Origin: a virus
Reading direction: 5' to 3' (one strand)
Length of the DNA: 64,000 nt
IMG/VR virus record: IMGVR_UViG_3300035670_000170
Span: 4,977 to 68,976 of that record
Shown here: one piece after another, positions 1-64,000 of the stretch
Layout of the letters: the number at the start of each line of letters is the position of its first letter
Position numbering within the stretch: position 1 is the stretch's first letter
Notes under the pieces: generated by a model
Databases searched by the model: none
Told to the model about the DNA's origin: nothing
Seen by the model: only the letters and a program-made list of their open reading frames with translations
Made by a program: the position numbers and the translations under genes

Positions 1-360
1 TGCGTAGGCTTCTCGTTGGTCTATGGTGCCGAAGTCAAGGAGGTTGTGTTCTTCGGGGTGTAGCAGTACGATGTTGTCTTTGTTTAGCCTGAACTTGGGG
101 TACATCCCCTTGTTAAGGATGTGGGCGAATAGGGAGGCAAAAAAGGCCGTCGAAGCATATTGTTCCAACGGCCTACCGCTTAGTTCGCTAAAGTGAGGGC
201 GCTCTGCCCATATCTCCATGAATACTTGTAGTTCCCCTGTTTTTTTTCTTGCGCCCAATAACTTAGGCTTTTTATCTGCCCTGCTGTGCTGGTGATTGCG
301 GCAGTATCCACCACCCCATACGGGGTTTTGGCAGTTTCCGCTTTTGCACTTTTTTGGCAT
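1..360 (-). CDS. HNH-like endonuclease with N-terminal Cys/His cluster (3' end runs off window)
   Basis: Translated by hand, not in the ORF track: MPKKCKSGNCQNPVWGGGYCRNHQ...WAERPHFSELSG...FAHILNKGMYPKFRLNKDNIVLLHPEEHN. H...N...H spacing is HNH-like. Confidence 0.6.
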   Translation of the reverse strand, partial: MPKKCKSGNCQNPVWGGGYCRNHQHSRADKKPKLLGARKKTGELQVFMEIWAERPHFSELSGRPLEQYASTAFFASLFAHILNKGMYPKFRLNKDNIVLLHPEEHNLLDFGTIDQREAYA

Positions 361-466
361 AGGCAAATATAATTCATTATCAACATATAATGTGGTTTTT
401 GTTTATTCTTAATATACACTTAACGATGTTAGCAATGATTTACGTTCTATGCCGAAGGTATAATTG

Positions 467-811
467 TTAGTTCAGTCGAGGGTTTACTTGCGAGGATACA
501 CCTTCTATCATGCCTGCAATTATCTGTCGCTGTATTTCCACGGCTGCAATCAATATAATGTCTGCCTTTGGGGTGTTTTCAATAACCTTGTCGTCAAGCA
601 TTGATATTGCAGAACGTGTGGCTGTCATAAGGTCAACGCTTGTGTCAGCCATATAGTCCATCAGGGCGTCAATTTGTTCTTCTATTAGTTCTGACAGTTC
701 GTTGTCACCGTGTTCAAAGCTGAACGCGAGTTCAAGCGACACCATGCGTAATTGGGCGTATTCATGGTTTAAGACATTAGCGATTATGCTTGCCCTTTTT
801 GATTGTGTCAT
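467..811 (-). CDS. hypothetical protein
   Basis: 114-aa ORF co-oriented with its neighbours, A-rich leader. Confidence 0.7.
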   Translation of the reverse strand: MTQSKRASIIANVLNHEYAQLRMVSLELAFSFEHGDNELSELIEEQIDALMDYMADTSVDLMTATRSAISMLDDKVIENTPKADIILIAAVEIQRQIIAGMIEGVSSQVNPRLN

Positions 812-823
812 AGCGTTGGTTTT

Positions 824-1120
824 TTAGATTCCTATTAGCTGCATGGCCTCATCTACGGATTCTACGATGTGGTATTTGACGCCTACGTTGTTTAGCTTGT
901 CGGCGCATATTTGTTCACCCTCTGATAGCTTACGTGCCGATGGCGATTTTTTGCCGTCCTTTATTTCAACGATGTATGACTTTCCCCTAAAGTTTACAAT
1001 CATGTCAAAGGCGTTCTTTAGCTGGTGGGTGTCTATAACGTATGCCCCTACCTTTTCAAGCGCCTTTTTTATTTCGTTATGGTTTGCGTCCTTCCTTGAT
1101 GCTGTCCGTACTGTTGCCAT
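824..1120 (-). CDS. VRR-NUC family endonuclease (Holliday-junction resolvase-like)
   Basis: R-KDANHNEI..AL...G...D.....DMIV......IVEIKDG PD-(D/E)XK pattern. Start moved to MATVRT at 1120. Confidence 0.75.
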   Translation of the reverse strand: MATVRTASRKDANHNEIKKALEKVGAYVIDTHQLKNAFDMIVNFRGKSYIVEIKDGKKSPSARKLSEGEQICADKLNNVGVKYHIVESVDEAMQLIGI

Positions 1121-1186
1121 AGTGTAAAGATACGAATTGGATATGGCACGGTTTTTTTGCCGCACCCGATTTGGTATCTGATGGCA

Positions 1187-1214
1187 ATAAAAAAGGGGAG
1201 CGTTAACTCCCCTT
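1187..1214 (-). terminator. intrinsic terminator after SSB-like gene
   Basis: GGGGAG/CTCCCC stem with an A-run on the left (U-tail on the minus strand). Confidence 0.6.
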
Positions 1215-1240
1215 GGCTTAGTAAATCGGGCGCGACAATC

Positions 1241-1876
1241 TTAGAAAGGCAGATCATCTTCACCACCATCGTCAAACTTCTCATTACGGGCAAGTAGTTC
1301 CCCTTTCTTACTGGGGCGTTCTACACCACTTGGCACGTGTTGACTTGGGATAGTGTCAATCTTCTGTGGTATCTCTGACTTAACAAGCGACACAATGTGT
1401 TCCTCAAGGCGTGTCTTGTCAGAAATATCCTTTCCCTTAAACTTCACCTTATCAATGAACTTAGCCTGTTCGTCAAGGTCAAGTTTCCACGGTAGCTTTT
1501 GACCGTTCAGTTCCACATACGCGTTGTTGTACTTGTCTTTCTTGTACACGCTGATACGTAGCTTACCTGCAAGGCTATCGGCAGACAGCAGGCTGTTGAG
1601 GATAGATATACCCATTGATGAGCCAGTGTGGATGTCCACCTTGTATTGCTCATCCCCGTCGTGCATATTCAGCACGGCTTTGGTTTTCTTTTCCCCTTCG
1701 TACTCATACTCGCGGAACTCAATACCCGCAAGGGTGCCTTCGATGGTGTCAAAGGAATCAATCTCCTCATAGGAATCACCCATCTTTGCGATGCGCTTAA
1801 AGGCGGGTTTGTCTTCTGTGCTTCCTTTTAGGCGCAGGAAAATAGCGCTTCGTGCTTCACTGTTTGAGAGAGCCAT
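1241..1876 (-). CDS. putative single-stranded DNA-binding protein
   Basis: Beta-rich body, acidic tail ending DDGGEDDLPF, located in the replication module. Confidence 0.6.
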   Translation of the reverse strand: MALSNSEARSAIFLRLKGSTEDKPAFKRIAKMGDSYEEIDSFDTIEGTLAGIEFREYEYEGEKKTKAVLNMHDGDEQYKVDIHTGSSMGISILNSLLSADSLAGKLRISVYKKDKYNNAYVELNGQKLPWKLDLDEQAKFIDKVKFKGKDISDKTRLEEHIVSLVKSEIPQKIDTIPSQHVPSGVERPSKKGELLARNEKFDDGGEDDLPF

Positions 1877-1895
1877 GTTTATTTGGATTTAATGG

Positions 1896-2279
1896 TTACT
1901 TTTTGAATTTGCCCCTGAACATTTCGTCTATTATCAGACCTATTTGGCGGGCTTCCCGTTGGTTAATACGTATTTCTTCTTCCTTACCTTTTACTGTGGC
2001 GTTTAGGTTCTTGTCGACAGCAAATGTACCGTTTTCCAACTTAATTTCAACGTTTTTGTGGTGGAAATTGTGCAAATAATCAGGCACGCGAATACGACCA
2101 GCGCATAGCGCCCTTAGTATTTCTTCACTATCATACTGTCCCTTGTGGCGTATCTGTACCCACTCCCGCCCGTGGGGGGTGTCTACCTTTAGTTCGTACC
2201 GGAAGCCCTCTACAAACTCAAGTATGTGGGGGATACGGTAAGGGAAGTTCTGACTGAAGTATTGTTCTGCTTTATCCAT
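1896..2279 (-). CDS. hypothetical protein
   Basis: ORF between DnaB and SSB. Start moved to MDKAEQ after an A-rich leader. Confidence 0.65.
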   Translation of the reverse strand: MDKAEQYFSQNFPYRIPHILEFVEGFRYELKVDTPHGREWVQIRHKGQYDSEEILRALCAGRIRVPDYLHNFHHKNVEIKLENGTFAVDKNLNATVKGKEEEIRINQREARQIGLIIDEMFRGKFKK

Positions 2280-2316
2280 GTTAGTTGTTTTAGTTGGTAA
2301 ATCGGGCGCGACAATA

Positions 2317-3693
2317 TCAAAAAGGCACATCATCTTCGCCATACTCCCTCCTACGGTCAAAGTCTGCATTAGGTTTCACTACTGATTGAAATTCTTTTCT
2401 CCATTCACTAAACACACTCTGTTCTGGGTCAAACCTAAGTCTTATATCAGCAAGCGCACCGCCCCTGTGTTTAGATATGATAAACTCCGCCATGCCCACA
2501 GTGCTAAACCCTTCCTCATCCTGCATATCCCCATAGTATTCGGGTCGGTGTATAAACGCCACCATATCCGCATCCTGTTCAATAGCCCCCGATTCCCGTA
2601 GATTAGATAGCGTAGGTCTTTTACTGCCACGCTGCTCAACCGAACGGCTTAGCTGGCTTAGTGCAATAACAGGTATGTCCAACTCTTTCGCCAACACCTT
2701 TAGCCCACGGCTGATGCTACTAACTTCGTTCTCCCTGTTACCACCTTTCTCACCTGTCAACAGTTGCAGGTAGTCCAGTACAATCAGGTCAAGCCCATGC
2801 CTTGCCTTGTGGCGTGCCGCCATGCCGCGTAGTTCGTGGATGGTTAACGACGGGTCATCCCATATCCACAGGTTGTCCGTGGTGATTGCCGTAACGCCAT
2901 TATGTACCTTGTTCCAGTCAAGTAGCTTCGGTCGCCTAAAGGACGTGGTGTTGTATCCTGTTACGCGGGATAGTCGCCGCTTGTGTATTTCGTTGTTATT
3001 CATCTCAAGGCTGACCACCACGACCTTCTTTTTGAATTGCAGGGCTGCGTTATCTGCCATGTTCACGGCTAACATTGACTTACCCATTGCCGGACGTGCC
3101 GCAAGGATAATCAGGCTACTCTTTTGCCATCCCCCTGTTACCCTGTCAATGTCGTGGTACCCTGATGGGACACCTGTTATACCGTCTGATTCAATACTTG
3201 ATTCAATGTCCTTTATTACGTCCCTTAGTTGCTCTGCTGTTGTTTGGTGCGCCCGTTTTGGCATCGCTGATACATCCATAAGCCTTTTCGCGGCGTCTGT
3301 CAGTAACGTGTTAATAGGCTTTTTGATGTCTTGCGCGTCCGTGTATAGACCCCCAGCGTATGTGATTGTCTTACGTCGGATGTCAAGGTTGCATAGTAGG
3401 TCAATATACTCATCTAAGTGCCGTGCTGACGGGGCTACATTAAGTGATTCGGACAGGTACACGGCATCTACCTCACCGTATAGTTCCCGCATTTCGGTGG
3501 CTACCGTGACTAAGTTCACCGTCTTGCCCTTTTTGAACAGGGACATGGCGGCTTTGTATATCATGTTGTTATACTTATCGTAGAACGCTGTTTCAGGGAG
3601 TGCCGTGGCGCAGTCAAGGATGGCGTCGCTGTGCGATAGGATTGTGCCTATTACCCTACGTTCTAAGTCTAAGTCGTGTGGTGTTTCTGTCAT
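2317..3693 (-). CDS. dnaB: replicative DNA helicase DnaB
   Basis: N-terminal DnaB domain, Walker A AARPAMGKS, SLEM, LDYLQL, LSQLSR, LRESGAIEQDAD, KHRGG. Confidence 0.97.
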   Translation of the reverse strand: MTETPHDLDLERRVIGTILSHSDAILDCATALPETAFYDKYNNMIYKAAMSLFKKGKTVNLVTVATEMRELYGEVDAVYLSESLNVAPSARHLDEYIDLLCNLDIRRKTITYAGGLYTDAQDIKKPINTLLTDAAKRLMDVSAMPKRAHQTTAEQLRDVIKDIESSIESDGITGVPSGYHDIDRVTGGWQKSSLIILAARPAMGKSMLAVNMADNAALQFKKKVVVVSLEMNNNEIHKRRLSRVTGYNTTSFRRPKLLDWNKVHNGVTAITTDNLWIWDDPSLTIHELRGMAARHKARHGLDLIVLDYLQLLTGEKGGNRENEVSSISRGLKVLAKELDIPVIALSQLSRSVEQRGSKRPTLSNLRESGAIEQDADMVAFIHRPEYYGDMQDEEGFSTVGMAEFIISKHRGGALADIRLRFDPEQSVFSEWRKEFQSVVKPNADFDRRREYGEDDVPF

Positions 3694-3743
3694 TTATTCT
3701 TTGTTGGTTCGCCCGATTTAGCTGCTTCTGTTTAATTATCGTT

Positions 3744-3786
3744 GGGGGATAAACGCTATAAATACGCCACAAGCCCCCAGTTAGCC
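3744..3786 (+). other. conserved array-head site (attI-like), copy 1
   Basis: GGGGGATAAACGCTATAAATACGCCACAAGCCCCCA-GTTAGCC. Confidence 0.8.
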
Positions 3787-3792
3787 GTAATT

Positions 3793-4059
3793 CTAATCAC
3801 GCCAAGTGATGTGCATTGCTTCTAACTTATCGCCAAGTAACGAACTGCCATAGTTTTCAAACTTCATTTTTAGTGAAGGATATACTTCTAAATCATTTGG
3901 GCATTGTATTTTAAATGGTAGCTTTCGTTTATCTTCTGAAATTTGTAATGCTTCTAAAATGAAGTCATTCAAACTTTTGTCTTCGGAAGAAGAACTACGG
4001 ATAACAACGTATTGCTGAACATTGCCATCTTCATCTGTTATTTGAACTTTGTATTCCAT
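3793..4059 (-). CDS. cassette hypothetical protein (paralog of 61130..61393)
   Basis: 88 aa, closely similar to the array D copy. First ~20 codons lie inside the att hairpin. Confidence 0.85.
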   Translation of the reverse strand: MEYKVQITDEDGNVQQYVVIRSSSSEDKSLNDFILEALQISEDKRKLPFKIQCPNDLEVYPSLKMKFENYGSSLLGDKLEAMHITWRD

Positions 4060-4132
4060 ATCAACTTTTTATTTTAAATTAAATATTTGTGCTTCTAAAT
4101 TGGCAACGTCAGCAATACGCAAAACGTTAGGC
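3999..4132 (+). other. attC-like hairpin A1
   Basis: GGATAAC; arm CGTATTGCTGAACATTGCCA; loop; arm TGGCAACGTCAGCAATACG; AAAAC; GTTAGGC. Confidence 0.8.
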
Positions 4133-4140
4133 ACAATTAA

Positions 4141-4317
4141 TTAAGCAGCATTCGGCCAATCATAATAAATTTGCTTAGTTCGCCAAAACCAAAAAGTGTA
4201 ACCGAAGCATTCGACAAACATCGCTTCAAATTTCTTTTCACCTGTTTTGTAATTTGTGTGGAAAAACATTTTAGAGTTCCACTTTTTGTTTTTTGATTTG
4301 TACTTTTTAAAAACCAT
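4141..4317 (-). CDS. cassette hypothetical protein (58 aa)
   Basis: MVFKKYKSKNKKWNSKMFF...DWPNAA, fills cassette A2, below the ORF-track cut-off. Confidence 0.65.
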   Translation of the reverse strand: MVFKKYKSKNKKWNSKMFFHTNYKTGEKKFEAMFVECFGYTFWFWRTKQIYYDWPNAA

Positions 4318-4335
4318 TTTCGTAAAATTAACTGT

Positions 4336-4429
4336 GCCTAACAGCGTATATGTGCAATACGCTTCAAGCGGTTAGTAATAATTTAAAGTTTTGTCATTGC
4401 GTACTGCACATATACGCAAAACGTTATGC
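4336..4429 (+). other. attC-like hairpin A2
   Basis: GCCTAAC-A-GCGTATATGTGCAATACGC...GCGTACTGCACATATACGC-AAAAC-GTTATGC. Confidence 0.85.
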
Positions 4430-4464
4430 CCAGAATTGACGTTACCAAATCGGGCGCGGCAAAA

Positions 4465-5121
4465 TTACTTGTCCCCGTCAGGATTCCATTCTTCTTTCTT
4501 AGCCCTTCCTTGTACAACCCATTCTAATGGGTCACGGTTAATATCCCTGCCGAACACAACACCAAACTTTCTGTACGCACCCTTATAGGCTAAACTCTCT
4601 GCTAACGGTAGCTTCTTTTGAAGTTCAAAGGGGTCGCGCATATCCTCAAGTAACGCACATCCAACGCCCATGTGTGACACGCCCGATTTGCTATCGCACA
4701 CCTCTGCCACCACCACCACGTTACCTACCTCTACGCGCCATTCCACAATGCGTGACGACCGAAAAGGCATCAGCACGTCGGCAGTGTCCTCAAGGTACTG
4801 TATTGGCACGTAGTTGACGTCGGGTAGCTGCGGGTGCTTGCGTATTGCGTCAGGCGGCACAGGGGAAGAAAATGATTGTGAAACCTTTTCCTCTACGGGC
4901 TGGTCAACCTTTTCTTTTGGCTGCTTATTTTTGGGTGTAATCAGTTTTATTTCGTCTATCTCGATTGACCAACGGGAGCCTGTGCCGCCTGACTTTGGGT
5001 TGTCCCAAGAAACATCTACGTCTTTTTTGGACACTAAGGCGACTGTCCCTGTACCGCCCTTGCGTATAAACTCATTACCAACAAGGCTCTTAACCCTGTC
5101 GCCTACCTTAAAATTGCTCAT
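4465..5121 (-). CDS. Sak/Rad52-like ssDNA annealing protein with N-terminal KVGDRV domain
   Basis: YVPIQYLE...GVG...AESLAYKGAYRKFGVVFGRDINR resembles Rad52/Sak, adjacent to an exonuclease. Confidence 0.65.
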   Translation of the reverse strand: MSNFKVGDRVKSLVGNEFIRKGGTGTVALVSKKDVDVSWDNPKSGGTGSRWSIEIDEIKLITPKNKQPKEKVDQPVEEKVSQSFSSPVPPDAIRKHPQLPDVNYVPIQYLEDTADVLMPFRSSRIVEWRVEVGNVVVVAEVCDSKSGVSHMGVGCALLEDMRDPFELQKKLPLAESLAYKGAYRKFGVVFGRDINRDPLEWVVQGRAKKEEWNPDGDK

Positions 5122-5137
5122 GTTAAACTATTGTTAA

Positions 5138-5878
5138 TTAAACTTCAATTACTTCTTCAATGGGTGTGTAGCTGCGCTTATCACACAGTTTGTTGAACAG
5201 GCAGTCAGCACACACGTTACAGTCCTTCGTGGGTATAGGCTCAAACTTGTTAACCATGTAGTCACGCACTTGGTCAATGATACGGTAGTGGTTTTCCATC
5301 GCTTCACTGCTGATACGGGCGCGGATAAACTTTATCCACCCGCTTTTGCCGAACACCAGATAGTAAAACGGGCGCACCACCCCATCGCGCAGGTAAGAAC
5401 CAAGGGTATAGTGTACAGCCTGTGTATGGTCAAGTGCATCAGGGACGCCCCACCCATACTTACCCTTGTCGTCTTTACGTGATGCAGTGTACTTAATGTC
5501 AATGATAACACTACTACCTTCGTAATCAGCAATGCAGTCAAGGTGAAACACCAAGTCCCCTTCAATGATTTCCGGCTGTACCTCTGTCACCTTTATGCCC
5601 ATCTTTGGTAGTGTGTTTTGCTTGTGGTACTTCGCCTGTGATACGGCTTGTGCTGCCCATGCGTAGCTTCCTTCCCCACGCTGTTTCTTTGGCGGCTCGA
5701 TCGTCTGGTGTCCCCGTGCGGCACCTATTAGTTCCTGTTCAAAGAGTAGGCCGGAGTACATTGCCTCTGTTGGCTCCGACCGTAGGCCGTCGATGTACTT
5801 TAGCTTGAGCATATAACGGCATCCGTCACGGTCTTGTACGTCCTTTATTAGGGACTGACTTATTAGTAGTTTATTCAT
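5138..5878 (-). CDS. PD-(D/E)XK nuclease (Cas4/RecB-like exonuclease)
   Basis: SQS..K...C, LDCI...IIDIK, Q...Y, C-terminal CxxC..C.....C cluster. Confidence 0.8.
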   Translation of the reverse strand: MNKLLISQSLIKDVQDRDGCRYMLKLKYIDGLRSEPTEAMYSGLLFEQELIGAARGHQTIEPPKKQRGEGSYAWAAQAVSQAKYHKQNTLPKMGIKVTEVQPEIIEGDLVFHLDCIADYEGSSVIIDIKYTASRKDDKGKYGWGVPDALDHTQAVHYTLGSYLRDGVVRPFYYLVFGKSGWIKFIRARISSEAMENHYRIIDQVRDYMVNKFEPIPTKDCNVCADCLFNKLCDKRSYTPIEEVIEV

Positions 5879-5920
5879 GTTGATTTGTTTTTTTGTTGCG
5901 CCCGTTTTGGTAAGGGAATC

Positions 5921-5963
5921 GGGGGCTAAACGCTATAAATACGCCACAAGCCCCGTGTTAGCT
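5921..5963 (+). other. conserved array-head site, copy 2
   Basis: GGGGGCTAAACGCTATAAATACGCCACAAGCCCCGT-GTTAGCT. Confidence 0.8.
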
Positions 5964-6034
5964 GCAAGTGCTACATTGGTACTTCGTATAAAACTTTGGT
6001 GTTCAAAAATTTTATATAAAAAGCCACCGCACTT

Positions 6035-6754
6035 TTAAAACAATTCATATTCTGTTTTTAATAATTTATCTGTAACAAAATCAAAACAACTTTTATCAAT
6101 ATCACCTGCAATGTAATTTCTGCCTTCTTTTTTTGCTGTTACAAGCATATTGCCACCACCCATAAAGGGGTCTATTATTAGCCCTCCTTTTGGAGAGAAG
6201 CATCTAATCAATATTTGACATAGTTCTATTGGCTTTGTTGGTATATTACCCCCATCTTCTCTTTTTCTTTCTATGTTTAATAAATCATTCAGCCAAATCC
6301 CTTCTTTGCTATTAAAAAATGGGTTTGATTTTTCTTTATATCCATCAAAAACTAAATACCCTTTATCTCCTTGTTTGGTATTTGGGCTATACGGCATACC
6401 CGTTCTCGGATTAAAAAAGAAACTTTTTCCGCAACACCAAAATATTTTATGATACGAGTATGTAGGCATTTTATTTGATACCCAGTTACCTGTTTTTATA
6501 TACTTCCATATTATCTCATTCCTAAAACAATAGTTTATTTGGTTTCTTAAATCGTAATCATACGGTTTCTTTGTAAACATTAGAATATTGCCAGTTTCTT
6601 TTAACACTCTAAAACATTCACTTACCAAGCCATCGGCAATAAGTTTTACCCAATCTTGATAATTTGGGTCTAAAAATATTAAGTCGGCAGAATTATCATC
6701 AACTCCTGCAAGTAGTTCAAAACAGTCTTTTTGGTATATTTTATTTAATTCCAT
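6035..6754 (-). CDS. DNA N6-adenine/N4-cytosine methyltransferase (beta class)
   Basis: DLIFLDPNY (motif IV-like), PTKP..L, DPFMGGG (motif I). Start moved to MELNKIY. Confidence 0.88.
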   Translation of the reverse strand: MELNKIYQKDCFELLAGVDDNSADLIFLDPNYQDWVKLIADGLVSECFRVLKETGNILMFTKKPYDYDLRNQINYCFRNEIIWKYIKTGNWVSNKMPTYSYHKIFWCCGKSFFFNPRTGMPYSPNTKQGDKGYLVFDGYKEKSNPFFNSKEGIWLNDLLNIERKREDGGNIPTKPIELCQILIRCFSPKGGLIIDPFMGGGNMLVTAKKEGRNYIAGDIDKSCFDFVTDKLLKTEYELF

Positions 6755-6800
6755 CGTTTTTTTCTTTTTGTTTTTCTGTTTTCGTTTTAAATTGTGCATC

Positions 6801-6846
6801 CTACTAAACTAATCGGGTCTGCATATATTATCTGATATTTCTTCAT
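6801..6846 (-). pseudogene. 5' remnant of an MT-A70-type methyltransferase
   Basis: Reads MKKYQIIYADP then stops; compare MKYEIIYADP at 63384. Confidence 0.5.
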
Positions 6847-6867
6847 GTTTCTAAATTAAATTCGTAA

Positions 6868-6896
6868 ATAAATACGCCACAAGCCCCCAGTTATAG
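6868..6896 (+). other. partial array-head site, copy 3
   Basis: ATAAATACGCCACAAGCCCCCA-GTTATAG, right half only. Confidence 0.75.
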
Positions 6897-7049
6897 GTAA
6901 TAAAATTTGCTAAGTACCCAACATCCTGTAATTATGATGCAACTTACTGTTACGGTTCCTATTCCTATCCATACCAAGTCTCTGTTGGTTACATAAGGTT
7001 CATACCATTCACCACCTTCTCCTTTATCAAGCCATTCTTTTAATTTCAT
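6891..7049 (-). CDS. cassette small membrane protein (52 aa)
   Basis: MKLKEWLDKGEGGEWYEPYVTNRDLVWIGIGTVTVSCIIITGCWVLSKFYYL; its TAA stop lies in the GTTA core. Confidence 0.65.
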   Translation of the reverse strand: MKLKEWLDKGEGGEWYEPYVTNRDLVWIGIGTVTVSCIIITGCWVLSKFYYL

Positions 7050-7067
7050 ATCGCAAATTTTACATAC

Positions 7068-7122
7068 CTATAACAGCAAATAAGAAACATTAAAACGATT
7101 GCTTATTTGCAAAACGTTATGC
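7068..7122 (+). other. attC-like hairpin B2
   Basis: CTATAAC-A-GCAAATAAG...CTTATTTGC-AAAAC-GTTATGC. Confidence 0.8.
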
Positions 7123-7131
7123 GTAATAAGA

Positions 7132-7371
7132 TTAATCGCAGTCTTGACATTTATAGTCTTGTTTGATTATACCCAATTCCACGGGGCAATCTTCATAACC
7201 ATATTTACAACCATGCTCAAAACAGCAATGTGTTCTATGTACTCCCCAACGCTCTTGTGGAATTGACGTTGTTGCAGACTTACTACGCACAACACGTAAT
7301 AAATCCAATTGCTCACTTTCGTACTGTTTAATGAGTGTCTTTGCTTCGTTGTATTGTTCTTCTGTTATCAT
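7132..7371 (-). CDS. cassette Cys/His-rich hypothetical protein
   Basis: 79 aa with HRTHCC..HGCKYG..DCPV. N-terminus is encoded inside the att hairpin. Confidence 0.75.
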   Translation of the reverse strand: MITEEQYNEAKTLIKQYESEQLDLLRVVRSKSATTSIPQERWGVHRTHCCFEHGCKYGYEDCPVELGIIKQDYKCQDCD

Positions 7372-7419
7372 AGTTTTGTTCTTTTAATTCGCAACTGTAT
7401 TTATTACCAACCGTTACCA
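7287..7419 (+). other. attC-like hairpin B3
   Basis: GCACAAC; GTAATAAATCCAATTGC...GCAACTGTATTTATTAC; CAACC; GTTACCA. Confidence 0.78.
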
Positions 7420-7434
7420 AATCGGGCGATACAA

Positions 7435-7965
7435 TTAAGATTCGCTGCTTTCAAGCCCCTTCAGGTAGTCTTGGTAACGGGTGTATGCTTCAGTTAATTC
7501 GTCAGGTTGAAAATCAAGTTGATGAATGTACTCTTTGTCACACCACTCCCCAAACGTCATTACCTTATTAAGTTCACTCACCTTAACGTGTCCAACGGTT
7601 CCGTCGCAAAACTGGACAAGCACAAGTGGTTCGCTAATAACACCCACCCTTGCGCCTTTGTAGGTTGCGTCGTAATATATTTCAGCGGGTTCGGGCTTCT
7701 CTTGTTTGGGGAGTTCGACGTACGATTCGTCTACCCAATCAGTAGGCGTTCCGGTTTTCTCCGGCTCGATGGGTTGGAGATACTCCTGTCGCTGACCAAA
7801 CCTCAGGCTACTACTTTGGAAACGATTGTATATCATGTCCTGCGAATCCCAAATTACCCACGGAGTTGATTGATCGTCCTCAGCTACCGTTCCGGTTGCT
7901 CCGTACTTTAACACACCGTTGTCGACAATGTTACGCACCCTGTCGCCTTTCTTAAATTTTGCCAT
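7435..7965 (-). CDS. hypothetical protein with N-terminal KKGDRV domain
   Basis: 176-aa ORF whose N-terminus is shared with 4465..5121 and 12848..13528. Confidence 0.75.
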   Translation of the reverse strand: MAKFKKGDRVRNIVDNGVLKYGATGTVAEDDQSTPWVIWDSQDMIYNRFQSSSLRFGQRQEYLQPIEPEKTGTPTDWVDESYVELPKQEKPEPAEIYYDATYKGARVGVISEPLVLVQFCDGTVGHVKVSELNKVMTFGEWCDKEYIHQLDFQPDELTEAYTRYQDYLKGLESSES

Positions 7966-8275
7966 TTTCTTTGATTTTACTTGTTCTACGTTTACGATTG
8001 CCTTTGGGTTGCGAAAATTCCGAAATACTTTTCACCTTTCCAACTTTTATTAGGTCGAAAGTTCTTTTCTGTCGGTTATTCATTCGCCTAACGGATGAGT
8101 GGTGGATGAGGATAGGCGTAACGATTTGCCCGTCATCCTTTTGGTACTGTGGCATAGCAAAACGGGCGCCCACCCAAAAATAGTCCGGCATATTCTCATC
8201 TCCCATTGGTATGACAACACACCCATTGACGTGTCTTACTTCTATCACGTCTACTTCTATTACGTAGTATGCCAT
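7952..8275 (-). CDS. hypothetical protein
   Basis: Start moved to MAYY, directly after the repeated leader. Confidence 0.65.
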   Translation of the reverse strand: MAYYVIEVDVIEVRHVNGCVVIPMGDENMPDYFWVGARFAMPQYQKDDGQIVTPILIHHSSVRRMNNRQKRTFDLIKVGKVKSISEFSQPKGNRKRRTSKIKENGKI

Positions 8276-8355
8276 AGCTTGAATGGTTAAAATTGACACG
8301 TTTGCACTTGGTTCTTTTCACTATCATAAAAAGCTGTCCGGTGTTAGCGGACAAC
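8273..8355 (-). repeat. ~85-bp duplicated leader (second copy 9454-9543)
   Basis: CATAGCTTGAATGGTTAAA.TTGACACGTTTGCACTTGGTTCTTTTCACTATCA...AGCTGTCCG..CGGACA.CT occurs at both loci. Confidence 0.9.
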
Positions 8356-8499
8356 TGCGGGGGTCGGGGCGCCCGATTAGGCAATGGATTCTTCGATTAG
8401 CTGAATCGCAATTTGTACAAGTTTAGCACGTGCCGCCCTTGCCTGATTTTACTTCTTCAATCTTTTTCATTGTTCTGTGTGTTTTTCAGTTAATTACCC

Positions 8500-8748
8500 T
8501 CATACTGTGCCAGTTATTTCTATTGCATTTCCATAGGTATAATGAGGATGGCTTTTTGTCCCAGTTTTATAAAAGTTGAAGAAACTATCATAATAACTCA
8601 TTACCCCATTGTTATCCCAACATCTTAATGCTCTTAATGTAAATGTGTTTTCTTTTACTTCACATACTACACCAGTTTCAATCATTCCTTTTTCTTCAAA
8701 AGTTACCGTTTGGTTTAGTTTTACGTTATCAAATTTCCTTGTTTTCAT
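8500..8748 (-). CDS. hypothetical protein (AT-rich accessory)
   Basis: 82-aa ORF with A-rich leader. Confidence 0.7.
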   Translation of the reverse strand: MKTRKFDNVKLNQTVTFEEKGMIETGVVCEVKENTFTLRALRCWDNNGVMSYYDSFFNFYKTGTKSHPHYTYGNAIEITGTV

Positions 8749-8831
8749 TGTTCTTTGTTTTTTACGTTCTTTGTTTCTGAAAGGTTACGATTCAAATATC
8801 ATTTTACCAAATCGGGCGCGGCAAAAATAGG

Positions 8832-8927
8832 TCAGCCATACGTCACCCACATAAGGCCAAACATCACCAAGGCAATGAACACAACATACAACACTATGTA
8901 CAATAACACGGTTACAATGGTTCTCAT
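8832..8927 (-). CDS. small membrane peptide (31 aa)
   Basis: MRTIVTVLLYIVLYVVFIALVMFGLMWVTYG; ATG overlaps the upstream stop; paralog at 9560..9697. Confidence 0.55.
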   Translation of the reverse strand: MRTIVTVLLYIVLYVVFIALVMFGLMWVTYG

Positions 8928-9193
8928 GCGCCAGCGTGTTTAATCTTGCCGCGTGAACGCGTTACCCTGTCCTGTGCTGCGCGCAGCAATAAGTCACAAC
9001 AACATTCCTCTATTTCATCCATCGTGTAGCAGGTGGATTCGTCTACTTGATCTTTCACGTGATCGTTATATGCGTCGTACATCGAAGCGTTAGTAATGGT
9101 CGCGCTTACAGACATATCGCCAACCTCCCCATACACCTTGTAATGTCCGCTGCTGTTTGTTAAACCTATGCGGTGAAATTCTACTGCTTTCAT
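8924..9193 (-). CDS. hypothetical protein
   Basis: Start moved to MKAVEF after the AAATAGAAACC leader shared with 10535 and 11792. Confidence 0.7.
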   Translation of the reverse strand: MKAVEFHRIGLTNSSGHYKVYGEVGDMSVSATITNASMYDAYNDHVKDQVDESTCYTMDEIEECCCDLLLRAAQDRVTRSRGKIKHAGA

Positions 9194-9240
9194 GGTTTCT
9201 ATTTGTTTAGTTGTTAATAATTCCTTACCAAATCGGGCGC

Positions 9241-9456
9241 TCAAAACCCATATTTCCGCATAACAGACAATATACGTTCGCCCTGCTTTACTGTCATCTG
9301 ACGCGTACCGTTCAACACACCATTGATATAAAAGGATGTAGTACCCGCTTCAATGGCTATGCCCTTTTTATTTATGCCGGGGCGGGAGAAAAATTCCTGC
9401 ATCCTCTTTACGGTGTCTTCGTCTACCTTCGGCATCAATTTTCTTTTTCTTTTCAT
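9241..9456 (-). CDS. Cro/XRE-like helix-turn-helix protein
   Basis: INKKGIAIEAGTTSFYINGVLNGTRQMT fits an HTH pattern. Confidence 0.7.
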   Translation of the reverse strand: MKRKRKLMPKVDEDTVKRMQEFFSRPGINKKGIAIEAGTTSFYINGVLNGTRQMTVKQGERILSVMRKYGF

Positions 9457-9559
9457 AGCTTGAATGGTTAAATTTGACACGTTTGCACTTGGTTCTTTTC
9501 ACTATCACTATCACGCAAAGCTGTCCGATTTTATCGGACAGCTATGGGGTTGGTTGTTG

Positions 9560-9697
9560 TCAGGACCCATACTTGTTTGTTACGGACGCCCATACGCAAA
9601 AAAACAATACAAGAGCTATAAACATGGAGTAAAGCAATATGTACAATAACACAGTCAGTGCCGCGCGCCCACACGGTCGCAATCGTTTACGCGTCAT
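9560..9697 (-). CDS. small membrane peptide (45 aa)
   Basis: MTRKRLRPCGRAALTVLLYILLYSMFIALVLFFCVWASVTNKYGS; paralog of 8832..8927. Confidence 0.5.
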   Translation of the reverse strand: MTRKRLRPCGRAALTVLLYILLYSMFIALVLFFCVWASVTNKYGS

Positions 9698-10535
9698 AAT
9701 GCTCCTCCGCGTTTCCTGTGCTTATTTCGCGCTGAATGAGTGCCGGAAGTTTAGAAAGGTCGTAACATATCAGGTAATTCGCCCACTCTTCTATGTACTG
9801 AAATGCCTGTTCGTTTGTGCAGCCAATAACGGCAATTACTTTTTTTACACTTGCTTCAGTAACTCCTTCGTAAAAAAACGATAACTCTTCTGTAAGTTCA
9901 TGAATGGTTGTGCCGTCCTCCTCTGTTTCGTATTTGTATGCCCAATAATCCCAGCCCGCGCTCTTCCCTGTTTTGCTTCTCTTCTCATTGCCGAACCATA
10001 CAAAATCGTTGTTTCTTTTGTGACTGTCATTGCTGAACCAATTACCGTTCTCCCACTTGCCGGCCTCTTCGTTAATTATATCGTGCCCCCCCTTTGAGTT
10101 TAGAAACAAAAGTTTTGATGAGCCGATATAAGACGATATTAGTTCCCTCTGAACCTCGTTTTTTAGAAAGTCATTAGGCAATCGTTTAAGCATTTCGTTG
10201 AAGTGGAATGTATCTGACCGTAAATTGTCGCCAAGGCCGGAGATTATTCCGTTGTGAACAAATCCCAAGTTTTCAGAAACAAAAAACGGGTGAAGATTTA
10301 CGTACTTTTCGTGACCGCTTGTAGCTATTCGGAAGTGCAGCACTATTTTGCCCTGTATGGATGCGCGCACCGTTTTATATCGTTTCTTAAACTCATCGAA
10401 ATTGTAACTCTTAAACTCGTACAGTTTGCCGTTGTCGGAAAATAACATTCCGGCTCCTTCGGGGTTGTTGTCCCAACTATTTTTCAACTCGTTGTCAGTT
10501 ATTACGCCTTTGGCGTTCAAAATTGCTATACACAT
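9687..10535 (-). CDS. class II glutamine amidotransferase (Ntn hydrolase)
   Basis: N-terminal MC, NPEGAG, HFRIAT, HPF, HNG, SDT, WFSN. Confidence 0.88.
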   Translation of the reverse strand: MCIAILNAKGVITDNELKNSWDNNPEGAGMLFSDNGKLYEFKSYNFDEFKKRYKTVRASIQGKIVLHFRIATSGHEKYVNLHPFFVSENLGFVHNGIISGLGDNLRSDTFHFNEMLKRLPNDFLKNEVQRELISSYIGSSKLLFLNSKGGHDIINEEAGKWENGNWFSNDSHKRNNDFVWFGNEKRSKTGKSAGWDYWAYKYETEEDGTTIHELTEELSFFYEGVTEASVKKVIAVIGCTNEQAFQYIEEWANYLICYDLSKLPALIQREISTGNAEEHYDA

Positions 10536-10574
10536 GGTTTCTATTTTTTTATTTGTTGTTACTTTATTTTATTG

Positions 10575-11792
10575 TTATCCCACGTCCTCGCCCTCGTATT
10601 CCTTTGTGAATTTTATCAGTCTGTTTTCAAGTTCTTGCATCCTTTCAAGCGTCGTGTACTGTTCCTGAATTAAAGGTTTCAACGTATCGCGGAAATTTAG
10701 AAACGACTGTCTCGGGCAGTCTGTGGGGTTATTGCAGATATACTCTATCAGACGCGTCCTCCACATCAGCGTATCAAAATTCGGAACAGCGCTAATTATC
10801 CGAATTTCTATCCTGTTTGAATGTATGCGGATGGCTTGGTATTTCGCATTGTCGTTTTTCAGGTCGGCATTGCTTTTCCCTTTACTGTAATCTTTGTTCA
10901 CTCGTCCAAAGTAAAGAGCATAAAATAGTGGCGTATATCCCTTCACCTTATCAAAAAACTCCATGCCAGAAAGTCCCGATTCGCTAACATTTATATGCCC
11001 TCCGCACCTTTCTGACTTGTCAGCGTTGATATGCCGCATCAGTGTTTTGTTGTCCTTTATTGTTTCGCGTATCTTGTCGGGCGCAAGTTCAAAAATGGGG
11101 CTAACGAGTTCAAATCCTGTATCACTGTCTAAACTTCCGTCCCTTTCTTTTATCCAATATGGGCACGTTTCGTTAAATTCACTAATCATCAGTGAATTTC
11201 TTACATCTTCATCCTCCTTCTCTATTTCGTAGCCAATAAAAAACTTGGGGTTTTCTGTAAATTTAACAACATGACCCCTTTCGCCATCGTGGTATCCAAT
11301 CACATACTCCTCCTCCGGTTCGTAGTGGTACTCTTGGTCGGACTCCCAGAAGTACGCGTTGTCAATATGTGTTATATCACCGTCATACATCACCACTAAA
11401 TCGTGATACTCCAGCGCATCGTCATCGTAATAATCGCCCCGATACTCATGTAATCCCGCATCACTAACCGCCGTTTCACTGTATATGGACTGTCCGCGGC
11501 CTACATACACATCTCGAAAATCGCTCGTATGTTCTTCGTGATATTCGCAGAACGCCACATCCTCAAGTAGGCGAACATCACCCTCTAACGTTATACAATA
11601 ACTATCATGCGAATAGGCCTGCCTATCGTGAAAAAATACTTCGTCATTCGCGCACTGTTCAGCCGTGCAGGTTTCATCCTTTATTCCGGCAATAATAGCG
11701 GGCAAATGGTTGCTATGCACGTTCACAATTTCGCGGGCCTGTTCTTTGTCGTCGCAAATTGTCAGCAGGTCTCTTAATTCCTTGGTTTTCAT
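10575..11792 (-). CDS. putative phage amidoligase (COOH-NH2 ligase)
   Basis: GYEIE, DGSLD..GFELVSP, CGGHIN, KY.A, IEIR, with an acidic Cys/His N-terminal region; next to the amidotransferase. Confidence 0.8.
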   Translation of the reverse strand: MKTKELRDLLTICDDKEQAREIVNVHSNHLPAIIAGIKDETCTAEQCANDEVFFHDRQAYSHDSYCITLEGDVRLLEDVAFCEYHEEHTSDFRDVYVGRGQSIYSETAVSDAGLHEYRGDYYDDDALEYHDLVVMYDGDITHIDNAYFWESDQEYHYEPEEEYVIGYHDGERGHVVKFTENPKFFIGYEIEKEDEDVRNSLMISEFNETCPYWIKERDGSLDSDTGFELVSPIFELAPDKIRETIKDNKTLMRHINADKSERCGGHINVSESGLSGMEFFDKVKGYTPLFYALYFGRVNKDYSKGKSNADLKNDNAKYQAIRIHSNRIEIRIISAVPNFDTLMWRTRLIEYICNNPTDCPRQSFLNFRDTLKPLIQEQYTTLERMQELENRLIKFTKEYEGEDVG

Positions 11793-12847
11793 GGTTTCTA
11801 TTTGTTTATTTGTTTTACGTTGTTTTGTGCCGTTGTGTTACCAAATCGGGCGCCTCAATTAAAAGAGTAAGCATACCTTTTAGCTTCCATTGCAAGCCCC
11901 CATATAGTAGGGGTGAATTTGTATCGCTTCATGGTTTCTGTGTTTTTAATTATACTTCTTGTACGGCATCAGCGGAAACAAGGTTACAAAAAAATAGCAA
12001 AAAATAACCACGAATTTTATGCCGCTGACTGCCAATGAGTTACAGCACGTTGACGAACAAAAAAATTTGAGTTGTCTGTTTTTTTCGTCCAAGCCGTTTG
12101 TAAATGGCTAATTTTCAAACTTTGGCACGGTTTTATTTTTGTGCCGTTGTGTTACCAAATCGGGCGCGACAAAGAAAGGGAAACCACATAGGCACCAACA
12201 GTAGAGAAAGGAACAGACCAACAAAGGTAGCACACACACCAACGGGCAAAGCATGGATGAATTTGGCACGGTGGCTATCCCGTCCTTTAATCCTTTCAAT
12301 CTGCCGGAATTACTTGGCAAACGCCGTGAAACGGGCAACGAACAAACGGTGCGGGTGCCTGTGTTTTGGTTGTGCTGTCCCGTAATATGCATTATGTTAA
12401 ATTGTGGCGCAATTAGTCGGGCTGCGCGGCCTGTTAACTGCCTGAACGTCACCGGACGTACAAAATTTTCCGGTATGGGGCATGGGGTGGCGGAAACGGT
12501 TTTCCTTTGGCCGACCCACCCCCCGATACATACATACAACCCCACCCCGAAGCCTGCGTTGACCAGTTCTAAACGCCAGTGGTTTACAGCCACTTAGGGC
12601 AAACACCAAAAATTTGACTACTATGTATCAACCACTTGCGTATCCATTTCTGCTGGACTAAAATTATTTGTGCGATATTGGCTTTTGTGTTGTTGTTTAT
12701 TTGGCAAAAATGCGAAGTGTTCGCGGGGCGGTACAAATTATGTTTGGTTTGTTTGGGTATTTTGTGGTTAGGCGATGATTTTTGTAAAAATTGGTGTAAC
12801 CTTGTTGTGTGGTGATGCGTAATAATGGGAAACAAAAACACAGAAAT

Positions 12848-13528
12848 ATGACACCGAAGTTTAAGAGGGGAGATAGGGTGAAGAATCTTGTCGAGGATGG
12901 CACAATAAAAAGGGGCGCAACAGGAACAGTGGACGACGACGGGTCTTGCACTCCGTGGGTGATTTGGGATAGTCACGAAATGTTATACTTCGTGATAGGT
13001 GTAGGAATGCGTCGCTATCAAGCAGAATCCGCGCTTGAACTGATTGAGGCGGATGACAAGTCCCTTGCGTTAACCAAAAAACACAGAACAATGAAAAAGA
13101 TTGAGCAGGTAAAAGCAGGCAAGGCTGCTATTGAGAACACCGGAACGGTGGATGAGTTGAACAAGGTGTTAAAGTATTGTTGGCCGGATGATTTAGAATC
13201 CGCCGGGGTTGGTCGTTATTATTACGATGATGAAGGGTGGTGGAGGTCGTATAACCGCAACCCACTTGCAACCTCATACACCGTTCAGGAACTACTCGCG
13301 GAAATTGAGGGTGGTGTTGGCCTTCCAGTTCAGGAGTTGACTTTGCCCACCTTAACCAAGCGGGAGTATTTCGCCTTACAGGGCTTGCTTTCGATATACG
13401 ACACCATAGATATTGTCCCTAATAAAAGCAACGTCGAATACATGGCTAAACTTGCCGTATCAGCCGCCGACGCTCTTATTGCAGAACTTGAAAAATACTC
13501 GGTCAACGCCAATAGCAATGCCCGCTAA
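12848..13528 (+). CDS. composite hypothetical protein (KRGDRV domain plus further segments)
   Basis: Start MTPKFKRGDRV; a second A-rich leader and ATG at 13091; TAA stop lies in a CGCTAAC core. Confidence 0.7.
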   Translation: MTPKFKRGDRVKNLVEDGTIKRGATGTVDDDGSCTPWVIWDSHEMLYFVIGVGMRRYQAESALELIEADDKSLALTKKHRTMKKIEQVKAGKAAIENTGTVDELNKVLKYCWPDDLESAGVGRYYYDDEGWWRSYNRNPLATSYTVQELLAEIEGGVGLPVQELTLPTLTKREYFALQGLLSIYDTIDIVPNKSNVEYMAKLAVSAADALIAELEKYSVNANSNAR

Positions 13529-13563
13529 CTGGTGGCTTGTGGCTACCAGTATCGTTTAGCCCC
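13523..13563 (-). other. conserved array-head site, copy 4 (inverted)
   Basis: Minus strand GGGGCTAAACGATACTGGTAGCCACAAGCCACCA-GTTAGCG. Confidence 0.75.
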
Positions 13564-13624
13564 TTACCAAATCGGGCGAAACAAATAAATCGTGTTGTCC
13601 GTATAACGATCAAATCAAAAGAAC

Positions 13625-14020
13625 ATGAAAAAACTGACAGAGAAAGAGTTTTTTGAGGCGCCAAGAAAGATTCAATTCATCTACATGACAGAATTTGTTG
13701 GCATGAACTTTTTTGAGGAAGCTATGAGGGAACATCCTGAATACTTCCCTGAAGAAATTGAGAAAAAGAAAAAATGGGATGCTATACCGCAAGAGGTACA
13801 CGACAAATACTGGGAAGAAATGCGGGAATTAGACAAGAAACTTATGAAAGACGTGCCGCCAAGCAAAGGCGTCTTATACTTCGCCATCAACCCAAAAGAA
13901 TTCGATGAATGGCATGAAAAGCGGGATGCCGCGCGAAAAAAAGGCTGGCGGGAACGAAAAGCCATCCATGACAAATTCTATTCCCAATATGGTATTGAGT
14001 GGACAGGACGAGAACTGTAA
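13625..14020 (+). CDS. hypothetical protein
   Basis: 131-aa ORF with A-rich leader. Confidence 0.75.
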   Translation: MKKLTEKEFFEAPRKIQFIYMTEFVGMNFFEEAMREHPEYFPEEIEKKKKWDAIPQEVHDKYWEEMRELDKKLMKDVPPSKGVLYFAINPKEFDEWHEKRDAARKKGWRERKAIHDKFYSQYGIEWTGREL

Positions 14021-14031
14021 ATCAAAAGAAC

Positions 14032-14235
14032 ATGGCTATTTTTGAAAGAATGAAAACCTGTCAGAACTGTTTTGGTAACGGCAGGGTTGGAACCCAGACA
14101 AAGGGGTTTAGGGTGTGTGAAAGCTGCGATGGCACGGGTGAGGTGCCTATGACGGATGAGGAGATTGAGGTGGAGAGGTATTGGGATGAGCAGGACATGA
14201 GGTACGATAGGGAACGTGAAATTGACTGGTTATGA
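14032..14235 (+). CDS. DnaJ-type zinc-finger small protein
   Basis: CQNCFGNG and CESCDGTG (two CxxCxGxG). Confidence 0.7.
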   Translation: MAIFERMKTCQNCFGNGRVGTQTKGFRVCESCDGTGEVPMTDEEIEVERYWDEQDMRYDREREIDWL

Positions 14236-14612
14236 CAAAGCAGAAGAAGATGGTTAAGGCGCTGAGGGAACTTTTTAGGGAGGCGTATAAGAAGGCTGAG
14301 CCTGTGGGGGACTATGATGCGCTGATGGCTGACTGGGTTAGGCGTAGGGATGAATACTTTTTGTCGCGCCCGAATTGCCATCCTGCTGATGTGCAGCGTG
14401 ACTTTTTGGAGGAGAATGTGCCTTTTTACCGCTACCACTACTTAGACGAAAGGGTGTTTGGCGCTATGGTCAGGTACTATGTAAAAAGTCTAAGGCTTAC
14501 CCACCTGTTAGAAAGACAGTTTTGTGCCTCTGCCCACCTTGGGGAAGCGCCGTCGGGTAATAGGGAAGAAGTAATGAGGCTAAGGAAAGAAATGTTTGGG
14601 GAGGGTGGGTAA
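14232..14612 (+). CDS. hypothetical protein
   Basis: 126 aa, ATGA overlap with the previous gene. Confidence 0.7.
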   Translation: MTKQKKMVKALRELFREAYKKAEPVGDYDALMADWVRRRDEYFLSRPNCHPADVQRDFLEENVPFYRYHYLDERVFGAMVRYYVKSLRLTHLLERQFCASAHLGEAPSGNREEVMRLRKEMFGEGG

Positions 14613-14636
14613 TTTTGTCGCGCCCGATTTGGTAGG

Positions 14637-14678
14637 GGATAACATAGGGCTTGTGGCTACTGGATGCGTTTAGCCCCC
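14637..14678 (-). other. conserved array-head site, copy 5 (inverted, apparently empty)
   Basis: Minus strand GGGGGCTAAACGCATCCAGTAGCCACAAGCCCTAT-GTTATCC, followed 2 nt later by TACCAAATCGGGCGCG. Confidence 0.78.
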
Positions 14679-14720
14679 GAATATCGCATATCGCGATACG
14701 CGATAATTTAATCTAACTAT

Positions 14721-14918
14721 ATGGCTAAGAGAAGGAAACGCACTGGTTCAAAGTGCATGGTTTGTGGTAAAAAGGTCGTTTGGGGAAGGGACGGTCGCCC
14801 TTTTATGTCGGATGGGCTTGAAACGGGGGCGTTATTCGGCGCATGGATTGGCATGAAACACTACCATTGCGAAAATAATTTCGACAAAAACGAAACCCTT
14901 AGCAAAACGGGCGCGTAG
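14721..14918 (+). CDS. small Cys/His hypothetical protein
   Basis: 65 aa with CxxC...HxC. Confidence 0.55.
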   Translation: MAKRRKRTGSKCMVCGKKVVWGRDGRPFMSDGLETGALFGAWIGMKHYHCENNFDKNETLSKTGA

Positions 14919-14937
14919 AAGAAAGAAAAACAAAACC

Positions 14938-15252
14938 ATGAAAAAGCTATTTGTATTGATTATTTCGGCGATGCCGATTGTTGGATTTGGTCAGGACAAG
15001 ATTGACGCCATGATTAACAACTTTGACAACCTAAAGACGAATGATGGTTCGTTGTTCTTCTACACGGATGAAGACCCAAGTGTTTGCACGTTTATCAAGG
15101 GTGGATTTGGGGAGTATGAGGTTGGTCATGTGTTCTCTGGTGAGCCGTGTGTTCTTAATGGGGTGTGCTTTAGTGCCAAACTGAAGGGTAGGGGGGGTAT
15201 GATGTGGAAAAAGGTGGGCGACGACAGGTGGGCTGTGTATGTGTGTTTTTGA
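14938..15252 (+). CDS. putative secreted hypothetical protein
   Basis: MKKLFVLIISAMPIVGFGQ is a Bacteroidota-type signal peptide. Confidence 0.7.
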   Translation: MKKLFVLIISAMPIVGFGQDKIDAMINNFDNLKTNDGSLFFYTDEDPSVCTFIKGGFGEYEVGHVFSGEPCVLNGVCFSAKLKGRGGMMWKKVGDDRWAVYVCF

Positions 15253-15332
15253 CCCGCCCGATTTGGTATGCAATTAGATCGTGTCTTTAACGGTTTTAGC
15301 CAAATGCGTACTTTTGTGTAAACACTAATGAT

Positions 15333-15842
15333 ATGTTTATACGCAACGGTAAAAACGGCGACGGGGACAAGGAAAAGAAGAAGAACCGGAAGGACGCAAA
15401 GAAGAAGGGTGGCAGCGTAAGCTGCAAGCCCGGAAAGGTATGTGAACCTAACCCCAAGGTAAAAGAGGAAGACGTTAAAGGTACTGGCACAAAAAACAAG
15501 GGACAAAAGTTTTTCGTTGTAACAAAGGATGTTGACGTAACCAGACCTTCATCTGATGACGTGCGGTTTCTTGGCGGTGGCTCAAGGAATCCCCAAAGCG
15601 TGTATTCATCGAAAGCTGAATCATTAAGGCCAAATAGGAAAAGTGCGCGTGTTTACAAAAGGGTTGTCAAAAGTGAACTGAAAAAAGAAACGCGCAAGGC
15701 ATCGGACGTGTCGCCAGCGACAGGAAGCGCAACGGTTACAATACAAAAAAAGCGAATATATGGCGCTGGTTCGGGCAAGGAATCAAAACTTGGTCGCGTA
15801 AAAACAACAAAGTACAAGGCGCGGGGCGAAAGAAAAAGGTAA
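15333..15842 (+). CDS. Lys/Arg-rich hypothetical protein
   Basis: 169 aa, strongly basic, TACTTTTG upstream at 15309. Confidence 0.7.
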   Translation: MFIRNGKNGDGDKEKKKNRKDAKKKGGSVSCKPGKVCEPNPKVKEEDVKGTGTKNKGQKFFVVTKDVDVTRPSSDDVRFLGGGSRNPQSVYSSKAESLRPNRKSARVYKRVVKSELKKETRKASDVSPATGSATVTIQKKRIYGAGSGKESKLGRVKTTKYKARGERKR

Positions 15843-15904
15843 TTTTTTTTTCTTAGAAACGAAACCCTTACCAAAACGGGCGCGTAGAAGAAAGAAAAAA
15901 CAAC

Positions 15905-16273
15905 ATGAAAGCCATCATCACAATAGCCATCGCGCTAACAACACTATCTGCATCAGCACAGTGTAACAACAAAGAACTGGCAGACGTTCGCTACGTAATT
16001 GACAACTACACCGCGTTCAGAAAACAAGTCAAAGCCAACCAAGGGAAATACTATTCAGAGGATTCGTCTTACGTTGATAGTAGGTTGGTGTACTTCTGTT
16101 CAACCACAGACCCGCTTACGCTACCCGAATTTTACAAGTGCAAGCGGTACAAGAACAAAGTCGGTGATGTGCCTTACACATACCAGACGCGTAAATGCAA
16201 AGAGTTCCTTATTACTTGCTTTGAGGCATCCGGCTGTCCGGGCATCTATCGGTACACATTCTACAAGCTATAA
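15905..16273 (+). CDS. putative secreted hypothetical protein
   Basis: MKAIITIAIALTTLSASAQ signal peptide. Confidence 0.75.
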   Translation: MKAIITIAIALTTLSASAQCNNKELADVRYVIDNYTAFRKQVKANQGKYYSEDSSYVDSRLVYFCSTTDPLTLPEFYKCKRYKNKVGDVPYTYQTRKCKEFLITCFEASGCPGIYRYTFYKL

Positions 16274-16301
16274 TTTCTTAACTTTGGCGAAAGTATTTAC
16301 A

Positions 16302-17024
16302 ATGCCAAAGCCAAGACGCAAAAGACCTTATCGGATAGGTCACGTAGAGCAATCGCAGACGTTCCGTTACAGTGAGGAGAAAGAGCCGAATGTGGAACAT
16401 ACTCAAGTTGAGGTCGATAAGAAAGGTCAGAAAAAGACTGTCCTACAAAACCTCCGCAAGCAGTCTATGTACAGCGCTGAACAAGCCGCACAGGCTGGCG
16501 CCGTAGCCCCTGTGCCAAAAGAGCAACTTAGCGGTGGCAAGGAAAAGACCCCTGCCGAACCCGAAAAGAAAGACGTATCTACCAACACCAGTTACCTAAG
16601 AAGCAAGAAGAAAATTGCTGAAAGGCTACGTCAGGGCGGCACCACAAAGCGTGCTAAACCAAAAGACTACGGGCGTAAAAAGGCCGACGACGGAACTGTA
16701 ACACGTGAAACGACGGCTTACGAACGGTCTACCCAAAAGTATTACCAGCGTGGTAAAGGAAAGGGTACCGTTAAAACATCCAAGAGCGAACGGTTTGTAT
16801 TAGACCCCGAAGGCAAAAAGGCTATGCGTACACACGGCGTAAAGGAAAAGTACGTCCGTGGTGCCGTTAGCAGTTCCGTGCTGCGTGCCACAGAGGGCGA
16901 AGGGGCTGGCGGTACTACCAAGGAGAACCAAAAGACATCCAAGGGCGAGGTGTATCGCGGTAAGAAAAGACGTACATTTGTCATTGAAGGTGATGCCCGT
17001 CTAAAAAAACGCAAGTATTTCTAA
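16302..17024 (+). CDS. Lys/Arg-rich hypothetical protein
   Basis: Start moved to MPKPRR; TAACTTTG at 16279. Confidence 0.75.
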   Translation: MPKPRRKRPYRIGHVEQSQTFRYSEEKEPNVEHTQVEVDKKGQKKTVLQNLRKQSMYSAEQAAQAGAVAPVPKEQLSGGKEKTPAEPEKKDVSTNTSYLRSKKKIAERLRQGGTTKRAKPKDYGRKKADDGTVTRETTAYERSTQKYYQRGKGKGTVKTSKSERFVLDPEGKKAMRTHGVKEKYVRGAVSSSVLRATEGEGAGGTTKENQKTSKGEVYRGKKRRTFVIEGDARLKKRKYF

Positions 17025-17353
17025 TGGTTGAAATAGCCACCATACTTTTTATTTCACTGCCGATTATCGTGCTGTGGTATGCCATATACCGCGAGAAGCG
17101 TATGGTTAGCGAAGGGGTGAACATCATTGAGGTCGATGACAGCGATGATGTTGTTGCCGTTCCTTATAGTGATGGGAGTTCCCGTGTGGTGTTTTTGAAG
17201 CGGTATCAGATTCCGTGGTGGAACAGCTTAACATCGCGACAGAAAGCGGAGGTTTGGAAAGACATTCAGGATGCCGTTAAGCGTGGCGACCTTGAGTACG
17301 TTAAAGACGATAGCGGTAAGATAATTGGAATTAGGAATGGACAACATAATTGA
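17024..17353 (+). CDS. membrane-anchored hypothetical protein
   Basis: N-terminal hydrophobic helix, TAATG overlap. Confidence 0.75.
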   Translation: MVEIATILFISLPIIVLWYAIYREKRMVSEGVNIIEVDDSDDVVAVPYSDGSSRVVFLKRYQIPWWNSLTSRQKAEVWKDIQDAVKRGDLEYVKDDSGKIIGIRNGQHN

Positions 17354-17600
17354 TAACAGGCCGATTATTCGGATTAAGTGGGGGCCAGACCTAAAGAGCC
17401 AATACTACGTTTCCCAAGAGGTTAGTGTTGGTGCCGCCGGAACAGCTATCGTGACGCGCATTGTCCGCGATCAGTTTGAATACCTAAAGACTGGGCGTAG
17501 CGTGTACCACGTCTATGCCTTATTTGAACAACGGGAGGTCGTCCTTCGGTCAAGCGATGGGCTACCCGCTGAAATAAATTATGACGCAACAAAACAATAA
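17337..17600 (+). CDS. hypothetical protein
   Basis: Compact ORF within the operon. Confidence 0.7.
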   Translation: MDNIIDNRPIIRIKWGPDLKSQYYVSQEVSVGAAGTAIVTRIVRDQFEYLKTGRSVYHVYALFEQREVVLRSSDGLPAEINYDATKQ

Positions 17601-17602
17601 TC

Positions 17603-18388
17603 ATGGGAAACTTAGTTAGTGTAACTGTAAAAAGCATTGGCGACCAGCAGGTTGCCAACAATACGTACCTGTTGAACAAGAAATTTGTGGTTAACGCTGT
17701 TGAGGCTAATAGCGACACGGAGATTCTGTATAACTTCAAACAATCGGTTTCAAAGATCGTTGTAGATGAAACAGGGTTGTCTTTGAACTACGAAGGTGCT
17801 GGTAACGATGCTATCACCGTAAGTGTAATCGCTGTGGATAATATTTCACAGCCTACGCTGAGTGTAAATGTCGTTGTTGACGATATTATTATCTGTGCTA
17901 AAAACACCGCTGACGCTAACGACACAGACATTTTCCTTGCTGACGGACGGCAGTTGACGGTGAGCGAAACCATTGCGGAAGTCGTTGCCGAAAACCCAAC
18001 GGTTAAGGTTTATAGGGCTTTAATCACACAATCTGGTGAGGACAACCCTGTTGCGACTGTACTTGAGAATACTACCGGGGCGACATTATCATACAGCTTT
18101 GATGAACAGAACTTCGGGTACATTGACGCCAATAGGGATATTTTCTCCCAAGGTAAGGTAATCATTAACGGAAAGTTATGTATAACCACATCAGACGCAT
18201 ACTGCGTGTTGTACGACGCATATCTTGACGATTTAGCTGGCATTACTGGTTTTATTTACTTTGACAGGCTTACGGACAGCCAAATAAGGTTAACCATACT
18301 TGCAGACGGGAACCGATTGCAGTTTTCAAACAGTCTACTTTGCACCAGCGACAACCCTTACTACATCGAAATACTAATTTACCCATAA
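17603..18388 (+). CDS. putative virion structural protein
   Basis: 261 aa, beta-rich, KVYRALITQSG..NPVATVLENT segment. Confidence 0.55.
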   Translation: MGNLVSVTVKSIGDQQVANNTYLLNKKFVVNAVEANSDTEILYNFKQSVSKIVVDETGLSLNYEGAGNDAITVSVIAVDNISQPTLSVNVVVDDIIICAKNTADANDTDIFLADGRQLTVSETIAEVVAENPTVKVYRALITQSGEDNPVATVLENTTGATLSYSFDEQNFGYIDANRDIFSQGKVIINGKLCITTSDAYCVLYDAYLDDLAGITGFIYFDRLTDSQIRLTILADGNRLQFSNSLLCTSDNPYYIEILIYP

Positions 18389-18951
18389 TGTACGGACAGC
18401 CATTAAGTAAGGTCAATGTTTCGATAGACACAAAGGCTAAGTCAAAAAAGGACTTGGGTTCAGTAGTCATCGAAATAGTCACCGACTACGACCCATACAA
18501 CCCCTTGCACTGCGTTCAGGAAGGCGTCGTTACCGACGTGCCGCGTGACGGCAGCGCAGAGGTACAAATTGGTGACGTGGTGTACATCCACCATTCGTCA
18601 GGGGAAAAAGGGCATCCTGTACTAAAGGGGATATATCAGGTGGATAACGTGATGATATACGCCTACAAGCGCGACGGGGTGCTGCATACCGTTAAGGGGT
18701 GGACGTTCGTGGAACCCATGAAAGAAACCATTGACGACATTAAGCAGAACGGGGTGTTCATAAAGGCTATCGAAGGGGACAAACAGGGTTATGGTACCGC
18801 GTGGCTTGTAGACGATGAACTGTCACAACAGGGCGTTGTATCCGGTGACTTGGTTAGCTTTGTCCCCAACCGTGGGTATGGTATGTACATCGACGGGAAG
18901 TTCTACTTCCGTATTCGCAATAGGGACGTCATTGCTTTGTGTTACGTATGA
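18388..18951 (+). CDS. GroES-like protein (tandem Cpn10-type domains)
   Basis: G.V..VP....VQIGDVVY.HH and GV..GD.V.F.....Y...IDG..Y..IR..DV.A. Confidence 0.6.
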   Translation: MYGQPLSKVNVSIDTKAKSKKDLGSVVIEIVTDYDPYNPLHCVQEGVVTDVPRDGSAEVQIGDVVYIHHSSGEKGHPVLKGIYQVDNVMIYAYKRDGVLHTVKGWTFVEPMKETIDDIKQNGVFIKAIEGDKQGYGTAWLVDDELSQQGVVSGDLVSFVPNRGYGMYIDGKFYFRIRNRDVIALCYV

Positions 18952-19241
18952 GAAATAGGTTAGCAGGTAGGAAACTGGTTAGCGACAGCGATGCTGGCGC
19001 CACAACGCGCTTTTACCGCAAGAACCCCGCTGCCCGAAGGAAGAAGATGGCGTACATGAAAAAGTACAACAACAGACCTGAACGGGTGGCGTATCGCATG
19101 GAACATAACAAAAAGGCTAACGAAATGGGCGTAAACGGCAAGCGTGCGTCACGTAAGAAAGACTTGGTGCGCGGCAAGGACGGGAGACTACGCCTTGGCA
19201 GCATGGTAGCCAACAGGAAGGCGGCAAATCGCAAACGATAA
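18948..19241 (+). CDS. basic hypothetical protein
   Basis: Arg/Lys-rich, ATGA overlap. Confidence 0.7.
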   Translation: MRNRLAGRKLVSDSDAGATTRFYRKNPAARRKKMAYMKKYNNRPERVAYRMEHNKKANEMGVNGKRASRKKDLVRGKDGRLRLGSMVANRKAANRKR

Positions 19242-19247
19242 AAGTAT

Positions 19248-19255
19248 TATCTTTG
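19248..19255 (+). promoter_or_regulatory. Bacteroidota -7 promoter element TAnnTTTG (representative copy)
   Basis: TATCTTTG here. Same element just upstream of genes at 15309, 16279, 19955, 28473, 32477, 35120, 36347, 40762, 42573, 46228, 56586 (+) and 32411, 63987 (-). Confidence 0.8.
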
Positions 19256-19274
19256 GCTTAAATAAGGACTTGAA

Positions 19275-19901
19275 ATGGCAAAAATACTTAGCTTACAGCT
19301 TGTAAATAACGGCGGGTTATTCCAGATTAACGACATTGACATCGTTAAGGTTTACGCCGATACATTAGGTAGTGCAGTTCGTTGGGTTGAATCCGACAGC
19401 GGCCTACCACGTACAGCCGTTGTGACGGCATCATTGGCTAACATATCTACGTTTACAGACGTATTGATTAGCGTTACGATGAGCGACAACAGCGTTCAGT
19501 ACCTCATCATCAACCGCGTGGTCGATATGTACGAAGACCCGACTTCGGGTTATGCCGTGATTTACTACGATCAGGCTGGTGCTGCGTTAGAGCGACTGAT
19601 GACATCAGAAAGCGTGCCTGCCATCACTGCTAAACTTTCCACTAAGAACGGCGACACATCATACGTGTTTGACAGCGTTAACTTCACCACTGGTGTTATC
19701 GCCCTTGCTGCTGCCGAAGGGGACAAGACAAGTGTGTTCACCAATGGTATCGTGTTTAACGTGGTTGGCACCAACTGGTCAAACGTGTTCAGTGTATCAA
19801 GTTCTACGTACAATGCGACACTTGGAATCACCTACATCACGGTTAACGAAACCATTTCACGTTCTACCGAAGAATCGGGTCGTATCGTTACCCAAGGGTA
19901 A
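19275..19901 (+). CDS. putative virion structural protein
   Basis: 208 aa, Ser/Thr/Val-rich, with its own promoter motif and terminator. Confidence 0.55.
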   Translation: MAKILSLQLVNNGGLFQINDIDIVKVYADTLGSAVRWVESDSGLPRTAVVTASLANISTFTDVLISVTMSDNSVQYLIINRVVDMYEDPTSGYAVIYYDQAGAALERLMTSESVPAITAKLSTKNGDTSYVFDSVNFTTGVIALAAAEGDKTSVFTNGIVFNVVGTNWSNVFSVSSSTYNATLGITYITVNETISRSTEESGRIVTQG

Positions 19902-19924
19902 TTTAACAATAACTTAACAGCAAG

Positions 19925-19953
19925 AAAGGCTACCTATATGGTGGCCTTTTTTT
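19925..19953 (+). terminator. intrinsic terminator
   Basis: AGGCTACC-TATAT-GGTGGCCT followed by a T-run. Confidence 0.75.
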
Positions 19954-19981
19954 GTATCTTTGGGTACTTAAATTAAATTAA

Positions 19982-20893
19982 ATGCGCTTACTTCACATTG
20001 GCCTACACGCTGGCAGAAACCCGCGCAATGGCTTTCAGGGATCGCTATCCAATGCCTTTGATGTTTTAGAGATACCCGACGGCACCCCGAGCCTATCCGA
20101 TGTCGTTGTAGACAGGGTAGACCGATTTAAGCCCGACCTTGTGTTTATGCAGATTCAGCGCGATGGCGTCATTGACCCACAGGTGGTGGAGTGGCTATCT
20201 GAAAGAACCCGTGTGATAAACTGGACGGGGGACGTGCGTAAGGACGTCCCTGAATGGATGGTGGATATAGCCCAGTGGTGTGTCACGTCGTTTAGCAACA
20301 TGACGGACGTTAAGAAAGTCAGGGCTATGGGTTATGAATCGGAGTACCTACAAATAGGCTTTGACCCCACGATATTCTGTTCAGGGGACGTGGCGTTTAG
20401 AAAGAAGGACGTTGTGTTTATGGGTAATCACTACAAGGGTATGTTCCCCCTTAGTGACTTTAGGATTGATGCCGTACAGCGGTTATATTCAGAGTTCCCT
20501 AATGCCTTTGGCGCATGGGGCAGTAGCCTACCTGTTAGCGAAGGTAGCACTGGTTATAGCCAACACCTTGAGGCTGCGATTTATCGGGGCGCCCGAATTG
20601 GTATCAACATCAGCCACTTCGACTACGAAATGTACAGTTCAGACCGTATGTTCAGGATGATGGGTAGCGGGGTGATGTGCCTGTCGCACCACTTTAAGGG
20701 CATTGAGGATATGTTCACGGTGGGGGAACACCTTGATACGTTCAAGACCGTTGACGAAATGGTTGATAAGGTGCGGTTCTACTTGCAGAACCCAAAACGG
20801 GCGGCGGCAATAGCCATGAACGGGTGCATCCACGTCCACAAGAACTACACCTACGATCACATGGTAGCAAACATTAAAAACATGGGTAAATGA
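19982..20893 (+). CDS. glycosyltransferase (CgeB-like, GT-B C-terminal domain)
   Basis: DVVFMGN, IGINISH, SDRMF...GSG, IA.NG..HV...YTY.H. Confidence 0.85.
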   Translation: MRLLHIGLHAGRNPRNGFQGSLSNAFDVLEIPDGTPSLSDVVVDRVDRFKPDLVFMQIQRDGVIDPQVVEWLSERTRVINWTGDVRKDVPEWMVDIAQWCVTSFSNMTDVKKVRAMGYESEYLQIGFDPTIFCSGDVAFRKKDVVFMGNHYKGMFPLSDFRIDAVQRLYSEFPNAFGAWGSSLPVSEGSTGYSQHLEAAIYRGARIGINISHFDYEMYSSDRMFRMMGSGVMCLSHHFKGIEDMFTVGEHLDTFKTVDEMVDKVRFYLQNPKRAAAIAMNGCIHVHKNYTYDHMVANIKNMGK

Positions 20894-21645
20894 AGGTATG
20901 CTCATACATCCCACTTCACTACGGGCGTGAGTACCTACGTGAAAGCATAACGTCGTTCTACGACTTAGTGGATGAAATACACATCCTATACACGTCTAAG
21001 CCGTCCTACGGGTCGTCAACAAGCATGGCGTGTCCCGAAACAGAGATTGAACTACGTTCGACAGCCGAAGTAGCAGCGGGTAGTAAGCTGGTGTGGCACA
21101 ACGTGGATGCTTATAGCGAAGGTCAGCACAGGGGTATTGCCAATAGGATACTTCAGTCGTGTGATGTCCTATTCACCAGTGATGCCGATGAGGTGTGGTT
21201 CCAAGACCCGCTATCGTTAGCCATTGAACAGGCTTTTAATGACAAAGACCACAACAGGTTTGCCGTAACGGGTAAGATTGATTTGTGGCGCTCGTTTAAG
21301 TATCAAATGGTTGACGGCTTTACCCCCGTTAGGATACTAACCAACGGTGCCGACGGTCAAGCCACCGTACACGCGCCATACCTACATTTTGGGTACGCGC
21401 AGCGATTGAACGTCATTGAGTATAAAATGCACATCCACGGGCATAAAGGGGAGATTATTTCCTTGCACGGGTCGGTGGATAACTACTTGGACAAGCTACG
21501 AAAGTGGACACCCGATAATAATGTTGAGGACTGTTACCACCCTGCAAGCCGTGATATTTGGCGTCAGGCCGAACCGTTTAACAAGTGGTTTATGCCAGCG
21601 TTCATGCAGATTCACCCAAACTTTGAAAAGGAGATTATCGAATGA
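20890..21645 (+). CDS. GT2-like glycosyltransferase
   Basis: EYL..SI.S....VDEI.I, DADE motif, LHFGY. Confidence 0.75.
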   Translation: MKVCSYIPLHYGREYLRESITSFYDLVDEIHILYTSKPSYGSSTSMACPETEIELRSTAEVAAGSKLVWHNVDAYSEGQHRGIANRILQSCDVLFTSDADEVWFQDPLSLAIEQAFNDKDHNRFAVTGKIDLWRSFKYQMVDGFTPVRILTNGADGQATVHAPYLHFGYAQRLNVIEYKMHIHGHKGEIISLHGSVDNYLDKLRKWTPDNNVEDCYHPASRDIWRQAEPFNKWFMPAFMQIHPNFEKEIIE

Positions 21646-22277
21646 GGAAGGTGATGGTTGGTGTTCCGGTAATCTACTGTGATGAGTGCGTTAGGGACTG
21701 CCTTGCCACGCTGAACCAGTTTGACCATGTGTTTATCGTGGATAACTGCGCGACGGCTGGTATAAAGGCCATGATTGAGCCGTATGATAAGGTTGTTAAC
21801 CCACAGAACGTCTATGTGAACCCCGCATGGAATCAGATAATGTACAGGTTCTTACATTCGGAGTTTGACGTACTGGTTATCCTTAATTCAGATATGGTGC
21901 TACGCGGTGATGTAGCCGATCAGATACGCGCAAAAGATTGGGATGAGTTACTTGTGGTGCCGCTGCCAAACATGGTCAATGATTTCGTGTATGGTGTGGG
22001 GGCAAACCTTAGTGTGACGGACGGTGTGCCGGGGACGATGATTGTCCTGACCCGCAAGATGGTCGAACAGGTGTACCCCATACCGCAGGATATTCTACTG
22101 TGGTTTGGTGACAACTGGATATACGACAGGCTACGCAAACGCGGCTACACCACCACCATATACCACGGGTTACAAGGCAAACACGGCGGCAGTAGGAGCA
22201 TAGTGGCACTACCGGAAGCACATGAAATAATCGAAAAAGACAAATTAGCATGGAAACACGTAAAGACAAACCTGTAA
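21642..22277 (+). CDS. GT2 family glycosyltransferase
   Basis: IVDN, N..VNPAWN, ILNSD, WFGDNW. Confidence 0.8.
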   Translation: MRKVMVGVPVIYCDECVRDCLATLNQFDHVFIVDNCATAGIKAMIEPYDKVVNPQNVYVNPAWNQIMYRFLHSEFDVLVILNSDMVLRGDVADQIRAKDWDELLVVPLPNMVNDFVYGVGANLSVTDGVPGTMIVLTRKMVEQVYPIPQDILLWFGDNWIYDRLRKRGYTTTIYHGLQGKHGGSRSIVALPEAHEIIEKDKLAWKHVKTNL

Positions 22278-22831
22278 GACACGACGTAATTAACTACCTT
22301 ATTGAGCGCTATGGGTATAAGAAATACCTTGAGATAGGTGTTCAGTATATGGTTAACTGGAATGAGATTAAGTGCGAAACAAAGGTCGGGGTGGAGCCTA
22401 ACCCACTACCTGACGAGCGCATATTTAGGATGACGTCAGATGCTTTCTTTGAGCAGAACAAAGATGATTTTGACATTGTGTTTATTGACGGCGACCACAC
22501 CTACGCCCAAGCGAAGAAAGACTTTCTAAACGCAGCGGCAGTGCTAAAGAATGGTGGTGTGATTGTTTTCCACGACACCAACCCCATTGACGAAACATGG
22601 ACAAACCCATATCAAAACGGCACTGTCTACAAGGTTATTATGGACATCAGGACTGACCTTTACTTCCTTGTTGTCACCCACAACCACGACCACGGGGTAT
22701 GCTGTGTGTTCCCTGACAACAAGGGGGATAGAATGGATTGCACGGGGTTCACGTTTGATGATTTTGATAAGAACAGGGTTAGGATACTGAACCTGTGCGA
22801 TTGGGATATGTTCAAAGATATGCTACCATGA
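22250..22831 (+). CDS. class I SAM-dependent methyltransferase (Methyltransf_24-like)
   Basis: YLEIGV, TSDAFF, FDIVFIDGDH, GGVIVFHD. Confidence 0.88.
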   Translation: METRKDKPVRHDVINYLIERYGYKKYLEIGVQYMVNWNEIKCETKVGVEPNPLPDERIFRMTSDAFFEQNKDDFDIVFIDGDHTYAQAKKDFLNAAAVLKNGGVIVFHDTNPIDETWTNPYQNGTVYKVIMDIRTDLYFLVVTHNHDHGVCCVFPDNKGDRMDCTGFTFDDFDKNRVRILNLCDWDMFKDMLP

Positions 22832-23454
22832 ATTGTGCGGCTGTAATCATTGAAGGACGTCGGTTAGGGTTTTCGGCTACCCTTGACATCATCACAAGGC
22901 ACACAAAGTACCTTGAGGACTTTGATGTTATTGGCTATTGCTCCAACGAGAACCACATGGAGATGTTTAGCGCTGGTGCTGAAATAATAACTATCCTACC
23001 GGAACTATCGGGGAAGTTTGACTTTAGGCGGTACAATCAGTTGCTTACGTCGGAGTGGTTTTGGTTTGGGTTAGCGGACTACGACAGGGTGTTAATCTTC
23101 CAACACGATTCAGGGCTGTTACGTGATGGCATAGAGGAGTTTTTGGAATACGACTATGTAGGTGCGCCTTGGGGGTTTCAGGAACATGGGGGTAATGGGG
23201 GGCTTAGTATTAGGAACCCAGAGGCTATGCTGAAAGTTATCCGTAAGGTGCCATATTTTGAGAGTGTACATGGCAATGAGGATGTGTACTTTTGTAATGC
23301 GATGAAGGAACTTGGGATGAACCTTGCCCCGCGTGATGTGTGCGCCCGTTTTGCTATCGAAAGTATCCTTGAGTACGGGACACTTGGATACCACGCAATA
23401 GATAAGTATTTTAGCAAAGAAATTGTAAGTAAAATTAAATCACAGTATGCCTAA
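22828..23454 (+). CDS. DUF5672-like putative glycosyltransferase
   Basis: LIFQHD, YDYVGAPW, GNGGLSIR, NEDVYF. Confidence 0.8.
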   Translation: MNCAAVIIEGRRLGFSATLDIITRHTKYLEDFDVIGYCSNENHMEMFSAGAEIITILPELSGKFDFRRYNQLLTSEWFWFGLADYDRVLIFQHDSGLLRDGIEEFLEYDYVGAPWGFQEHGGNGGLSIRNPEAMLKVIRKVPYFESVHGNEDVYFCNAMKELGMNLAPRDVCARFAIESILEYGTLGYHAIDKYFSKEIVSKIKSQYA

Positions 23455-24856
23455 CGCCCAGCTAATAACCCCGTTCTATAAGGACAAGAACCCCATTAGA
23501 CATCAGGAGAATGTCGCTGCCCTGATACACAACATCCAAGAGAGGGTATTTTGGCGCATCGTCCTTGTGGTAGATGACGTGGATTACACGCTTCAGGACG
23601 TTGTGTTACCGCCGACAGTGGAGGTGCGATACCAAAACGGGCGCCCCACCTACAACGACCTATTTGCAATAGCCAACGAAGCCCCTATACCATGCGTATC
23701 CATTATCGCAAATACTGATATTTACTTCAACAGGGACAGCATAAACTTAATTGAGGCTACTATCAATAGCGAAACCTGCTTTGCATTAAGCCGATGGGAC
23801 GTTGACGACAGTGGTGGCGCAACACTATACGACCACTGGGATAGCCAAGACGCATGGGTGTTCTACGGGGCTATAAGGGCTATTGACGGTAGTTTCTATT
23901 TAGGGAAACCCGGCTGTGATAACGCCATTGCCCACCGCATCGAAAGCGCTGGCTACAAGGTTACAAACCCATCAAAGAGCATCAAGTCGTACCACATACA
24001 CCTATCGGGGCAACGTAACTACACCCGCGCAGAGGGGGAGATCATCGAAAAGCCGTACAAGCTAATAAACCCAACGTTTATCAACGAAGAAATTTTGTCT
24101 GTATCAAAGGGTAACGTAAGGCAAAACATAGAACTACCAACACCCGAACAGCTACGGGAAATGTATTCCTATGGGGTACAGAAGAAACAGATGGCAGCTA
24201 TGGCTACACGGATGCTCAAACCACGCTACCTACTGGCGATACTGATACCAACGATGTGGAGCAGGTCGGGTACGTTCAATAAGCTGATACAAGAACTGAA
24301 CTGTCAGATACGCGACGGGCGGTTTGGTGACAAGGTTATTGTCCGTCACAAGGTTGACGGTGGGGTGCTGCCGATAGGGGCTAAACGCAATGACCTTATT
24401 ATGCAAGCCGACGCTAAGTACGTTATCTTCATGGACGACGACGATATGCCATCACCCGACTATGTAGACCAACTGGTGTCGGCAATAGAGAACGGCAACC
24501 ACCCCGACTGCGTGACGATTGAGTGTAACGTATATTCGTGCGTTGAGGGACACGCCCCTGAATATATGATGCGTATGGTGTACGACATCAATGAGAAAGA
24601 GGGGCAGACGCACCTGACGGCTGGCGGTGGTAGGTTACTAAGGAAATACCCCGGCCACCTATGCGCCATCAAGCGGAAGATAATGCTTAACGTACCGTTT
24701 AACGTGCTATGGGGTGACGGTGGTGACAGGAAGCGCCGTGGTGACAACGGCACCGACGTAAACCAACTGTTAGACCTAAAGCAATCGGGTCTGATAAAAA
24801 GCGCAGTCCACATTAACAAAGTATTGTACCACTACTACTATAACCCACAAAAATGA
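23447..24856 (+). CDS. two-domain glycosyltransferase (GT-A-like N domain plus GT2 C domain)
   Basis: IANTDI, ALSRWD, SQDAWVF, GCDN; then ILIPT, IGAKRN, FMDDDD, LYHYYY. Confidence 0.8.
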   Translation: MPNAQLITPFYKDKNPIRHQENVAALIHNIQERVFWRIVLVVDDVDYTLQDVVLPPTVEVRYQNGRPTYNDLFAIANEAPIPCVSIIANTDIYFNRDSINLIEATINSETCFALSRWDVDDSGGATLYDHWDSQDAWVFYGAIRAIDGSFYLGKPGCDNAIAHRIESAGYKVTNPSKSIKSYHIHLSGQRNYTRAEGEIIEKPYKLINPTFINEEILSVSKGNVRQNIELPTPEQLREMYSYGVQKKQMAAMATRMLKPRYLLAILIPTMWSRSGTFNKLIQELNCQIRDGRFGDKVIVRHKVDGGVLPIGAKRNDLIMQADAKYVIFMDDDDMPSPDYVDQLVSAIENGNHPDCVTIECNVYSCVEGHAPEYMMRMVYDINEKEGQTHLTAGGGRLLRKYPGHLCAIKRKIMLNVPFNVLWGDGGDRKRRGDNGTDVNQLLDLKQSGLIKSAVHINKVLYHYYYNPQK

Positions 24857-25164
24857 AAATCAAAAGTTTCAAAGCCCTAAACGACTACCTGATTGTTGAG
24901 CCAGTAGTCCTAACGACAAAAACCGCAGGTGGTATATTCCTGCCCGAAACAGCCGAAGACGTGGAAAGACCGTACATCGGGAAGGTGTTAAGCGCTGGCG
25001 GCGGGTATAACACCATTGATGTAACTGTTGACGCAGGTGAATACGTGGCGTTCAACAGGAATATCTTTACCCCGTTGACAATGGATGTGGACGGAAAGAG
25101 GATTGAACTAAAGGCCATCCGTCAGATCGACGCCCTGTGTACCTTAGAAATGGAAGATGATTAA
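24853..25164 (+). CDS. groES: co-chaperonin GroES
   Basis: ALNDYLIVEP...KTAGGIFLPE...GKVLSAG.G. Confidence 0.88.
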   Translation: MKIKSFKALNDYLIVEPVVLTTKTAGGIFLPETAEDVERPYIGKVLSAGGGYNTIDVTVDAGEYVAFNRNIFTPLTMDVDGKRIELKAIRQIDALCTLEMEDD

Positions 25165-25570
25165 GCGCCCCGACAAAATATCGGACAAGGACTGGTATGA
25201 AATGCTTGAAACGTTTTTGTTTCAGATTTCATCGGCACAGCCATTGGCTAAACTGTACCGTGGTATCAACAAGCAGTTAGAGGACTTGGCGGCTATGCTT
25301 AATGAGGACATTGAGATTGAGGACAAGGATGATGATGGTAATGATAGGATACTCAAGGTAAAGCTAATGAGTTACAAGAGTATGTCTGCGTCCAATGACA
25401 AAGCCGTTGAGCGCTTTATCAAGATTGTTGACAGCCTCCCAAAGCTAATTGAAACACAGTCCATGCTTGAGAACAAGTTAAGCCCCGAAACGATGGAGCG
25501 CCTTGACGCCCTTAACACGGACGAAAATTCAGGTGTACTTGAAAAAGCCTTAAAGATTACAAACGGATGA
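25157..25570 (+). CDS. hypothetical protein (terminase small subunit candidate)
   Basis: Helical 137-aa protein overlapping the TerL start; call is positional only. Confidence 0.4.
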   Translation: MIKRPDKISDKDWYEMLETFLFQISSAQPLAKLYRGINKQLEDLAAMLNEDIEIEDKDDDGNDRILKVKLMSYKSMSASNDKAVERFIKIVDSLPKLIETQSMLENKLSPETMERLDALNTDENSGVLEKALKITNG

Positions 25571-27687
25571 TGCACCCCAAAGACTTCCAACGCACAAAGG
25601 AGATACCCGACGGTGATGGGAATGTCTTTGTCATCCAACTGCCTGAACCACCCGAAAGGGAGTTAATAGACAACTGGGACAAGCCCCTTAAGGAACAGCG
25701 GTGGCGCCCACCGTCTATCCCCAATGGTTTTAACCTATGGGGTGAAGACCAGCAGGTTGCGTATGTGGGCCAAGAACTAATGCGTAGGCGCAATGGTTAT
25801 TGGTTCTACAACAATGGGAACATAGAGTACATGACGGGGCTGCACTACTTCTACTGCGGCTACTGGAAGATAGACAGTGGGTACCCCGACTGGCGCGATG
25901 CCGACAGGGACTTCTTTTACGTGTGGGACTACTGCGCCAAAGACACCAACTGTTATGGGTTGCTGTACATCTGTGACCGCCGTTCGGGTAAGACGTGGAA
26001 GGGTACCACCATACTGTATGCCGATACATCCACGACACGGGAGGTAAACGCGGGTATCCAGTCTAAGAACGACGGTGACGCAGAGAAGATATTTGAGAAG
26101 ATGATTTCGTCGTGGCGTAAGCTACCGGATTTCTTTAAGCCCCTTGATTCCGGCGCTATGGCACCAAAAAAGGCGCTACGGTTCTCACCCCCGTCGGCAA
26201 AGAGTACAAAACAAAATATCCGTGCGCTAAAGGGGCGTGAGTACCTTGAGAGTGTCATCGACTATAAGCCATCCAACGAATACGCCTACGACGGCAGTAA
26301 ACTGTTTCGGCTGTACCACGATGAGGTAGGAAAGAAAAGCAATGCCAACCCATACAACAGGTGGTTAGTGTGTAAACCCTGTTTGGAGGTTGGTGATACG
26401 ATTGTCGGGAAAGCATACCTGTCATCCACGGTGGAAGAAACAGACAGGGAGGGCGGTGAGCCTATTAAGAAGCTGTGGGACAAGAGTAACTTCGCCACCG
26501 ATAAGTTAGACGGTAACGGTCGCACAGAAAGTGGACTGTACAGGTATTTCAAGCCAGCGACAATAGGGTTACAGGGCTTTATTGATGAGTATGGTTACAG
26601 CGTTGTTGAAGACCCCAAAGAACCAATACAGGGCATCGACGGTAAGATGATTACCATTGGTTCAGCGACGTTCATTCAAAACAGGAGAAAGGGCAAGACT
26701 GGCACTGACCTTAACAGTGAGCGCCGTAAGTACCCATTTAACATTCAGGATGCGTTTGTGCTTGACAGCCGTGGTGAAACATTCCCATCGCATAAGATTT
26801 ATGAGCAGAAGGACTACAACGATTCGTCCACCCGTATGCCGTGGCGTATCGGGAACTTCGTGTGGGAGGATTCCAATAGGACGTCGGTGGTGTTCCGTGA
26901 CGACCCTAACGGGCGGTGGAAGGTCGCGTGGATGCCAGACGCATCGGATAGGAACAGGTATGAGATACGCGGTGGTCAGCGATGCCCGTTAAACGAAACA
27001 CTGGGGGGTATAGGTGTTGACCCCTTTGACCACAACACCACGGTAGACAAAAGGAACTCCAACGGCGCCATAGCCGTGTTTAGGAAGTTCACCCCGTTAG
27101 CCCCGAACATATCTAACTGTTTTGTGTGCCTGTACCTTGCCCGACCGGAAACGTCGTTACAGTTTTATGACGACGTGGTTAAGACGGCTACGTTCTATGG
27201 GTACAAAGCCCTTGTTGAAAACCAGAAGATAGGGTGTATTAACTTCATGCGCCAGCAGGGGTACTATGGGTATGTGAAGCGCACTAAGCATAATGAGTTT
27301 ACCAAAACGGGCGCCAAGACAAAGATGGTCGATGGTATATCAATGGCAGGGGATATGGCACGGGAAGCCCTTGTCGATGGGTTACACTTGTACATCTATG
27401 ACTTTATTGGCAGGATAGCCCCTGACATACAGATTAGCAAGATTGGGATACCTGAAGGGGAGGTTAGTGATGCTATGTTTGGGTTCTGCCCGTTTGATGA
27501 ACTACTTGATGACTGGCTACACTTTGAGGTTGATAACTGGACTAAGTACGATGCTACTGTTGCGTCTGGGTTAGCAAAGCTGTGTGTTCAACAGATAGAA
27601 AAGGTTGAAGCCAACGCGGGTAGAAAGCCTAATGTAGGGCCACTGTTTAATGTACGCAGTGCAAGGTCAGGTAGGATTATGCGGTAA
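25567..27687 (+). CDS. terL: terminase large subunit
   Basis: RRSGKT Walker A, YHDEVGK Walker B, GIGVDPF nuclease motif, VENQ, YDATVASG. Confidence 0.92.
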   Translation: MMHPKDFQRTKEIPDGDGNVFVIQLPEPPERELIDNWDKPLKEQRWRPPSIPNGFNLWGEDQQVAYVGQELMRRRNGYWFYNNGNIEYMTGLHYFYCGYWKIDSGYPDWRDADRDFFYVWDYCAKDTNCYGLLYICDRRSGKTWKGTTILYADTSTTREVNAGIQSKNDGDAEKIFEKMISSWRKLPDFFKPLDSGAMAPKKALRFSPPSAKSTKQNIRALKGREYLESVIDYKPSNEYAYDGSKLFRLYHDEVGKKSNANPYNRWLVCKPCLEVGDTIVGKAYLSSTVEETDREGGEPIKKLWDKSNFATDKLDGNGRTESGLYRYFKPATIGLQGFIDEYGYSVVEDPKEPIQGIDGKMITIGSATFIQNRRKGKTGTDLNSERRKYPFNIQDAFVLDSRGETFPSHKIYEQKDYNDSSTRMPWRIGNFVWEDSNRTSVVFRDDPNGRWKVAWMPDASDRNRYEIRGGQRCPLNETLGGIGVDPFDHNTTVDKRNSNGAIAVFRKFTPLAPNISNCFVCLYLARPETSLQFYDDVVKTATFYGYKALVENQKIGCINFMRQQGYYGYVKRTKHNEFTKTGAKTKMVDGISMAGDMAREALVDGLHLYIYDFIGRIAPDIQISKIGIPEGEVSDAMFGFCPFDELLDDWLHFEVDNWTKYDATVASGLAKLCVQQIEKVEANAGRKPNVGPLFNVRSARSGRIMR

Positions 27688-27774
27688 TTTTGCCGCGCCC
27701 GATTTGGTAACGTTTTGCGGTTATCGGGGGCTAAACGCTATAAAACTACCACAAGCCCCGTGTTATGTGCCATT

Positions 27775-27966
27775 TTAAGAACACTCATCACACAATACAC
27801 TATCTCTTTTGAAAGTCCAACCTTTATGAATTAACTTTTCAGCAAAGTAATAATCATCTGTGTTGTAGTCTTTCTCAACCTTTTTACACTTTTGGCACTG
27901 TATTGAACATTCAACCAGTATTGCTTCTTGGACTTTCTCAAAAATCAGTTCTTCTTTCTTTGTCAT
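27775..27966 (-). CDS. cassette zinc-ribbon-like small protein
   Basis: CQKC...GW......LCDEC; start MTKKEE. Confidence 0.7.
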   Translation of the reverse strand: MTKKEELIFEKVQEAILVECSIQCQKCKKVEKDYNTDDYYFAEKLIHKGWTFKRDSVLCDECS

Positions 27967-27984
27967 AATCTGAATAAAAACGGC

Positions 27985-28077
27985 ACATAACAAAGGCTAA
28001 AAAGCATAGCCTGACAAGTTAGTGCTAATTTTAAAGCGTGATTAATAGGCTACGCTTCTTAGCCTCGACCGTTGGGC
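27985..28077 (+). other. attC-like hairpin C1
   Basis: ACATAAC; AGGCTAAAAAGCATAGCCT...AGGCTACGCTTCTTAGCCT; CGACC; GTTGGGC. Confidence 0.82.
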
Positions 28078-28081
28078 GCAA

Positions 28082-28294
28082 TTAAAAGCGACCCGTAAAC
28101 AGAACATTCGGAATATCACGATAATTTACCGTGTGTTCGTTGATGTATTTAGCGGCATCATTTTGTGCTTCACAAGCACCTTCTTGCCAGCATTTTTCAG
28201 CAAACTGACGAAGTATCTCTACACTTGCCGCTAAATTCTCACTTTGCATTAATTGTTCTGCAATCTCTTGTAATTCTTGTTCTTTGTTATCCAT
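28082..28294 (-). CDS. cassette hypothetical protein
   Basis: 70 aa, fills cassette C2. Confidence 0.7.
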   Translation of the reverse strand: MDNKEQELQEIAEQLMQSENLAASVEILRQFAEKCWQEGACEAQNDAAKYINEHTVNYRDIPNVLFTGRF

Positions 28295-28314
28295 TTCGTT
28301 TGAAAATTAACCGC

Positions 28315-28409
28315 GCCCAACAGCGGTTTAGCGCAATGCCGCTGAGAGTGCAGTGGTTAAAATTAAGTTTGTAATATGCGGCACTGCGCCAAGCCGCAAA
28401 ACGTTACAC
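28315..28409 (+). other. attC-like hairpin C2
   Basis: GCCCAAC; GCGGTTTAGCGCAATGCCGC...GCGGCACTGCGCCAAGCCGC; AAAAC; GTTACAC. Confidence 0.85.
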
Positions 28410-28498
28410 TAATAAAACGGGCGCCACAAAGAAAAGGTTTCACTTCCAATAAAACAATAGTGAATTAAGTAGTATTTTTGTAACAAACAAAGCCCTAA

Positions 28499-30934
28499 GT
28501 GGATAAGGACACAATAGCAAAGCACCTATCTGAAAGCCCCTTCCCTAACCTTCAGATAGACCCAAAGATAAAAGCCACCCCTGACTTTGGGCTAAAGGTG
28601 GCAAAGCACATATACTACCGCAACAGCTACGACAGCACCATCACGGGGCGTTCCATAAAGATACGTACCAACAGGATGTATTCGGAGGGTAGACAGCCAA
28701 TAGAGCAATACTACCCATACCTTGACGCAGACATCCAAGGGCAGAACGACGGTACCATGCTTAACATCGCGTGGGACATCGTTAGCCCAGCACCAAAGTT
28801 CGTCAGCCTCCTACTGGGGGATATGATTAACCAAGACTACAAGATTCAGTTTAACGCCATAGACCCCTTTAGCCGTACAGTATTCAGCAAAGCCCGCGAC
28901 GAATACTACGGTAAGATCGTCCGTCAGCAGATGGCAGATGAAATAAGCCGACAGACAGGGGTAGCCTTAGAATCAGCGATGGGGGAGGGCGACCCCGTGA
29001 CACCCGATGAGATAGAACTGCACATGAGTATGTCCTTTAAGCAGGACGTCGAACTGGCGTTTGAGGAAGGGGTGGACTTTGAGTTGTACAACAACAACGT
29101 CAAGGAAGTAGCAAAGAAAGTGTGCCGCGACCTGATAGAGAACGCAAGCGGTTGGTGCTGTGCATACTTCGATGAGAACAAGCGCGTCCGCTTTAGGTAC
29201 GTTGACCTTGAGTACGTCGTTACCAGTGCCAGCAACCAAAACGACTACCACGACGCGGACTACTTCGGGGAGGTTCGCCTTATATCTATACGGGAACTGC
29301 GCCGTATAGCGTCCGAGCAGGGGCTACTATCGGAAACAGACCTGTTCAGGATAGCAAAGATAAACAGCGGTCAGTTCAGTAACCCACGGTGGGTGTACGG
29401 GGACGTGTACAACTCCGCAGGGGTCTACAACGGGATGTACTACAATTACGACGATTTCAGGGTAGAAGTGCTGGACTTCCTGTTGTACACTATTGATACT
29501 GTTAACTACGAATGGCGCGAGAACAAGTACGGCAACCACTTCCTGAACAGGAAGGACTACGGGTACGTACCGCCCAAGGAATCGAAGTACAACAAGGAGA
29601 AGATAGAGAAGGATATTGAACAGGAATATGCTGGGGTGTTTATCCCGTCGTACAACAAGATGGTCAAGTGGGGGAAGTCCGAGAATATGCTCCGTCAAAA
29701 GAGCAATGGCTCTATCAGCGCCCGTTGCGTCCGTAAGTACATCGGATATGCCATCAACAACCGCTATGGCGACCCTGTTTCCATGTTAGACCGTATCAGG
29801 GTTCACCTTGACAACATACAGATTCTATCGCTGAAGATGCGGCAGTTTGTCGCTGAAGCCACCCCACCGGGCGTTGCCGTGGACGTTGACGCCTTAACAG
29901 ACGTTACGCTGTCTGCCGCCCAGTCCATGACACCCATGCAGATTGTAAAGATGTTCAAGCAGAAGGGTGTCCTTATTTACAGCCGCCGTTCGTCTATCGA
30001 CGGGGAGTATATGAATGGCGCCCCGTTAGAGAACCTACCCAATGGCATCGGTGACGGGTTACAGCCGTTTATGAACGCCATACAGTATGAGATGGCACAG
30101 ATACGGGAGTACACGGGTATCAATGAAGCGGTGGATGCCACCAAGCCTGACAAGGACGCCCTTGTGGGGATACAGAAGTTACAGATTGCCAATAGCAACA
30201 ACGCCACGCGGGAACTGTATTCAGCGTGGATTCACGGTATCTATGAGCCACTGGGACACACGTTAGCTGCTATGATTCAGAAAAGGCTTATGTACGACCC
30301 CAAGGCTTTTGAGGAATACAGTGCGGTGTTCGGTAAGATGGGGGCATCGGTGATAAAGTCCCTGAAAGATAGGGTTGACACCGTTGAGTTGGGTATTAAG
30401 ACAGAGGCGTTACCTGACGCTGAGGCCGTGGAACGGATGGAAGGGTATATCGTGGCGGCGCTTACAAGTGGCACCATTGATATTGAGGATGCTATATTGC
30501 TGCGTAAGGTGATGAACGTAGGTCGTGCCGAGCAGATGCTTATTGTGAAAAAGCGTAAGCGCCAAAAGGCTATGATGGAGGAGCAGCGGCAGAAGGAGAT
30601 GATGACTGCCGAGCGCGAGAAGATGGCTGCACAGGCAAGGGCAGAGGCCGATATGATGGTTGAGCAGACGAAGTTCCAGTTTGAAATGGAGAAGCTGAAG
30701 AAGAAGTACGAACTGGAAATCGAACTTGAGAAGGTTAAGGGTGAGAACCTACGTGCTGTTGCCCATATCCGTGGGGCTAATGAGATTGACAAGATTGAGG
30801 TAGCGTCACAGATTAACAAAGACATCCAAGATGAGGCGAGTGCTATTACCCCTAAAGGTAAAAGGGACTTAGTGCCGGGTATGCGTGACCCTAATGTTAA
30901 CACAGACCCTATGGGTGCTGCTATGGAAGTTTAA
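28499..30934 (+). CDS. portal protein
   Basis: 811 aa downstream of TerL; GINEAVDA..P..DALVG.QKL...NSNNAT segment and C-terminal coiled coil, as in crAss-like portals. Confidence 0.85.
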   Translation: MDKDTIAKHLSESPFPNLQIDPKIKATPDFGLKVAKHIYYRNSYDSTITGRSIKIRTNRMYSEGRQPIEQYYPYLDADIQGQNDGTMLNIAWDIVSPAPKFVSLLLGDMINQDYKIQFNAIDPFSRTVFSKARDEYYGKIVRQQMADEISRQTGVALESAMGEGDPVTPDEIELHMSMSFKQDVELAFEEGVDFELYNNNVKEVAKKVCRDLIENASGWCCAYFDENKRVRFRYVDLEYVVTSASNQNDYHDADYFGEVRLISIRELRRIASEQGLLSETDLFRIAKINSGQFSNPRWVYGDVYNSAGVYNGMYYNYDDFRVEVLDFLLYTIDTVNYEWRENKYGNHFLNRKDYGYVPPKESKYNKEKIEKDIEQEYAGVFIPSYNKMVKWGKSENMLRQKSNGSISARCVRKYIGYAINNRYGDPVSMLDRIRVHLDNIQILSLKMRQFVAEATPPGVAVDVDALTDVTLSAAQSMTPMQIVKMFKQKGVLIYSRRSSIDGEYMNGAPLENLPNGIGDGLQPFMNAIQYEMAQIREYTGINEAVDATKPDKDALVGIQKLQIANSNNATRELYSAWIHGIYEPLGHTLAAMIQKRLMYDPKAFEEYSAVFGKMGASVIKSLKDRVDTVELGIKTEALPDAEAVERMEGYIVAALTSGTIDIEDAILLRKVMNVGRAEQMLIVKKRKRQKAMMEEQRQKEMMTAEREKMAAQARAEADMMVEQTKFQFEMEKLKKKYELEIELEKVKGENLRAVAHIRGANEIDKIEVASQINKDIQDEASAITPKGKRDLVPGMRDPNVNTDPMGAAMEV

Positions 30935-30960
30935 CCCTTTCTTTGCCGCGCCCGTTTTGG

Positions 30961-31539
30961 TTACTTTTGTTTGCCCTGAATAAACTCGCTTAACTCCTGA
31001 TCGCACACATGACCAAAGTGCTGCTTGTAAAAAGCGTAACTCGCTAACTTAGCAGTACAATTTTCTGCCTTTTGGATGTCGTGTATCTTATTGTGGCACG
31101 TTCTACAAACAGGCCAAACCCATTCAACCTCATCCGGCGTGTTAACCTTGTGGTAACTTATGTGGTGTAGCTGTATCGGCATATTCTGACAGAACATACA
31201 TTCCCGATACTTTTGCTGACGTCTAAGAAATGCGTGTATGGCTTGCCACCTTTTTGACTTGTAGTACGTGTTAGTGCTAAACGTATAGTTCTTAATAATC
31301 GGTATGTCGGCAATAGTCTTTACAGTGGGCTTTGCTGGCGGGTTAGCATTTAGGTTGTATAAGTACCAGTAGAACTTTTCTGTTATTTTTCTACCAACAA
31401 CCTGTGATTTCCAACCCTTAAATAACGGATATGGTAAACCGAGAGCCTCCGCAACAGCGCGTGTCAGGGTGCCATTTCTGCTAATATCAGACAGCCTTTT
31501 CTCTGTCAGTATGAAATCAGGTATATAGTTGCTTCTCAT
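30961..31539 (-). CDS. HNH endonuclease
   Basis: YYKSKRW...CMFC...LHHISY...VCRTCHNKIH. Confidence 0.85.
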   Translation of the reverse strand: MRSNYIPDFILTEKRLSDISRNGTLTRAVAEALGLPYPLFKGWKSQVVGRKITEKFYWYLYNLNANPPAKPTVKTIADIPIIKNYTFSTNTYYKSKRWQAIHAFLRRQQKYRECMFCQNMPIQLHHISYHKVNTPDEVEWVWPVCRTCHNKIHDIQKAENCTAKLASYAFYKQHFGHVCDQELSEFIQGKQK

Positions 31540-31558
31540 TTATGTATAATAAGTGTAA

Positions 31559-32302
31559 TCATATAGAGTATTCAAGCATTGCACGCACAAGCACTGTTGA
31601 CCCCATTATGAAAGCCCCCTTCAGTTCAATGTGTTTAAGCATGGCTGGTGTTATGTCAACAGCGATGTATTGACCCCCACCTATTTTTATCTGCCCTGCT
31701 TTCTCCATTGACCGCAGCAGGTTCCATGCCGTCATGCGTGACACCTGAAGGATGCCAGCCCAACGTGTGATGCTGCAACGTGCTTTTAGGTCAAATGCGG
31801 CCTGACCTGTGTGTATAACCCGCTTTTGGTCAACCCCCAATCCAGCCCCGGTTTCATAAAAGCCCCATAGTTTTATCAGTTGCTTCTTGCTTTTACCCCG
31901 GACTTGTCGGTAGTTGAGCGTGTTCAGTTTGGCACACAGCCCTTCCCGCTTTCCAATTTCCTTTACGATGATATGTTTCCTAATCTCATTAGGTATGTCT
32001 TTAATGTTGTCGTATTCGATGTCAATATAGTAGTAAGCCTTTTTCACGAAGTGCTTTGGGCTAACAAACGTCATGTTCCCTTTTAGCATCCGGCAGAAGC
32101 CGTGTGTGAGCCACCCTTTTTGGTAGCGTGATATGCTGGCGTAGTTGATTCCTGATTTGTCGGCGGCGCTGCGTACCGTCCACTTGAAGAAAGTGCCGTT
32201 TTTGTATATGGACTTCATGTGCAGCCACACCGACAGGGATGGTAGCCCTATGGTTGCCGATGCGTATTTGTACAGTCCGTATGAAACAGTTGCCTTTTTC
32301 AA
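31559..32302 (-). CDS. putative DNA-binding protein with two winged-HTH-like segments
   Basis: TVRSAADKSGINYASISRY and SITRWAGILQVSRMTAWNLLRSMEKAGQI. Confidence 0.55.
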   Translation of the reverse strand: MKKATVSYGLYKYASATIGLPSLSVWLHMKSIYKNGTFFKWTVRSAADKSGINYASISRYQKGWLTHGFCRMLKGNMTFVSPKHFVKKAYYYIDIEYDNIKDIPNEIRKHIIVKEIGKREGLCAKLNTLNYRQVRGKSKKQLIKLWGFYETGAGLGVDQKRVIHTGQAAFDLKARCSITRWAGILQVSRMTAWNLLRSMEKAGQIKIGGGQYIAVDITPAMLKHIELKGAFIMGSTVLVRAMLEYSI

Positions 32303-32505
32303 TTCATTGTTCTATATGCGGCAACGGATAAAAAGTAAACCCCTCAAGATTAACCGGTGGCGCGGTAGTCGAGAGGGGTTTTAAGAAAGCTTTATCGGGC
32401 CACCGATACCCAAAGATACAACCTTTTTTGAAACCACCAAAAGGCAAGCCAAAATTTTCACACAAAATTTTATTCTTAACTTTGCGGTAATCAAATCAAA
32501 TTAAA

Positions 32506-33615
32506 ATGTCAGACGCAATGGAAGGCTTGGTTAAGTCCATGCTTGAGAAACAGAGTTCTTTGAATAACGATAATACGGCAGCACCCGCACAACCGGAGCC
32601 GACACAGGCAACCCCTGAACCGACGCCGCAGCCAGCAGCTACCGCCGAACCCACGCCTGAACCAAAGGTTGAGCCTACGGCAGAGCCGACACCAACGCCA
32701 CAGGCACAAGCGCCAACTACACCAGTAGCGGAACCCTTACCAAATCGGGCGCCCGAAACACCTACTGTTGAGGAAAAGCCACAGCCTAAGACATGGAGTG
32801 AGGCAATGGAGATACTAAACGACAACCTCTATGAGCAGTACGGTTACACCTACGAAGACATTGAGGCCATCCACAGTATCGACTTAGATGAAATGGAGGA
32901 CAGCGATGTAATCGTCAACAGTATGCTCCTTAACGACCCCGACATGACAGAACGGGAGATAGAGGTGCAGATGAAAAAGTTTGACGTCCTATACATGGAT
33001 GAAGCAAAGCTGAACGAACTGATTGAAGAAGGGAAGATTACCCAAGATGAGGTGGACGCACGCAGCGCGGAGTTCGACAGGATGCTACGCAACGCACGCA
33101 GGGCTATTGAGGAAGTGCAGGGTGAGCTACCAAAGCCGGAACAGATAGAATTTGGCATGGCACCGAACAAAAGCGGTGATGCCACACAAGAAGGACTAAA
33201 GCAGTTAGTGGAGTTCGTTAACGGTATCACATCCGAGTATCAGTCAGAGAAATTCGACATTAAGGACAAGGATGGGAACGTTATCGGTACCGTAAGCTAT
33301 GGTGTTGATGATACCGCGAAAGCACAAATCAAAGACACTATCGCAAACCCTAACGGCATTTGGTCACGGTGGGTTGATACCATTGATGGTAAAGCGCAAG
33401 TCAACCACAGCCGTATGCTACGGGACATGACCGTTTTGACGCAGTTTGAAAACATCGCACGGTCAATCTATAACGAAGCCTTTGCTAAGGGTAGCAAGGC
33501 CGAGTTGGAGAAGATTGATAACGTGACGTTCGACAGAAATGGACAAACAAGGACTGCACAAAAGACGGATGATGCCACCGAAGCAATGAAGCAAGCGCTA
33601 CGAACAAGTTTTTAA
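32506..33615 (+). CDS. putative capsid scaffolding protein
   Basis: Acidic, Pro/Glu/Thr-rich N-terminus, immediately before the MCP. Confidence 0.65.
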   Translation: MSDAMEGLVKSMLEKQSSLNNDNTAAPAQPEPTQATPEPTPQPAATAEPTPEPKVEPTAEPTPTPQAQAPTTPVAEPLPNRAPETPTVEEKPQPKTWSEAMEILNDNLYEQYGYTYEDIEAIHSIDLDEMEDSDVIVNSMLLNDPDMTEREIEVQMKKFDVLYMDEAKLNELIEEGKITQDEVDARSAEFDRMLRNARRAIEEVQGELPKPEQIEFGMAPNKSGDATQEGLKQLVEFVNGITSEYQSEKFDIKDKDGNVIGTVSYGVDDTAKAQIKDTIANPNGIWSRWVDTIDGKAQVNHSRMLRDMTVLTQFENIARSIYNEAFAKGSKAELEKIDNVTFDRNGQTRTAQKTDDATEAMKQALRTSF

Positions 33616-33639
33616 CAAATAATCTTTTAACAAGAAAAC

Positions 33640-35067
33640 ATGGCAACATTCACACCCGGAGTTTATAGTACAGATGTTACTAATAACTTCCTGTCGTTTT
33701 ACGACGCCCTAAAACCCAACATTGAAGAATTGTTGGTACAACGCTACGGAAAGGAACTTTTGGGACTTTCTATGATGATGGATTTGTTTGGCGCCACCAA
33801 AGGCACCGACAACCTTCAGTACAGCCACTATGAGATGAACCGCGTTATGCCGAAGATTTCGGCTACCAGCCCCGGCGGTGCCGCTGGCGCAGCAGTGACT
33901 TTCACGCTGGCAACTGATTCTAAGACCGCCTACGGTTCTTACGTGCCTTACAACACGTCTTCTACCGTTACCACCAAGGCACTGCCTGTACGTGTTAACG
34001 ACATCCTTCAGGTTAAACCTGCATCGGGAACAACTGTAAGTTCAGGTAACTACATCCAGTGTATCGTACTTAGCGTAGACAAGTCTGCGGGTACATTCTC
34101 TGCCCGTCCTGTTGACAGCACAAAGTCTATCCCTACTATCGCTACCGCTGACGAAATCGCCATCATGGGTAATGCCAACGGCGAAAAGTCAACTGACCCA
34201 GAATCACTGACCTACGGAACAGAGAAATATACCAACAACCTTGGTATCATCCGTCACCTGTGGGAGGTTTCTGACATCGGTAACGACGTTAAGACTTGGT
34301 ACAACGATGGCCCACTTCGCGGTCGCTTTAGCATCCGTGGTGAGCAGGTTGGTTTCACCCAGTTTATGAACATGGTTGACCTGCGTATCCTGACATCAGA
34401 GAACATCAACAACCTGTCTGTATCTGAAGCGTTCGACACTTTGGGTCAGCCTATCGCAGCTACTAAGGGTCTTATCCCTGAACTGACTTCACGTGCTAAC
34501 AACCGTACCTATGCTGGCGCCGTTGGTTTCACCGTGTCTGACATGGAGGACTTGGTTATTGAACTTGACGCACAGAAAGCTGGCGACGACCACCTGTTCT
34601 TCACTGGTATCGCCCTTGGTGGACAGATCGACCGTGAGTTCCGTGACTTGTTTAAGAACGGCGCTATATCTTATGGTTCGTTCACAGGCGACAGCGAGAA
34701 GTCTGTTAACCTTGCGTTCCAGAACTTCAGCATCAACGGTTATACCTTCCACAAGCGTAACCTTGCAGCCCTTAACGACACGCAGACCACTGGTGCGGCA
34801 GGCTACGGTTACAAGTACGAAGGGTTCACCATCCCAACACGTAGCGCGAAAATCGCTGGTGGTGAGGAGATGGGTGCTATGGTACCGACACTGCGTAAGC
34901 GTTACCTTCAGTCTGCCACTGGCGAAAGCCGTGAATACCGTATCGAATACTTCGACGGGTTCAAGAGTGCTGCTGACGGTGAGGCCACACACAAGGTGCG
35001 TTACATCGCCCATTGCGGTTTTGAATTGTTTGCAGCCAACACCTGCTCATACATCAAGCGCGCCTAA
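33640..35067 (+). CDS. major capsid protein
   Basis: 475 aa after the scaffold, strongly biased codons, followed by a terminator. Confidence 0.8.
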   Translation: MATFTPGVYSTDVTNNFLSFYDALKPNIEELLVQRYGKELLGLSMMMDLFGATKGTDNLQYSHYEMNRVMPKISATSPGGAAGAAVTFTLATDSKTAYGSYVPYNTSSTVTTKALPVRVNDILQVKPASGTTVSSGNYIQCIVLSVDKSAGTFSARPVDSTKSIPTIATADEIAIMGNANGEKSTDPESLTYGTEKYTNNLGIIRHLWEVSDIGNDVKTWYNDGPLRGRFSIRGEQVGFTQFMNMVDLRILTSENINNLSVSEAFDTLGQPIAATKGLIPELTSRANNRTYAGAVGFTVSDMEDLVIELDAQKAGDDHLFFTGIALGGQIDREFRDLFKNGAISYGSFTGDSEKSVNLAFQNFSINGYTFHKRNLAALNDTQTTGAAGYGYKYEGFTIPTRSAKIAGGEEMGAMVPTLRKRYLQSATGESREYRIEYFDGFKSAADGEATHKVRYIAHCGFELFAANTCSYIKRA

Positions 35068-35088
35068 TAGCCGCTTAAGGATAAAGGG

Positions 35089-35116
35089 AGGGAGGTCATT
35101 TGGCCTCCCTTTTTTT
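35089..35116 (+). terminator. intrinsic terminator after MCP
   Basis: AGGGAGGTCA-TT-TGGCCTCCCT followed by a T-run. Confidence 0.85.
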
Positions 35117-35149
35117 ATTTACCTTTGTGGAAATTAAATTAAAAGACAA

Positions 35150-36250
35150 ATGGAAAAGAAAGAGAACAAGCTTCTAATAGAGGCTATGAAGGAGATTAAC
35201 AAGCGGACAGAGTTAGTCTTCATGCTAAACCGCCGCAGTTCACAGGCACCGTACTTCCCGCCGACAGAAACAGTACCGGGCATCTGTGACATCTACGACC
35301 CATTCACCAACACACAGCGAACCATCAAGTACGCCACGGGGCTGTCCACGATATTCGTTGATGAAATGAGCGACGCGGAGAAGTTGCGTAACCCCGAATC
35401 AATCATGTTCACCAACGGTGTGCGTGTTGTGTCAACAATGGAGGTCAACCTATCGACATATATGATGCTGTGCGCGTACAATGAGGACGCGTCAAACGAA
35501 AAGACGGTGCTGGCGCCCTACGAATCCAAAAAGCGCAAGCGTAACATCAACAACAGTTCATTGTTCTTACTGCGTGACTTCCACCGTGAGGACAGCGAGA
35601 TTGTGTCTAAGCGTGAGGCGTCAATCCGCATGGAGAACAAAGTCCTTGAAATGAAAGACGATGAGTTACGTGCATACTACTTCGCTACTATGGGCGGTCG
35701 CTTTACCATCGCCGACGTGAGCAAGTTGGAACTTATTACCCTAAAGCGTGAATTGTTGGAGATTGCCCGTATTGATGCCGAGCGCATTGAGCGTGTGCTT
35801 ACAGACAGCGCCATCCGCGCACGTTACTGGTTGGGTCGCGCCATCAGCGAAGGGAAGGTTTTGCACAAGCACGAAGAAAACGCTTTGTATTGGCCTAATT
35901 CACAATCACCGTTCTTTAACGCGGTGGGTTCAGACGTGATTACATTCTTTGCCGAATCGTACACGGTTAACCCCAAGGTGCGTAAGTTCGTTGACGAGAT
36001 TGAGGAACTGATGGGTGTAAAGAAAGAGGAGAAGGAAGTTGTTGTGGTTGGTCACGAAGACCAGTTCTACATTAACCTTGTTGAGGAAGCCCTTGACCAA
36101 GACCTTGTGTTGAAGTTCGTTGAGAACGGGACAATTCGCTTTAGCAAACGTGGAGTAGCCCCGATGGAGTTCAAAGACAAGGAGGAAGTCATTGAAGCCA
36201 TTAAGAAGCCGGAAAATAAAAAACTATTAGCGTCTTTGATTATAGGATAA
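35150..36250 (+). CDS. hypothetical protein (virion module)
   Basis: 366-aa ORF following the MCP. Confidence 0.7.
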   Translation: MEKKENKLLIEAMKEINKRTELVFMLNRRSSQAPYFPPTETVPGICDIYDPFTNTQRTIKYATGLSTIFVDEMSDAEKLRNPESIMFTNGVRVVSTMEVNLSTYMMLCAYNEDASNEKTVLAPYESKKRKRNINNSSLFLLRDFHREDSEIVSKREASIRMENKVLEMKDDELRAYYFATMGGRFTIADVSKLELITLKRELLEIARIDAERIERVLTDSAIRARYWLGRAISEGKVLHKHEENALYWPNSQSPFFNAVGSDVITFFAESYTVNPKVRKFVDEIEELMGVKKEEKEVVVVGHEDQFYINLVEEALDQDLVLKFVENGTIRFSKRGVAPMEFKDKEEVIEAIKKPENKKLLASLIIG

Positions 36251-36302
36251 CACTGCATATATTTGCAGTCGTTCTTTACAGATGTTACATAGGACTAATG
36301 CC

Positions 36303-36336
36303 GAAGCCGTGATATTGTGTCGCGGCTTTGGTTTTT
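36303..36336 (+). terminator. probable intrinsic terminator
   Basis: AAGCCGTGATA/TGTCGCGGCTT stem followed by a T-rich tail. Confidence 0.55.
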
Positions 36337-36369
36337 AATAAAGGTGTATCTTTGTGCAAAGCATAAGAT

Positions 36370-37974
36370 ATGTCCCTTTCAGCAGTTAGTTTTAACCTTA
36401 CGTTTGACTTCTCATCGTCACCGAAGGTTTTTATTATCGAAGACACTACCGACTACGCTGGCGCCGCTGTTTCTAAGACGGTTGCTAACGGCGTCCTGAC
36501 TATCACGGGGCCTGACGGGTCTACCATTTACAACAACACCAACTTCAACGACCCTGACATTGACTGCGATGTGTCGCTAACCAATAGCGCTATCCAACTG
36601 CCACTAATGGGCGATGGTAGCGTGATGCAGGGCAGCTACACGGTGACGTACACCGTTCGTATCGCGGGGGCGTCTATCGCGTCTGCCTATGAGGTAAGCG
36701 ATTCAAAGACGTATTCACTAAACTACTTGTCGGGTGTCAACGTAAGCCTATCGCTTACCATGAACTGCAACAAGCCGTTGCTGACATCGACTGACACCAC
36801 TGACTATACCTATTTGGGCGTAACCCCAACTATCACCCGTGACCACCGCATCCAGTACCCACAGGTTGCTAACACGGCAGAGATTCAGGGCGGCAACGCC
36901 ACCACCGTTACAACATCCACGGTGTATGTGGTTAAGAACACCCCACTGACGTACACATCAACGGTATCGTCCACATTGATTTACTCAATGGGCGGGGGTG
37001 TGTATATCAAAAACCTTGTTTCAGGGGCTACCGCAGCACAGATAGCTTGTGACCCCAACTTGTGTGACATTTACTGTGGGCTACACGCTGCATGGGACAG
37101 GTACATCAATTACAAAGGTACACAGCGCGGTGCCGATGAGTTGAACAAGATTGTCAAGATGACGTCCGTGGCGCAGCTTGCGGCACAGGCTATTGAGTGC
37201 GGTAAGTCCGACGACGTTCCGGCTTACTTGGCAGAGATCAAGGCTATTGGTGGCTTTGACGACGACTGTGGTTGCGGATGCGACGACAGCGCCCCTACGT
37301 TGGTTCAGGGTCTTGGCGGCGGCACAGCGAACATCGTTGTTGAGGCTGGGAATGGCATTAGTGTTACAAGCACTACCGCTGGAGGCCAGACAACATACAC
37401 GGTAGCACTATCCACCACCCTGTTGAACAAAATCAATGCGATGTCCCCCATTGCCTTTGCAGAGGGTACGGGAATAGACATCACCAGTTCAACGGCGTCA
37501 GACGGAACTATTACATACACGATAACAAACAGCGCGGCTACGGATAACCCCGACCTGATGGCTGTTAACGTTGGCATAACATTCAACGGAAAGAGCTCCA
37601 CTGTCCCGACGTTAAGTGTTGTGTCAAGTAAGATTTACGGTGACTTGTTTAACGCCCCTACGTTGGCTAATGACAACGGTGGCAGTTACAACGACTGGGC
37701 ATCGTTACCCGTTGCGTTCACGCTGTCGAATATCTTTTCGGGTTCGGCTACAAGCTACTACCCCACTATTGAAGTTGTGGAAAGCACAATCCTTGGCGCA
37801 AGCAGCACAAAAGCAAATGATGGTCAGCGCTTGACGGCACGGATTATCGACTTCAACACCTCTGATATTAAGTTCACCTTACAGACGCCTGACGGCAGCG
37901 GCTACGCACAGTCTGGGGCGGTGTTTGATGGAGGGTTCTTGAGCGCTACTATAATCGTTAAATTCATGGCATAA
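36370..37974 (+). CDS. virion structural protein (tail hub/fibre-attachment candidate)
   Basis: 534 aa, Thr/Ser-rich, Cys cluster DCGCGCDD, AGNGI/EGTGI repeats. Confidence 0.6.
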   Translation: MSLSAVSFNLTFDFSSSPKVFIIEDTTDYAGAAVSKTVANGVLTITGPDGSTIYNNTNFNDPDIDCDVSLTNSAIQLPLMGDGSVMQGSYTVTYTVRIAGASIASAYEVSDSKTYSLNYLSGVNVSLSLTMNCNKPLLTSTDTTDYTYLGVTPTITRDHRIQYPQVANTAEIQGGNATTVTTSTVYVVKNTPLTYTSTVSSTLIYSMGGGVYIKNLVSGATAAQIACDPNLCDIYCGLHAAWDRYINYKGTQRGADELNKIVKMTSVAQLAAQAIECGKSDDVPAYLAEIKAIGGFDDDCGCGCDDSAPTLVQGLGGGTANIVVEAGNGISVTSTTAGGQTTYTVALSTTLLNKINAMSPIAFAEGTGIDITSSTASDGTITYTITNSAATDNPDLMAVNVGITFNGKSSTVPTLSVVSSKIYGDLFNAPTLANDNGGSYNDWASLPVAFTLSNIFSGSATSYYPTIEVVESTILGASSTKANDGQRLTARIIDFNTSDIKFTLQTPDGSGYAQSGAVFDGGFLSATIIVKFMA

Positions 37975-39722
37975 TGGCTGCAATAGACTACATTGCTAAC
38001 GGAAATGGGTATTTATACGTTGTAGCCACGGACGGCACGACGGTTCTTCAATCTATACAAAACACTGTCGACGGGGCTTCCCGCGTCCGTCAGATCGGTT
38101 CCTACGTGTCGGCTATCGGCGCTAACCTACCGTCTTATGGCATTATTGCCGTTACGTCTGTTGACGCTGGAGGTGGTGACGTGGACACGCTGACTGTAAA
38201 CGGTGTTGCCATCATTGGCTCCCCTGTGACTATCACCGCTGGTGATACCGCGTCGGTTGTTGCGCTGAATGTAGCCAACGCCATTAACGCATACACCCCA
38301 TTGTCGGGGCCAAAGTATCTGGCACGTAACAGTGGAACAAAGATTTATTTGTATGCCCCTATCGAACAGGCGTCAACACCTAATGGGTACGCCATTGTTA
38401 TATCCGGTGACGGGGCGTCGACGTACTCAACTACGGCTTTTTCAGGTGGGGTAACGTCGTCATCCAATATCTACGACACTAAGATTGGACGTCGGTTCTT
38501 TATCAACGCTAACTTCGATGCTTCGGGTTGTGCGTGTGGTGAAAGTGCAGGGCCGGGCGACCTGACCAACGCCATTGAGATTACCGAGTATATCATTGTC
38601 ACGGGTATAAACGGTTCGTTGCAGCGCGAAACGGCTACCATCGACAGCGTGGGGGCTATCAGCAACACAACCCGCTATGGGGTGCTTACGGTGGTTGATG
38701 TGGATACCAATTCGGGCGCGGCAACAGACAACCTTGACAACATCTTCTACGCAGCCGCCGACGGGGACATCCTTATTATCAAAGAGGGTTCGGGCAACAC
38801 CATCACCATTAGGCACAATGAGGGTAACATCAGACTTGCGGGGGCAGCTAACAAGACCATTGACGCTGACAGCTACGACGCCATCTTCTTGCAGTATAAC
38901 GCAGAGAACGCCTACTGGGAGGAAATCAGCGGTAAGAACGCCATGCCGTCTGTCGCTACCGCACGTGCCGCAGGTCAGCCTTGGTTGACACCCACACTGT
39001 ATGGCACCGCGTCCATAACGGCGGCTAATAACACTACGGTAACATACACCGTAAACACCGACAACAGGATTATTGATATTACGGGTACGTTAACCCTTTC
39101 AAGCGGAAACTTTGCCGTTGCGTTCAGCACGTCAGGGGCTATCAAAGGCGACACGTTCATTGTCCGTTACAATGCGAATATCACCATTGGTGCCTATCAG
39201 GTTACTATCGGCGGTAAGGCGCTGACGGCACACGAATCCCTAAAGGGTGGGTTGATATTGGAGATTGAGTTCAACGGAACGTCGTGGGATGTGAGTATCC
39301 TGTATAGCTTTGATAGCGGCTACCGCATCGGCACGGATGATATTCTTGATGCCAATGTTACTGTCCCTAAGCTGGAATCAGACCTTCAGATTGAGGACAG
39401 GGATTTGCCTGTTAGCTTTGAAACGGATGAGGTTGGGGATATGAAGATTAAGATGGGGTACCCCGGCGCTGTGAGCCTTGTGACGGCATACGTTACAAAG
39501 GCCATTGCGGCTACCGACGATGCTACTATTGTTTGTAAGGACAATGCTGCGGCAAGCATGGGGACTATCACCCTTACGGCAAGTTCGGCTATCGGCACTG
39601 CGTTTACGCTAACCCCTTCGTCTAACAACACCTTTGTCGCTGGTGACGTGCTTACGTTTACTACGGCAAAGTCCACTAAGGGAGGTAAGGCACACCTAAG
39701 TATTAAGATTACACGTTCGTAA
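37974..39722 (+). CDS. virion structural protein (fibre/spike candidate)
   Basis: 582 aa, Gly/Ala/Thr-rich beta protein. Confidence 0.6.
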   Translation: MAAIDYIANGNGYLYVVATDGTTVLQSIQNTVDGASRVRQIGSYVSAIGANLPSYGIIAVTSVDAGGGDVDTLTVNGVAIIGSPVTITAGDTASVVALNVANAINAYTPLSGPKYLARNSGTKIYLYAPIEQASTPNGYAIVISGDGASTYSTTAFSGGVTSSSNIYDTKIGRRFFINANFDASGCACGESAGPGDLTNAIEITEYIIVTGINGSLQRETATIDSVGAISNTTRYGVLTVVDVDTNSGAATDNLDNIFYAAADGDILIIKEGSGNTITIRHNEGNIRLAGAANKTIDADSYDAIFLQYNAENAYWEEISGKNAMPSVATARAAGQPWLTPTLYGTASITAANNTTVTYTVNTDNRIIDITGTLTLSSGNFAVAFSTSGAIKGDTFIVRYNANITIGAYQVTIGGKALTAHESLKGGLILEIEFNGTSWDVSILYSFDSGYRIGTDDILDANVTVPKLESDLQIEDRDLPVSFETDEVGDMKIKMGYPGAVSLVTAYVTKAIAATDDATIVCKDNAAASMGTITLTASSAIGTAFTLTPSSNNTFVAGDVLTFTTAKSTKGGKAHLSIKITRS

Positions 39723-39958
39723 TGGTTCGGGTGTACGATATGGGCGTTAAGCTTGGATTGTTAAGGGTTGTTGTTGGTAGCGACAGTGTGTATATTTTGG
39801 AAAAGAGTTCAGCCTATGTGTATGCCGAGGGTGGCGTTATCATTGTTGGTGATGCGGACAGGGAGGTGAATTTCCCCGCGCCCGATTTGCTATTGCCAGA
39901 GGGTAACACGGTGGATGAAAAGGTTGTTGGGATAAGGGCTATGATAGACAACACGTAA
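39722..39958 (+). CDS. hypothetical protein
   Basis: 78 aa, TAATG overlap. Confidence 0.65.
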   Translation: MVRVYDMGVKLGLLRVVVGSDSVYILEKSSAYVYAEGGVIIVGDADREVNFPAPDLLLPEGNTVDEKVVGIRAMIDNT

Positions 39959-39962
39959 GACA

Positions 39963-40757
39963 ATGGCAATCAACGTAGATACATTCAAGCAGTTTGTGGA
40001 CGCCGTTTCCAACAAGAACGGCAAAGGGACTGTCACACCACAGCAGTTCAACCTGTACGTTAACAGGGCGTTGATGGAGTGGACGATGAAGCAGTACGGC
40101 AATGAGGACGAATACCAATTCGGGCGCCCCATCCCCCGTTATGCCTACGAAATGACAACCAACATCACAGACAACCTAAGACACCTAAAGGAAGTCCGTG
40201 AGTTCAACGTCCCATCAGACGGTAAGGTAAGCATCCCCGACGGGTCAACAGTAAAAGACAGGTTCGGGAAGGTATGCCCCAAGTACATGAACTTCTCCTC
40301 CGCGCGCACCACATACAAGGTTTACGAAGGGACAACAGACAACGACATCTGCGGGTTTACGCCAAAGAAGCCCGAAGACAGACCAGTAAAGACTTACGAA
40401 AAGGAAGTACAGCTATTGCGCGATGATGAGATAGCCACCTACCTTGACAGCACTATTGTGTATCCGTCGGTATCTTACCCAAAATGCTCACTTTTTGGGT
40501 CTTATTTACAGATATGGCCCAAAAAGGGTCTGCAACAGGTTACGTTAACATACTTGCGTCAGCCCAACGAAGTATTATGGGCGTTCACCACACAGAACGG
40601 TCGCCCCGTGTACGATGCGGCGAACAGCGTGGACATTGACGCACCGGACAAGGCGTTTAACAGAATCGCCATGAACGTGCTTTCTTTTCTTGGTATATCC
40701 ATCAGGGAAGATCAACTGTTTCAGTATGCGGAACTCAATAAAAGCAAGGGTGTTTAA
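39963..40757 (+). CDS. tail ring/connector protein
   Basis: NK...G.VTPQQFN..., LTYLRQP..V.W; size and position match crAss-like ring proteins. Confidence 0.65.
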   Translation: MAINVDTFKQFVDAVSNKNGKGTVTPQQFNLYVNRALMEWTMKQYGNEDEYQFGRPIPRYAYEMTTNITDNLRHLKEVREFNVPSDGKVSIPDGSTVKDRFGKVCPKYMNFSSARTTYKVYEGTTDNDICGFTPKKPEDRPVKTYEKEVQLLRDDEIATYLDSTIVYPSVSYPKCSLFGSYLQIWPKKGLQQVTLTYLRQPNEVLWAFTTQNGRPVYDAANSVDIDAPDKAFNRIAMNVLSFLGISIREDQLFQYAELNKSKGV

Positions 40758-40774
40758 TTCGTAAATTTGTAATT

Positions 40775-40816
40775 ATGAAAAAGGGAACAAAGAAAGGCGG
40801 CAAGGGCTGTAAGTGA
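40775..40816 (+). CDS. 13-aa basic micro-ORF MKKGTKKGGKGCK
   Basis: TAAATTTG promoter element directly upstream; TGATG overlap with the next gene. Confidence 0.45.
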   Translation: MKKGTKKGGKGCK

Positions 40817-41076
40817 TGGAAAAGCCATTTCACGGGTACAACAAGAAGCGCCATGCCAAATCGGGCGGCCTCAATGACAAGTTCAGGAGGCAATACAACC
40901 GTGAGCATGGTTCAAACCTAAAGCGTCCTGTGACGCAAAAGAATGTCGACCCAAACAGCAAAGCGGGTAAGCGAAGAAAAAGTTTCTGCGCAAGAATGAG
41001 GGGCGTGCAAGGCCCAACAAGTAAGGACGGCAAATTAACCCCCAAGGGGGCTGCATTAAAACGATGGAGGTGTTGA
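40816..41076 (+). CDS. small basic phage protein (RRKSFCARM type)
   Basis: GGLN...R..YNR..GSNLK.PV...RRKSFCARM.G...AL.RW.C. Confidence 0.75.
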   Translation: MEKPFHGYNKKRHAKSGGLNDKFRRQYNREHGSNLKRPVTQKNVDPNSKAGKRRKSFCARMRGVQGPTSKDGKLTPKGAALKRWRC

Positions 41077-41228
41077 TGAAAAAGGGATTATACCACAACA
41101 TACACGCGAAGAGAAAGCGAATTGCAGAAGGTTCCGGTGAGCGCATGAGAAGCGTTGGCGAAAAGGGCGCTCCATCAAAAGCAGACTTCATCAAGTCGGA
41201 AAAAACAGCTAAAACAAGGAAGCGATAA
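41076..41228 (+). CDS. small basic phage protein (50 aa)
   Basis: MKKGLYHNIHAKRKRIAEGSGERMRSVGEKGAPSKADFIKSEKTAKTRKR; stop/start overlaps at both ends. Confidence 0.7.
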   Translation: MKKGLYHNIHAKRKRIAEGSGERMRSVGEKGAPSKADFIKSEKTAKTRKR

Positions 41229-41845
41229 TGGCTACAAAAAGGTCTTTAGCGGAACAGATACTACTAACGCTAAACAAACGTAGCGCGTCAAGGAACGTAG
41301 ACATCAGGGAGATAATCCTTTCTGTGGAGCAAGCCCTTGCGAACGTAATTAGGGTACGATACTTTGAAGGTAAAGCGGAGGAAACAGGTGAGATCAACGG
41401 TGCTTTGGTTAATACATTCCGCGACATCCCTGTTCTTGAAGACAGTGAACTATGCGCTTACTATTCAGAAATACCTGCACGAACGATTGACCTACCTCAT
41501 GGAATTGACATACGCCTTGTGGCTGCGATGAAAGACACCCGCAGGGGGTATGTGGAGGTTCCTAATGGGTTTGAGGGTTTGTTCGCGGGACTGGAAAGCT
41601 ATTCACTGGCGGGGCGCATAGGCTTCTACCGTGACGGCAACAGGCTGTACTACGTTAACATGAATTACGACAAAGCCCCGAAGTCCGTTGTGATAAAGAT
41701 GGTTGCTGGCATATCCTCACTGGGGGAAGACGAACAGCTAAACATTCCATCGGATATGGAGGCACAGGTTATTCAGTACGTCGTGCAGCTTTACGGGGCT
41801 ATGCCACAGGAGGATATTGTTAACGATAACGTCGATCAACCATGA
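41228..41845 (+). CDS. tail ring/structural protein
   Basis: 205 aa in the tail operon. Confidence 0.55.
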   Translation: MATKRSLAEQILLTLNKRSASRNVDIREIILSVEQALANVIRVRYFEGKAEETGEINGALVNTFRDIPVLEDSELCAYYSEIPARTIDLPHGIDIRLVAAMKDTRRGYVEVPNGFEGLFAGLESYSLAGRIGFYRDGNRLYYVNMNYDKAPKSVVIKMVAGISSLGEDEQLNIPSDMEAQVIQYVVQLYGAMPQEDIVNDNVDQP

Positions 41846-42570
41846 AGACATTTACCCTTGATAGCATAGTCCGTGAATATATGATTCAGCGTGGCGACGA
41901 AATGGTTAACAGGTCGTATGCCAGACTGTATCAGTTAGCCGTGTTGGGGCTGCGGGACATCTACCACGATAAGCCCGTTGCCAACAAGGAGATACCACTT
42001 GACGTTAACGAAGACCATACCGTTACACTACCCAACGACTTTATCAAACTGCGCCGCCTGTACATCATTGCAGCCGGACAGCGTATCGCCATAGGGCTAA
42101 ACGAGAACATGGCGCTCCCCACAAAGAACGACTGTGGCGACGACGTGGTAGACCAGCCATCCGACGACACCACCCCCGCATGGATTTACCCGTTTTACGG
42201 CATTGAGTACACGCAGTTCGGTGTGGGTGGTTCGTTCAACAAATACGGGTACTACCGCATATTCCCTGAACTGGGGTATATCGCATTGCAGATGAACATA
42301 GACTTTGACAGCGTGGTGATGGAGTATGAAGCCGACATTGAAACTGTTGGTGATGACTACGTTGTAGCGCCATACGATGTGGAGGCACTAAAGGCGTGGA
42401 TATTCTGGAAGGACATTCAGTTTAACAAGCGCATGACCCAACAGGCACTTGTAGCGAAGCGGGAATATCAGTTGGAGAAGCTACGTGCAGCTAAGCGCCA
42501 TAATGCCCTGAACGCCCCTGATATGATACGGGCAATCAAGAGTGGATTTATGAGCGCACCGAAGATTTAA
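41842..42570 (+). CDS. tail ring/tubular protein
   Basis: LPNDFIKL motif, directly before the muzzle gene. Confidence 0.6.
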   Translation: MKTFTLDSIVREYMIQRGDEMVNRSYARLYQLAVLGLRDIYHDKPVANKEIPLDVNEDHTVTLPNDFIKLRRLYIIAAGQRIAIGLNENMALPTKNDCGDDVVDQPSDDTTPAWIYPFYGIEYTQFGVGGSFNKYGYYRIFPELGYIALQMNIDFDSVVMEYEADIETVGDDYVVAPYDVEALKAWIFWKDIQFNKRMTQQALVAKREYQLEKLRAAKRHNALNAPDMIRAIKSGFMSAPKI

Positions 42571-42584
42571 GGTATCTTTGTCGT

Positions 42585-45500
42585 ATGCTTGATAAAAGGA
42601 TTTTCGTTGGTGGTATGGACTTTGACAGCGACGACAGGCTCGTTGAACAAGGGGACTACCGCTACGCCCTTAACGTCATGTCATCCAAAAACGACAAGGG
42701 TGACAACGGCACGTTGGTAAATGCCAAGGGCGACGTGGAGATACCGTTTGACCTACCCGCCGGAAACAACAGGTGCATAGGCTCTTACGAAAACAAGGCC
42801 ACACGGAAAGTCTACTTTTGGAACTGGAACGATTCAGGCAACCACGGTATTTACGAATATGATGTAGACCAGTCTACCGTTACTACGGTGATGGTGTCGT
42901 CCGTGCTTAACTTAAACTTAGATTTCAAGGTTGTCCATGCGGACATGGTTGACGACCTGTTGTTTTGGGTTGACGGCCTAAACCACCCACGGATGGTTAA
43001 TGTAAGCCGTGCCAAATCGGGCGCCTACCCAACCCCCTTGCTGGAATCGTACATCAACAACATCGTCCCACAGCCAGTAATGGCACCCGTGATACAGTAC
43101 ACCACTGACACAGCCCGTAAGACAAACAACTTGCGCGGGAACCTCTTTCAGTTTAAGACACAGTATCAGGACGTAGACGACAGGCGCAGCGCATGGAGTA
43201 CGGTTAGTAAAATATCACAGCCACCATACGCAGACCAGTACGACAGGATTCAGGCGGTGATAGACCCATCGGTGAACAACGCCATTGACCTAACGATAGA
43301 AACAGGGAGCGCCCTGATTAGGAAGATACGCATAGCCGTAAGGGTTGGTAACAACGCAGACTTTTACTTGGTTGATACCATTGACAAGGACGACCCATCG
43401 ACATGGGTAGACGGCGTGCAGCCACAGGATAACAGCACCTATGTATTTCGGTTCTACAACGACATTGCCCCGACAGCCATTGACATAACTGAATCGAACA
43501 AGCCATACGACTTTGTTCCACTGGTGGCGCATACACAGTCGCTACTTGACGGCCAGCGCCTTGGATATGCCAATATCGAAGAAGGCTTTGACAATGTACC
43601 ACTGAACGTATTTGCATCGGTGTTTAGAACGGAAAGACAGAACGTTGCTGGGCTTTCGGGTCAGATAAACGGTATAGGTATTAAGATTGACGGTGTAGAC
43701 CAGACCACGGGCGATTTCCCGTCTTTCACATCTGACACGTATTCCAATGATCTTACGGTTTCAAGCGATGACGCGCTAATCCTGAACTCAATAATCGGGG
43801 GAACGAACCTAAAGACTGAGTATTACATATCCGGGGCATGGAACGAAGGCGACGTGGTTAGTGTTGCATATACCGTTGCGGTGCGGTATGGCACACTTAA
43901 TGACGGGGCCATAGCTTATTCAGACAAAACAAAAACAGTAACACTTACACACATAGTAACTGCCGCCGATGCCGCTAATATATCTGTCCTTAACAACAGC
44001 ATCATATCGCAGCTAAACTCGCCAAGCGTTCTCGGTCAGGTTTCTCAAATATCCGAAAGCGGCTTCTTTAATTTACAGTCGTCAATCGCATCGGCAATAC
44101 CGAATCAGTTTGGTATAGGCTGCGAAATAAACACATCTGTATCGTCAATTCTTGACCTATCGCCAGTACGCGGGGTTCAGACCATAACCGGCAAGGTAAC
44201 GGTTCTTAGGGCGTCAATAGCGGGAACGCAGATTAACAGCTACAAGTCCGGTTCGCGACACGCACTGGGCATTGTTTACTACGACTATGCCGGACGTTAC
44301 GGGAAAGTTAACGCAGATAGCAGCACGGAGGTTTACGTGCCATTTGCCACTGAAGATGACGTGATAGGTTCTTCGGTTATACGCCTAACCATAGGGCATA
44401 CACCCCCTGTGTGGGCGACGCACTATCAGATTGTTTATGCGGGGAACTCGCAGACAAATAGGTTTATCCATACGCGCATAGGTACTGTAACAGCACAAAC
44501 AAATAATAGATGGAAGATAAACGTAAACCCAATAATCCGGTACAACGAAGGGTACAACAACGTCCCAATACTTTCGTATTCATTCACCAAGGGTGACAGG
44601 ATTCGTGGTGTTTGGAAGACCACGCCCACGGGAATACAGGTGTTTGACGATTTTATTGAGTACGAAGTGTTGGGCTTTGATGAAAGCACGTATGAGATAA
44701 CCGTTTCTGGCGACAGCACGGGTGCTATGATACTGACGTCAGGCAACATGGTGGAGATATTCACCCCAAAGAAAAGCGTTGAACAGCGGTTCTTCTACGA
44801 AACGGGTGATGTGTTTAAGATTGTTGGGGGATACCATCAGGGGAACCTACAAAACCAAACAGCGTCACAACCCGCCATACTTGATGTCAATAGTGGTGAC
44901 GTATGGGTAAGGCCGCGTAAATACAACTATGTGGTGGGCTATTCGTTTGGCTCCAGCGATATTATTATTGAGGACTTTTCGTACTCTGACTTTTACACAT
45001 CAAACTACTGGAACAGGGGCAGGGCTAACAACATTGACCGTTCATTCGGGCGTGTAAAAAGACCCACCACGGCCTACTATACAGAGGTGTTTATCCCTGA
45101 AACGCAGGTCAATGGATTGTCCAACATCTTCCCTGAAAGTTTTAGGACTTACGACATCCGGTACGGTGACGTCCTGCGGCTGTACAGCCTTGGCGACAGG
45201 GTTGTTGTTTTTCAGAACTTCAGGGTCGGTCAGGTGTTGGTTAACAAAGAGGTTCTGTACGACAGCACTGGCGGTCAGTCGGGTGCCGTGGAAAGGCTCA
45301 ATCAGGTGTTGTCACAGATCAGCTACTTTGGTGGGGAGTATGGCATCACTAACCCCGAAAGCATGGCTATCTATGGTAAGTCCATTTACTTTGTGGATAG
45401 CAACCGTGGGGCTGTGCTTCGTATCGGCGGTGACGGCATAACCCGCATCAGTTCATCCGAACAGGCACAGGTGGATTCCTATAAGATGAATACCTACTTT

Positions 45501-46223
45501 GTCCCACGCCTAAACAAGCTAAAGACAGGGGGGTTCTGCCGTGGGGTGTACAACAGGGATAATGAAGAATACATCCTCTGTTTTAGCGACTATGAAACAT
45601 TCACGCAGACTGTCGTTGTAAGACCCGAAACAAGGCCACTGCCAGCGCGTGTTGTGCCGCGTGGGGTAACGCCAAGCACGGAAAGCGTTGTGACGACGTT
45701 TGTTAACAACGGTGGTGGTGAAACAATATCGTTCAGTGAGGCGAAGAACAGGTGGGTGACGTTCTATTCGTGGGTAGCTGAATGGGCTAATGAAGCTGGC
45801 ACTGGTTATGTGAGTTGGCAAAACGGGCGCCTCTACCTTCACAACGCCTCACAGCAACGCAACGTATTCAGGGGCAACCCAAGTTACAGTCAGGTGACGG
45901 TAGCCTTTAACGCCCAACCAACAGACATCAAGTTCTTCATAAACCAAATCCAAGAGGCCACGTCAGTATGGCGTAACGAAAGGATATACAACCAATTTGG
46001 TCAGGAGAGCAACCTAATTGAGATGGACTTCGATGAGTTTGAGGGCGTGTACAAAGCCACGTATATGCGTGATGCCAACACCCCAAACGTCGATTTCCCG
46101 CTGATAAACGGTGATTCACTACGTTGCCACAGCCTTATTTGCGAATTGGTCAATGAATTGGAAACAGAGGCTAAGTTATTTGCAGTTTCATGCCGATATG
46201 CAAATAGCGAGTTGAACAACTAA
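42585..46223 (+). CDS. tail stabilization/muzzle protein
   Basis: F.GGM..D.D.RL...G.YR.ALN N-terminus, LLFWVDG.N.PR.VN, FFYET, YFVD.NRGAVLR, WVTFYS, EG.Y; 1212 aa. Confidence 0.78.
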   Translation: MLDKRIFVGGMDFDSDDRLVEQGDYRYALNVMSSKNDKGDNGTLVNAKGDVEIPFDLPAGNNRCIGSYENKATRKVYFWNWNDSGNHGIYEYDVDQSTVTTVMVSSVLNLNLDFKVVHADMVDDLLFWVDGLNHPRMVNVSRAKSGAYPTPLLESYINNIVPQPVMAPVIQYTTDTARKTNNLRGNLFQFKTQYQDVDDRRSAWSTVSKISQPPYADQYDRIQAVIDPSVNNAIDLTIETGSALIRKIRIAVRVGNNADFYLVDTIDKDDPSTWVDGVQPQDNSTYVFRFYNDIAPTAIDITESNKPYDFVPLVAHTQSLLDGQRLGYANIEEGFDNVPLNVFASVFRTERQNVAGLSGQINGIGIKIDGVDQTTGDFPSFTSDTYSNDLTVSSDDALILNSIIGGTNLKTEYYISGAWNEGDVVSVAYTVAVRYGTLNDGAIAYSDKTKTVTLTHIVTAADAANISVLNNSIISQLNSPSVLGQVSQISESGFFNLQSSIASAIPNQFGIGCEINTSVSSILDLSPVRGVQTITGKVTVLRASIAGTQINSYKSGSRHALGIVYYDYAGRYGKVNADSSTEVYVPFATEDDVIGSSVIRLTIGHTPPVWATHYQIVYAGNSQTNRFIHTRIGTVTAQTNNRWKINVNPIIRYNEGYNNVPILSYSFTKGDRIRGVWKTTPTGIQVFDDFIEYEVLGFDESTYEITVSGDSTGAMILTSGNMVEIFTPKKSVEQRFFYETGDVFKIVGGYHQGNLQNQTASQPAILDVNSGDVWVRPRKYNYVVGYSFGSSDIIIEDFSYSDFYTSNYWNRGRANNIDRSFGRVKRPTTAYYTEVFIPETQVNGLSNIFPESFRTYDIRYGDVLRLYSLGDRVVVFQNFRVGQVLVNKEVLYDSTGGQSGAVERLNQVLSQISYFGGEYGITNPESMAIYGKSIYFVDSNRGAVLRIGGDGITRISSSEQAQVDSYKMNTYFVPRLNKLKTGGFCRGVYNRDNEEYILCFSDYETFTQTVVVRPETRPLPARVVPRGVTPSTESVVTTFVNNGGGETISFSEAKNRWVTFYSWVAEWANEAGTGYVSWQNGRLYLHNASQQRNVFRGNPSYSQVTVAFNAQPTDIKFFINQIQEATSVWRNERIYNQFGQESNLIEMDFDEFEGVYKATYMRDANTPNVDFPLINGDSLRCHSLICELVNELETEAKLFAVSCRYANSELNN

Positions 46224-46242
46224 TTACTATCTTTGTGGTAAT

Positions 46243-46923
46243 ATGACTATTCCATTCGCAGTAATTCCCGCAGCACTTCAGACCGCGTTAGGCATTGGTC
46301 AGGCTATTGGTGGTGCCGTGTCGCTATCAAAGCAGCAGCGCCCCACGTATGAAATCCCAAAGGAGATTCAGCAAAACGTGGCACAGGCACAGGCTTTAGC
46401 GACAGAGGGGTTGGGGGCGCAGCAGGAACAGTATATGCGCCAGCAGGTTGAACGTGGCACGTCAGCGGCTTTGCAGACGGGTACGGAACGTGGCGCCGGA
46501 TTCGCTGGACTTGGTGGTGTATTACAAGCGCAGAACGACGCCTTTATGAATATCGCCATGCAGGATGAGATGTTGCGTAAGCAGCGTTTGTCGGAGGTGG
46601 CTGACGCCAAGGGTGTACTTGCAAGCTACAAAGACATGGCGTTTGAACTTAATAAGTTGATGCCATATCAGGAAAAGGTTGCCGCTGCACAGGCTAATAT
46701 CGGTGCTGGTATGCAGAATATCGGAGGGGCGTTAAAAACGTTGGCTATTATGTCACCCGACAAGTCGATTAACATAGGCGGTAACGGCAATCGTTCACAG
46801 CAGCCAACGCAGACGCCGTCGCAAACCATGCCAGTTCCAACGGGTGGAGCAAGCGCATTTGACCCTTACGGGTTCTTTATGTCACAGGCGCAAAACTTCC
46901 TGATGCAACCGCGCAAGATTTAA
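46243..46923 (+). CDS. putative ejection/cargo protein
   Basis: Ala/Gly/Gln-rich with a hydrophobic N-terminus, follows the muzzle gene. Confidence 0.55.
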   Translation: MTIPFAVIPAALQTALGIGQAIGGAVSLSKQQRPTYEIPKEIQQNVAQAQALATEGLGAQQEQYMRQQVERGTSAALQTGTERGAGFAGLGGVLQAQNDAFMNIAMQDEMLRKQRLSEVADAKGVLASYKDMAFELNKLMPYQEKVAAAQANIGAGMQNIGGALKTLAIMSPDKSINIGGNGNRSQQPTQTPSQTMPVPTGGASAFDPYGFFMSQAQNFLMQPRKI

Positions 46924-46930
46924 GCAATAA

Positions 46931-48226
46931 ATGGCAGCACCAACATCAGTAGGCATAGGCACCGGTACAGCACAGGTTATTGACACAACCCCCGTAGCCG
47001 AAGCGTTTTTGCAATACGGTCAGGAAAAGGCAAAGAAAGCCGAACTTGCTAAGAAACAAGCGCAAAACGAATTACTTGCGCTTAAGGACAAGCAGGGGTG
47101 GGCTATCCGTGATGCACAGGAGTATCAGAACGCATACAACCAAATACTAAACAAGTACGAAGGTCAGTGGGAGCAGGTGTACAACGACCCAGCAAAGATG
47201 AATGAGTACCTTTCGGATATGGCTGCGTATAAGTCCCTTATTGATAATTCTAACGAACAGAAAGAATTGATGAAGGGTGTTACGCAGATATACAGTAACG
47301 AAAAGAACAAAGACCCAAACGAAAGATATTACTCGGACGAGCAGCTTGCTAAGTACGAAGATGTAATGACAAACCCTAAGTACCTGTACGATAGGGATGC
47401 TTTTCAGAAAGTTTATTTGGAACTGACCACTCCAACCATGAACCTAAAGAATCCGGTTCAGATGGTGTTGGAAGATATTGACGCCAAACCCCAAAACCAC
47501 TTAGTAACAACAGGGGGCGGCGGCTATAATGAGCAGGGAGGTTATTCTTACTCTTACGGAAACCAGAAAGTTGACTTGGTGAAGTGGGGCAACGCAGTTA
47601 GGAACAAGTATAAGAATGACCTTTTGTTTAAGGCGTCAGTTGACAAAAACTATGGGGACATTGATTCGTTTGTGGCTGAACTGCCAAACATTTATTCTAC
47701 TACCGATAGTTCGTTTTCCAAATCACCGCTTGGAGGTAAGGGCGCCGACGACCAGCTATATGTTGACGGCACCACTACTGAAGACTTTGAGTTGGAAACA
47801 TCAGCAGAAAGCGGGTTTAAGCCTTGGGAAACTGTAAAAACAACGTACAAAGCATACACGCTGCCGTCAACGCTTGAAACAACCATTTCACTTGGTTCAG
47901 ACGCCATTGACGCAACAACCGGAAGGAAGACGGATGAGTTCACGGGTCAAAATGACGTGGTGATAACAAAAGCCATGTTTAATCCAGCAAGCGGCGATTA
48001 TTCAGTGCTTGTAGCCACAACCAGCAAGACGCTTGTTAATGTTGGTGGCAAGGAGCAGGTGAAGGAAATTTCCAAAAATGCTATTGTACCATTCAAGCAG
48101 GTTGAAAACAAGCTGATTGCACAGTACGGTAAAGAACAGGTTGAGGAACTAAAGCGTAAGCTTAGGGAACTTCCGACAGGCGACGGTGGTTCAGGAACAT
48201 CAAGCACTAAGAAACCATTACCATAA
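46931..48226 (+). CDS. putative ejection/cargo protein
   Basis: 431-aa helical protein between the small and giant cargo genes. Confidence 0.5.
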   Translation: MAAPTSVGIGTGTAQVIDTTPVAEAFLQYGQEKAKKAELAKKQAQNELLALKDKQGWAIRDAQEYQNAYNQILNKYEGQWEQVYNDPAKMNEYLSDMAAYKSLIDNSNEQKELMKGVTQIYSNEKNKDPNERYYSDEQLAKYEDVMTNPKYLYDRDAFQKVYLELTTPTMNLKNPVQMVLEDIDAKPQNHLVTTGGGGYNEQGGYSYSYGNQKVDLVKWGNAVRNKYKNDLLFKASVDKNYGDIDSFVAELPNIYSTTDSSFSKSPLGGKGADDQLYVDGTTTEDFELETSAESGFKPWETVKTTYKAYTLPSTLETTISLGSDAIDATTGRKTDEFTGQNDVVITKAMFNPASGDYSVLVATTSKTLVNVGGKEQVKEISKNAIVPFKQVENKLIAQYGKEQVEELKRKLRELPTGDGGSGTSSTKKPLP

Positions 48227-51200
48227 TGAACGACAAGGCATTACAGGCACTATACAAAGACTTATCCGGCGAGTATGAAGTTGGCAGCTATGACGATTTT
48301 AAGTCATACATGGCTAACCCAACAAACCGGAAGAAACTGTATGATAATGTAATTGTCAAGCGCTACAACGTAAGCGACTACAACCAGTTTGAAAGCACTT
48401 ACGCCACAGCCCCCGCGCAGGGAGAGCCAGTAAAAAAAAAAGAATCTACCATTGGTGGAATCGCATCAGAAGCATCCGTTTCAGAAGCCCAATCTACTTC
48501 GCAGGGCGATGAATTGGCTGTTCAGGCTGAAGTAACCGATACCAAAACGGGCGCCCCAAAACAAGGCATCGGCGCATTAGCAGTAAGCGTAATACCCACC
48601 AAGGATGAGGTAGCCTACAAGACAATATCCTCACAGCGCCAAAAGGCAGTAGACAGGGACATTGACGCAAACGCCCAAGCCACAATAAGTGAGATAGCGT
48701 CGTCAATAAGCCCCGAAACAGAGGCGCAGATACAGACCGAGTACGAAAACTACAAGGCCACACTACCTATACCCCAAAAGCCAAAAGACTACAACCAGTA
48801 CCGCTTAGACTACATCAAGGACTATTACGGTATCAAGGACAGCAAGGGCATAGCAGACATTGACGCACGTTACAAGGCCAAGTCAGAGGCGGCAAAGCGC
48901 CAGCGTGAGTTAGACGAAGCCGTAAGTGTGTTCGCAAAGAAGTTTAGCGAGAGGCCGTCAAGCCCGATATACTCAAACCTACTAAACGCCACTAAGCTAA
49001 TTGAAAAGCCCAAAGAAGGCGACGACAAGGCAGAACCCGTGGACGTTAGCGGTAGGTTCAAGCGCAACATAGACACGCCAGCAGGCACCACGACCGTCGA
49101 CATACTAACGCAAGGCATTAGTAGCGTACCGGAGGGCGGCATACAGTTTTACGCCAACAACTCCCCGCGCAGGGTGTATGTAGGTGGCGTTGACAGCAAG
49201 CCCGAATCGTTTGCCGTGGATGAGTTGGGCAATAGAACCGACGAACCCGACAAGGTTAAGCAATCGTTAAGTCAGTTTACCCCCAATACGGCTGATGCGT
49301 TAACACCCGTTGACGACAACCAGTACGCCATATTCAAGAAGGTCATTGAGGACTACGCGACAGAGAACCCCGAAAAGGCTAAGCAAATCGGGCGCCCCCA
49401 AACTCTTTATTCACAATCATGGGACAGGGGTGACTACCGCCTAAAACAAGAATGGGACGTAGTAAAAGACGGTGCCTTTGTACGCGAAGCAATAAAGTAC
49501 CAAAAGGAGAAACTCGCCAACGAATACACCCAACGGGTAACACAGTTAGAAAAGCAGTTCGCACAAGACATCGCAGCACGCCCCGACAAACAGGCGGTGT
49601 ACGACAGCGACTTTGAAGTACAAAAGGCAAACTTAGCACTGCAATATAACAGCGCAGAGAAGTACCTTGACCTAATGTACAACGGGTATGTACGTGCCAA
49701 CATAAAGAACGCAGACCGCGTAGAAACAGAGATTGCATACCAACAGGCTGAACGCGACATCAAGGAGATTGAAGCCATGCGTGAGGCCGACAAGCAGTGG
49801 TACAACAAACAAAACGCCGTAGTGCAATTTGGTGTTGACGTGTGGGACGGTTTCGCCGACGCTGGTAAAGAGATTGTAAGGGGCGTAGAATCCCTTGGTT
49901 ACTTAGCCACGGGTACAGATATGCCCGATGAGCAGAAACGCTTTTACGTGCAATATGACGCCATGCGCGCAGGTAGCGACGAAAGCCTTGTGCGCGATGC
50001 CACGTCAATGATCGCACAGACAGCAGCTATCATGGCTCCCGCAGGGTGGATTGGGGGTACGCTAAAGACATTAGGTGTCGGTGCCAAGGTAGCGCAAACA
50101 ACTGGTATCGTTACAAGTAGCTATTTGCAAACGGCTGGTACATCGTACATAGACGCGATGGCGCAGGGTATGGACAGCGAAACGGCAATGGTGTACGGAA
50201 ACGTCATGGGGCTGTCACAGGGTTTTGTGGAGGCTATATTCCCGTCGGATTACCTGTTCGGGGGTGTACGCACACAGATGAAGAAGAACATTGTCAACAT
50301 CCTAAAGAACGCATCCCCAGCGGAGATACGTAGGATGACAAGTGGGCAGGTTATACGTTCGGCATTTAGTGAATTTGCCAACGAAACAAAGAAGGAAATG
50401 GTGGAGGAGGTTGCCGCATACCTGTCAGAGAAGGGTATCAACTTCACCATGAATCAGGTTACTGGCAAGGACATACTTGATGACGAAGTGACGATTAAGG
50501 ACATGGCTAATGCCGCTGGTGGTGCAGCTATTGTCGGAACTTTCTTTGGTGGTAGCCGCGTCATTAAGTCGTTTAAGAACAGCGCGGTGTTCCCTGTGCA
50601 GATGCAGTACGAATACTTAGCTGCGTCAGACCCCGACGGGGTGATGGAGAAGATAGAGTTTGCCAAGAAAGAGGGGGCGCTGACCGACGTTCAATACAAA
50701 AACGCTAAGGACAGGCTTAACAGTTTGGTGGAGCAGAAGAAAGCCGTTGATGCCGCGTCACCTGAAATGAGTGAGTTCAACAAGGCCGTGCTGGTGAATA
50801 TGCGTGCCGATAAGGACGAAGCCGTTAAGTACGCTAAGACGCTGGACGAAACAGACCCCGTTGATGCGCGTATCTTACAGACGATGAATGAGAAGATTGC
50901 CACCATCGACGCATTGCAGAACGACATCCTCAAAGGCGAAGATGCTGGTAAGGCTTACGCTAAGTACCTCAATGAATCAATGGGTATCATTTCCCGTGGT
51001 GTTGAGGAGGCGGGTACGCAGCAGCCACAAGCAGAGGTTATCCCTGACGGCGTTGTTGTTGAGGACATCCCTGACGAAGATGCGTTTAGTGTGTTTGGAT
51101 TTGAGCAGATGTCCGGTGAGCAGTTAGCGGATATTCAGGAGCAGATAGACCTACGCGAAAGTGGCTACGATGAGATGGCTGAAATAATAGCCAAGGAACT

Positions 51201-54200
51201 TGGGTTGCCAGAGGGTACGGTTGCCACCGTGGAGGACTTGGCGGCTGCATACTTAGAAGCACAGAACCCCGACGTACAAACACTTAGGGACGGACTACGG
51301 GGGCTACGCGTTAACCGTGACAGCTTTGTGCAGTTCGCTGACAAGAACTATATCACACAAGGGCTTGCCCGTGCGTGGTTCACCCGCAAGAAAGACAGGT
51401 CAGGTCGTGACCTTGACGAGATAGCACAGGAAATATCTGAAATGCGGGGACAAGAGGTAACACCACAGGACATTGTTGATATTATTGTTGAGAATCCAAA
51501 CGGGATACCGCAACGTTCTGAAAGGGCTGCCCGTATAAATGACCTGTACAAACAGAAAACAGGCAAGAACCTAAACACCAGTGTCGCAGCAAAGATACTG
51601 AACAAAAGGGGCGTTAAGGCCGTAAACAACGATATTGTAAAGGATGTCCTAAACATATTTGTAGGGCCATCAGGGAATATAAACACAGACGAACTAATAC
51701 GTGAAATAGAATCAGGCCCCGACTTCTTTATGGCGTGGCCTTACAGTCTAACAATGCAGGAATATGAAGAACTCAAAAAAGCAATCGCAGACCCAAAACG
51801 ACGAGAAGAAATACTTGGAGAAGCTACAAATTTTAAGAAAGACTATTCATGGGTTGAGGGATTTGACGAAGACTACGGAACCCAAGAAGAAGGAGGTATA
51901 GATGCCATTCAAGAGCAAGGCGCAACTGCGGTGGATGTACAAGAACAAGCCGCAGATGGCGAAAAGGTGGTCGAAGGAACACCCGAATCAGGACGTGAAG
52001 AAGCTGCCCAAGAAGGTCAGGAAGCGGTAAGTTTTGAAGCCGCCCGTGCAGTAGAACCACCCATCAAAGAGCGTGTTGAGCTTACGGGCACACGTGCAGA
52101 CCGGGTGGTGATAGATCGCATCAAAGAGGGCGCAAGCGAAAGCGCCAAAGCCCTGTTGGATAGGCTACCTAATGTTATGAAGGCGTTAAGGCGTTCAGGT
52201 GTTAACGTGCGTATAGTGCTACACCCATCGGCAGAATCGTTTAATGGCGTTGACGGTGAAACAGTTTCTATGCGTACTGGCAACGCTAAGATACTGCCTG
52301 ACGGCACCATCCACATTGATATGTCAAGTGCCACCACCACAGCAGGTAGCCTTGTGCATGAGGCCGTACACCAAGTTATATCTGACGTCATCGCCGCCGA
52401 CCCTATCAGGTTAGCAAAGATGGCTAACGACCTACGTGACACACTGAAAAAGGCTATGCCTGACGTGCATGAGGACTTGGAGGAATTTACCCAGCAGTAT
52501 GAGCCACAGGAGCGTGATGAGGAGTACGTCGCTGAATTTATGGCGATGGTGGCTGACGGGTACGTAGATATTGACAAGCTATCACCGCCAAAGAGGAAGT
52601 CTGTCTTAGAATGGTTTAACCGTTTGTTAAACGCTTTTGGCTTTGATTCCGTGAAGATTACAGATACCATGTCAGCTATTGACGTGGCGGCTGCGATCAA
52701 TAGGGCATTGGAGGAAGGTGTTAGGATAAAGTCAAAGGTGTCGAAAGCAAATCGGGCGCCCCAAACACGCCAGCAGAAGTTCTTAGACCGTATGAACGCA
52801 AGCCGTGATTCAAAGGGTCTACCACGTTGGGGCGAAAAGAAGCAGAAGTCATTAGAGCAGCAAGCCAAGGAAATGGCTGACGACCTAATAAAGGACTTCC
52901 CAGACGAAGAAACAAAGAAGATGTACGACTTTGCGTACAGCTACCACCTACGTCAGTTACAGGCACAGAACAAGCCTAAGTACCAGCGTGTACAAAGAAT
53001 ATCACCGGAGTTCAGAAAGGGATTGATAAAGCTATCCAAGCAGTACATAGAGAACGGTACACCCAAAGACCAGATAATAGAGGGGCTAAAGGAACAGGGA
53101 ATATTGTCATCACAGGCTAACGCTATTTACACAGAGGCAAAGAACCAAACCCTCAACGACATATCCCAAACAGACCCCATCGTAAAGGATGCTGTTAAGC
53201 AGCTTGAAAGCGGCATTAAGATAAGTGAGGTATCACAAAATGTGATAGCAGCACTGCCGGACAACAAAAAGGCACTGTCGGCGTTCTACGTGGCGGCGGC
53301 AATGAACAGGTACCTGTCACGCCCTAACGACTTTAAGGCTACCATCGACAAGAAGGTCGCTGAAATAAAGCAAAAGGCTAAAGATAAAGCCGAATTAAAG
53401 GGGGATAAAGACAAGGCGGCTAAAGAGATCAAGAAAGCCAAAGCAGCTATCAAAAGGGCTATGCGTGGCAAATCGGGCGACAAAAGGCTATTCGCCCGTG
53501 ACAAGACAACGCTAAAGACATTTGTGGGTATAAACCACAACCAACTATCAGACGAATCAAAGGCTGAATACCTTGCCGTATTAGCATCAGTGGCATCGTC
53601 AGTATCACCTGTTAAAGTATCAAACATAGAGGATGAATACATAGCACAGAACGCCCGTAGGGAATACACCAACGACGATATAGATGCGCTGAACGAAAAG
53701 TATTTGGCAGAGGTGGATAGCGAGAAGCGCCGCAGACTGCTTGACAAAGTGGCGTCATTCTACTCACAGATGGATATGGCGTTACCGGAGGAGTTTGGGT
53801 CAATGACAGTATCCGACCTTCAGGCATTAGCCGCCAACATCCTATCGGAAGAACAGCTACCTGATGTTGACAAGGAACAGGAACAGCAGCTAAAGCGTCA
53901 GGCACTACTTGAACTGGCGGCTGAATACGTTGCCGAAGCAGTGGCGGCTATGGACAGCGGGGTGATAGACACTGAATCAATGACCCCGTTGGAGAAGCGT
54001 ATCATTGACGGTATTTCAAACGGTAGCGTGGATGCCCTGTCGCTGAACGAGATAAAGACGTTGATAAAGGGGATGGATAACTTCGTTACCAACGGCAGCT
54101 TAGACGGCATGGGTAAGATTGCAGCACGCATGGAAGCCCCCGCCATCGTTAAGCAGTTCTTGGCGGAAAAGGTGAAGATGTGCGTGAAGTTCGGGAACTT

Positions 54201-56580
54201 GGATTTCTTTACCCGCTTTGCTGGCAGCATGGAGCAATACGTGGAAAGCGTCGCTGGCAGTAGCCGCCTTGGGGCTAAGTTCTATGCCATGAGTGGCATG
54301 GCACAGGTGTACGCTGGCGGTAGCCGTGCCGACAAGCGCATGGTTGACGGGTTCCTAAACCCATTAGGGGAACTGTACAAGAAATACCCAGATACCAAGA
54401 CACCCGAATCCATCATGGCGCGATTCATATACGGGTTTATGAATCAGAACTATGGCGGCACAGCCGATGAGGTAGCCGCAGAGTTTGAGCGCAGGAAAGG
54501 GTTGTTAGTGTCAGACATTGAGGCAAAGAAAAAGTCAAAGCGTAAAGACCTACGTGAGCAAGCGGAGCTGGAACAGCGGATGTTCGATATGCTTGTGGCT
54601 GACGCGTCGACAATAAAGGACGTTGTTTCTGCCATGACAAAGAACGGTCACACAGGCGCCCGTGAGATTGTTGACTTAGCCGTGTCGTTTGCCAGCACAT
54701 ACGCTAATGAGTACGACGAGATTAGTAGGGTTTACAATAACAACACCCTTGACCTTGTAAACAACTACTTGCCCAATAAGACAAAGAAAACAGCTATTAT
54801 CAGGGACGAAGACCTTGGCATAGATCAAGACATCAACTCTGTTGACCCATCGGTAATGACACCCAGTTCGACAAAGAACAGGTTTAAGTCCATGAAGCGC
54901 TTAGAGGGTAGCCGTGTTTACGACGTGGACTTCGACGCTATGGTTACTAATGAGTTCCGTCATGCCTTAACCTACATTGAAACCCTACCACACATCATGC
55001 GCTTTAAGGCCGTGATGAACACCAATGATTTGATTGAGGAGATGGGCGAGAAGAACGTTAAGTTCTTAGACCTGAAGATGACTAATGGTGTTAAGATTCT
55101 ACGGCGTATGTACCCCAGCGATGAGTATGCCCGTGCGCTGTCAAAGGCGACGTCGGGGTTAGCGTCGTTGGGTGCCAACATAAGCCTTGCGGGTATCACC
55201 CAGCCCATGAAACAGGTGTTACCTGTTGCGTTCAGGGCGATGACGGCGGCAGCAGTAAGAAAGAAGGGCGCAGCGGCGGCACTACACACAACCCTTAGCG
55301 GTGCTAACTACAACGAAGGGCTGTTCTCTAAAGGGACTATCCTAAGCCGCAAGGAAACACGCGGTGGCTATCAGTTTGAGCGCTTAGAGGATTCTGTTGT
55401 CAAAGCCCAACGCGGCGTCCTGTCGAAAGCCTTTGGTAAGTACCTGTCGGCGCGTCGTAAGGCAGCAGACCTAACGATGTACCCATTAACACAGTCGGAT
55501 TACTTTGCTGCGCGTAAGGCGTGGGTGTCGTACTATGCAGAGAATCTACTTCAAAGGGGCGTGTATAAAAGCTGGCGCGACATTGACTGGCAAAAGGAAT
55601 CAGCAGACCCAAATGAAGAAGCGTCGGCGTATGCAGAGATAATGCTGTCACGTTCACAGAACGTCAATACTATGGCGGCGGCGTCGGAAATGATGACGCG
55701 TACAGGTGGATATAAGGACATTTGGCGAAATATCTTTTTCCCCTTTGCGTCGTTCACGATGAATAACAACGTCACCCGTTGGATAAACTTTAAGCGGTTG
55801 CTGTGGGGCAGTCCGACAGAAAAGGCTATTGCCTTTGGGGACATCACCGCACAGGGGGTGGAGGCACTGGCGTTTAACAGCATTAAGCTGTTGTTGATAT
55901 ACCCACTTAGGATATACCTTGTCAAGGAAGTTCTAAAGGCTATGTTCGACTATGACGATGAGGAGGTGGATGCTATCGTGTCGTCAAATGAACTACCGCA
56001 CCGTGTACACCAAGTCATTGCCCAGTCTACCATTGATATGACCTTCGGGGGCTTCTCATCGCAGTCTGACATGGCAGTGAAGTATGCCGTTAACGACTAT
56101 TACAAGAATGTGCTACTGCCGTTCTTTGACGTGGACACAGACAAGGATTTGTTCTATCAGGGTAACATGAGTAGCGATGAGATCAGTACGTTCTTGTCGT
56201 CTATTGGTTCTTACGGTATATTGGCGCAGCAGTTGTTGGACATAGCTGATGTTGCTGAAAGCACGATGTTTGGCTTTAGTGATACTATCATGCTTGACCC
56301 AAACCCGTTTGATGCAAGCACGGAAAAGGTGGAGTACAAGATGACCGAAGACCAGCAGCGGGCGTTACAGATGTATTTGATATTCCACGGAGTCACGATG
56401 TTGACGGGCTTAAACGACGTTGACGCACGGACTATTGTGAATAAAATTCAGAAGGGGGTAGAGCGTGATATTAAGAGGGGTGGTAAAACGGGCGGGTCAA
56501 ACAGTGGCACGTTAGAGGCCAAGCCGATGTCAGGGCGTTCGTTAAGCACCCAAAGCCTGTCGTCAAGGCGTCTAAGATAG
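48226..56580 (+). CDS. giant virion cargo/polyvalent protein with zincin-like motif
   Basis: 2784 aa; LVHEAVH...EEYVAE at about 52351-52540; Gly/Ala hydrophobic segments. Confidence 0.65.
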   Translation: MNDKALQALYKDLSGEYEVGSYDDFKSYMANPTNRKKLYDNVIVKRYNVSDYNQFESTYATAPAQGEPVKKKESTIGGIASEASVSEAQSTSQGDELAVQAEVTDTKTGAPKQGIGALAVSVIPTKDEVAYKTISSQRQKAVDRDIDANAQATISEIASSISPETEAQIQTEYENYKATLPIPQKPKDYNQYRLDYIKDYYGIKDSKGIADIDARYKAKSEAAKRQRELDEAVSVFAKKFSERPSSPIYSNLLNATKLIEKPKEGDDKAEPVDVSGRFKRNIDTPAGTTTVDILTQGISSVPEGGIQFYANNSPRRVYVGGVDSKPESFAVDELGNRTDEPDKVKQSLSQFTPNTADALTPVDDNQYAIFKKVIEDYATENPEKAKQIGRPQTLYSQSWDRGDYRLKQEWDVVKDGAFVREAIKYQKEKLANEYTQRVTQLEKQFAQDIAARPDKQAVYDSDFEVQKANLALQYNSAEKYLDLMYNGYVRANIKNADRVETEIAYQQAERDIKEIEAMREADKQWYNKQNAVVQFGVDVWDGFADAGKEIVRGVESLGYLATGTDMPDEQKRFYVQYDAMRAGSDESLVRDATSMIAQTAAIMAPAGWIGGTLKTLGVGAKVAQTTGIVTSSYLQTAGTSYIDAMAQGMDSETAMVYGNVMGLSQGFVEAIFPSDYLFGGVRTQMKKNIVNILKNASPAEIRRMTSGQVIRSAFSEFANETKKEMVEEVAAYLSEKGINFTMNQVTGKDILDDEVTIKDMANAAGGAAIVGTFFGGSRVIKSFKNSAVFPVQMQYEYLAASDPDGVMEKIEFAKKEGALTDVQYKNAKDRLNSLVEQKKAVDAASPEMSEFNKAVLVNMRADKDEAVKYAKTLDETDPVDARILQTMNEKIATIDALQNDILKGEDAGKAYAKYLNESMGIISRGVEEAGTQQPQAEVIPDGVVVEDIPDEDAFSVFGFEQMSGEQLADIQEQIDLRESGYDEMAEIIAKELGLPEGTVATVEDLAAAYLEAQNPDVQTLRDGLRGLRVNRDSFVQFADKNYITQGLARAWFTRKKDRSGRDLDEIAQEISEMRGQEVTPQDIVDIIVENPNGIPQRSERAARINDLYKQKTGKNLNTSVAAKILNKRGVKAVNNDIVKDVLNIFVGPSGNINTDELIREIESGPDFFMAWPYSLTMQEYEELKKAIADPKRREEILGEATNFKKDYSWVEGFDEDYGTQEEGGIDAIQEQGATAVDVQEQAADGEKVVEGTPESGREEAAQEGQEAVSFEAARAVEPPIKERVELTGTRADRVVIDRIKEGASESAKALLDRLPNVMKALRRSGVNVRIVLHPSAESFNGVDGETVSMRTGNAKILPDGTIHIDMSSATTTAGSLVHEAVHQVISDVIAADPIRLAKMANDLRDTLKKAMPDVHEDLEEFTQQYEPQERDEEYVAEFMAMVADGYVDIDKLSPPKRKSVLEWFNRLLNAFGFDSVKITDTMSAIDVAAAINRALEEGVRIKSKVSKANRAPQTRQQKFLDRMNASRDSKGLPRWGEKKQKSLEQQAKEMADDLIKDFPDEETKKMYDFAYSYHLRQLQAQNKPKYQRVQRISPEFRKGLIKLSKQYIENGTPKDQIIEGLKEQGILSSQANAIYTEAKNQTLNDISQTDPIVKDAVKQLESGIKISEVSQNVIAALPDNKKALSAFYVAAAMNRYLSRPNDFKATIDKKVAEIKQKAKDKAELKGDKDKAAKEIKKAKAAIKRAMRGKSGDKRLFARDKTTLKTFVGINHNQLSDESKAEYLAVLASVASSVSPVKVSNIEDEYIAQNARREYTNDDIDALNEKYLAEVDSEKRRRLLDKVASFYSQMDMALPEEFGSMTVSDLQALAANILSEEQLPDVDKEQEQQLKRQALLELAAEYVAEAVAAMDSGVIDTESMTPLEKRIIDGISNGSVDALSLNEIKTLIKGMDNFVTNGSLDGMGKIAARMEAPAIVKQFLAEKVKMCVKFGNLDFFTRFAGSMEQYVESVAGSSRLGAKFYAMSGMAQVYAGGSRADKRMVDGFLNPLGELYKKYPDTKTPESIMARFIYGFMNQNYGGTADEVAAEFERRKGLLVSDIEAKKKSKRKDLREQAELEQRMFDMLVADASTIKDVVSAMTKNGHTGAREIVDLAVSFASTYANEYDEISRVYNNNTLDLVNNYLPNKTKKTAIIRDEDLGIDQDINSVDPSVMTPSSTKNRFKSMKRLEGSRVYDVDFDAMVTNEFRHALTYIETLPHIMRFKAVMNTNDLIEEMGEKNVKFLDLKMTNGVKILRRMYPSDEYARALSKATSGLASLGANISLAGITQPMKQVLPVAFRAMTAAAVRKKGAAAALHTTLSGANYNEGLFSKGTILSRKETRGGYQFERLEDSVVKAQRGVLSKAFGKYLSARRKAADLTMYPLTQSDYFAARKAWVSYYAENLLQRGVYKSWRDIDWQKESADPNEEASAYAEIMLSRSQNVNTMAAASEMMTRTGGYKDIWRNIFFPFASFTMNNNVTRWINFKRLLWGSPTEKAIAFGDITAQGVEALAFNSIKLLLIYPLRIYLVKEVLKAMFDYDDEEVDAIVSSNELPHRVHQVIAQSTIDMTFGGFSSQSDMAVKYAVNDYYKNVLLPFFDVDTDKDLFYQGNMSSDEISTFLSSIGSYGILAQQLLDIADVAESTMFGFSDTIMLDPNPFDASTEKVEYKMTEDQQRALQMYLIFHGVTMLTGLNDVDARTIVNKIQKGVERDIKRGGKTGGSNSGTLEAKPMSGRSLSTQSLSSRRLR

Positions 56581-56607
56581 TTTAGTATCTTTGTTAAAAT
56601 TTGAGTT

Positions 56608-57078
56608 ATGGCAGTTACTATAAATAATCAGACGGCATTATACGCCAATGTGAAAGACACTTTTCCGCAGAGCGAGTCCCTTACGGGCACTGCTTCCACT
56701 ATGAGCAGAAAAGATAGGCTTATTGGCAGCGGTACTGCTTTTGTTTCTGAACTTGAAACTGGTGACTTTATTTGGGACACTGTTAATGATGAATTGTTAA
56801 AGGTTGTTAGCATAGAGAGCGACACTGAGTTGACCCTTAGTGGAGAGTTTAGTAACGCACTGAGTGGCGCTACTATAAAAAGAGTTCCGAGAATACGTTA
56901 TCAGTCTTTCAGTTATTTAATTGACAGTTCAAGCGGTGAAGAGATTGACGGTATATTGATGCCTGATGGTGCAAGTGCTACATTTGCCATTTCAGACCAT
57001 TATTCTAATATGGGCAATCCAATTATTATTGATTCAACTGTTAATGATGGAAATGTAATTATTTCATTCTTTGCTTAA
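56608..57078 (+). CDS. putative tail/fibre-associated protein
   Basis: G.GTAF.SEL..GD.I......KV.SI.SDTELTL beta module. Confidence 0.6.
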   Translation: MAVTINNQTALYANVKDTFPQSESLTGTASTMSRKDRLIGSGTAFVSELETGDFIWDTVNDELLKVVSIESDTELTLSGEFSNALSGATIKRVPRIRYQSFSYLIDSSSGEEIDGILMPDGASATFAISDHYSNMGNPIIIDSTVNDGNVIISFFA

Positions 57079-57866
57079 TGGGGGCATTTGGGAAAAGCGG
57101 TAGTGGTATTTACAAGATGGGTGGTGATGGTGCATCGTCCGTTGATGTGAATGTTAATAGTTCTCTTGAGGGTTCTGTTTCAAGTGCATCTCCTATTGAC
57201 ATTGATATTACTGATGGAAGTAGCCCTGTAACCCCTGATGCTGTAAGTGTTGTTGGCAATACGGTAACTATTGAAGTTCCTGCGGCTGCTGCGCCAGTTG
57301 GTGCTACGCTTATGAAAACGGGGCAAACTACTTCTTATCGTACTGGCGATGATGGGGATTTGCAGGCAGGCAGAGCAACAGACATCACCACGCTGGCCAG
57401 CAATAACCCCTTTGGTAATACAGACAGGTTTACCGATGAGTTAGGGGGGCAAACCTACACTAACGACATCGTGATTGATTGGAGCACTTATGATGGCAGT
57501 ACGGTGTTGGGCTGGCGAAGAACTATTAACGGAACTGGTATAAGCTGGAACAATGCGATTGATGGAGCTTTATTAGTTAGCATAGGCACATTTACAAGCG
57601 GATGGAAATTGCCAAATTTGAACGAAATGGCAAGTTTGTTCAATGCTTCAAAAAATATGTTTGGCAGTACTGGCCCGTCCCCGTGGACAAGCGTAATTGC
57701 AGGCGGTAGCTTATGGACATCCACCACCTCTTATAGCAGCACGGCCACAGCGTTACGTTTGAATACTTCAACGGGAGAATTTGATAGGTCGTCAAAGACC
57801 AATTCATCACAACATTTTTATATGCCCTGCCGCACCTTCACAGTAACAGGAACAACACTTACATAA
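57078..57866 (+). CDS. DUF1566/Lcl C-type-lectin-like fibre protein 1
   Basis: KTGQTTSY..GDDGDL..G, ID..T..GW, W..A, GWKLPNLNEM, WTST. Confidence 0.8.
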   Translation: MGAFGKSGSGIYKMGGDGASSVDVNVNSSLEGSVSSASPIDIDITDGSSPVTPDAVSVVGNTVTIEVPAAAAPVGATLMKTGQTTSYRTGDDGDLQAGRATDITTLASNNPFGNTDRFTDELGGQTYTNDIVIDWSTYDGSTVLGWRRTINGTGISWNNAIDGALLVSIGTFTSGWKLPNLNEMASLFNASKNMFGSTGPSPWTSVIAGGSLWTSTTSYSSTATALRLNTSTGEFDRSSKTNSSQHFYMPCRTFTVTGTTLT

Positions 57867-57867
57867 T

Positions 57868-58101
57868 ATGAAATACAAATTTGAACAATTCAAAGTAACA
57901 ATAGACAACCCAACGGTAACGGTTGACATGAATACCATTCGGGATAAAGCTATTGACAAACTTTTGAGCGTGGACATTATATTAACAACCAACACGGCTT
58001 CGTTTGGCGTAACGGCTGAAGATATGCCATACGACCCAACGTGGGAGGACGACATGGTTCAGGATATGGTTAATAATTGGCTTGTGCAATTTGAAGTGTA
58101 A
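57868..58101 (+). CDS. small partner of fibre protein 1
   Basis: 77 aa, NP.V...TWED..V; paralog-like to 58790..59155. Confidence 0.65.
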   Translation: MKYKFEQFKVTIDNPTVTVDMNTIRDKAIDKLLSVDIILTTNTASFGVTAEDMPYDPTWEDDMVQDMVNNWLVQFEV

Positions 58102-58166
58102 TTTTTATAGTTTACACAAGTATATTTTTTTTTACAAAAGATTATACTTATTTTATTCTTCGATTT

Positions 58167-58793
58167 ATGGGGGCATTTGGGAAAAGCGGTAGTGGTATTT
58201 ACAAGATGGGTGGTGATGGTGCATGCCCTGAAAGGTATAATTCTGCCAACCCTTACAAGACGGGACAAACCACATCGTATGTAAGCAACGATGATGGCGA
58301 TTTAGAACGTGGTAGAGGTTCGGATTTCACAACGCTTGACTTTAATAACCCGTTTGGAAACACCAATAGATTTACCGACACGCTGGGCGGTCAGACGTAT
58401 GCGAATGATATTGTTATTGATTGGGCGACTACCAACTACATAGCGGAAACAGTTATCGGTTGGTATCGGGTAGTTCAGGGTGGTGCAGGAGTTAATTGGA
58501 CTACGGCAATGGCAGCACAACCAGTAACGGCAGAGGGGTACAATGATTGGTACGTGCCCAATAAGAATGAATTTACTTTAATAATTAGCAGCGAGAATAG
58601 TATAAACTACAATCCTTTTAGTTTAACCCATAACTTGTGGACATCAAGTTCGCGCGATGCAAGTGCGGCAAGAGTTTATCAAGAAACACAAAAAGATTTA
58701 CAAAGTCAAACAAAAACATTGACATTGCTAAATGGTAACGCAATAGGCTACATATTACTACGTTACTTCACCTTCACAGAATTAGGACTATGA
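58167..58793 (+). CDS. DUF1566/Lcl C-type-lectin-like fibre protein 2
   Basis: Same motifs (KTGQTTSY, GYNDWYVPNKNE, LWTSS); first 58 nt identical to protein 1. Confidence 0.8.
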   Translation: MGAFGKSGSGIYKMGGDGACPERYNSANPYKTGQTTSYVSNDDGDLERGRGSDFTTLDFNNPFGNTNRFTDTLGGQTYANDIVIDWATTNYIAETVIGWYRVVQGGAGVNWTTAMAAQPVTAEGYNDWYVPNKNEFTLIISSENSINYNPFSLTHNLWTSSSRDASAARVYQETQKDLQSQTKTLTLLNGNAIGYILLRYFTFTELGL

Positions 58794-59155
58794 TACCAAT
58801 TAAAAACACATTTGAAGTCGAAACCCATCCGGGGGTTACGATAGTAAACCCCGACATTGAATTGGTGACTACGGTGGACATCGCCCGTGATGAGGTGTTT
58901 CAGCCTACGGTGATAATCCACGCAGAAAACATAAAGATTTACCACGTGCTGCCCTTGCAGCCATACGTTGACGGAACGTGGACGGATGAGGACGTTGACA
59001 ATGCAATAGTTAATTACTTCACGCTGTTTGGCGGCAGGGCTTCAAGGAAGTCGGTTAGGATGCCAAATCGGGCGGGACAAAAGAAATTGAAGGCCATAAA
59101 AAAAACAACGATATGGAAAAGGATATTGTCATACCTAAAAAAACTATTCGCATGA
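58790..59155 (+). CDS. small partner of fibre protein 2
   Basis: NP.I...TWTDEDV with a basic C-terminal extension. Confidence 0.6.
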   Translation: MIPIKNTFEVETHPGVTIVNPDIELVTTVDIARDEVFQPTVIIHAENIKIYHVLPLQPYVDGTWTDEDVDNAIVNYFTLFGGRASRKSVRMPNRAGQKKLKAIKKTTIWKRILSYLKKLFA

Positions 59156-59394
59156 TACACAACGTAGACAACTTGAAGGAATCAATATCCGACGTAATAG
59201 GATGGGGCGGCACGATTATGGCTGTCAGCTTCCCGCTTTTGGACGGCTTACAGCAATGGGCGCAAACACTTGGCGCCTGTGGTGGTGTCGTCCTCCTCTT
59301 TATCACAATCATAAACAAGGTGCGTGATTCACGGATAAAGAAGTTAGAGATTAAGAAACTTGAAAAAGAGATTAACGATGCAGAAGGTTTATGA
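59152..59394 (+). CDS. holin-like membrane protein
   Basis: Hydrophobic segments plus a charged C-terminus, in the lysis region. Confidence 0.5.
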   Translation: MIHNVDNLKESISDVIGWGGTIMAVSFPLLDGLQQWAQTLGACGGVVLLFITIINKVRDSRIKKLEIKKLEKEINDAEGL

Positions 59395-59578
59395 CTTTGT
59401 AGGCGGTCGCAAGATGTTTGTGGCCTTCCTGTTGTTCGCCCTTAGTGGGTCGCTGTGGTTCTTTAACCGTGACATCATGGCATCCGACCTGTTCCAGTTT
59501 TGGGAGTGGGTAACGGCAATCCTTGTGGTGGGAAATGTAAGTAGTAAGTTCGCTAATCGGGCGCCCGAAAACAAATGA
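59378..59578 (+). CDS. holin-like membrane protein
   Basis: GGRKMFVA, two TM helices, VGNVSSK. Confidence 0.6.
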   Translation: MQKVYDFVGGRKMFVAFLLFALSGSLWFFNRDIMASDLFQFWEWVTAILVVGNVSSKFANRAPENK

Positions 59579-59606
59579 CATGGAATAGCCTAAAGTAAAT
59601 AGATTG

Positions 59607-59807
59607 ATGGACGGGTTTTGTAAAATTACTATTCAGACCGAGGACGTGCAGAAAGCGCAGCGGATGCTTGCTGTTGACGACGTGTTTATTAAGTTGTGGG
59701 AAGTGTATCAAATCACGACGTGGAACGACCTACGACCAGACCAACAGGTGGAACTGATTAGGGAACACATCAACATAGAACTTTTTGAGCAATACCATTG
59801 GACATGA
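59607..59807 (+). CDS. hypothetical protein
   Basis: Short ORF with ATGA overlap to the endolysin. Confidence 0.55.
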   Translation: MDGFCKITIQTEDVQKAQRMLAVDDVFIKLWEVYQITTWNDLRPDQQVELIREHINIELFEQYHWT

Positions 59808-60286
59808 TAAGGGAATCCATCCTACAATTCGCATCCGCCGACATCGGCACAAGAGGGCCGGAAAAGTACAACGATTGGTTCTACAATCGCGCAGGGTACA
59901 AGTACGCCCATTGCGCTACGGCTGTATCATATTGGTATTTTTGGGCATCGCAGCATTGTGGGATAGCCTACCCATTAGCCGACGTGGAAACACCGGAGGG
60001 GGTAAAGTATGTGCCTATCCTTGTCAACCACGCCCGAAAGCATGGGAAGGTTACGACCGACCCGCAGCCGGGTGACATCGTTTGTTTCGACTGGGACAAG
60101 AACGGCGGGGCTGACCATGTGGGCATCTTTGAAAAGTGGGCCGACCGGAAAGCCGGATTGTTTTATGCTATCGAAGCCAACACAACGCCCGACGGTACTT
60201 ATGGCAGTCAGGATCGCGGAGGGTGGCAGGCGCGGAAGCTACGCCACACACGGCTGGTTATTGCGTTCTGTAATTACTTGGACTGA
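59804..60286 (+). CDS. CHAP-domain endolysin
   Basis: CATAVS, PQPGDIVCFDW, DHVGIF, IEANT. Confidence 0.88.
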   Translation: MIRESILQFASADIGTRGPEKYNDWFYNRAGYKYAHCATAVSYWYFWASQHCGIAYPLADVETPEGVKYVPILVNHARKHGKVTTDPQPGDIVCFDWDKNGGADHVGIFEKWADRKAGLFYAIEANTTPDGTYGSQDRGGWQARKLRHTRLVIAFCNYLD

Positions 60287-60537
60287 TGGTTAGAATGAAT
60301 TTACCGATGTTTGTGCTGCTGCTTGGTGCGGTATTCGTGTTGGCTGGTGTTCTTATCGGCAAGGGATGTTCACGCACGGAAACGCCACAATACGACTTTA
60401 GGCGGGTGGATTCACTACAACGGGTAGTGGACGACAGGGGTAAAGAGATTGAACGCCTGAAGGGGCTTCTGATTGAAAGGATAGACACGCTTCCACGCGA
60501 TGTTCAGGACAGCCTTATCGACGTGTGGTTGAGGTGA
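60286..60537 (+). CDS. spanin-like membrane protein
   Basis: N-terminal TM, Cys and short coiled coil, directly after the endolysin. Confidence 0.45.
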   Translation: MVRMNLPMFVLLLGAVFVLAGVLIGKGCSRTETPQYDFRRVDSLQRVVDDRGKEIERLKGLLIERIDTLPRDVQDSLIDVWLR

Positions 60538-60568
60538 TACACCGAAGCCAGTATCGTTGAACGGGTAG

Positions 60569-61069
60569 TTAGCCTTCATTGACCAACACACCGTCCGAAC
60601 CTCTACTTTTCTCCCTGTCAATAGCCCATTGCTTCATTGGTGGCTGCGGCTTGCCTTCCCTATATTCCTGTGAGTGTTTGCTACACACCGTCCAATATCC
60701 CGTGTCACGCCAACAACCGCCGCCGTTTGCGCCTTCTTGCTCACACCCTTCAACTTCGCACCACCCAAAATAAGGTTCTTGTTTTTCCTTCGAATCCGTC
60801 AATGAAAGGCTGACGTTAAAGGCCACAAGTTGCAAATGTGATACCTGTAACGTAGTTACATTCTCCATCACGTACCGTCCATTGAACGACCTCTTGTACT
60901 TCTTTTTCCAGCCGTTTTTAGAGTAACGCCTGTGTTCTGATGTCAACACCGTGCGGGTGATTTTCACAACCTTTGAGGTGTCGTCGATTAGAACCAAGTA
61001 AGCCAACCGCATTGGCTCGCCGAATGTCCCCTCTGTGCGTATTGTCTTGAAGTCTATTTTCTTTACCAT
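60569..61069 (-). CDS. chimeric hypothetical protein (C-terminal half is a cassette)
   Basis: 166 aa; C-terminal Cys-rich half bounded by GTTAGCCTTCATTGAC (60568) and GTCAATGAAAGGCTGAC (60814). Confidence 0.65.
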   Translation of the reverse strand: MVKKIDFKTIRTEGTFGEPMRLAYLVLIDDTSKVVKITRTVLTSEHRRYSKNGWKKKYKRSFNGRYVMENVTTLQVSHLQLVAFNVSLSLTDSKEKQEPYFGWCEVEGCEQEGANGGGCWRDTGYWTVCSKHSQEYREGKPQPPMKQWAIDREKSRGSDGVLVNEG

Positions 61070-61129
61070 GTTATTGATATTCGGGGCTAAACGCTATAAA
61101 TACGCCACAAGCCCCCAGTTAGCCGTAAT

Positions 61130-61393
61130 TCAATCACGCCAAGTAACGTGCATTGCTTCGAGTTTATCTCCGAGTATTGGCGAACCATAGTTTTCAAACT
61201 TCATTTTAATTGAAGGATGAACTTCTAATCCGTTTGGGCATTGTATCATAAATGGTAACTTTCGTTTATCTTCACTAATCTGTAATGCTTCTAAAATGAA
61301 GTCATTCAAGGATTTTGGAGAAGAAGAACTACGGCTAACATTGTATAAATGAACATTGCCAGCTTCATCGGTTATTTGAACTTTGTATTCCAT
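61130..61393 (-). CDS. cassette hypothetical protein (paralog of 3793..4059)
   Basis: 87 aa, MEYKVQITDE...WRD. Confidence 0.85.
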   Translation of the reverse strand: MEYKVQITDEAGNVHLYNVSRSSSSPKSLNDFILEALQISEDKRKLPFMIQCPNGLEVHPSIKMKFENYGSPILGDKLEAMHVTWRD

Positions 61394-61463
61394 ATCAAGT
61401 TTATTTTTAAGTTTAACATTTGTGTTTTAAAATGGCAACGTCATTTATACCTTGCCGTTATAC
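61333..61463 (+). other. attC-like hairpin D1
   Basis: GGCTAAC; GTATAAATGAACATTGCCA...TGGCAACGTCATTTATAC; CTTGCC; GTTATAC. Confidence 0.8.
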
Positions 61464-61472
61464 GCAAATAAA

Positions 61473-61802
61473 CTAAACCCCACCCGCATTATTTTCGTTG
61501 TTCTTTTTAGCACTTTCAATAAGCGTGTTCATTCCCGCACTTAGTTGTTCAAATGTTTGAAGTTGTGAAACCAACAATTGAAGGTCTCCTATCATTGCAT
61601 TTACGCCTTCCAATGAAGTGAAAATTCTAAACTCTCCAAGTTCGTGTCCCTTCAAAATTTCGCCTTTTTTATTCACTTCATATTTTGGTTCAGTACTTAG
61701 TAGTATCAATTCAACTTGTGGTTTCAAATTATTGGTTTCATAGTTGATTGAAAAATTTGTGTTACTTCTAAATGTAACTAAGTGTTTTTTTGTTGTTGCC
61801 AT
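61473..61802 (-). CDS. cassette hypothetical protein
   Basis: 109 aa, between GTTATACGCAAATAAACTAAAC and GTTTAGTTTATCAGCGTATAAC. Confidence 0.75.
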   Translation of the reverse strand: MATTKKHLVTFRSNTNFSINYETNNLKPQVELILLSTEPKYEVNKKGEILKGHELGEFRIFTSLEGVNAMIGDLQLLVSQLQTFEQLSAGMNTLIESAKKNNENNAGGV

Positions 61803-61870
61803 TTTTTTGTGTTTTATTTAATTATTATTATTTAGTTTCTAATTGCCAACGCTTCGTTTAGTTTATCAGC

Positions 61871-61925
61871 GTATAACAGCAAATAATCAACATTAAAACG
61901 ATTGCCTACCTGCAAACCGTTAGGC
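61871..61925 (+). other. attC-like hairpin D2 (degenerate)
   Basis: GTATAAC-AGCAAATAATCAACATTAAAACGATTGCCTACCTGC-AAACC-GTTAGGC, related to hairpin B2. Confidence 0.7.
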
Positions 61926-62004
61926 AACATTAAAACGAGCCAACGCACAGACAAACGCACTTGCCTAACAGCGTATAAACTCAATTTAAAATTAACCCAA
62001 CGCA

Positions 62005-62235
62005 CTATTCACAGTATTCATCACACCACGGATGATGACCATGATAGCATCCGCAGTCATCACAACATTCGTGGCTATCGTCATAGTCAGGGTCTTCTTC
62101 GTCTGGTGCATTTCCAAAAGCATCACAAATGCAAGTAGTATTTCGGCAATTTTCACAAAACAATCCAACTCTTTTCATTGATTCAACAGCATTATTAACA
62201 GATGCTATCTCATCTTTTGTTAATCCATTTTCCAT
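62005..62235 (-). CDS. Cys/Asp-rich small protein
   Basis: 76 aa with multiple CxxC/CxC. Confidence 0.7.
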   Translation of the reverse strand: MENGLTKDEIASVNNAVESMKRVGLFCENCRNTTCICDAFGNAPDEEDPDYDDSHECCDDCGCYHGHHPWCDEYCE

Positions 62236-62247
62236 TTTAATCTATAT

Positions 62248-62430
62248 TTATTTTACCATTTTTCTGATGTCAGGAGAATGGTTGTTCAACCAGTATTTTG
62301 CAATCGAATATCGTTCCTCTTTTGTTTTAGTATTCATCGCTATTCCTTTATTGTCTCGGTACTTTGCAAAGTGCATTTCCTCTAATGAAGTCATTTCAAC
62401 TCCGTAAACCATTTTATTTTTTGCCATCAC
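62248..62430 (-). CDS. hypothetical protein
   Basis: 60 aa, starts right after the hairpin arm. Confidence 0.6.
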   Translation of the reverse strand: MMAKNKMVYGVEMTSLEEMHFAKYRDNKGIAMNTKTKEERYSIAKYWLNNHSPDIRKMVK

Positions 62431-62478
62431 TATTTAATTTTAAACTAAGTTTATACGCATACCGTTATCGGAAATATT

Positions 62479-62703
62479 TTAATTTCCAACGCACACACCT
62501 TCACCTTTTACAGATTGATTAACAAGTATATTACCTCTTGAACTTAATTGAATGTCACGCAAATTGATTGGAATTTCAATTGTATCATATCCAATATTCA
62601 CATCAGATATATCATGGTTTAAGTCTTGATAAGACATTAAGGCAACCAATTTGCCGTTTTTCGTTGAGATATTAATAATCTCCATGTTAGTTAAATTTTT
62701 CAT
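62479..62703 (-). CDS. cassette hypothetical protein
   Basis: 74 aa, between GTTATCGGAAATATTTT and AAAATACTATCCGATAAC. Confidence 0.65.
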   Translation of the reverse strand: MKNLTNMEIINISTKNGKLVALMSYQDLNHDISDVNIGYDTIEIPINLRDIQLSSRGNILVNQSVKGEGVCVGN

Positions 62704-62751
62704 TCTATTTATATTTATTTGTTAATAATTCCTACGCTCTAAAATACTATC

Positions 62752-62816
62752 CGATAACAGCATCTTGGCGAAAATACGTACATATCCAAGGTTCGCCAAG
62801 TTGCGTTCCGTTATAC
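62752..62816 (+). other. attC-like hairpin D4
   Basis: CGATAAC; GCATCTTGGCGAA...TTCGCCAAGTTGC; GTTCC; GTTATAC. Confidence 0.8.
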
Positions 62817-62826
62817 GCAATTTGTT

Positions 62827-63384
62827 TTAATTTTTTTTTCCCTCCCCTCCAAGAGTTATAGAGTTTTCGCATTCATTACCCCAAGCATCCCATCCTAAAA
62901 CATTCTGCCTTGCAAATAATTCTACTTTATTTTGAGTTGGAAACATTGCTTCTATTCTTGCTCTTATTTCGTTTGGTTTAGCAGAATGTTTACCTCTCAT
63001 TTTAGATAAAAATTGCCTTACATTCCTTGCGCCTCTCGGAGTTGGTATTGTGCCACGCTTTCCTACCAAGCAAATTTCACATTCACTCATTGTATAATGT
63101 CCTGGATTTGTTCTTTGCTTGTGCCATATAAAAGCTATTGTGGCATATTTGAAGCCCCAACTTTCCATCACTTCAATACCTTATTTTAACATCGGGCTTA
63201 CAACCCACAAAAACAGCATACAATTTTTATCTGAAATACTTTGCACTTCTAATGCTTTTAAGTCTTTCAATGTCATTGTACTATAATGTGTATTCAATTC
63301 TCCATTAAGTATTGATGTTTTAGCCAAACATTCCTTTGTGTTGTATTCCCAAGCTGGATCAGCGTATATTATTTCGTATTTCAT
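62827..63384 (-). pseudogene. MT-A70 family adenine methyltransferase with an in-frame TAA
   Basis: IIYADPAW, LFLWV, WGFKY.T..F.W.K, E.CL.G..G, HSAKP, ELFAR, GWD.WGNE. The two ORFs are in the same frame, split by TAA at 63181-63183 (MLK*GIEVMESWG). Confidence 0.85.
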
Positions 63385-63441
63385 ATTTTAGTTATTAAGT
63401 TTAAAAGTTTTCCAACCGCACAAAAAATTAAAACAAACAGC

Positions 63442-63496
63442 GTATAACAGCAGCTATGCGCCATTAAAACGAGCGCATAGCTGCGGCACGTTAGGT
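63442..63496 (+). other. attC-like hairpin D5
   Basis: GTATAAC-A-GCAGCTATGCGC-CATTAAAACGA-GCGCATAGCTGC-GGCAC-GTTAGGT, perfect 12-bp stem. Confidence 0.85.
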
Positions 63497-63538
63497 GCAA
63501 TTTATTTGAATGTCTTATCATACCTTATCGGGTATAAG

Positions 63539-63838
63539 TTATTCCAAGTGCTCGGCCAGCCAGTCGATAAAATCTTCGGGCATTGTGACATCAACGGTAG
63601 ATTTGTCTGCCATCGTTATTACTTTATCCACATCTTCGTAAAGCCACCACACCACTAAGTCAATCGCCGCATCAAAATCCTTTTCGTCTTTAACAAATAA
63701 TAACGCCACACCCTCTTCTAACAAATTTACGCCATCTTCAAAGTCTAATAAATCAACACCCAAGTCCCTTAGCTTGTCGTGTGTTTCCTGAATTTCTTTA
63801 ATTCTTTTCAGGCTTTTTACTGCAAATTCTTTTTTCAT
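63539..63838 (-). CDS. hypothetical protein
   Basis: Start moved to MKKEFA; acidic protein with a WWLYE motif. Confidence 0.7.
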   Translation of the reverse strand: MKKEFAVKSLKRIKEIQETHDKLRDLGVDLLDFEDGVNLLEEGVALLFVKDEKDFDAAIDLVVWWLYEDVDKVITMADKSTVDVTMPEDFIDWLAEHLE

Positions 63839-64000
63839 TTTATAGTTGTTTAACATTATCCCTACCTTTGTTTATGCTTAAATACTTACTACTTGTCATC
63901 CCCTTTACGGCATCCGGTCAGGACACCATCTGCATCAAGCGCTCTAAGGCTCTGGAATGTGTCGAGTGCCTGATGAACCGAGCAACCAAAGATAGCATTA

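What the first reader, a model, noticed from the sequence alone, without database searches (positions are those of the whole stretch)
3744..61124. Seven copies of a conserved head site, including an apparently empty one, suggest an attI-like docking site
Seen: consensus GGGGCTAAACG-N8-9-RCCACAAGCCCC-NN-GTTA at 3744, 5921, 6868 (right half), 27726, 61083 (+) and 13523, 14637 (-). The central segment varies (CTATAAATAC, CTATAAAACT, ATACTGGTA, CATCCAGTA), while the flanks and the GGGGCT/AGCCCC inverted repeat are kept. Similarity stops right after GTTA. Every copy lies at the 3' end of a gene, pointing against transcription. The 14637 copy runs straight into the dispersed motif with no cassette. 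Inference: this is the primary recombination site, so new cassettes would enter at the promoter-distal end, opposite to the integron Pc logic.
Basis: partly seen in the sequence, partly recalled or inferred. Interest (0 to 1): 0.82.

Follow-up and report, generated by a model that had tools for sequence, protein, structure and literature searches.

The report
Boundary site of phage gene-cassette arrays
A 39-base sequence repeated seven times in a lytic Bacteroidota phage marks the end of each run of small swappable gene cassettes, so it looks like an integron-style docking site, although the phage has no recombinase of its own.

Summary
There are seven copies in the complete 68,976-bp phage genome. 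All are intergenic, and all are antisense to the gene whose 3' end they touch. The window is a DTR podophage of a Bacteroidota host, not a bacterial element.

The GTTA end of the head is the complement of a TAAC box. This box closes about half of the early genes here, and it closes the same cassettes in many unrelated phages. An 88-aa ORFan cassette occurs in 16 IMG/VR and 7 GTDB contigs. In those contigs nucleotide similarity starts just after one TAAC (or CAAC) box where the upstream flank can be read, and it ends at the next box in nearly all of them. None of them carries the rest of the head.

Cassettes are separated by TAAC…GTTA hairpins with compensatory changes. Hairpins of the same family lie beside methyltransferase genes in Polaribacter phage P12002L, where clusters of attC sites without an integrase (CALINs) are published. 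All five hairpin-cassette runs (four here, one in a second phage) end at a head. Two cassette alleles were acquired independently, and each lies next to a head. A 99.5%-identical module in a second phage breaks exactly at GTTA.

No tyrosine, serine or Y1 recombinase is encoded. The head shows no RNA-structure signal and no terminator features.

Verdict: attI-like in position and behaviour, but not an integron member. The catalyst is unknown. A regulatory element that acts as a passive recombination linker remains a serious rival.

The parts
3745..3783 (+). Head copy 1 (GGGGAT variant). It lies between the 88-aa cassette (3793-4059, minus strand) and DnaB (2317-3693, minus strand).
5922..5960 (+). 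Head copy 2. It lies between the methyltransferase gene (6035-6799, minus strand) and the PD-(D/E)XK/Cas4-like nuclease gene (5138-5878, minus strand). Dispersed motif 5899-5913 lies 8 nt to its left.
6866..6893 (+). Half head: only the right arm plus GTTA is kept. The TTA at 6891-6893 is the stop codon of the 52-aa ORF 6891-7049 (minus strand).
27727..27765 (+). Head copy 4. It lies in the 812-nt islet between the terminase and portal genes, after the 72-aa ORF 27775-27993 (minus strand). No co-directional gene follows it.
61083..61121 (+). Head copy 5. It lies between the 87-aa cassette (61130-61393, minus strand) and the 166-aa gene (60569-61069, minus strand). Homology with phage G001 ends at 61121.
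13526..13563 (-). Head copy 6. The TAA of its TAAC (13526-13528) is the stop codon of ORF 12809-13528 (+). Dispersed motif 13564-13578 abuts it.
14640..14677 (-). Head copy 7, the 'empty' one. Its GTTA side lies 4 nt from inverted dispersed motif 14621-14635, which follows the stop codon of ORF 14232-14612 (+).
3784..4129 (-). 88-aa cassette, allele A. It comprises the tail AATTACGGC after the TAAC core, the ORF 3793-4059, and the hairpin 4002-4129, which encloses the start codon.
61122..61460 (-). 87-aa cassette, allele B. Its hairpin 61336-61460 has stem changes that compensate relative to allele A.
4329..4426 (-). attC-like hairpin: TAAC, a 5-nt spacer, a 19-bp stem, a loop, the second stem arm, T, then GTTAGGC. 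It lies upstream of the 58-aa ORF 4141-4317.
7069..7122 (-). attC-like hairpin with loop TCGTTTTAATG, lying between the 79-aa and 52-aa ORFs. Family members lie at 61872-61925 and 63443-63496.
   Evidence: (D16)
28308..28406 (-). attC-like hairpin at the far end of the terminase-portal islet. It runs into dispersed-motif-like sequence 28404-28430.
27696..27710 (+). Dispersed motif CGCCCGATTTGGTAA, 16 nt left of head 27727. Equivalent copies lie at 5899-5913 (+) and 13564-13578 (-), with a partial one near 3706-3716. Inverted partners close the arrays at 4442-4456, 7414-7428 and 28404-28430.

Best explanation
The head is the fixed, sequence-conserved end piece of integron-like cassette arrays in a virulent Bacteroidota podophage.

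**Layout.** Read in head orientation, each array runs: optional dispersed motif, head, G|TTA, then (cassette plus its own hairpin) repeated n times, then an inverted dispersed motif. Each cassette starts with TTA.., carries one reverse-oriented small ORF, and ends with a TAAC…GTTA hairpin that holds the ORF's upstream region. The last bases of the head (GTTAGCC, complement GGCTAAC) are the same core at which every cassette is joined to the next.

**Most likely mechanism.** A tyrosine recombinase of the Xer/IntI kind is supplied in trans by the host or a co-infecting element. It pairs the right half of the head (CCACAAGCCCC-NN-GTTA) with the folded hairpin of an incoming cassette and exchanges strands at G|TT, so new cassettes land next to the head.

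**Shown:** copy number, strand lock, junction position, cassette identity across phages, array architecture, independent acquisition, and absence of a phage recombinase.

**Inferred:** the enzyme, the single-strand hairpin substrate, and the direction of entry.
For: **The element**
- There are seven copies against about 1 expected, and none in the 6 other phage records searched with up to 2 mismatches except one copy in G001. The exact two-arm pattern found G001 alone in IMG/VR and nothing in the metagenome or GTDB collections.
- All 7 of 7 are antisense to the adjoining gene.

**G001, a different 36-kb phage**
- It shares window 59603-61121 at 99.5% and 98.9% identity over the two aligned pieces. 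The match ends at the A of GTTA.
- Beyond that point G001 has another methyltransferase, only 29% identical over 62 aa.
- Its head is of the 61083 type, including NN = CA, so the head travels with the backbone gene.

**The 88-aa cassette**
- It is found in 16 full-length IMG/VR loci (plus 2 partial) and 7 GTDB contigs.
- Mean pairwise identity is 0.76 in the 20 nt ending in TAAC and 0.32 in the next 20 nt, over 153 pairs of 18 sequences.
- Upstream, similarity starts just after another TAAC (or variant) box in 14 of the 16 IMG/VR loci. It does so in 5 of the 6 GTDB contigs whose upstream flank is present.
- None carries the rest of the head.
- The two copies in the window are not sisters. Allele A is 92-94% identical to five foreign loci, in a clade with 100/99 support that excludes allele B (82.5% identical). 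Each allele sits directly next to a head.

**Arrays and boxes**
- All 5 of 5 hairpin-cassette runs end at a head.
- TAAC lies within 25 nt of the stop codon in 19 of 37 early or accessory genes, against a background of 0.121 (p = 8e-9).

**Structure contrast**
- The hairpins are structured: 9 of 20 pairs are compensatory across 3 window copies and 2 Polaribacter phage P12002L copies.
- The head has 0 compensatory pairs of 8.

**Literature.** Qi et al. 2023 (PMC9892861; abstract and section 3.4 read) report attC clusters without an integrase in virulent phages, including P12002L. IntI1 recombined 5 of 6 tested phage attC sites at G|TTRRRY.

**Other**
- The terminase-portal gap is 58-60 nt in two distant relatives but 812 nt here, and it holds one such array.
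- In one jumbo-phage record (G016) an Xer/IntI-like recombinase gene lies 108 nt from the same cassette's junction.
Against: - The complete DTR genome has no match to PF00589, PF00239 or PF01797.
- Among the 16 records that carry the cassette, 4 have a tyrosine recombinase. Only one of those is adjacent, and it is interrupted by a frameshift in the record.
- Seven copies per genome and reversed ORFs are unlike any described attI.
- The junction rule holds for any TAAC box, including the end of the dispersed motif, so the rest of the head is not needed to explain the junctions.
- In G013, the sequence after the cassette is not repeated, so other phages show no head equivalent.
- Microhomology at TAAC-G(T/G)TTTGC could give the same junctions without a site-specific enzyme.
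- If the cassette inserted at random among about 20 TAAC junctions, both alleles would land by a head with a chance of about 0.1. That argument is therefore weak on its own.
- No filled 14640 locus or empty head locus was seen in the contigs of the 4 runs (1 study) that hold this phage.
- There are no close relatives for locus-by-locus comparison. The best terminase large subunit (TerL) identity among IMG/VR contigs is 39%.
Confidence: 0.45

Rival explanations
1. The head is a PeSL-like regulatory linker. It would be a phage-specific leader, operator or promoter-proximal element for backbone early genes (DnaB, nuclease, methyltransferase, and the 166-aa, 131-aa and 65-aa genes). It would be conserved because a phage protein binds it. 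Cassettes would change beside it only because short conserved boxes (TAAC plus neighbours) act as patches for homologous or microhomology recombination, as proposed for the promoter/terminator PeSL motifs of T4-type phages.
For: - In 6 of 7 copies a co-directional start codon follows within 13-61 nt.
- The head is lineage-specific and conserved in sequence, as expected for a protein-binding site.
- The junction rule applies to all TAAC boxes, not only heads.
- Several hairpins share TAACGTTTTGCG, which is usable microhomology.
- The phage encodes a Cas4/PD-(D/E)XK nuclease next to head 5922. It also encodes a small protein with a DnaA domain-IV helix-turn-helix at G0 311-841.
- For PeSL precedent I read only the abstract of PMC4122927 and saw PMC2839356 in a search listing.
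Against: - Copy 27727 has no downstream gene; it faces the 3' end of the terminase gene.
- The half head keeps only the GTTA-proximal arm, at a cassette junction.
- The head matches no host-type Bacteroidota promoter (consensus recalled as TTTG-N19-21-TAnnTTTG). Such promoters do occur elsewhere in the window, at 35120 and 36258.
- The 10-nt centre differs between copies.
- The junctions are nucleotide-precise in 25 loci, which is tighter than expected for crossovers spread within a homologous patch.
Confidence: 0.35
2. The head is a decayed or minimal attC-type site that belongs to the gene on its GGGG side. It would be a short hairpin (GGGGCT/AGCCCC stem) with an R'-type GTTA and a weak R''-type GGCTAAAC, copied with those genes and no longer special.
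For: - The head occupies exactly the position that hairpins occupy after other TAAC boxes.
- GGCTAAAC and GTTAGCC are an imperfect inverted repeat.
- Copy 13526 has an inner 9-bp hairpin (z = -2.13).
- The 166-aa gene left of head 61083 itself ends in GGCTAAC.
Against: - At 39 nt, the head is well below the published attC length range (57-141 nt, a recalled figure).
- 0 of 8 pairs are compensatory, and folding energies are like those of shuffles.
- Complementarity beyond TAAAC/GTTA is not kept in 5 of 6 full copies (by inspection).
- The seven copies are near-identical, while the true hairpins differ in their stems.
Confidence: 0.1
3. The head is an intrinsic terminator or an RNA processing or stability hairpin at the 3' end of the upstream gene.
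For: - It is always 3' of a gene and strand-locked.
- It contains a 6-bp GC-rich inverted repeat.
- One copy sits at a convergent gene junction.
Against: - No T-run follows the stem.
- The terminator scan of 1-20000 lists none of the five heads in that range, while it does find clear hairpin-plus-T terminators at 1214-1193, 8356-8332 and 19922-19952.
- On the sense strand, z-scores are -0.51, -0.42, +0.25, -1.16, -2.13 and +0.35.
- No covariation is seen and there is no Rfam match.
- In 23 other loci the 88-aa cassette lacks the head, so the head is not that gene's 3' signal.
Confidence: 0.05
4. The copies are chance or assembly-derived repeats with no function.
For: Logan unitigs break at the heads because the heads are repeats.
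Against: - 0 of 100 shuffles reach 7 copies.
- Strand and position are consistent in 7 of 7 copies.
- The contig has direct terminal repeats and an estimated completeness of 100%.
- The repeat is shorter than a read, and the same site is present in an independent record, G001.
Confidence: 0.05

Closest known systems
Integron attI site
   Same: - It is conserved in sequence rather than in structure.
- It is lineage-specific.
- It ends in a GTT-type core.
- A cassette array starts at that core.
- Similarity to other contexts stops at the core.
   Different: - No integrase gene is adjacent or present anywhere in the genome.
- There are seven copies per genome, not one.
- Cassette ORFs point towards the site, not away from it.
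- No Pc-type promoter logic applies.
- No L-box or direct-repeat architecture was identified.
Clusters of attC sites lacking an integrase (CALINs) in virulent phages (Qi et al. 2023, PMC9892861), including Polaribacter phage P12002L
   Same: - Small cassettes, methyltransferases among them, are separated by TAAC…GTTA hairpins in an integrase-less lytic phage.
- Three window hairpins share the loop TCGTTTTAATG and the flanks with hairpins beside P12002L gp35/gp36.
   Different: - The parts of that paper I read describe attC sites only. They mention no repeated sequence-conserved end piece and no inverted boundary motif.
- I could not see its supplementary coordinates, so the identity of 'my' P12002L hairpins with its attC1/attC2 is inferred.
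PeSL promoter/terminator cassettes of T4-type phages (PMC2839356, PMC4122927)
   Same: They are short conserved intergenic motifs in hyperplastic early regions, and unrelated small genes are swapped at them.
   Different: - PeSLs are described as composite promoter/terminator motifs acting through homologous recombination.
- The head shows no promoter or terminator features.
- The junctions here are nucleotide-precise at a 4-nt core shared with structured hairpins.
Species-specific attC repeats of sedentary chromosomal integrons (e.g. Vibrio repeats; recalled knowledge)
   Same: Near-identical copies of one site recur beside different genes and are strand-locked to them.
   Different: - Those repeats are long structured attC sites within one array under one integrase.
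- The head is 39 nt, unstructured, and sits once per array.
IS200/IS605-type elements and their gene-carrying derivatives (recalled knowledge)
   Same: - Insertion occurs next to a fixed tetranucleotide.
- They have subterminal hairpins instead of terminal inverted repeats.
- They are strand-specific.
   Different: - No Y1 transposase is found in this phage or in G001; it is present in 2 of the 18 records searched.
- The same tetranucleotide lies at both ends of each cassette.

Membership tests
Integron (attI plus intI platform) | Integron-type tyrosine recombinase gene next to the site | tested here: not met
   PF00589 gives 0 matches at E<=1 in the complete genome, while the control rings in 14 of 14 genomes. 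PF00239 gives 0 matches.
Integron (attI plus intI platform) | Site ends in a GTTRRRY-type core at which cassettes are joined | tested here: met
   The cores read GTTAGCC, GTTAGCT, GTTATAG, GTTATGT, GTTAGCG and GTTATCC. Only GTTA is invariant, and the RRRY part is only loosely kept. Junctions lie at this core in G001 and in 23 cassette loci.
Integron (attI plus intI platform) | Single attI per platform, with cassette ORFs pointing away from it under Pc | tested here: not met
   There are seven copies, and all adjoining ORFs point towards the head.
Integron (attI plus intI platform) | Recombinase-dependent attI x attC strand exchange | not testable with these tools
   This needs a conjugation or plasmid assay like the one in PMC9892861.
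attC site | Imperfect hairpin with R''/R' and L''/L' boxes, conserved in structure rather than sequence | tested here: not met
   For the head, 8 pairs are predicted, 0 are compensatory, and z-scores run from -2.1 to +0.5. The neighbouring hairpins do meet this feature, with 9 of 20 pairs compensatory.
attC site | Score above threshold with the IntegronFinder or HattCI attC model | not testable with these tools
   The model is not available here, and Rfam gave no match in the window.
CALIN (two or more attC sites, no integrase) for the surrounding arrays | Clustered attC-like sites within a few kb and no integrase | tested here: inconclusive
   Hairpins lie at 4002-4129, 4329-4426, 7069-7122, 28308-28406, 61336-61460, 61872-61925 and 63443-63496, and there is no integrase. 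No formal attC model was run.
PeSL-type regulatory linker | Contains an early promoter and a terminator stem-loop | tested here: not met
   The head holds no host-type promoter match, is not among the terminator-like sites, and has no T-run. A promoter for a phage-specific factor cannot be excluded.
PeSL-type regulatory linker | Unrelated genes are exchanged at the motif between related phages | tested here: met
   G001 differs from the window at 61121, and different cassettes lie beside the seven heads.
Intrinsic terminator | Stable GC-rich hairpin followed by a T-run | tested here: not met
IS200/IS605-type mobilisation | Y1 HUH transposase | tested here: not met
   PF01797 is absent from G000 and G001 and present in 2 of the 18 records searched. 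Supply in trans is not excluded.

The most novel reading that the evidence does not exclude
A strictly lytic phage carries several integrase-less, integron-like platforms.
- Each has a sequence-specific docking site (the head) and is bounded by an inverted pair of a second motif.
- Each is filled with reverse-oriented cassettes whose hairpin recombination sites enclose their own expression signals and start codons.
- The cassettes are drawn from a pool shared by many unrelated Bacteroidota phages and prophages.
- Exchange is catalysed in trans by a host or helper Xer/IntI-type recombinase.

This would be a phage-level counterpart of the integron with inverted expression logic.
Probability: 0.3. 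Interest if true: 0.85.

Novelty: new variant of a known kind. Interest (0 to 1): 0.7.

Why it matters
Phage genomes are mosaics, but the mechanism that places small accessory genes (methyltransferases, ORFans, likely anti-defence genes) at exact positions is largely unknown.

Here one ORFan cassette has nucleotide-precise ends in 25 loci from unrelated phages and Bacteroidota genomes. In one phage, every cassette run abuts the same 39-bp site. If that site is a docking site, then integron-style gene capture operates in virulent phages without a resident integrase.

That idea is directly testable with a head x hairpin recombination assay. It would also give a rule for finding accessory-gene hotspots in Bacteroidota phages. 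If the head is instead only a regulatory linker, it extends the PeSL idea beyond T4-type phages.

Tried and rejected
- **RNA evidence.** No RNA holder was listed for the window. Four DNA runs from one study hold it.
- **Variants in contigs.** Laying their contigs on 1-20000 gave unitig breaks at heads and loose ends. Most of these are explained by the other head copies or by the G001-type phage.
  - Two X3 contigs join a different sequence to 6890, the G of GTTA of the half head.
  - One X3 contig diverges at 6036.
  - No variant was found at 14640.
  - 182 loose ends and 218 contig pieces were not shown to me.
- **Known RNA families.** Rfam at E<=1 gives 0 matches.
- **Isolate phages.** Megablast of 25567-30934 and 2300-8300, and blastn of the cassette 3786-4135, against 50,697 phage records gave no match.
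- **Dispersed motif elsewhere.** A 16-mer of the dispersed motif hits IMG/VR as 8 single hits with no further copies and no homology. These were treated as chance.
- **Distant relatives.** Four TerL relatives (38-39% identical) hold no dispersed motif in the loci fetched from them. No head was found in the whole records of the three searched.
- **239-aa gene.** Its relatives were not found in IMG/VR.
- **Head equivalent in G013.** The sequence after the cassette there is not repeated.
- **T7-type RNA polymerase.** The PF00940 search was uninformative because its control rang nowhere.
- **Annotation.** Pfam, PHROGs and NCBIfam scans of about 60 proteins found no recombinase or transcription factor.
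- **Ideas considered and dropped.**
  - A DnaA box in the head: only CCACA is shared.
  - A T4-late-type TATAAATA promoter in head orientation: it is antisense to all genes and absent from 3 copies.
  - A tandem in-frame stop codon: the frame is not consistent between 3745 and 61083.

Full report
**What the window is**

The window is bases 4977-68976 of a 68,976-bp IMG/VR virus record. The record has a 103-bp direct terminal repeat and an estimated completeness of 100%.
- It encodes a terminase large subunit (25567-27687), a portal protein (28499-30934), a DnaB-type helicase (2317-3693, minus strand), an N6/N4 methyltransferase (6035-6799, minus strand) and a Cas4/PD-(D/E)XK nuclease (5138-5878, minus strand). 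It also has a CHAP endolysin and a 2784-aa ORF.
- The terminase is 34-35% identical to those of Flavobacterium, Cellulophaga, Tenacibaculum and Maribacter phages.
- Host-type promoters of the Bacteroidota kind (consensus recalled) occur before late genes.
- A cassette gene of this phage recurs in Flavobacterium, Weeksellaceae, Petrimonas and other Bacteroidota assemblies.
- Early and replication genes run leftwards from about 12.6 kb and wrap through the genome ends to 60569. Structural genes run rightwards from 12.8 kb (ORFs are longest-ORF calls).

The right arm occurs 7 times against 1.1 expected, and 0 of 100 shuffles reach that number. The left arm accounts for 6 of 9 matches; the other 3 are coding-sequence look-alikes without a right arm. 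The whole genome has exactly 7 copies.
- Invariant columns, on the gene-sense strand, are TAAC, GGCTTGTGG and TTTA.
- The centre is 9-10 nt and differs between copies. One copy (6866-6893) keeps only the GTTA-proximal half.
- All seven are intergenic and antisense to the gene whose stop codon lies 0-74 nt from the TAAC.
- The head is specific to this lineage. The exact two-arm pattern finds one other IMG/VR contig, and none in the metagenome or GTDB collections.

**It is not a terminator or a structured RNA**
- No T-run follows the stem.
- None of the five heads in 1-20000 is listed by the terminator scan, which does find three classical terminators.
- Folding energies match those of shuffled sequence. 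The z-scores run from -2.13 to +0.35 on the sense strand and from -1.27 to +0.53 on the other.
- None of the 8 predicted pairs shows a compensatory change.
- Rfam finds nothing in the window.

**The GTTA end is a junction**

The only other record with a head, G001, is a different 36-kb phage.
- It shares with this genome a lysis module (100% aa), the N-terminus of a tail protein (88%) and sequence near the terminal repeat.
- The shared module is 99.5% identical over 1044 nt and 98.9% over a further 185 nt. It ends at window 61121, the A of GTTA.
- Beyond that point G001 has a methyltransferase where the window has an 87-aa gene. The G001 head is of the 61083 type throughout, so the head stays with the backbone gene and the neighbour changes.

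Within the window, the unit 'upstream region + 88-aa gene' is present beside heads 3745 and 61083. Similarity between these two copies ends at the GGGG end of the head.

**The junction belongs to a general TAAC box**

The 88-aa gene was found in 18 IMG/VR loci (16 full length, 74-90% aa) and 7 GTDB contigs.
- In 24 of the 25 full-length loci (23 foreign plus the two window copies), nucleotide similarity runs to ..AATTACGGCTAAC (or ..CAAC) and then stops. L051 ends in a close variant of the box.
- Identity is 0.76 in the last 20 nt and 0.32 in the next 20 nt.
- Upstream, similarity begins directly after another xxTAAC (or variant) box of an unrelated preceding gene in 14 of the 16 IMG/VR loci. 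It does so in 5 of the 6 GTDB contigs with that flank present.
- None of these loci has the rest of the head.
- In the window, TAAC lies within 25 nt of the stop codon in 19 of 37 early or accessory genes. The figure is 9 of 38 for late genes, against a background of 0.121. The dispersed motif also ends in TAAC in one orientation.

**What separates the cassettes**

After TAAC there is usually a hairpin of the form TAAC, a roughly 5-nt spacer, a 12-20-bp stem, a loop, the second arm of the stem, T, then GTTA.
- Three window copies and two from Polaribacter phage P12002L share the loop TCGTTTTAATG and the flanks but differ in their stems. Nine of 20 pairs show compensatory changes.
- The hairpin of the 88-aa cassette encloses its start codon. 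The two alleles differ by compensating changes that reach into the coding sequence.
- The same grammar is seen in arrays of small genes in unrelated IMG/VR loci and in G001.
- Qi et al. 2023 (PMC9892861; abstract and section 3.4 read) reported attC clusters without an integrase in virulent phages, including P12002L (a cluster with two methyltransferases). They showed that IntI1 recombines 5 of 6 such sites at G|TTRRRY.
- I could not see their supplementary coordinates. That the hairpins beside gp35/gp36 are their sites is therefore inferred.
- Judged by where cassette similarity starts and ends, the integron-type orientation is the head orientation.

**Where the heads sit in this system**

In head orientation, four arrays in the window have the following layouts.

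| Array | Left boundary | Head | Cassettes | Right boundary |
|---|---|---|---|---|
| 1 | partial motif 3706 | 3745 | 88-aa and 58-aa cassettes | inverted motif 4442 |
| 2 | motif 5899 | 5922 | methyltransferase, half head, 52-aa and 79-aa cassettes | inverted motif 7414 |
| 3 | motif 27696 | 27727 | 72-aa and 70-aa cassettes | motif-like 28404 |
| 4 | none | 61083 | 87-aa, 109-aa and further small cassettes | genome end |

- G001 has one more such run ending at its head. All 5 of 5 hairpin-cassette runs therefore end at a head.
- Array 3 fills an 812-nt gap between the terminase and portal genes. That gap is 58-60 nt in two distant relatives.
- Copy 14640 has the inverted motif 4 nt from its GTTA, so it looks like an array with no cassette.
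- The two 88-aa cassettes are not sisters. Allele A groups with five foreign loci (92-94% identity, support 100/99). It is 82.5% identical to allele B. The same cassette family therefore arrived twice, each time next to a head.

**What is missing**

The complete genome has no match to the tyrosine-recombinase, serine-recombinase or Y1-transposase families. The first two have ringing controls in 14 of 14 and 13 of 14 genomes.
- Among the 16 records that carry the cassette, 4 have a tyrosine recombinase.
- In one (G016, 334 kb) it lies 108 nt from the cassette junction. It scores best against XerA/integron-integrase models but below their cut-offs. It is split by a frameshift in the record.
- No close relative of this phage exists in the collections I searched.
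- The 4 runs (one study) that hold the phage gave no filled 14640 locus.

**Reading**

The head behaves like an attI in five respects:
- its position at the start of each array;
- conservation of sequence but not of structure;
- lineage specificity;
- a GTT-type core as its last bases;
- a change of neighbour exactly at that core.

It fails integron membership on the integrase, on copy number and on ORF orientation.

The junction rule can be explained by the TAAC box alone, and microhomology could replace a site-specific enzyme. A regulatory leader that serves passively as a recombination linker, as proposed for T4-type PeSLs (abstract of PMC4122927), therefore remains a strong rival.

I put the docking-site reading at 0.45 and the linker reading at 0.35. 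The remainder is split between a decayed attC, a terminator and no function.

Noticed in passing
window-wide, e.g. 4442-4456, 5899-5913, 7414-7428, 13564-13578, 27696-27710, 48539-48553: The dispersed 15-mer CGCCCGATTTGGTAA has 38 copies with up to 3 mismatches, against 2.0 expected.
- It lies right after stop codons in one orientation and 16-46 nt before start codons in the other.
- Inverted pairs bracket the cassette runs.
- About 17 copies lie inside coding sequence, in all three reading frames, mostly with the same strand as sense. It is therefore a DNA-level signal.
- It is absent from G001 and from the distant relatives.
   Followed up: partly
window 7069-7122, 61872-61925, 63443-63496; L042 (NC_028924) about 29992-30058 and 30895-30961: One structured hairpin family has an invariant loop TCGTTTTAATG and TAAC/GTTA flanks. 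It is shared between this metagenomic phage and the isolated Polaribacter phage P12002L. Nine of 20 pairs are compensatory.
   Followed up: partly
window 4002-4129 and 61336-61460 (minus strand): A stem of about 20 bp pairs the upstream region of the 88-aa gene with codons about 15-22 of the same gene, enclosing the start codon. The two alleles differ by compensating changes on both arms.
   Followed up: partly
window 3793-4059 and 61130-61393; loci L023-L040, L047-L053: An 88-aa ORFan with no Pfam, PHROGs or NCBIfam family is 74-90% identical in 16 unrelated IMG/VR contigs (12 kb to 640 kb). It also occurs in 7 GTDB contigs: Flavobacterium, Weeksellaceae, Petrimonas, a Bacteroidota MAG, one contig labelled Gammaproteobacteria and two unnamed.
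   Followed up: partly
L034 3265-4150 (record G016, 334 kb): A tyrosine recombinase gene lies 108 nt beyond the TAAC of the 88-aa cassette. Its best matches are the XerA/integron-integrase models (111 and 101 bits, below their cut-offs). The reading frame shifts near residue 220 in the record.
   Followed up: partly
G001 (L013+L014) against window 57195-61121 and the genome ends: A different 36-kb phage from the same study shares several parts with this phage: the lysis module (100% aa), 230 aa of a tail protein (88%), and sequence at the terminal repeat (94-99%). This points to recent exchange between two phages, probably of one host.
   Followed up: partly
window 27688-28498 and 30935-32500: Two minus-strand gene islets are inserted in the plus-strand structural block, one after the terminase gene and one after the portal gene. 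Each is bracketed by inverted dispersed motifs. Relatives have terminase and portal 58-60 nt apart.
   Followed up: partly
genome 311-841, minus strand (L041; outside the window): A 176-aa protein carries a DnaA domain-IV helix-turn-helix (Pfam E = 4.8e-7, just below the cut-off). It is a candidate binder of one of the repeated motifs.
   Followed up: no
window 6788-6846 (minus strand): A 19-codon ORF begins MKKYQIIYADP and sits 8 nt from the half head. It looks like the stump of a methyltransferase N-terminus. The methyltransferase proper probably starts at the MELNKIY methionine near 6754.
   Followed up: partly
window 48226-56580: A 2784-aa ORF has no Pfam family. It contains DVDFD at residue 2233 and DVDTD at residue 2635. 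Whether it is a virion RNA polymerase like those of crAss-like phages was not tested.
   Followed up: no
window 35090-35127 and 36228-36265: A classical hairpin-plus-T terminator is followed by TTTG-N17-TACCTTTG before the 366-aa late gene. TTTG-N19-TATATTTG follows that gene. These are host-type Bacteroidota signals that the heads lack.
   Followed up: no

What the first reader, a model, noticed from the sequence alone, without database searches (positions are those of the whole stretch)
3999..4132. Recombination hairpins that encode the start of the cassette gene
Seen: in A1 (3999-4132), B3 (7287-7419) and D1 (61333-61463) the loop holds the A-rich leader, the ATG and the first codons. The ORF reads through the stem arm and core into the cassette body (…QQYVVIRS, …LDLLRVVRS, …HLYNVSRS). 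Stops also fall in the opposite core (6891, 13526, 60569). A1 and D1 arms differ by compensatory changes (CGTATTGCTGA/TCAGCAATACG vs GTATAAATGA/TCATTTATAC), so pairing is conserved at the cost of amino-acid changes. Inference: the att site is both coding and structural. It could gate translation and allow N-terminal or C-terminal module swaps.
Basis: partly seen in the sequence, partly recalled or inferred. Interest (0 to 1): 0.75.

Follow-up and report, generated by a model that had tools for sequence, protein, structure and literature searches.

The report
Phage gene cassettes with coding hairpins
The hairpins are the recombination sites of an integron-like gene-cassette system carried by phages, and many of them also hold the start codon and first ~18 codons of the cassette gene, so one stretch of DNA is both a folded recombination signal and a portable gene start.

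Summary
The window is most of a complete 69-kb phage genome. Its early genes on the minus strand lie in cassettes. On the gene-sense strand each cassette reads xxxxxTAAC, a 5-6 nt spacer, a stem, a loop, a stem, a 1-3 nt spacer, GTTAyyyyy, the gene body, then the reverse complement of yyyyy and TAAC.

- **Covariation:** 18 copies of the A1 cassette in unrelated phage contigs break homology exactly at the two TAACs. The stem covaries (8 of 19 pairs) and so does the helix across the body (4 of 10).
- **Recombinase link:** the window genome has no tyrosine recombinase. Related phages encode a compact Xer-like one without the IntI insertion. Arrays lie just upstream of it: 108 elements upstream, 5 downstream, in 34 loci. 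A conserved attI-like site, TAAC|TATTATATAT, is present in 27 of 29 loci.
- **Gene starts:** 60 of 87 long elements hold an ATG about 67 nt after TAAC, behind an A-rich leader with no Shine-Dalgarno motif.
- **Module sharing:** the same leader peptides sit on unrelated bodies.
- **Prior work:** the short hairpin type also occurs in Polaribacter phage P12002L, a published phage CALIN.

Control of translation by the hairpin was not tested. I rate this a new variant of a known kind.

The parts
3744..3789 (-). P box upstream of dnaB: a GGGGG.../...CCCCC hairpin ending in the core GTTAGCCGTA. First site of array A.
   Evidence: There are 4 copies in the window and 0 expected in shuffles.
3781..4126 (-). 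Cassette A1, the mobile unit. It runs from TTAGCCGT... to the G of GTTAGGC.
   Evidence: In the 16 full-unit relatives the flanks diverge right after the downstream TAAC. Homology starts at an upstream TAAC in 12 of them (and in partial copies L139 and L140); L128, L130, L136 and L138 have no TAAC there.
3793..4059 (-). A1 ORF, 88 aa. No PHROG family matched.
3997..4134 (-). A1 att hairpin: core ACGGATAAC 3997-4005; outer stem 4008-4018 with 4109-4119; inner stem 4020-4027 with 4101-4108; spacer 4120-4125; core GTTAGGCAC 4126-4134. The loop holds the leader, the ATG at 4059 and 13 codons.
4127..4423 (-). Cassette A2. It holds the 58-aa ORF 4141-4317 and the hairpin 4334-4431 (19-bp stem, 36-nt loop).
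   Evidence: z = -4.44; cores complementary 9/9.
5939..5960 (-). P box upstream of the exonuclease gene. No cassette is inserted here.
6868..6893 (-). P box upstream of the methyltransferase gene. First site of array B.
6891..7116 (-). Cassette B1. It holds the 52-aa ORF 6891-7049, whose stop lies in the core, and the short hairpin 7066-7124 with loop CATTAAAACGA.
   Evidence: cores complementary 9/9.
7117..7413 (-). Cassette B2. It holds the 79-aa ORF 7132-7371.
7285..7421 (-). 'B3' att hairpin: core ACGCACAAC 7285-7293; stem 7296-7312 with 7391-7407; spacer 7408-7412; core GTTACCAAA 7413-7421. The ATG at 7371 lies in the loop.
   Evidence: The fold energy is not significant.
27740..28079 (-). 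P-like box, one cassette and the hairpin 27983-28079, lying between structural genes.
   Evidence: cores complementary 9/9.
61083..61127 (-). P box upstream of the 166-aa gene. First site of array D.
   Evidence: The same box occurs in G001.
61119..61457 (-). Cassette D1, a paralogue of A1. ORF 61130-61393, 87 aa.
61331..61465 (-). D1 att hairpin: stem 61343-61352 with 61441-61450. The ATG at 61393 lies in the loop.
61458..61927 (-). Cassette D2. It holds the 109-aa ORF 61473-61802 and the degenerate short hairpin 61869-61927.
   Evidence: The stretch 61455-61886 is 99% identical in contigs of runs X4 (same study) and X5, and 61457-61922 in X8; X5 and X8 come from two other studies. Each has a different left flank.
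61919..62472 (-). Core pair GTTAGGCAA / TTGCCTAAC 51 nt apart. It is followed by a 13-bp stem (61971-61983 with 62446-62458) whose 462-nt 'loop' holds two whole ORFs (62005-62235 and 62248-62427).
62465..62818 (-). Cassette with the 74-aa ORF 62479-62703 and the hairpin 62750-62818.
62811..63498 (-). Cassette with a split MT-A70-like methyltransferase (ORFs 62827-63168 and 63181-63384) and the short hairpin 63440-63498 with loop CATTAAAACGA.
   Evidence: The MT-A70 reading rests on a DPAW motif seen by eye.

Best explanation
The hairpins are attC-like recombination sites that act through their fold rather than their sequence. They bound the mobile cassettes of an integron-like system carried by phages.

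How a cassette is built (gene-sense strand):
- A TAAC core comes first, then a 5-6 nt spacer.
- A variable stem follows, then a loop of 11 to about 95 nt, then the second arm of the stem.
- After a 1-3 nt spacer comes GTTA plus 5 variable bases, then the gene body.
- The unit ends with the reverse complement of those 5 bases and the next TAAC.

Shown:
- The unit that moves is the hairpin plus the body downstream of it, so the site lies at the 5' end of its own gene.
- The two variable cores of one cassette pair with each other. That is expected if they meet in an excised circle.
- In the long class of sites (110-140 nt) the loop carries an A-rich leader without a Shine-Dalgarno motif, the ATG and about 18 codons. 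The ORF then reads through the 3' arm and the GTTA core into the body.
- Stem bases are therefore under two constraints at once, and pairing is kept while the residues change.

Inferred:
- The strand that folds is the gene-sense strand.
- The cognate enzyme is a compact Xer-like tyrosine recombinase, encoded beside such arrays in related phages and absent from this genome. Here it would have to act in trans, or the arrays are relics.
- Cassettes in this genome were inserted at TAAC-bearing P boxes upstream of core genes.
- The hairpin module serves as a portable translation start and N-terminal tag for whatever body it is joined to.
For: Anatomy and statistics in the window:
- The scan found 9 hits, against 0-3 per shuffle in 20 shuffles (10 in all).

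Cassette boundaries:
- The A1 cassette has 18 relatives in contigs of 11 to 640 kb.
- In the 16 full-unit relatives the flanks diverge right after the downstream TAAC. Homology starts at an upstream TAAC in 12 of them, and also in L139 and L140; L128, L130, L136 and L138 have no TAAC there.
- G000 and G001 share the 166-aa gene, the P box and the right flank, but hold different cassettes between them.
- The 109-aa cassette is 99% identical in contigs of runs X4 (same study), X5 and X8 (two other studies), each with a different left flank. The break is at ccGTTATACGC.

Covariation:
- 94.1% of cells are paired, and 12 of 29 pairs change on both sides. None of 500 shuffles reached these values.
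- Slid controls pair in 28-52% of cells.
- The helix across the gene body covaries in 4 of 10 pairs.
- Pairing of a hairpin's own two cores shows no covariation.

Survey of 108 elements:
- The variable 5 nt of core n match core n+1 perfectly in 50 of 82 neighbours. They match the hairpin's own partner core in 1 of 82.
- Stem mismatches on the gene-sense strand are G.T 64 against A.C 16.

Recombinase link:
- 108 elements lie upstream of the recombinase gene and 5 downstream in 34 loci, with 9 in the antisense scan.
- The attI-like site is present in 27 of 29 loci. Only 29 matches to that pattern occur in 737 kb.

Gene starts:
- 60 of 87 long elements have an ATG inside, at a median 67 nt after TAAC and 54 nt before GTTA.
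- The leader is 54% A, and 0 of 60 have a Shine-Dalgarno-like pentamer.
- The ATG is invariant in the A1 alignment.

Published relative:
- P12002L carries the same short hairpins. The paper reports that P12002L_attC2 was recombined by IntI1 (PMC9892861, section 3.4 and the Figure 2 legend, read).
Against: - There is no recombinase in the window genome, and no experiment supports the model.
- B3 is not significant by fold energy. Its one relative shows no compensatory change.
- L127 has mismatched arms. L128 and L130 lack the 5' arm, yet keep the gene, so the hairpin is dispensable for the gene.
- The spacers are asymmetric (5-6 against 1-3 nt), unlike what I recall of canonical attC sites.
- The scan criteria were derived from the window's own elements. 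The aligned sequences are related, so the shuffle counts are not probabilities.
- 27 of 87 long elements have no ATG-started ORF of at least 40 codons inside.
- In 123 of 183 pairs with similar hairpins, neither flank is shared. Simple cassette transfer alone does not explain this.
Confidence: 0.8

Rival explanations
1. These are ordinary integron cassettes. The natural enzyme is the host's integron integrase (IntI), and the phage has merely picked up or mimics bacterial attC sites. The phage Xer-like recombinase would then be an unrelated integrase or a dimer-resolution enzyme.
For: - The topology is that of integron cassettes.
- The paper reports that a P12002L attC was recombined by IntI1 in E. 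coli (PMC9892861, section 3.4).
- The window genome has no recombinase of its own.
Against: - Arrays abut the Xer-like recombinase gene through a conserved TAAC|TATTATATAT site in 27 of 29 loci. Elements lie 108 upstream and 5 downstream.
- Among the 14 relatives of the recombinase found in the collection of 185,579 prokaryote species genomes, only two MAG contigs carry a hairpin upstream, one each.
- The gene orientation is reversed and the spacers are asymmetric.
Confidence: 0.12
2. The hairpins act only at the RNA level, as mRNA stems that control translation, stability or processing of early transcripts. On this view they have no role in recombination.
For: - The gene-sense strand folds better, with 64 G.U-compatible mismatches against 16.
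- RNA fold z-scores are -3.4 for A1 and D1.
- The start codon lies inside the structure.
Against: - Homology between unrelated genomes breaks exactly at the cores.
- The cores pair across bodies of up to 3 kb.
- The elements are tied to a recombinase and an attI-like site.
- No Rfam family matched.
Confidence: 0.04
3. The hairpins are boundary repeats that promote homologous or illegitimate recombination without a dedicated enzyme. This would resemble the promoter/stem-loop cassettes of T4-type phages (recalled, not tested).
For: - Phage early regions are mosaic.
- Hairpin modules are shared between unrelated neighbours. Breaks fall at both TAAC and GTTA in 94 and 81 of 114 pairs.
- The 61869 hairpin and L127 look like chimeras formed by a crossover within the loop.
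Against: - Only 4 bases are conserved at each junction, too few for homologous exchange.
- The variable cores covary across the body.
- The link to the recombinase and the attI-like site argues for an enzyme.
Confidence: 0.04

Closest known systems
Integron attC sites and CALINs (clusters of attC sites without an integrase), in particular the CALINs reported in virulent phages such as Polaribacter phage P12002L (Qi et al. 2023, PMC9892861)
   Same: - Imperfect inverted repeats carry conserved AAC/GTT cores around variable stems and loops.
- The core of one site is complementary to the core across the cassette.
- The sites form arrays, and methyltransferases are common cargo.
- P12002L carries the same short hairpin, with the identical 11-nt loop, upstream of gp35 and gp36.
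   Different: - The gene points the other way, so the site lies at its 5' end.
- The long class holds the leader, the ATG and about 18 codons in its loop.
- The spacers are asymmetric (5-6 against 1-3 nt).
- The complementary cores are 9-10 nt long.
- The paper's main text does not contain the phrase 'start codon' (find). Its supplements could not be seen.
Integron integrase IntI (TIGR02249; VchIntIA/IntI4, PDB 2a3v)
   Same: - The neighbouring phage enzyme is a tyrosine recombinase of the Xer/IntI branch.
- Its gene sits beside an attI-like site at one end of the array and points away from it.
   Different: - It has 268 aa and scores 158.6 bits against a cut-off of 265.
- Residues 182-215 (34 aa) stand where IntI4 has residues 184-264 (81 aa). 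The region that I recall as the IntI-specific insertion is therefore missing.
- It is absent from the window genome.
Xer recombinases (XerA, XerC, XerD) and the Xer-dependent pdif modules of Acinetobacter plasmids
   Same: - The best family match is XerA at 186 bits, and the best solved relative is a XerC-like protein, 4a8e.
- pdif modules are also genes bracketed by recombinase sites (abstract of PMC7399989 in the listing).
   Different: - The score is below the XerA cut-off of 220.
- The sites here are long hairpins with variable sequence, not 28-bp duplex dif-like sites (that description of dif sites is recalled).
Effects of attC and attI on cassette translation, and ORF-less promoter cassettes
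   Same: - The idea that an att site influences expression has precedent.
- A study of attC stems and translation is recalled only. An abstract on promoter activity of ORF-less cassettes appeared in the listing (bioRxiv 10.1101/427781).
   Different: - Here the att site contains the translation start and the N-terminal codons themselves.
- The same leader peptide occurs on unrelated proteins.

Membership tests
Integron attC site | Two pairs of inverted repeats (R''-L''...L'-R') with conserved AAC/GTT cores and variable inner sequence | tested here: met
   -. The scans that required TAAC and GTTA found 9 hits in this genome, against about 0.5 per shuffle.
- The stems vary and covary.
Integron attC site | The inverse core of a site is complementary to the core at the start of its own cassette, not to its own partner core | tested here: met
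   - eight 9/9 pairs in the window.
- 50 of 82 perfect matches with the neighbour against 1 of 82 with the hairpin's own partner.
-.
Integron attC site | Extrahelical bases and a roughly symmetric unpaired central spacer (recalled definition) | tested here: inconclusive
   - The spacers are 5-6 nt on one side and 1-3 nt on the other.
- A1 has a one-base bulge.
- Canonical extrahelical bases were not mapped.
Integron attC site | Recombined by an integron integrase as a folded single strand | not testable with these tools
   - Only indirect support. The paper reports IntI1 activity on P12002L_attC2 (PMC9892861).
- Which P12002L hairpin that is could not be checked, because the supplements are closed.
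Integron attC site | The cassette ORF runs toward its attC, so the site lies 3' of the gene (usual, not absolute; recalled) | tested here: not met
   The hairpin is linked to the downstream body in 57 pairs and to the upstream sequence in 1. The A1 family shows the same.
Complete integron | An adjacent intI gene with the IntI-specific insertion, plus an attI site | tested here: not met
   - The window genome has no PF00589 match at E <= 1 and no convincing attI-like motif: one match with 2 mismatches, against 1.8 expected by chance.
- Related phages have an attI-like site, but their recombinase is below the TIGR02249 cut-off and lacks the insertion.
Tyrosine recombinase (PF00589), for the enzyme in related phages | Catalytic domain scoring above the Pfam cut-off | tested here: met
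   - 135.9 bits against a cut-off of 27.1.
- The R, K, HxxR, H and Y positions can be seen in the alignments, read by eye.
XerA / XerC / XerD equivalogs | Score above the curated NCBIfam cut-off | tested here: not met
   XerA 186.2 against 220; XerC 154.9 against 335; XerD 151.1 against 330.

The most novel reading that the evidence does not exclude
Phages, probably of Bacteroidota, carry their own integron-like platform. This reading has four parts.

- A compact Xer-like recombinase lacks the IntI insertion.
- An attI-like TAAC|TATTATATAT site sits next to its gene.
- The cassettes' att hairpin is a portable expression module holding a leader, a start codon and an 18-20 residue N-terminal tag.
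- New cassettes arise when any ORF body is joined in frame to such a module at the GTTA core, and hairpin heads can be swapped between cassettes by exchange at both cores.

If true, this would give a visible trace of how cassettes are born, which is an open question for integrons.
Probability: 0.4. Interest if true: 0.9.

Novelty: new variant of a known kind. Interest (0 to 1): 0.8.

Why it matters
- **Overlapping constraints:** one 130-nt stretch serves as a folded recombination signal, a translation start and a coding sequence. This is a clean natural case of overlapping constraints, and the covariation is visibly paid for in amino-acid changes.
- **Reach of integron-type capture:** integron-type gene capture would extend to a phage-borne platform with a different and simpler recombinase. 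Methyltransferases are among its cargo.
- **Cassette origin:** the junctions lie in reading frames. GTT is a codon in 43 of 64 distinct bodies, and the same leaders sit on unrelated proteins. How a gene becomes joined to an att site therefore becomes directly testable.
- **Annotation:** many short phage ORFs begin inside what look like intergenic hairpins, and their first ~20 residues may be a shared tag rather than part of the protein's fold.

Tried and rejected
- **Phage isolate collection:** a DNA search of 3700-8300 gave one irrelevant 90-nt hit. A tblastn search with A1 gave none.
- **P-box 16-mer in IMG/VR:** of 35 loci, only L011 carries the full P-box context. About two dozen of the rest share one unrelated conserved context and the others look like chance matches.
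- **DnaB relatives:** none is above 40% identical, so they were not used.
- **Polaribacter phage Freya:** its integrase is 39% identical to the recombinase. Upstream there are only 4 weak AT-rich hits, and the same ones appear on both strands. I rejected it as a member.
- **Prokaryote genomes:** 14 relatives of the recombinase were found. The two at 53-54% identity (MAG contigs) have one hairpin each upstream. The other 12 have none upstream, but three of those have under 2 kb of upstream sequence.
- **Rfam:** no match in the window.
- **RNA runs:** no RNA holder is listed, so expression and transcript ends could not be examined.
- **Joint 61121 to 61872 in run X1:** rejected as a deletion. 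The contig is array B of the same phage mapped onto its paralogues.
- **B3:** there is only one relative and no compensatory change.
- **Hairpin belonging to the upstream gene (usual integron orientation):** rejected, 1 linked pair against 57.
- **P box as a Bacteroidota-type promoter, and a promoter inside the long loops:** inspected by eye only. There was no convincing match to the recalled consensus, so this stays open.

Full report
**What the window is.** The window is G000:4977-68976, most of a complete 68,976-bp phage record with a 103-bp terminal repeat.
- Small early and replication genes lie on the minus strand at window 1-11,800 and 59,400-63,900.
- Structural genes lie on the + strand between them.
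- The genome has no match to the tyrosine-recombinase domain PF00589, even at E <= 1.

- A1, B3 and D1 are inverted repeats of 11/11, 15/17 and 10/10 bp. Their loops of 78-90 nt hold an A-rich leader, the ATG and the first codons of a minus-strand ORF.
- A1 and D1 are paralogous loci, 88% identical. Their stems differ by three adjacent compensatory pairs.
- On the gene-sense strand A1 and D1 fold better than shuffles: z = -2.7 and -3.0 as DNA, -3.4 and -3.4 as RNA. B3 does not.

**The three sites belong to a family.** On the + strand every member reads xxxxxTAAC, 1-3 nt, stem, loop, stem, 5-6 nt ending in C, GTTAyyyyy.
- A scan for this layout gave 9 hits (8 distinct) in the genome. Twenty Markov shuffles gave 0-3 each (10 in all), and the reversed sequence gave 1.
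- The 9-nt core at the right end of one element is the exact reverse complement of the core at the left end of the next, across the gene between them. There are eight 9/9 pairs in the window. That is the signature of integron cassettes (recalled).
- Arrays begin at a repeated 'P box' just upstream, in gene sense, of dnaB, an exonuclease gene, a methyltransferase gene and a 166-aa gene. There are 4 copies and 0 expected.

**Cassettes move, and they break at the cores.**
- *Between G000 and G001.* A related 36-kb phage (G001) shares the 166-aa gene, its P box and the right flank of array D. Between them it holds three other cassettes. Each has a hairpin with a loop of about 90 nt that contains the ATG. 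Identity stops right after GTTA.
- *The A1 cassette.* It has 18 relatives in contigs of 11 to 640 kb.
  - In the 16 full-unit relatives the flanks diverge right after the downstream TAAC.
  - Homology starts at an upstream TAAC in 12 of them, and also in the partial copies L139 and L140.
  - L128, L130, L136 and L138 have no TAAC there.
- *Public run contigs.* The stretch 61455-61886 is 99% identical in contigs of runs X4 (same study as the best holders) and X5. The stretch 61457-61922 is 99% identical in X8. X5 and X8 come from two other studies. Each has a different left flank, and the break is at ccGTTATACGC.

**Covariation.** Counts are on the 18-sequence A1 alignment, which has 16 distinct rows.
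- The stem is paired in 92.5% of cells. Eight of its 19 pairs change on both sides.
- The helix between the GTTA core and the core after the gene body is paired in 96.9% of cells. Four of its 10 pairs change on both sides.
- Over both helices, none of 500 shuffles reached the observed pairing or covariation. Slid controls pair in 28-52% of cells.
- Pairing of a hairpin's own two cores shows nothing beyond TAAC/GTTA.
- The stem variants encode different residues (QQYVV, HLYNV, RQYNV, FLYDV).
- Counter-examples: L127 has arms of two different types that do not pair. L128 and L130 lack the 5' arm but keep the gene.
- B3 has one relative, with the hairpin kept but no compensatory change.

**A recombinase in related phages.**
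- Three of 5 large contigs that carry an A1 relative encode a tyrosine recombinase.
- In G002 an array of at least 11 elements ends 45 nt before a 268-aa recombinase gene. In G004 a frameshifted copy follows the A1 cassette.
- The protein scores 186 bits on XerA (cut-off 220) and 158.6 on the integron-integrase model (cut-off 265).
- Where IntI4 has 81 residues, it has 34.
- Its 34 relatives in IMG/VR are 57-100% identical. They have 108 elements upstream in 143 kb and 5 downstream in 239 kb, with 9 in the antisense scan.
- In 27 of 29 loci a site TAAC|TA..ATATAT lies 36-58 nt before the ATG. These are 27 of the 29 matches to that pattern in 737 kb.
- The window has no convincing copy of this motif. 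There is one 2-mismatch match, against 1.8 expected by chance.

**Survey of the elements.**
- Loop lengths are bimodal. Forty of 108 loops are 80-99 nt.
- The variable 5 nt of a core match the neighbour's core perfectly in 50 of 82 cases. They match the hairpin's own partner in 1 of 82.
- Stem mismatches on the gene-sense strand are G.T 64 against A.C 16, so that strand is the one selected to fold.
- Among the 87 elements of 110-140 nt, out of 171 in the wider set, 60 hold an ATG that opens an ORF of at least 40 codons. It lies at a median 67 nt after TAAC and 54 nt before GTTA.
- The 20 nt before that ATG are 54% A and 7% G, and none of the 60 has a Shine-Dalgarno-like pentamer.
- The TAA of the TAAC core closes an ORF in 32 of 164 elements.

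**Which gene owns the hairpin, and module sharing.**
- Among 183 pairs with similar hairpins, 57 share only the downstream body, 1 shares only the upstream sequence, 2 share both and 123 share neither.
- The usual unit is therefore the hairpin plus the downstream gene. Hairpin modules also occur between unrelated neighbours.
- For 114 such pairs, identity ends within 4-6 nt of the G of GTTA in 81 and within 4-6 nt of the C of TAAC in 94.
- Seven hairpin clusters that hold a start sit on 3 to 6 unrelated bodies each. One leader of the type ...DNTDKKLHISDV... sits on five bodies.
- The A1 leader is fused in frame to a 265-aa methyltransferase-like body in L139.
- GTT of the core is read as a codon in 43 of 64 distinct bodies (binomial p = 3e-8 against one third). 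The frame that would read TAG or TAA is disfavoured, so the null expectation is not exactly one third.

**Relation to what is in print.**
- Qi et al. 2023 (PMC9892861) reported CALINs in virulent phages. One is in Polaribacter phage P12002L and carries methyltransferases. P12002L_attC2 showed recombination with IntI1. I read the abstract, section 3.4 and passages of this paper.
- P12002L carries the same short hairpins upstream of gp35, gp36 and gp38. Those upstream of gp35 and gp36 have the identical 11-nt loop found in the window's short sites. That loop occurs in 13 of 19 short elements.
- Phage attC sites of this kind are therefore known.
- I found nothing in print on three points: start codons inside att loops, shared leader peptides, and a Xer-like recombinase with its own attI-like site beside phage arrays. 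'Start codon' has 0 occurrences in the main text of PMC9892861. Its supplements were not visible.

**Mechanism.**
- *Shown:* the anatomy, the boundaries, the covariation, the link to the recombinase, and the conserved in-frame starts.
- *Inferred:*
  - the gene-sense strand folds as single-stranded DNA and is cut in the 5' TAAC;
  - the excised circle brings the two variable cores together;
  - the Xer-like enzyme is the cognate one and acts here in trans;
  - P boxes serve as insertion sites in this genome;
  - the long loop supplies the translation start, and perhaps a promoter.
- *Untested:* whether the stem modulates translation.

Noticed in passing
window 62827-63384 (minus strand): A methyltransferase with a DPAW motif, which I read by eye as MT-A70-like, is split into two ORFs of 67 and 113 aa within one cassette. 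It may be a frameshift, a sequencing error or a real split.
   Followed up: no
window 61919-62472: A 13-bp stem with correct cores and spacers encloses 462 nt holding two whole ORFs (76 and 59 aa). The 'body' next to it is only 33 nt and contains the conserved 11-nt loop motif. It looks like a site whose loop has become the cargo.
   Followed up: partly
window 3762, 5939, 6872, 61100 (gene sense is the minus strand); P-like box just before 27762; 13521-13570 (+ strand): This is a repeated hairpin box of about 40 nt. It begins with TAAC in gene sense and always lies upstream of a gene and in that gene's orientation. Cassette arrays start at four of the copies. Whether it is a phage promoter, a regulatory hairpin or an attI substitute is open.
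   Followed up: partly
window 61869-61927: The window's copy of this short hairpin has arms that no longer pair. It looks like a chimera of two hairpins joined in the loop. The same cassette in contigs of runs X4 and X5 has a well-paired stem.
   Followed up: partly
window 63537-63862 and run X1: In the best-holding sample, a contig at depth 17.8 (against about 296) lacks the 105-aa gene. In its place it has the 32 nt seen in G001. Two variants of this end of the array therefore coexist.
   Followed up: partly
window 4465-5121, 7435-7965, 12815-13528; G000 789-1298: Four proteins share an N-terminal KFK.GDRV...GTGTV domain on different C-termini. Two of them match PHROGs 7955 and 13152. This is domain shuffling unrelated to the hairpins.
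   Followed up: no
window 7413-7478: A core pair, GTTACCAAA and TTGGTAAC, lies only 66 nt apart and overlaps the 3' end of the 176-aa ORF. It may be an empty or decayed cassette.
   Followed up: no
short elements in 9 of 39 sources; P12002L 30,010-30,060: The 11-nt loop TCGTTTTAATG (gene sense) is conserved in 13 of 19 short hairpins, while their stems differ completely. It may be a protein-binding or regulatory motif.
   Followed up: partly
window 48226-56580 (+): A single 2784-aa ORF lies in the structural module.
   Followed up: no

What the first reader, a model, noticed from the sequence alone, without database searches (positions are those of the whole stretch)
61919..62470. Inside-out cassette: a 51-bp geneless body whose hairpin loop carries two whole genes
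Seen: the cassette GTTAGGCAA...TTGCCTAAC (61919-61969) has no ORF. Its hairpin arms (25 bp, 2 mismatches) are about 440 bp apart and enclose ORFs 62005..62235 and 62248..62430. Established: canonical attC sites are roughly 60-140 bp with non-coding loops. Inference: cargo can ride in the loop of the recombination site. This extends the trend seen in A1, B3 and D1 and hints at how new cassettes form.
Basis: partly seen in the sequence, partly recalled or inferred. Interest (0 to 1): 0.78.

Follow-up and report, generated by a model that had tools for sequence, protein, structure and literature searches.

The report
Phage gene cassette carried inside a hairpin
Two small phage genes sit between the arms of a 25-bp hairpin that belongs to a widespread, apparently undescribed family of hairpin-bounded gene cassettes in phages of Bacteroidota-like hosts, and the same arms carry other genes in other phages.

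Summary
Arms 61971-61995 and 62434-62458 pair at 23/25 across 438 nt holding ORFs 62005..62235 and 62248..62430. They follow a 51-bp unit closed by a perfect 9-bp inverted repeat.

The window is a complete 69-kb phage genome with no tyrosine recombinase, so this is not a classical integron. It carries arrays with a fixed grammar: GTTAxxxxx-(loop 1)-xxxxxTAAC-A-[GC stem-(loop 2)-stem GC]-N5-GTTA. This site family occurs in at least 118 viral contigs.

Usually the gene lies in loop 1 and an 11-nt motif (CATTAAAACGA) in loop 2. Here they are swapped. The swap recurs:
- 8 of 8 motif-bearing tiny units are followed by a cargo-bearing hairpin.
- The same 25-nt arms carry at least three different cargos in metagenome contigs.
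- Three arm alleles keep pairing through changes on both sides.

The neighbouring cassette (61457-61922) recurs in other phages with homology ending exactly at the GTTA boxes.

Best reading: a recurrent "carrier hairpin" variant of a mobile, attC-like cassette system. The recombination mechanism and enzyme are not shown. An RNA-level role with exchange by homologous recombination remains a serious rival.

The parts
61457..61922 (-). Neighbouring ordinary cassette: GTTATACGC - ORF109 (61473..61802) - GCGTATAAC - A - degenerate hairpin (61879-61913, loop CATTAAAACGA) - AAACC - GTTA
   Evidence: The block recurs with unlike flanks. Homology ends at 61455 (L153, L154) and 61922 (L155). X7 contig record 25 covers 61457-61922 and X5 record 18 covers 61455-61886.
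61919..61969 (+). Tiny first stem-loop ('S1'): GTTAGGCAA (61919-61927), a 33-nt loop beginning with the family loop motif CATTAAAACGA (61928-61938), then TTGCCTAAC (61961-61969)
   Evidence: The stem is present in the MFE and centroid folds.
61970..61970 (+). 1-nt linker (A) between the TAAC box and the hairpin stem, as in the other sites of the family
61971..61995 (+). Left arm of the carrier hairpin ('S2'): outer stem GCGTATAAAC, internal TCAAT, inner stem TTAAAATTAA
   Evidence: The identical arm is found in 7 metagenome contigs.
61996..62433 (-). 438-nt loop carrying the two cargo genes; conserved inner end CCCAACGCAC next to the left arm
62005..62235 (-). Cargo gene ORF76: small Cys/His-rich protein of a family with an invariant C-terminal DDSxECCxxCGCYHGHxPWC block
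   Evidence: No Pfam family. There are 6 relatives besides itself; invariant columns.
62248..62430 (-). Cargo gene ORF60; its ATG (62427) lies a few nt from the right arm
   Evidence: No Pfam family. One relative, L150, 71% identity over residues 7-48, lying outside any hairpin context.
62434..62458 (+). Right arm of the carrier hairpin: TTAATTTTAA, ACTAA, GTTTATACGC
62459..62472 (+). 5-nt spacer ATACC, then GTTATCGGA, the first box of the next cassette (ORF74); it is complementary to TCCGATAAC at 62750-62758
   Evidence: (I12)
62755..62813 (+). Ordinary hairpin site closing the ORF74 cassette
62810..63493 (-). Next cassette: split MT-A70 methyltransferase (62827..63171, 63181..63384). It is bracketed by GTTATACGC/GCGTATAAC, extended to a 25-nt inverted repeat with at most 2 mismatches, and followed by the minimal hairpin site 63445-63493.

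Best explanation
The locus is a real and recurrent 'carrier hairpin' variant of a widespread hairpin-bounded gene-cassette system of phages. Every unit is made of two successive stem-loops. The first stem, S1, is private to the unit and runs GTTAxxxxx...xxxxxTAAC. The second, S2, is a GC...GC stem. A 1-nt linker joins them and a 5-nt spacer follows. As a circle the two stems would stack into one bulged rod with a loop at each end. Either loop can hold cargo. In most units the gene lies in the S1 loop and the S2 loop holds an 11-nt motif or the gene's 5' end. Here, and in about a dozen other units, the S1 loop holds only a short sequence, the family motif in 8 of them. In these units the whole gene(s) lie between the S2 arms.

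Shown: the grammar, its recurrence, reassortment of modules between phages with homology ending at the GTTA/TAAC boxes, and arm alleles that keep pairing while their sequence differs.

Inferred: the stems are sites of structure-guided recombination at their bases, by analogy with attC, catalysed by an unknown enzyme that is not a phage tyrosine recombinase. It is also inferred that the strand that folds is the gene-sense strand.
For: Grammar and spread:
- Sites of the form TAAC-A-GC stem...stem GC-N5-GTTA occur in three arrays of this genome.
- In 147 of 153 sites the 12-nt arms pair at 10 to 12 positions.
- Sites never lie on both strands of a locus (0 of 151).

Cassette signature:
- The box after site i is complementary to the box before site i+1 at 5 or 6 of 6 variable positions in 24 of 83 consecutive pairs. 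The figure is 185 of 4976 for random pairs and 7 of 230 within one hairpin.
- The parse found 342 S1-then-S2 units, 282 of them distinct on the site strand.

The swap recurs:
- 8 of 8 tiny units with the motif are followed by 'A' plus an arm whose partner lies 85-464 nt downstream, before a spacer (5 nt; in 2 only after a 1-nt register shift) and GTTA (7 cases) or GTTG (1 case).
- All 9 distinct units with an S1 loop of 60 nt or less have an S2 loop of 80 nt or more, against 108 of 273 other units (Fisher p = 3e-4).

Same arms, other cargo:
- L160, L162 and L156 carry one ORF of about 80 aa. L161 carries another of about 47 aa. Flanking boxes differ between contigs.
- Carrier alleles in L142 and L153/L154 keep the TCAAT/ACTAA internal loop while their outer and inner stems differ in sequence and still pair.

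Mobility of the neighbouring cassette with exact ends is shown.

Strand asymmetry: at stem positions 11-25 of 175 long hairpins there are 352 A.C against 124 G.T on the site strand (p = 2e-26). Position 14 is A.C in 123 of 175. These are G.T or G.U wobbles on the gene-sense strand.
Against: - No recombinase was found. PF00589 and PF01797 are absent from this complete genome, and 20 further ORFs scanned show only replication and repair genes. Only 7 of 32 other array-bearing viral records have a tyrosine recombinase, 2 of 12 among those at least 90% complete.
- No circle or empty-site junction for 61920-62464 was seen. The four runs laid were contigs with no cover over 61940-62443.
- Our own cargo was not found in another context. 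ORF76 and ORF74 have no relatives in viral contigs, and the arms gave 0 hits in viral contigs.
- S1 and S2 reassort independently, which a strict one-crossover-site cassette model does not predict.
- Six of 153 minimal hairpins pair at 9 or fewer of 12 arm positions; several of them, by eye, join arms of two different alleles. This is what recombination inside the conserved loop would give.
- Start codons lie inside S2 loops (64 of 93), which points to a role in expression.
- In the within-genome control for private repeats, the largest of 100 Markov shuffles equalled the observed 11 (mean 3.0).
Confidence: 0.5

Rival explanations
1. RNA-level element. The stems fold in the polycistronic early transcript as processing, stabilising or insulating stems around each cistron, like RNase III stalks around rRNAs or the sites between T7 early genes. 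Modules are shuffled between phages by ordinary or relaxed homologous recombination in the conserved hairpins, as proposed for T4-type PeSL cassettes. On this view the 25-bp stem around ORF60-ORF76 is simply a long processing stalk.
For: - The conserved non-Watson-Crick positions of the inner stem are wobbles only on the gene-sense strand. The two 'mismatches' of the 25-nt arms are such positions.
- Start codons lie in 64 of 93 S2 loops of 80-100 nt.
- The first cargo ATG lies 4-6 nt from the arm in all carriers with these arms.
- Cargo of about 90 nt with T-arm-like motifs is bracketed by stems that extend an acceptor-like helix.
- No recombinase was found.
- Six of 153 minimal hairpins have poorly pairing arms, several made of halves of two alleles.
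- The phage encodes a PD-(D/E)XK nuclease.
- PeSL precedent: abstract of PMC2839356.
Against: - It does not explain why each gene is bracketed by its own inverted repeat starting exactly with GTTA and ending with TAAC, with fixed 1-nt and 5-nt linkers.
- Position 5 of the stem is G.T on the site strand in 58 of 175 hairpins, which is A.C on the gene-sense strand.
- Sigma-70-like promoters are not enriched (13 against 10.9 +/- 4.1), and no terminator-like site coincides with an S2 hairpin.
- The contexts flanking the shared ORF109 cassette share only a few bases of homology.
Confidence: 0.3
2. A true integron-type array lacking its own integrase (CALIN-like) that has landed in phage genomes and is recombined by a host IntI.
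For: - The private box complementarity is the classical cassette signature.
- The AAC/GTT triplets are conserved.
- The hairpin carries a conserved unpaired feature (C.C or T.G at stem positions 4-5).
Against: - Spacers are 1 nt and 5 nt instead of 5-6 nt on each arm, and the minimal site of 49 nt is below the attC range of 57-141 bp (passages of PMC5027507).
- R' often breaks GTTRRRY, for example GTTATAC and GTTATCG.
- The strand asymmetry of the inner stem is on the gene-sense strand, whereas attC folds on the strand opposite the cassette ORF.
- Sites are rare in bacterial genomes: 1-7 matches in each of the 5 genomes searched.
- The family is mainly viral.
Confidence: 0.07
3. A small transposon-like element with terminal inverted repeats, carrying the two ORFs, inserted into the tip of an ordinary GCGTATAAAAAA-type hairpin.
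For: The outer 9 nt of the arms equal the commonest minimal stem allele. The inner 16 nt look like terminal inverted repeats.
Against: - The nnAAT / ACTnn internal loop plus inner stem is the general architecture of long hairpins in the family.
- It recurs with different inner-stem sequences in L142 and L153.
- Cargo changes while the full 25-nt arms stay the same.
- No transposase is present.
Confidence: 0.05

Closest known systems
Integron gene cassettes and attC sites (including CALINs)
   Same: - Tandem, co-oriented small gene units are separated by imperfect hairpins with conserved AAC...GTT cores.
- The first bases of each unit are complementary to the box before its hairpin, as expected if units circularise.
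- The hairpin's terminal part is variable in length.
- The stem carries a conserved unpaired feature.
   Different: - There is no integron integrase, and most carrier phages have no tyrosine recombinase at all.
- Spacer geometry is 1 nt and 5 nt, against 5-6 nt on each arm in attC.
- The minimal site is 49 nt.
- Loop 2 often holds a start codon or, as here, whole genes. The natural attC variable terminal structure is given as 3-100 nt (passage of PMC7439510) and attC length as 57-141 bp (passage of PMC5027507).
- The strand asymmetry of the inner stem favours the gene-sense strand.
- The elements live in phage replication modules.
PeSL (promoter-early stem-loop) regulatory cassettes of T4-type phages
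   Same: Both are short conserved stem-loop elements between small non-essential ORFs in plastic regions of phage genomes. In both, module shuffling is associated with the elements. Mini-circles are reported for PeSLs (abstract of PMC2839356).
   Different: - PeSLs are defined by a strong sigma-70 promoter plus a terminator, neither of which is detectable here.
- PeSLs are not described in that abstract as having private inverted repeats around each gene or genes inside the stem-loop. Only the abstract and outline were read.
RNase III processing stalks around rRNAs and between T7 early genes (recalled knowledge, no call)
   Same: A long stem is formed by inverted repeats that bracket a whole gene or operon. 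Wobble pairs appear on the transcribed strand.
   Different: Those stalks are not modular, are not associated with GTTA/TAAC boxes, and do not reassort between genomes. No cleavage data exist here.
IS200/IS605-type elements and their palindrome-associated derivatives (recalled knowledge)
   Same: Hairpins in one orientation flank the cargo, and short specific tetranucleotides lie next to the hairpins.
   Different: No Y1 transposase is present. No private inverted repeats are expected in that family.

Membership tests
Integron cassette / attC | Core boxes RYYYAAC (R'') and GTTRRRY (R') with conserved AAC/GTT | tested here: inconclusive
   For this unit R'' is GCCTAAC, which fits. R' is GTTATCG, which does not fit RRRY. 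Across the array, GTTAGGC and GTTAGGT fit while GTTATAC and GTTATCG do not. TAAC and GTTA are invariant only because the searches required them.
Integron cassette / attC | The start of a cassette is complementary to the inverse core of its own site (circular-cassette signature) | tested here: met
   9/9 for 61919/61961, 61457/61869, 62464/62750, 62810/63440 and 4126/4334; 10/10 for 6890/7064. Across loci, 24 of 83 consecutive pairs against 185 of 4976 random pairs.
Integron cassette / attC | Unpaired central spacer of 5-6 nt on each arm, L box, extrahelical bases | tested here: not met
   The linkers are 1 nt (A) and 5 nt. Instead there is a conserved C.C or T.G at stem positions 4-5. The attC definition is taken from passages of PMC5027507.
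Integron cassette / attC | Site length 57-141 bp with a non-coding variable terminal structure | tested here: not met
   This site spans 61961-62472 and its 438-nt loop holds two ORFs. The family minimum is 49 nt. In 64 of 93 loops of 80-100 nt there is a start codon.
Integron cassette / attC | Integron integrase (IntI) adjacent, or at least present | tested here: not met
   PF00589 gives 0 matches in the complete genome at E <= 1. It is present in 7 of 32 other carrier records.
Integron cassette / attC | Recognised by the IntegronFinder attC covariance model | not testable with these tools
   The model is not available here. Rfam gave no match in the window.
Integron cassette / attC | Excision as a circle and integration at G|TT | not testable with these tools
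   Only assembled contigs could be laid, and none covered 61940-62443.
PeSL regulatory cassette | Strong sigma-70-like promoter in each element | tested here: not met
   There are 13 promoter-like sites against 10.9 +/- 4.1 in shuffles. Only one good match was found (TTGGCA-17-AATAAT before ORF109), and it lies outside the hairpin. Bacteroidota-type promoters are not covered by the scan.
PeSL regulatory cassette | Stem-loop acting as an intrinsic terminator | tested here: not met
   No terminator-like site coincides with an S2 hairpin on the gene strand.
PeSL regulatory cassette | Lies between small accessory ORFs in plastic regions and marks the exchange boundaries between related phages | tested here: met
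IS200/IS605-type element | Y1 (HUH) transposase | tested here: not met
   PF01797 gives 0 matches in the genome.
This phage hairpin-cassette family (defined here) | xxxxxTAAC - 1 nt - stem ... stem - 5 nt - GTTAxxxxx, co-oriented with the neighbouring sites, with the preceding box complementary to the start of its own unit | tested here: met
   TTGCCTAAC-A-GCGTATAAAC...GTTTATACGC-ATACC-GTTATCGGA. It has the long-form architecture TCAAT/ACTAA plus an inner stem.

The most novel reading that the evidence does not exclude
Phages of Bacteroidota-like hosts carry an undescribed, integrase-independent, structure-guided gene-cassette system. Its recombination site is a bulged two-stem rod with a loop at each end, and either loop can carry cargo: whole genes, gene 5' ends or tRNA-like RNAs. 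The 'inside-out' unit at 61919-62470 would then be the form that shows cargo is not confined to the conventional cassette body. It would be a natural counterpart of embedding attC sites in functional sequence, and a possible route by which genes become cassettes.
Probability: 0.35. Interest if true: 0.9.

Novelty: new variant of a known kind. Interest (0 to 1): 0.72.

Why it matters
If the stems are recombination sites, this is a second natural system of structure-defined gene cassettes beside integrons. It sits in virulent-type phage genomes and works without an integron integrase. It would also relax a rule taken for granted for attC, that the hairpin tip is short and non-coding.

That bears on an open question in integron biology, namely how a gene acquires its recombination site. 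It would also give a handle on how phages exchange small early and accessory genes such as methyltransferases and Cys-rich proteins.

If the stems act in RNA instead, the family is a widespread modular system of mRNA architecture in Bacteroidota phages. Either way the grammar gives a simple sequence rule for delimiting accessory-gene modules in thousands of uncultured phage genomes. I found no description of it in print. The motif search returned only unrelated papers, and three keyword searches found nothing on it. These were full-text searches of the held library only.

Tried and rejected
- No Rfam family matched in the window. There was no blastn match of 60500-64000 in the phage collection.
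- ARAGORN found no tRNA in the window and none in the ~90-nt cargo loops of L038, L051, L067, L121 and L148. Rfam gave only a 17-nt tmRNA T-arm match there (E = 0.045). My first guess of 'tRNA cargo' is withdrawn in favour of 'T-arm-like'.
- Read laying gave no contig cover over 61940-62443 in X2, X3, X5 or X7, which says nothing. The joint 61121->61872 and the loose end 'TGCGTAATAAG' behind 61922 in X2/X3 are cross-mapping of the paralogous array at window 6869-7130 (6 differences in 51 nt). They are not a variant.
- ORF76 and ORF74 have no relatives in viral contigs. The arm pattern gave 0 hits in viral contigs.
- The L150 relative of ORF60 lies in no hairpin context.
- PDB sequence searches of the 405-aa and 365-aa unknown proteins gave nothing. 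Atlas leads, amidoligase-like and Metallophos/exonuclease-like, are not recombinases.
- No protein of this phage is a common neighbour of the arrays. The best were DnaB in 13 loci and an N6/N4 methylase in 12 loci, of about 160 loci.
- The G.T versus A.C count in the outer 10 bp of S2 is uninformative (46 against 44).
- The S1 stem-length measure was dropped, because counting A.C and G.T as pairs makes chance extension too large.
- A 10-12-nt inverted repeat inside ORF76 (62042/62199) is at chance level by my estimate and has the wrong topology for a site.
- Chance origin of the arms is rejected.
Full report
**1. What the window is**

The window is bases 4977-68976 of a 68,976-bp virus record with a 103-bp terminal direct repeat, rated 100% complete. 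Plus-strand genes fill 12-60 kb. The finding lies in the minus-strand block, which wraps round the genome end. This block holds replication genes:
- DnaB helicase at 2317..3693
- a PD-(D/E)XK nuclease at 5138..5878
- an N6/N4 methylase at 6035..6799
- a DnaA-C-like protein in L151

GC content falls to 0.36 in the region of the finding.

**2. The observation**

It is correct in every coordinate.
- Arms 61971-61995 and 62434-62458 pair at 23 of 25 positions with 438 nt between them.
- The loop holds ORFs 62005..62235 (76 aa) and 62248..62430 (60 aa) on the minus strand.
- The preceding 51 bp is closed by the perfect repeat GTTAGGCAA/TTGCCTAAC.
- Inverted repeats of this quality occur twice in the genome, both in this array. 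None occurred in 300 shuffles of the region or in 30 shuffles of the genome.
- Folded as ssDNA, both stems appear in the MFE and centroid structures. The total energy is unremarkable (z = -0.68).
- The loop contains no further boxes with arms. There is only a 72% internal echo of the right arm before ORF76 (D1).

Both cargo ORFs look like real genes.
- ORF76 belongs to a small family with an invariant C-terminal Cys/His block.
- ORF60 has a 71%-identical relative.
- Neither has a Pfam family.

**3. The grammar around it**

I call the plus strand the "site strand"; the genes are antisense to it. On this strand the region reads as a chain of units. Each unit is:

GTTAxxxxx - loop 1 - xxxxxTAAC - A - [stem - loop 2 - stem] - 5 nt - GTTA...

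The 9-10-nt boxes are private to each unit and perfectly complementary:
- 61457/61869
- 61919/61961
- 62464/62750
- 62810/63440
- 4126/4334
- 6890/7064

Within the genome, 11 such pairs were found against 3.0 +/- 1.9 in Markov shuffles, though the largest of 100 shuffles also reached 11. The statistical weight therefore comes from the wider data in section 4.

Three arrays exist, at windows 3780-4430, 6890-7120 and 61118-63493. They begin after a shared flank, AAATACGCCACAAGCCCCCA.

**4. The family**

*Spread.* The minimal hairpin is TAAC-A-GC-N10-CATTAAAACGA-N10-GC-N5-GTTA.
- It occurs in 31 genome contigs, mostly Bacteroidota or Flavobacteri* MAGs.
- In 147 of 153 sites the unspecified arms pair at 10-12 of 12 positions. 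Six pair at 9 or fewer, and several of these, by eye, join arms of two different alleles.
- Sites never occupy both strands of a locus (0 of 151).

*Private boxes.* The private-box rule holds beyond this genome. In 24 of 83 consecutive site pairs the boxes are complementary at 5 or more of 6 variable positions. The figure is 185 of 4976 for random pairs and 7 of 230 for the two boxes of one hairpin.

*Unit parse.* A parser found 342 S1-then-S2 units. For the later counts I dropped:
- 26 units on the non-site strand
- 34 duplicates
- all units of loci fetched, including L153/L154, because the strand table predates them

That left 282 distinct units.

| S2 loop length (nt between 10-mer arms) | units |
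|---|---|
| 15 | 104 |
| 16-79 | 61 |
| 80-100 | 96 |
| 101-199 | 5 |
| 200 or more (several doubtful) | 16 |

*Coding loops.* In 64 of 93 units with loops of 80-100 nt, an ATG inside the S2 loop opens a frame that runs through the arm and box into loop 1. The figure is 16 of 104 for minimal loops. ORF88 of this window is an example. Its start codon (4057-4059) lies between arms 4007-4016 and 4111-4120. Hairpin loops in this family are therefore often coding.

**5. The inside-out layout is a class, not a one-off**

Tiny units of the form GTTAxxxxx-CATTAAAACGA(-like)-xxxxxTAAC occur 8 times in the sequences held:
- this window
- L038
- L051
- L067
- L070
- L121
- L142
- L148

All 8 are followed by "A" plus an arm whose partner lies 85-464 nt downstream, before a 5-nt spacer and GTTA. 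That is 7 cases, two of which need a 1-nt register shift. The eighth has GTTG.

All 9 distinct units with loop 1 of 60 nt or less have loop 2 of 80 nt or more, against 108 of 273 others (p = 3e-4).

Cargo falls into two kinds:
- structured non-coding pieces of 85-103 nt, three of them with T-arm-like motifs that ARAGORN and Rfam do not call tRNA
- small ORFs of 56-87 aa, in L142, L153/L154, L047 (two units) and L070

**6. Same arms, other contents**

The 25-nt arm pattern is present in 7 metagenome contigs and in 0 viral contigs.
- L160, L162 and L156 carry one ORF of about 80 aa between the same arms, with loops of 262-263 nt in L160 and L162 (L156 not measured).
- L161 carries a different ORF of about 47 aa.
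- L157-L159 hold a rearranged remnant.

The boxes outside the arms differ between contigs. The unit before the arms is tiny in L160, L161 and L162, each with a different tiny unit, and is gene-bearing in L156. The inner ends are conserved: SCCWACRCAC follows the left arm, and the first ATG lies 4-6 nt from the right arm.

Carrier alleles in L142 and L153 keep the TCAAT/ACTAA internal loop. Their outer and inner stems differ in sequence but still pair:

| Carrier | Outer stem | Inner stem |
|---|---|---|
| this window | GCGTATAAAC / GTTTATACGC | TTAAAATTAA / TTAATTTTAA |
| L142 | GCAAATAAGC / GCCTATTTGC | TAATTAAATTG / CAATTTAATTA |
| L153 | GCAAATAGGC / GCCTATTTGC | TTTTAGGC / GCCTAAAA |

Pairing is therefore maintained around gene-sized loops.

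One finding goes against strict block inheritance. L153's tiny unit is nearly the same as L160's, while their arms and cargo differ.

**7. Evidence that modules move**

The neighbouring ORF109 cassette is shared with other phages, and homology stops at the boxes:
- at 61455 in L153 and L154 (99% identity)
- at 61922 in L155 (93% identity), after which L155 continues with another unit

Contigs from two other studies also carry it:
- X7 record 25 covers exactly 61457-61922, with unlike sequence on both sides.
- X5 record 18 covers 61455-61886.

In L153 the unit before this cassette is itself a carrier hairpin.

For the inside-out unit of this window, no second context was found.

**8. Which strand folds**

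In 175 distinct long hairpins, stem positions 11-25 show 352 A.C against 124 G.T on the site strand (p = 2e-26). Position 14 is A.C in 123 of 175. These read as G.T or G.U wobbles on the gene-sense strand.

The two "mismatches" of the 25-nt arms are exactly such positions. On the gene-sense strand the stem is therefore continuous.

Positions 4-5 behave differently. They are C.C in 40 hairpins and T.G on the site strand in 58, which looks like a deliberate unpaired feature. This asymmetry fits folding of the mRNA or of the gene-sense DNA strand. It is the opposite of attC, which folds on the strand opposite its cassette ORF.

**9. Enzyme**

- No tyrosine recombinase or Y1 transposase is encoded in this genome.
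- Only 7 of 32 other carrier records have a tyrosine recombinase, 2 of 12 among near-complete ones.
- Sites are sparse in five bacterial genomes: 1-7 matches each.
- No protein of this phage is a regular neighbour of the arrays.

The catalyst, if there is one, is unknown.

**10. Reading**

I take the unit to be a genuine member of a modular two-stem cassette family in which cargo may occupy either loop. Relative to the asymmetric A/N5 junction, the gene and the family loop motif have changed places.

Whether the stems are recombination sites (attC-like) or RNA stems whose modules are shuffled by homologous recombination (PeSL-like; abstract of PMC2839356) is open. I put the first slightly ahead. 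The private GTTA...TAAC repeats, the fixed linkers and the box-exact boundaries are what a structure-guided crossover predicts, and the RNA model does not explain them. The strand asymmetry, the start codons in the loops and the missing enzyme keep the second model alive. The two are not exclusive.

**11. Comparison and novelty**

Against attC as defined in passages of PMC5027507 and PMC7439510, the family shares the cassette signature and the hairpin. It fails on spacer geometry, length, non-coding tip, integrase and strand. It should not be filed as an integron.

I found no description of the motif or grammar in the library searched. One paper that mentions attC-like matches in phages reports only isolated weak matches in Acinetobacter phages (passage of PMC13676570).

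Noticed in passing
window 62827..63171 and 63181..63384 (-): An MT-A70 adenine methyltransferase is split into two ORFs (profile positions 1-52 and 64-172) inside one cassette. Its private repeat extends to about 25-28 nt (62810/63424).
   Followed up: partly
window 3780-4129 and 61118-61460: Paralogous 88- and 87-aa genes each start inside an S2 loop and read through the arm and box into loop 1. The arms differ between the paralogues (ACGTATTGCT/AGCAATACGC against TTGTATAAAT/ATTTATACCT) yet still pair, 10/10 and 8/10 by eye.
   Followed up: partly
window 3759, 6869, 61100; 4441, 7412: All three arrays begin after the same flank, AAATACGCCACAAGCCCCCA. Two arrays end before GTTACCAAATCGGGCG, next to paralogous 218- and 176-aa genes. 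These could be array entry or anchor sequences.
   Followed up: no
L067 (- 7955 on), L121 (+450 on), L148 (- 5917 on): Cargo of about 90-100 nt inside carrier hairpins carries T-arm-like GGGTTCGACTCCC motifs, and the arms extend an acceptor-like stem. ARAGORN and Rfam do not call these tRNA.
   Followed up: partly
L013, L029, L062, L071, L101; window 61873-61922: Some minimal hairpins have a left arm of one allele and a right arm of another around the conserved 11-nt loop. This is the pattern expected from recombination inside the loop.
   Followed up: partly
L157-L159 (about 4640-4820 in L157): A rearranged remnant: the left carrier arm is preceded by part of the usual cargo gene in the opposite orientation and followed by an inverted copy of a tiny unit. 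This suggests inversion between the arms.
   Followed up: no
L151:3818-4915 (-) and window 10575..11792 (-): Two large proteins with no Pfam family. Atlas leads are Metallophos / DNA-repair-exonuclease-like (365 aa) and amidoligase-like (405 aa). These are leads only.
   Followed up: partly
window 48226..56580 (+): A single 2784-aa ORF lies in the structural module. It was not examined.
   Followed up: no
window 61846, 61940, 61997, 62486 and the loops of tiny units in L023, L162: A recurring CCAACGC(A/T)C motif (CGTTGG on the gene strand) lies at the gene-distal inner end of loops and upstream of genes. Twice it sits 17 nt before an A/T-rich hexamer, so it may be a promoter element. The sigma-70 scan shows no enrichment.
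   Followed up: partly
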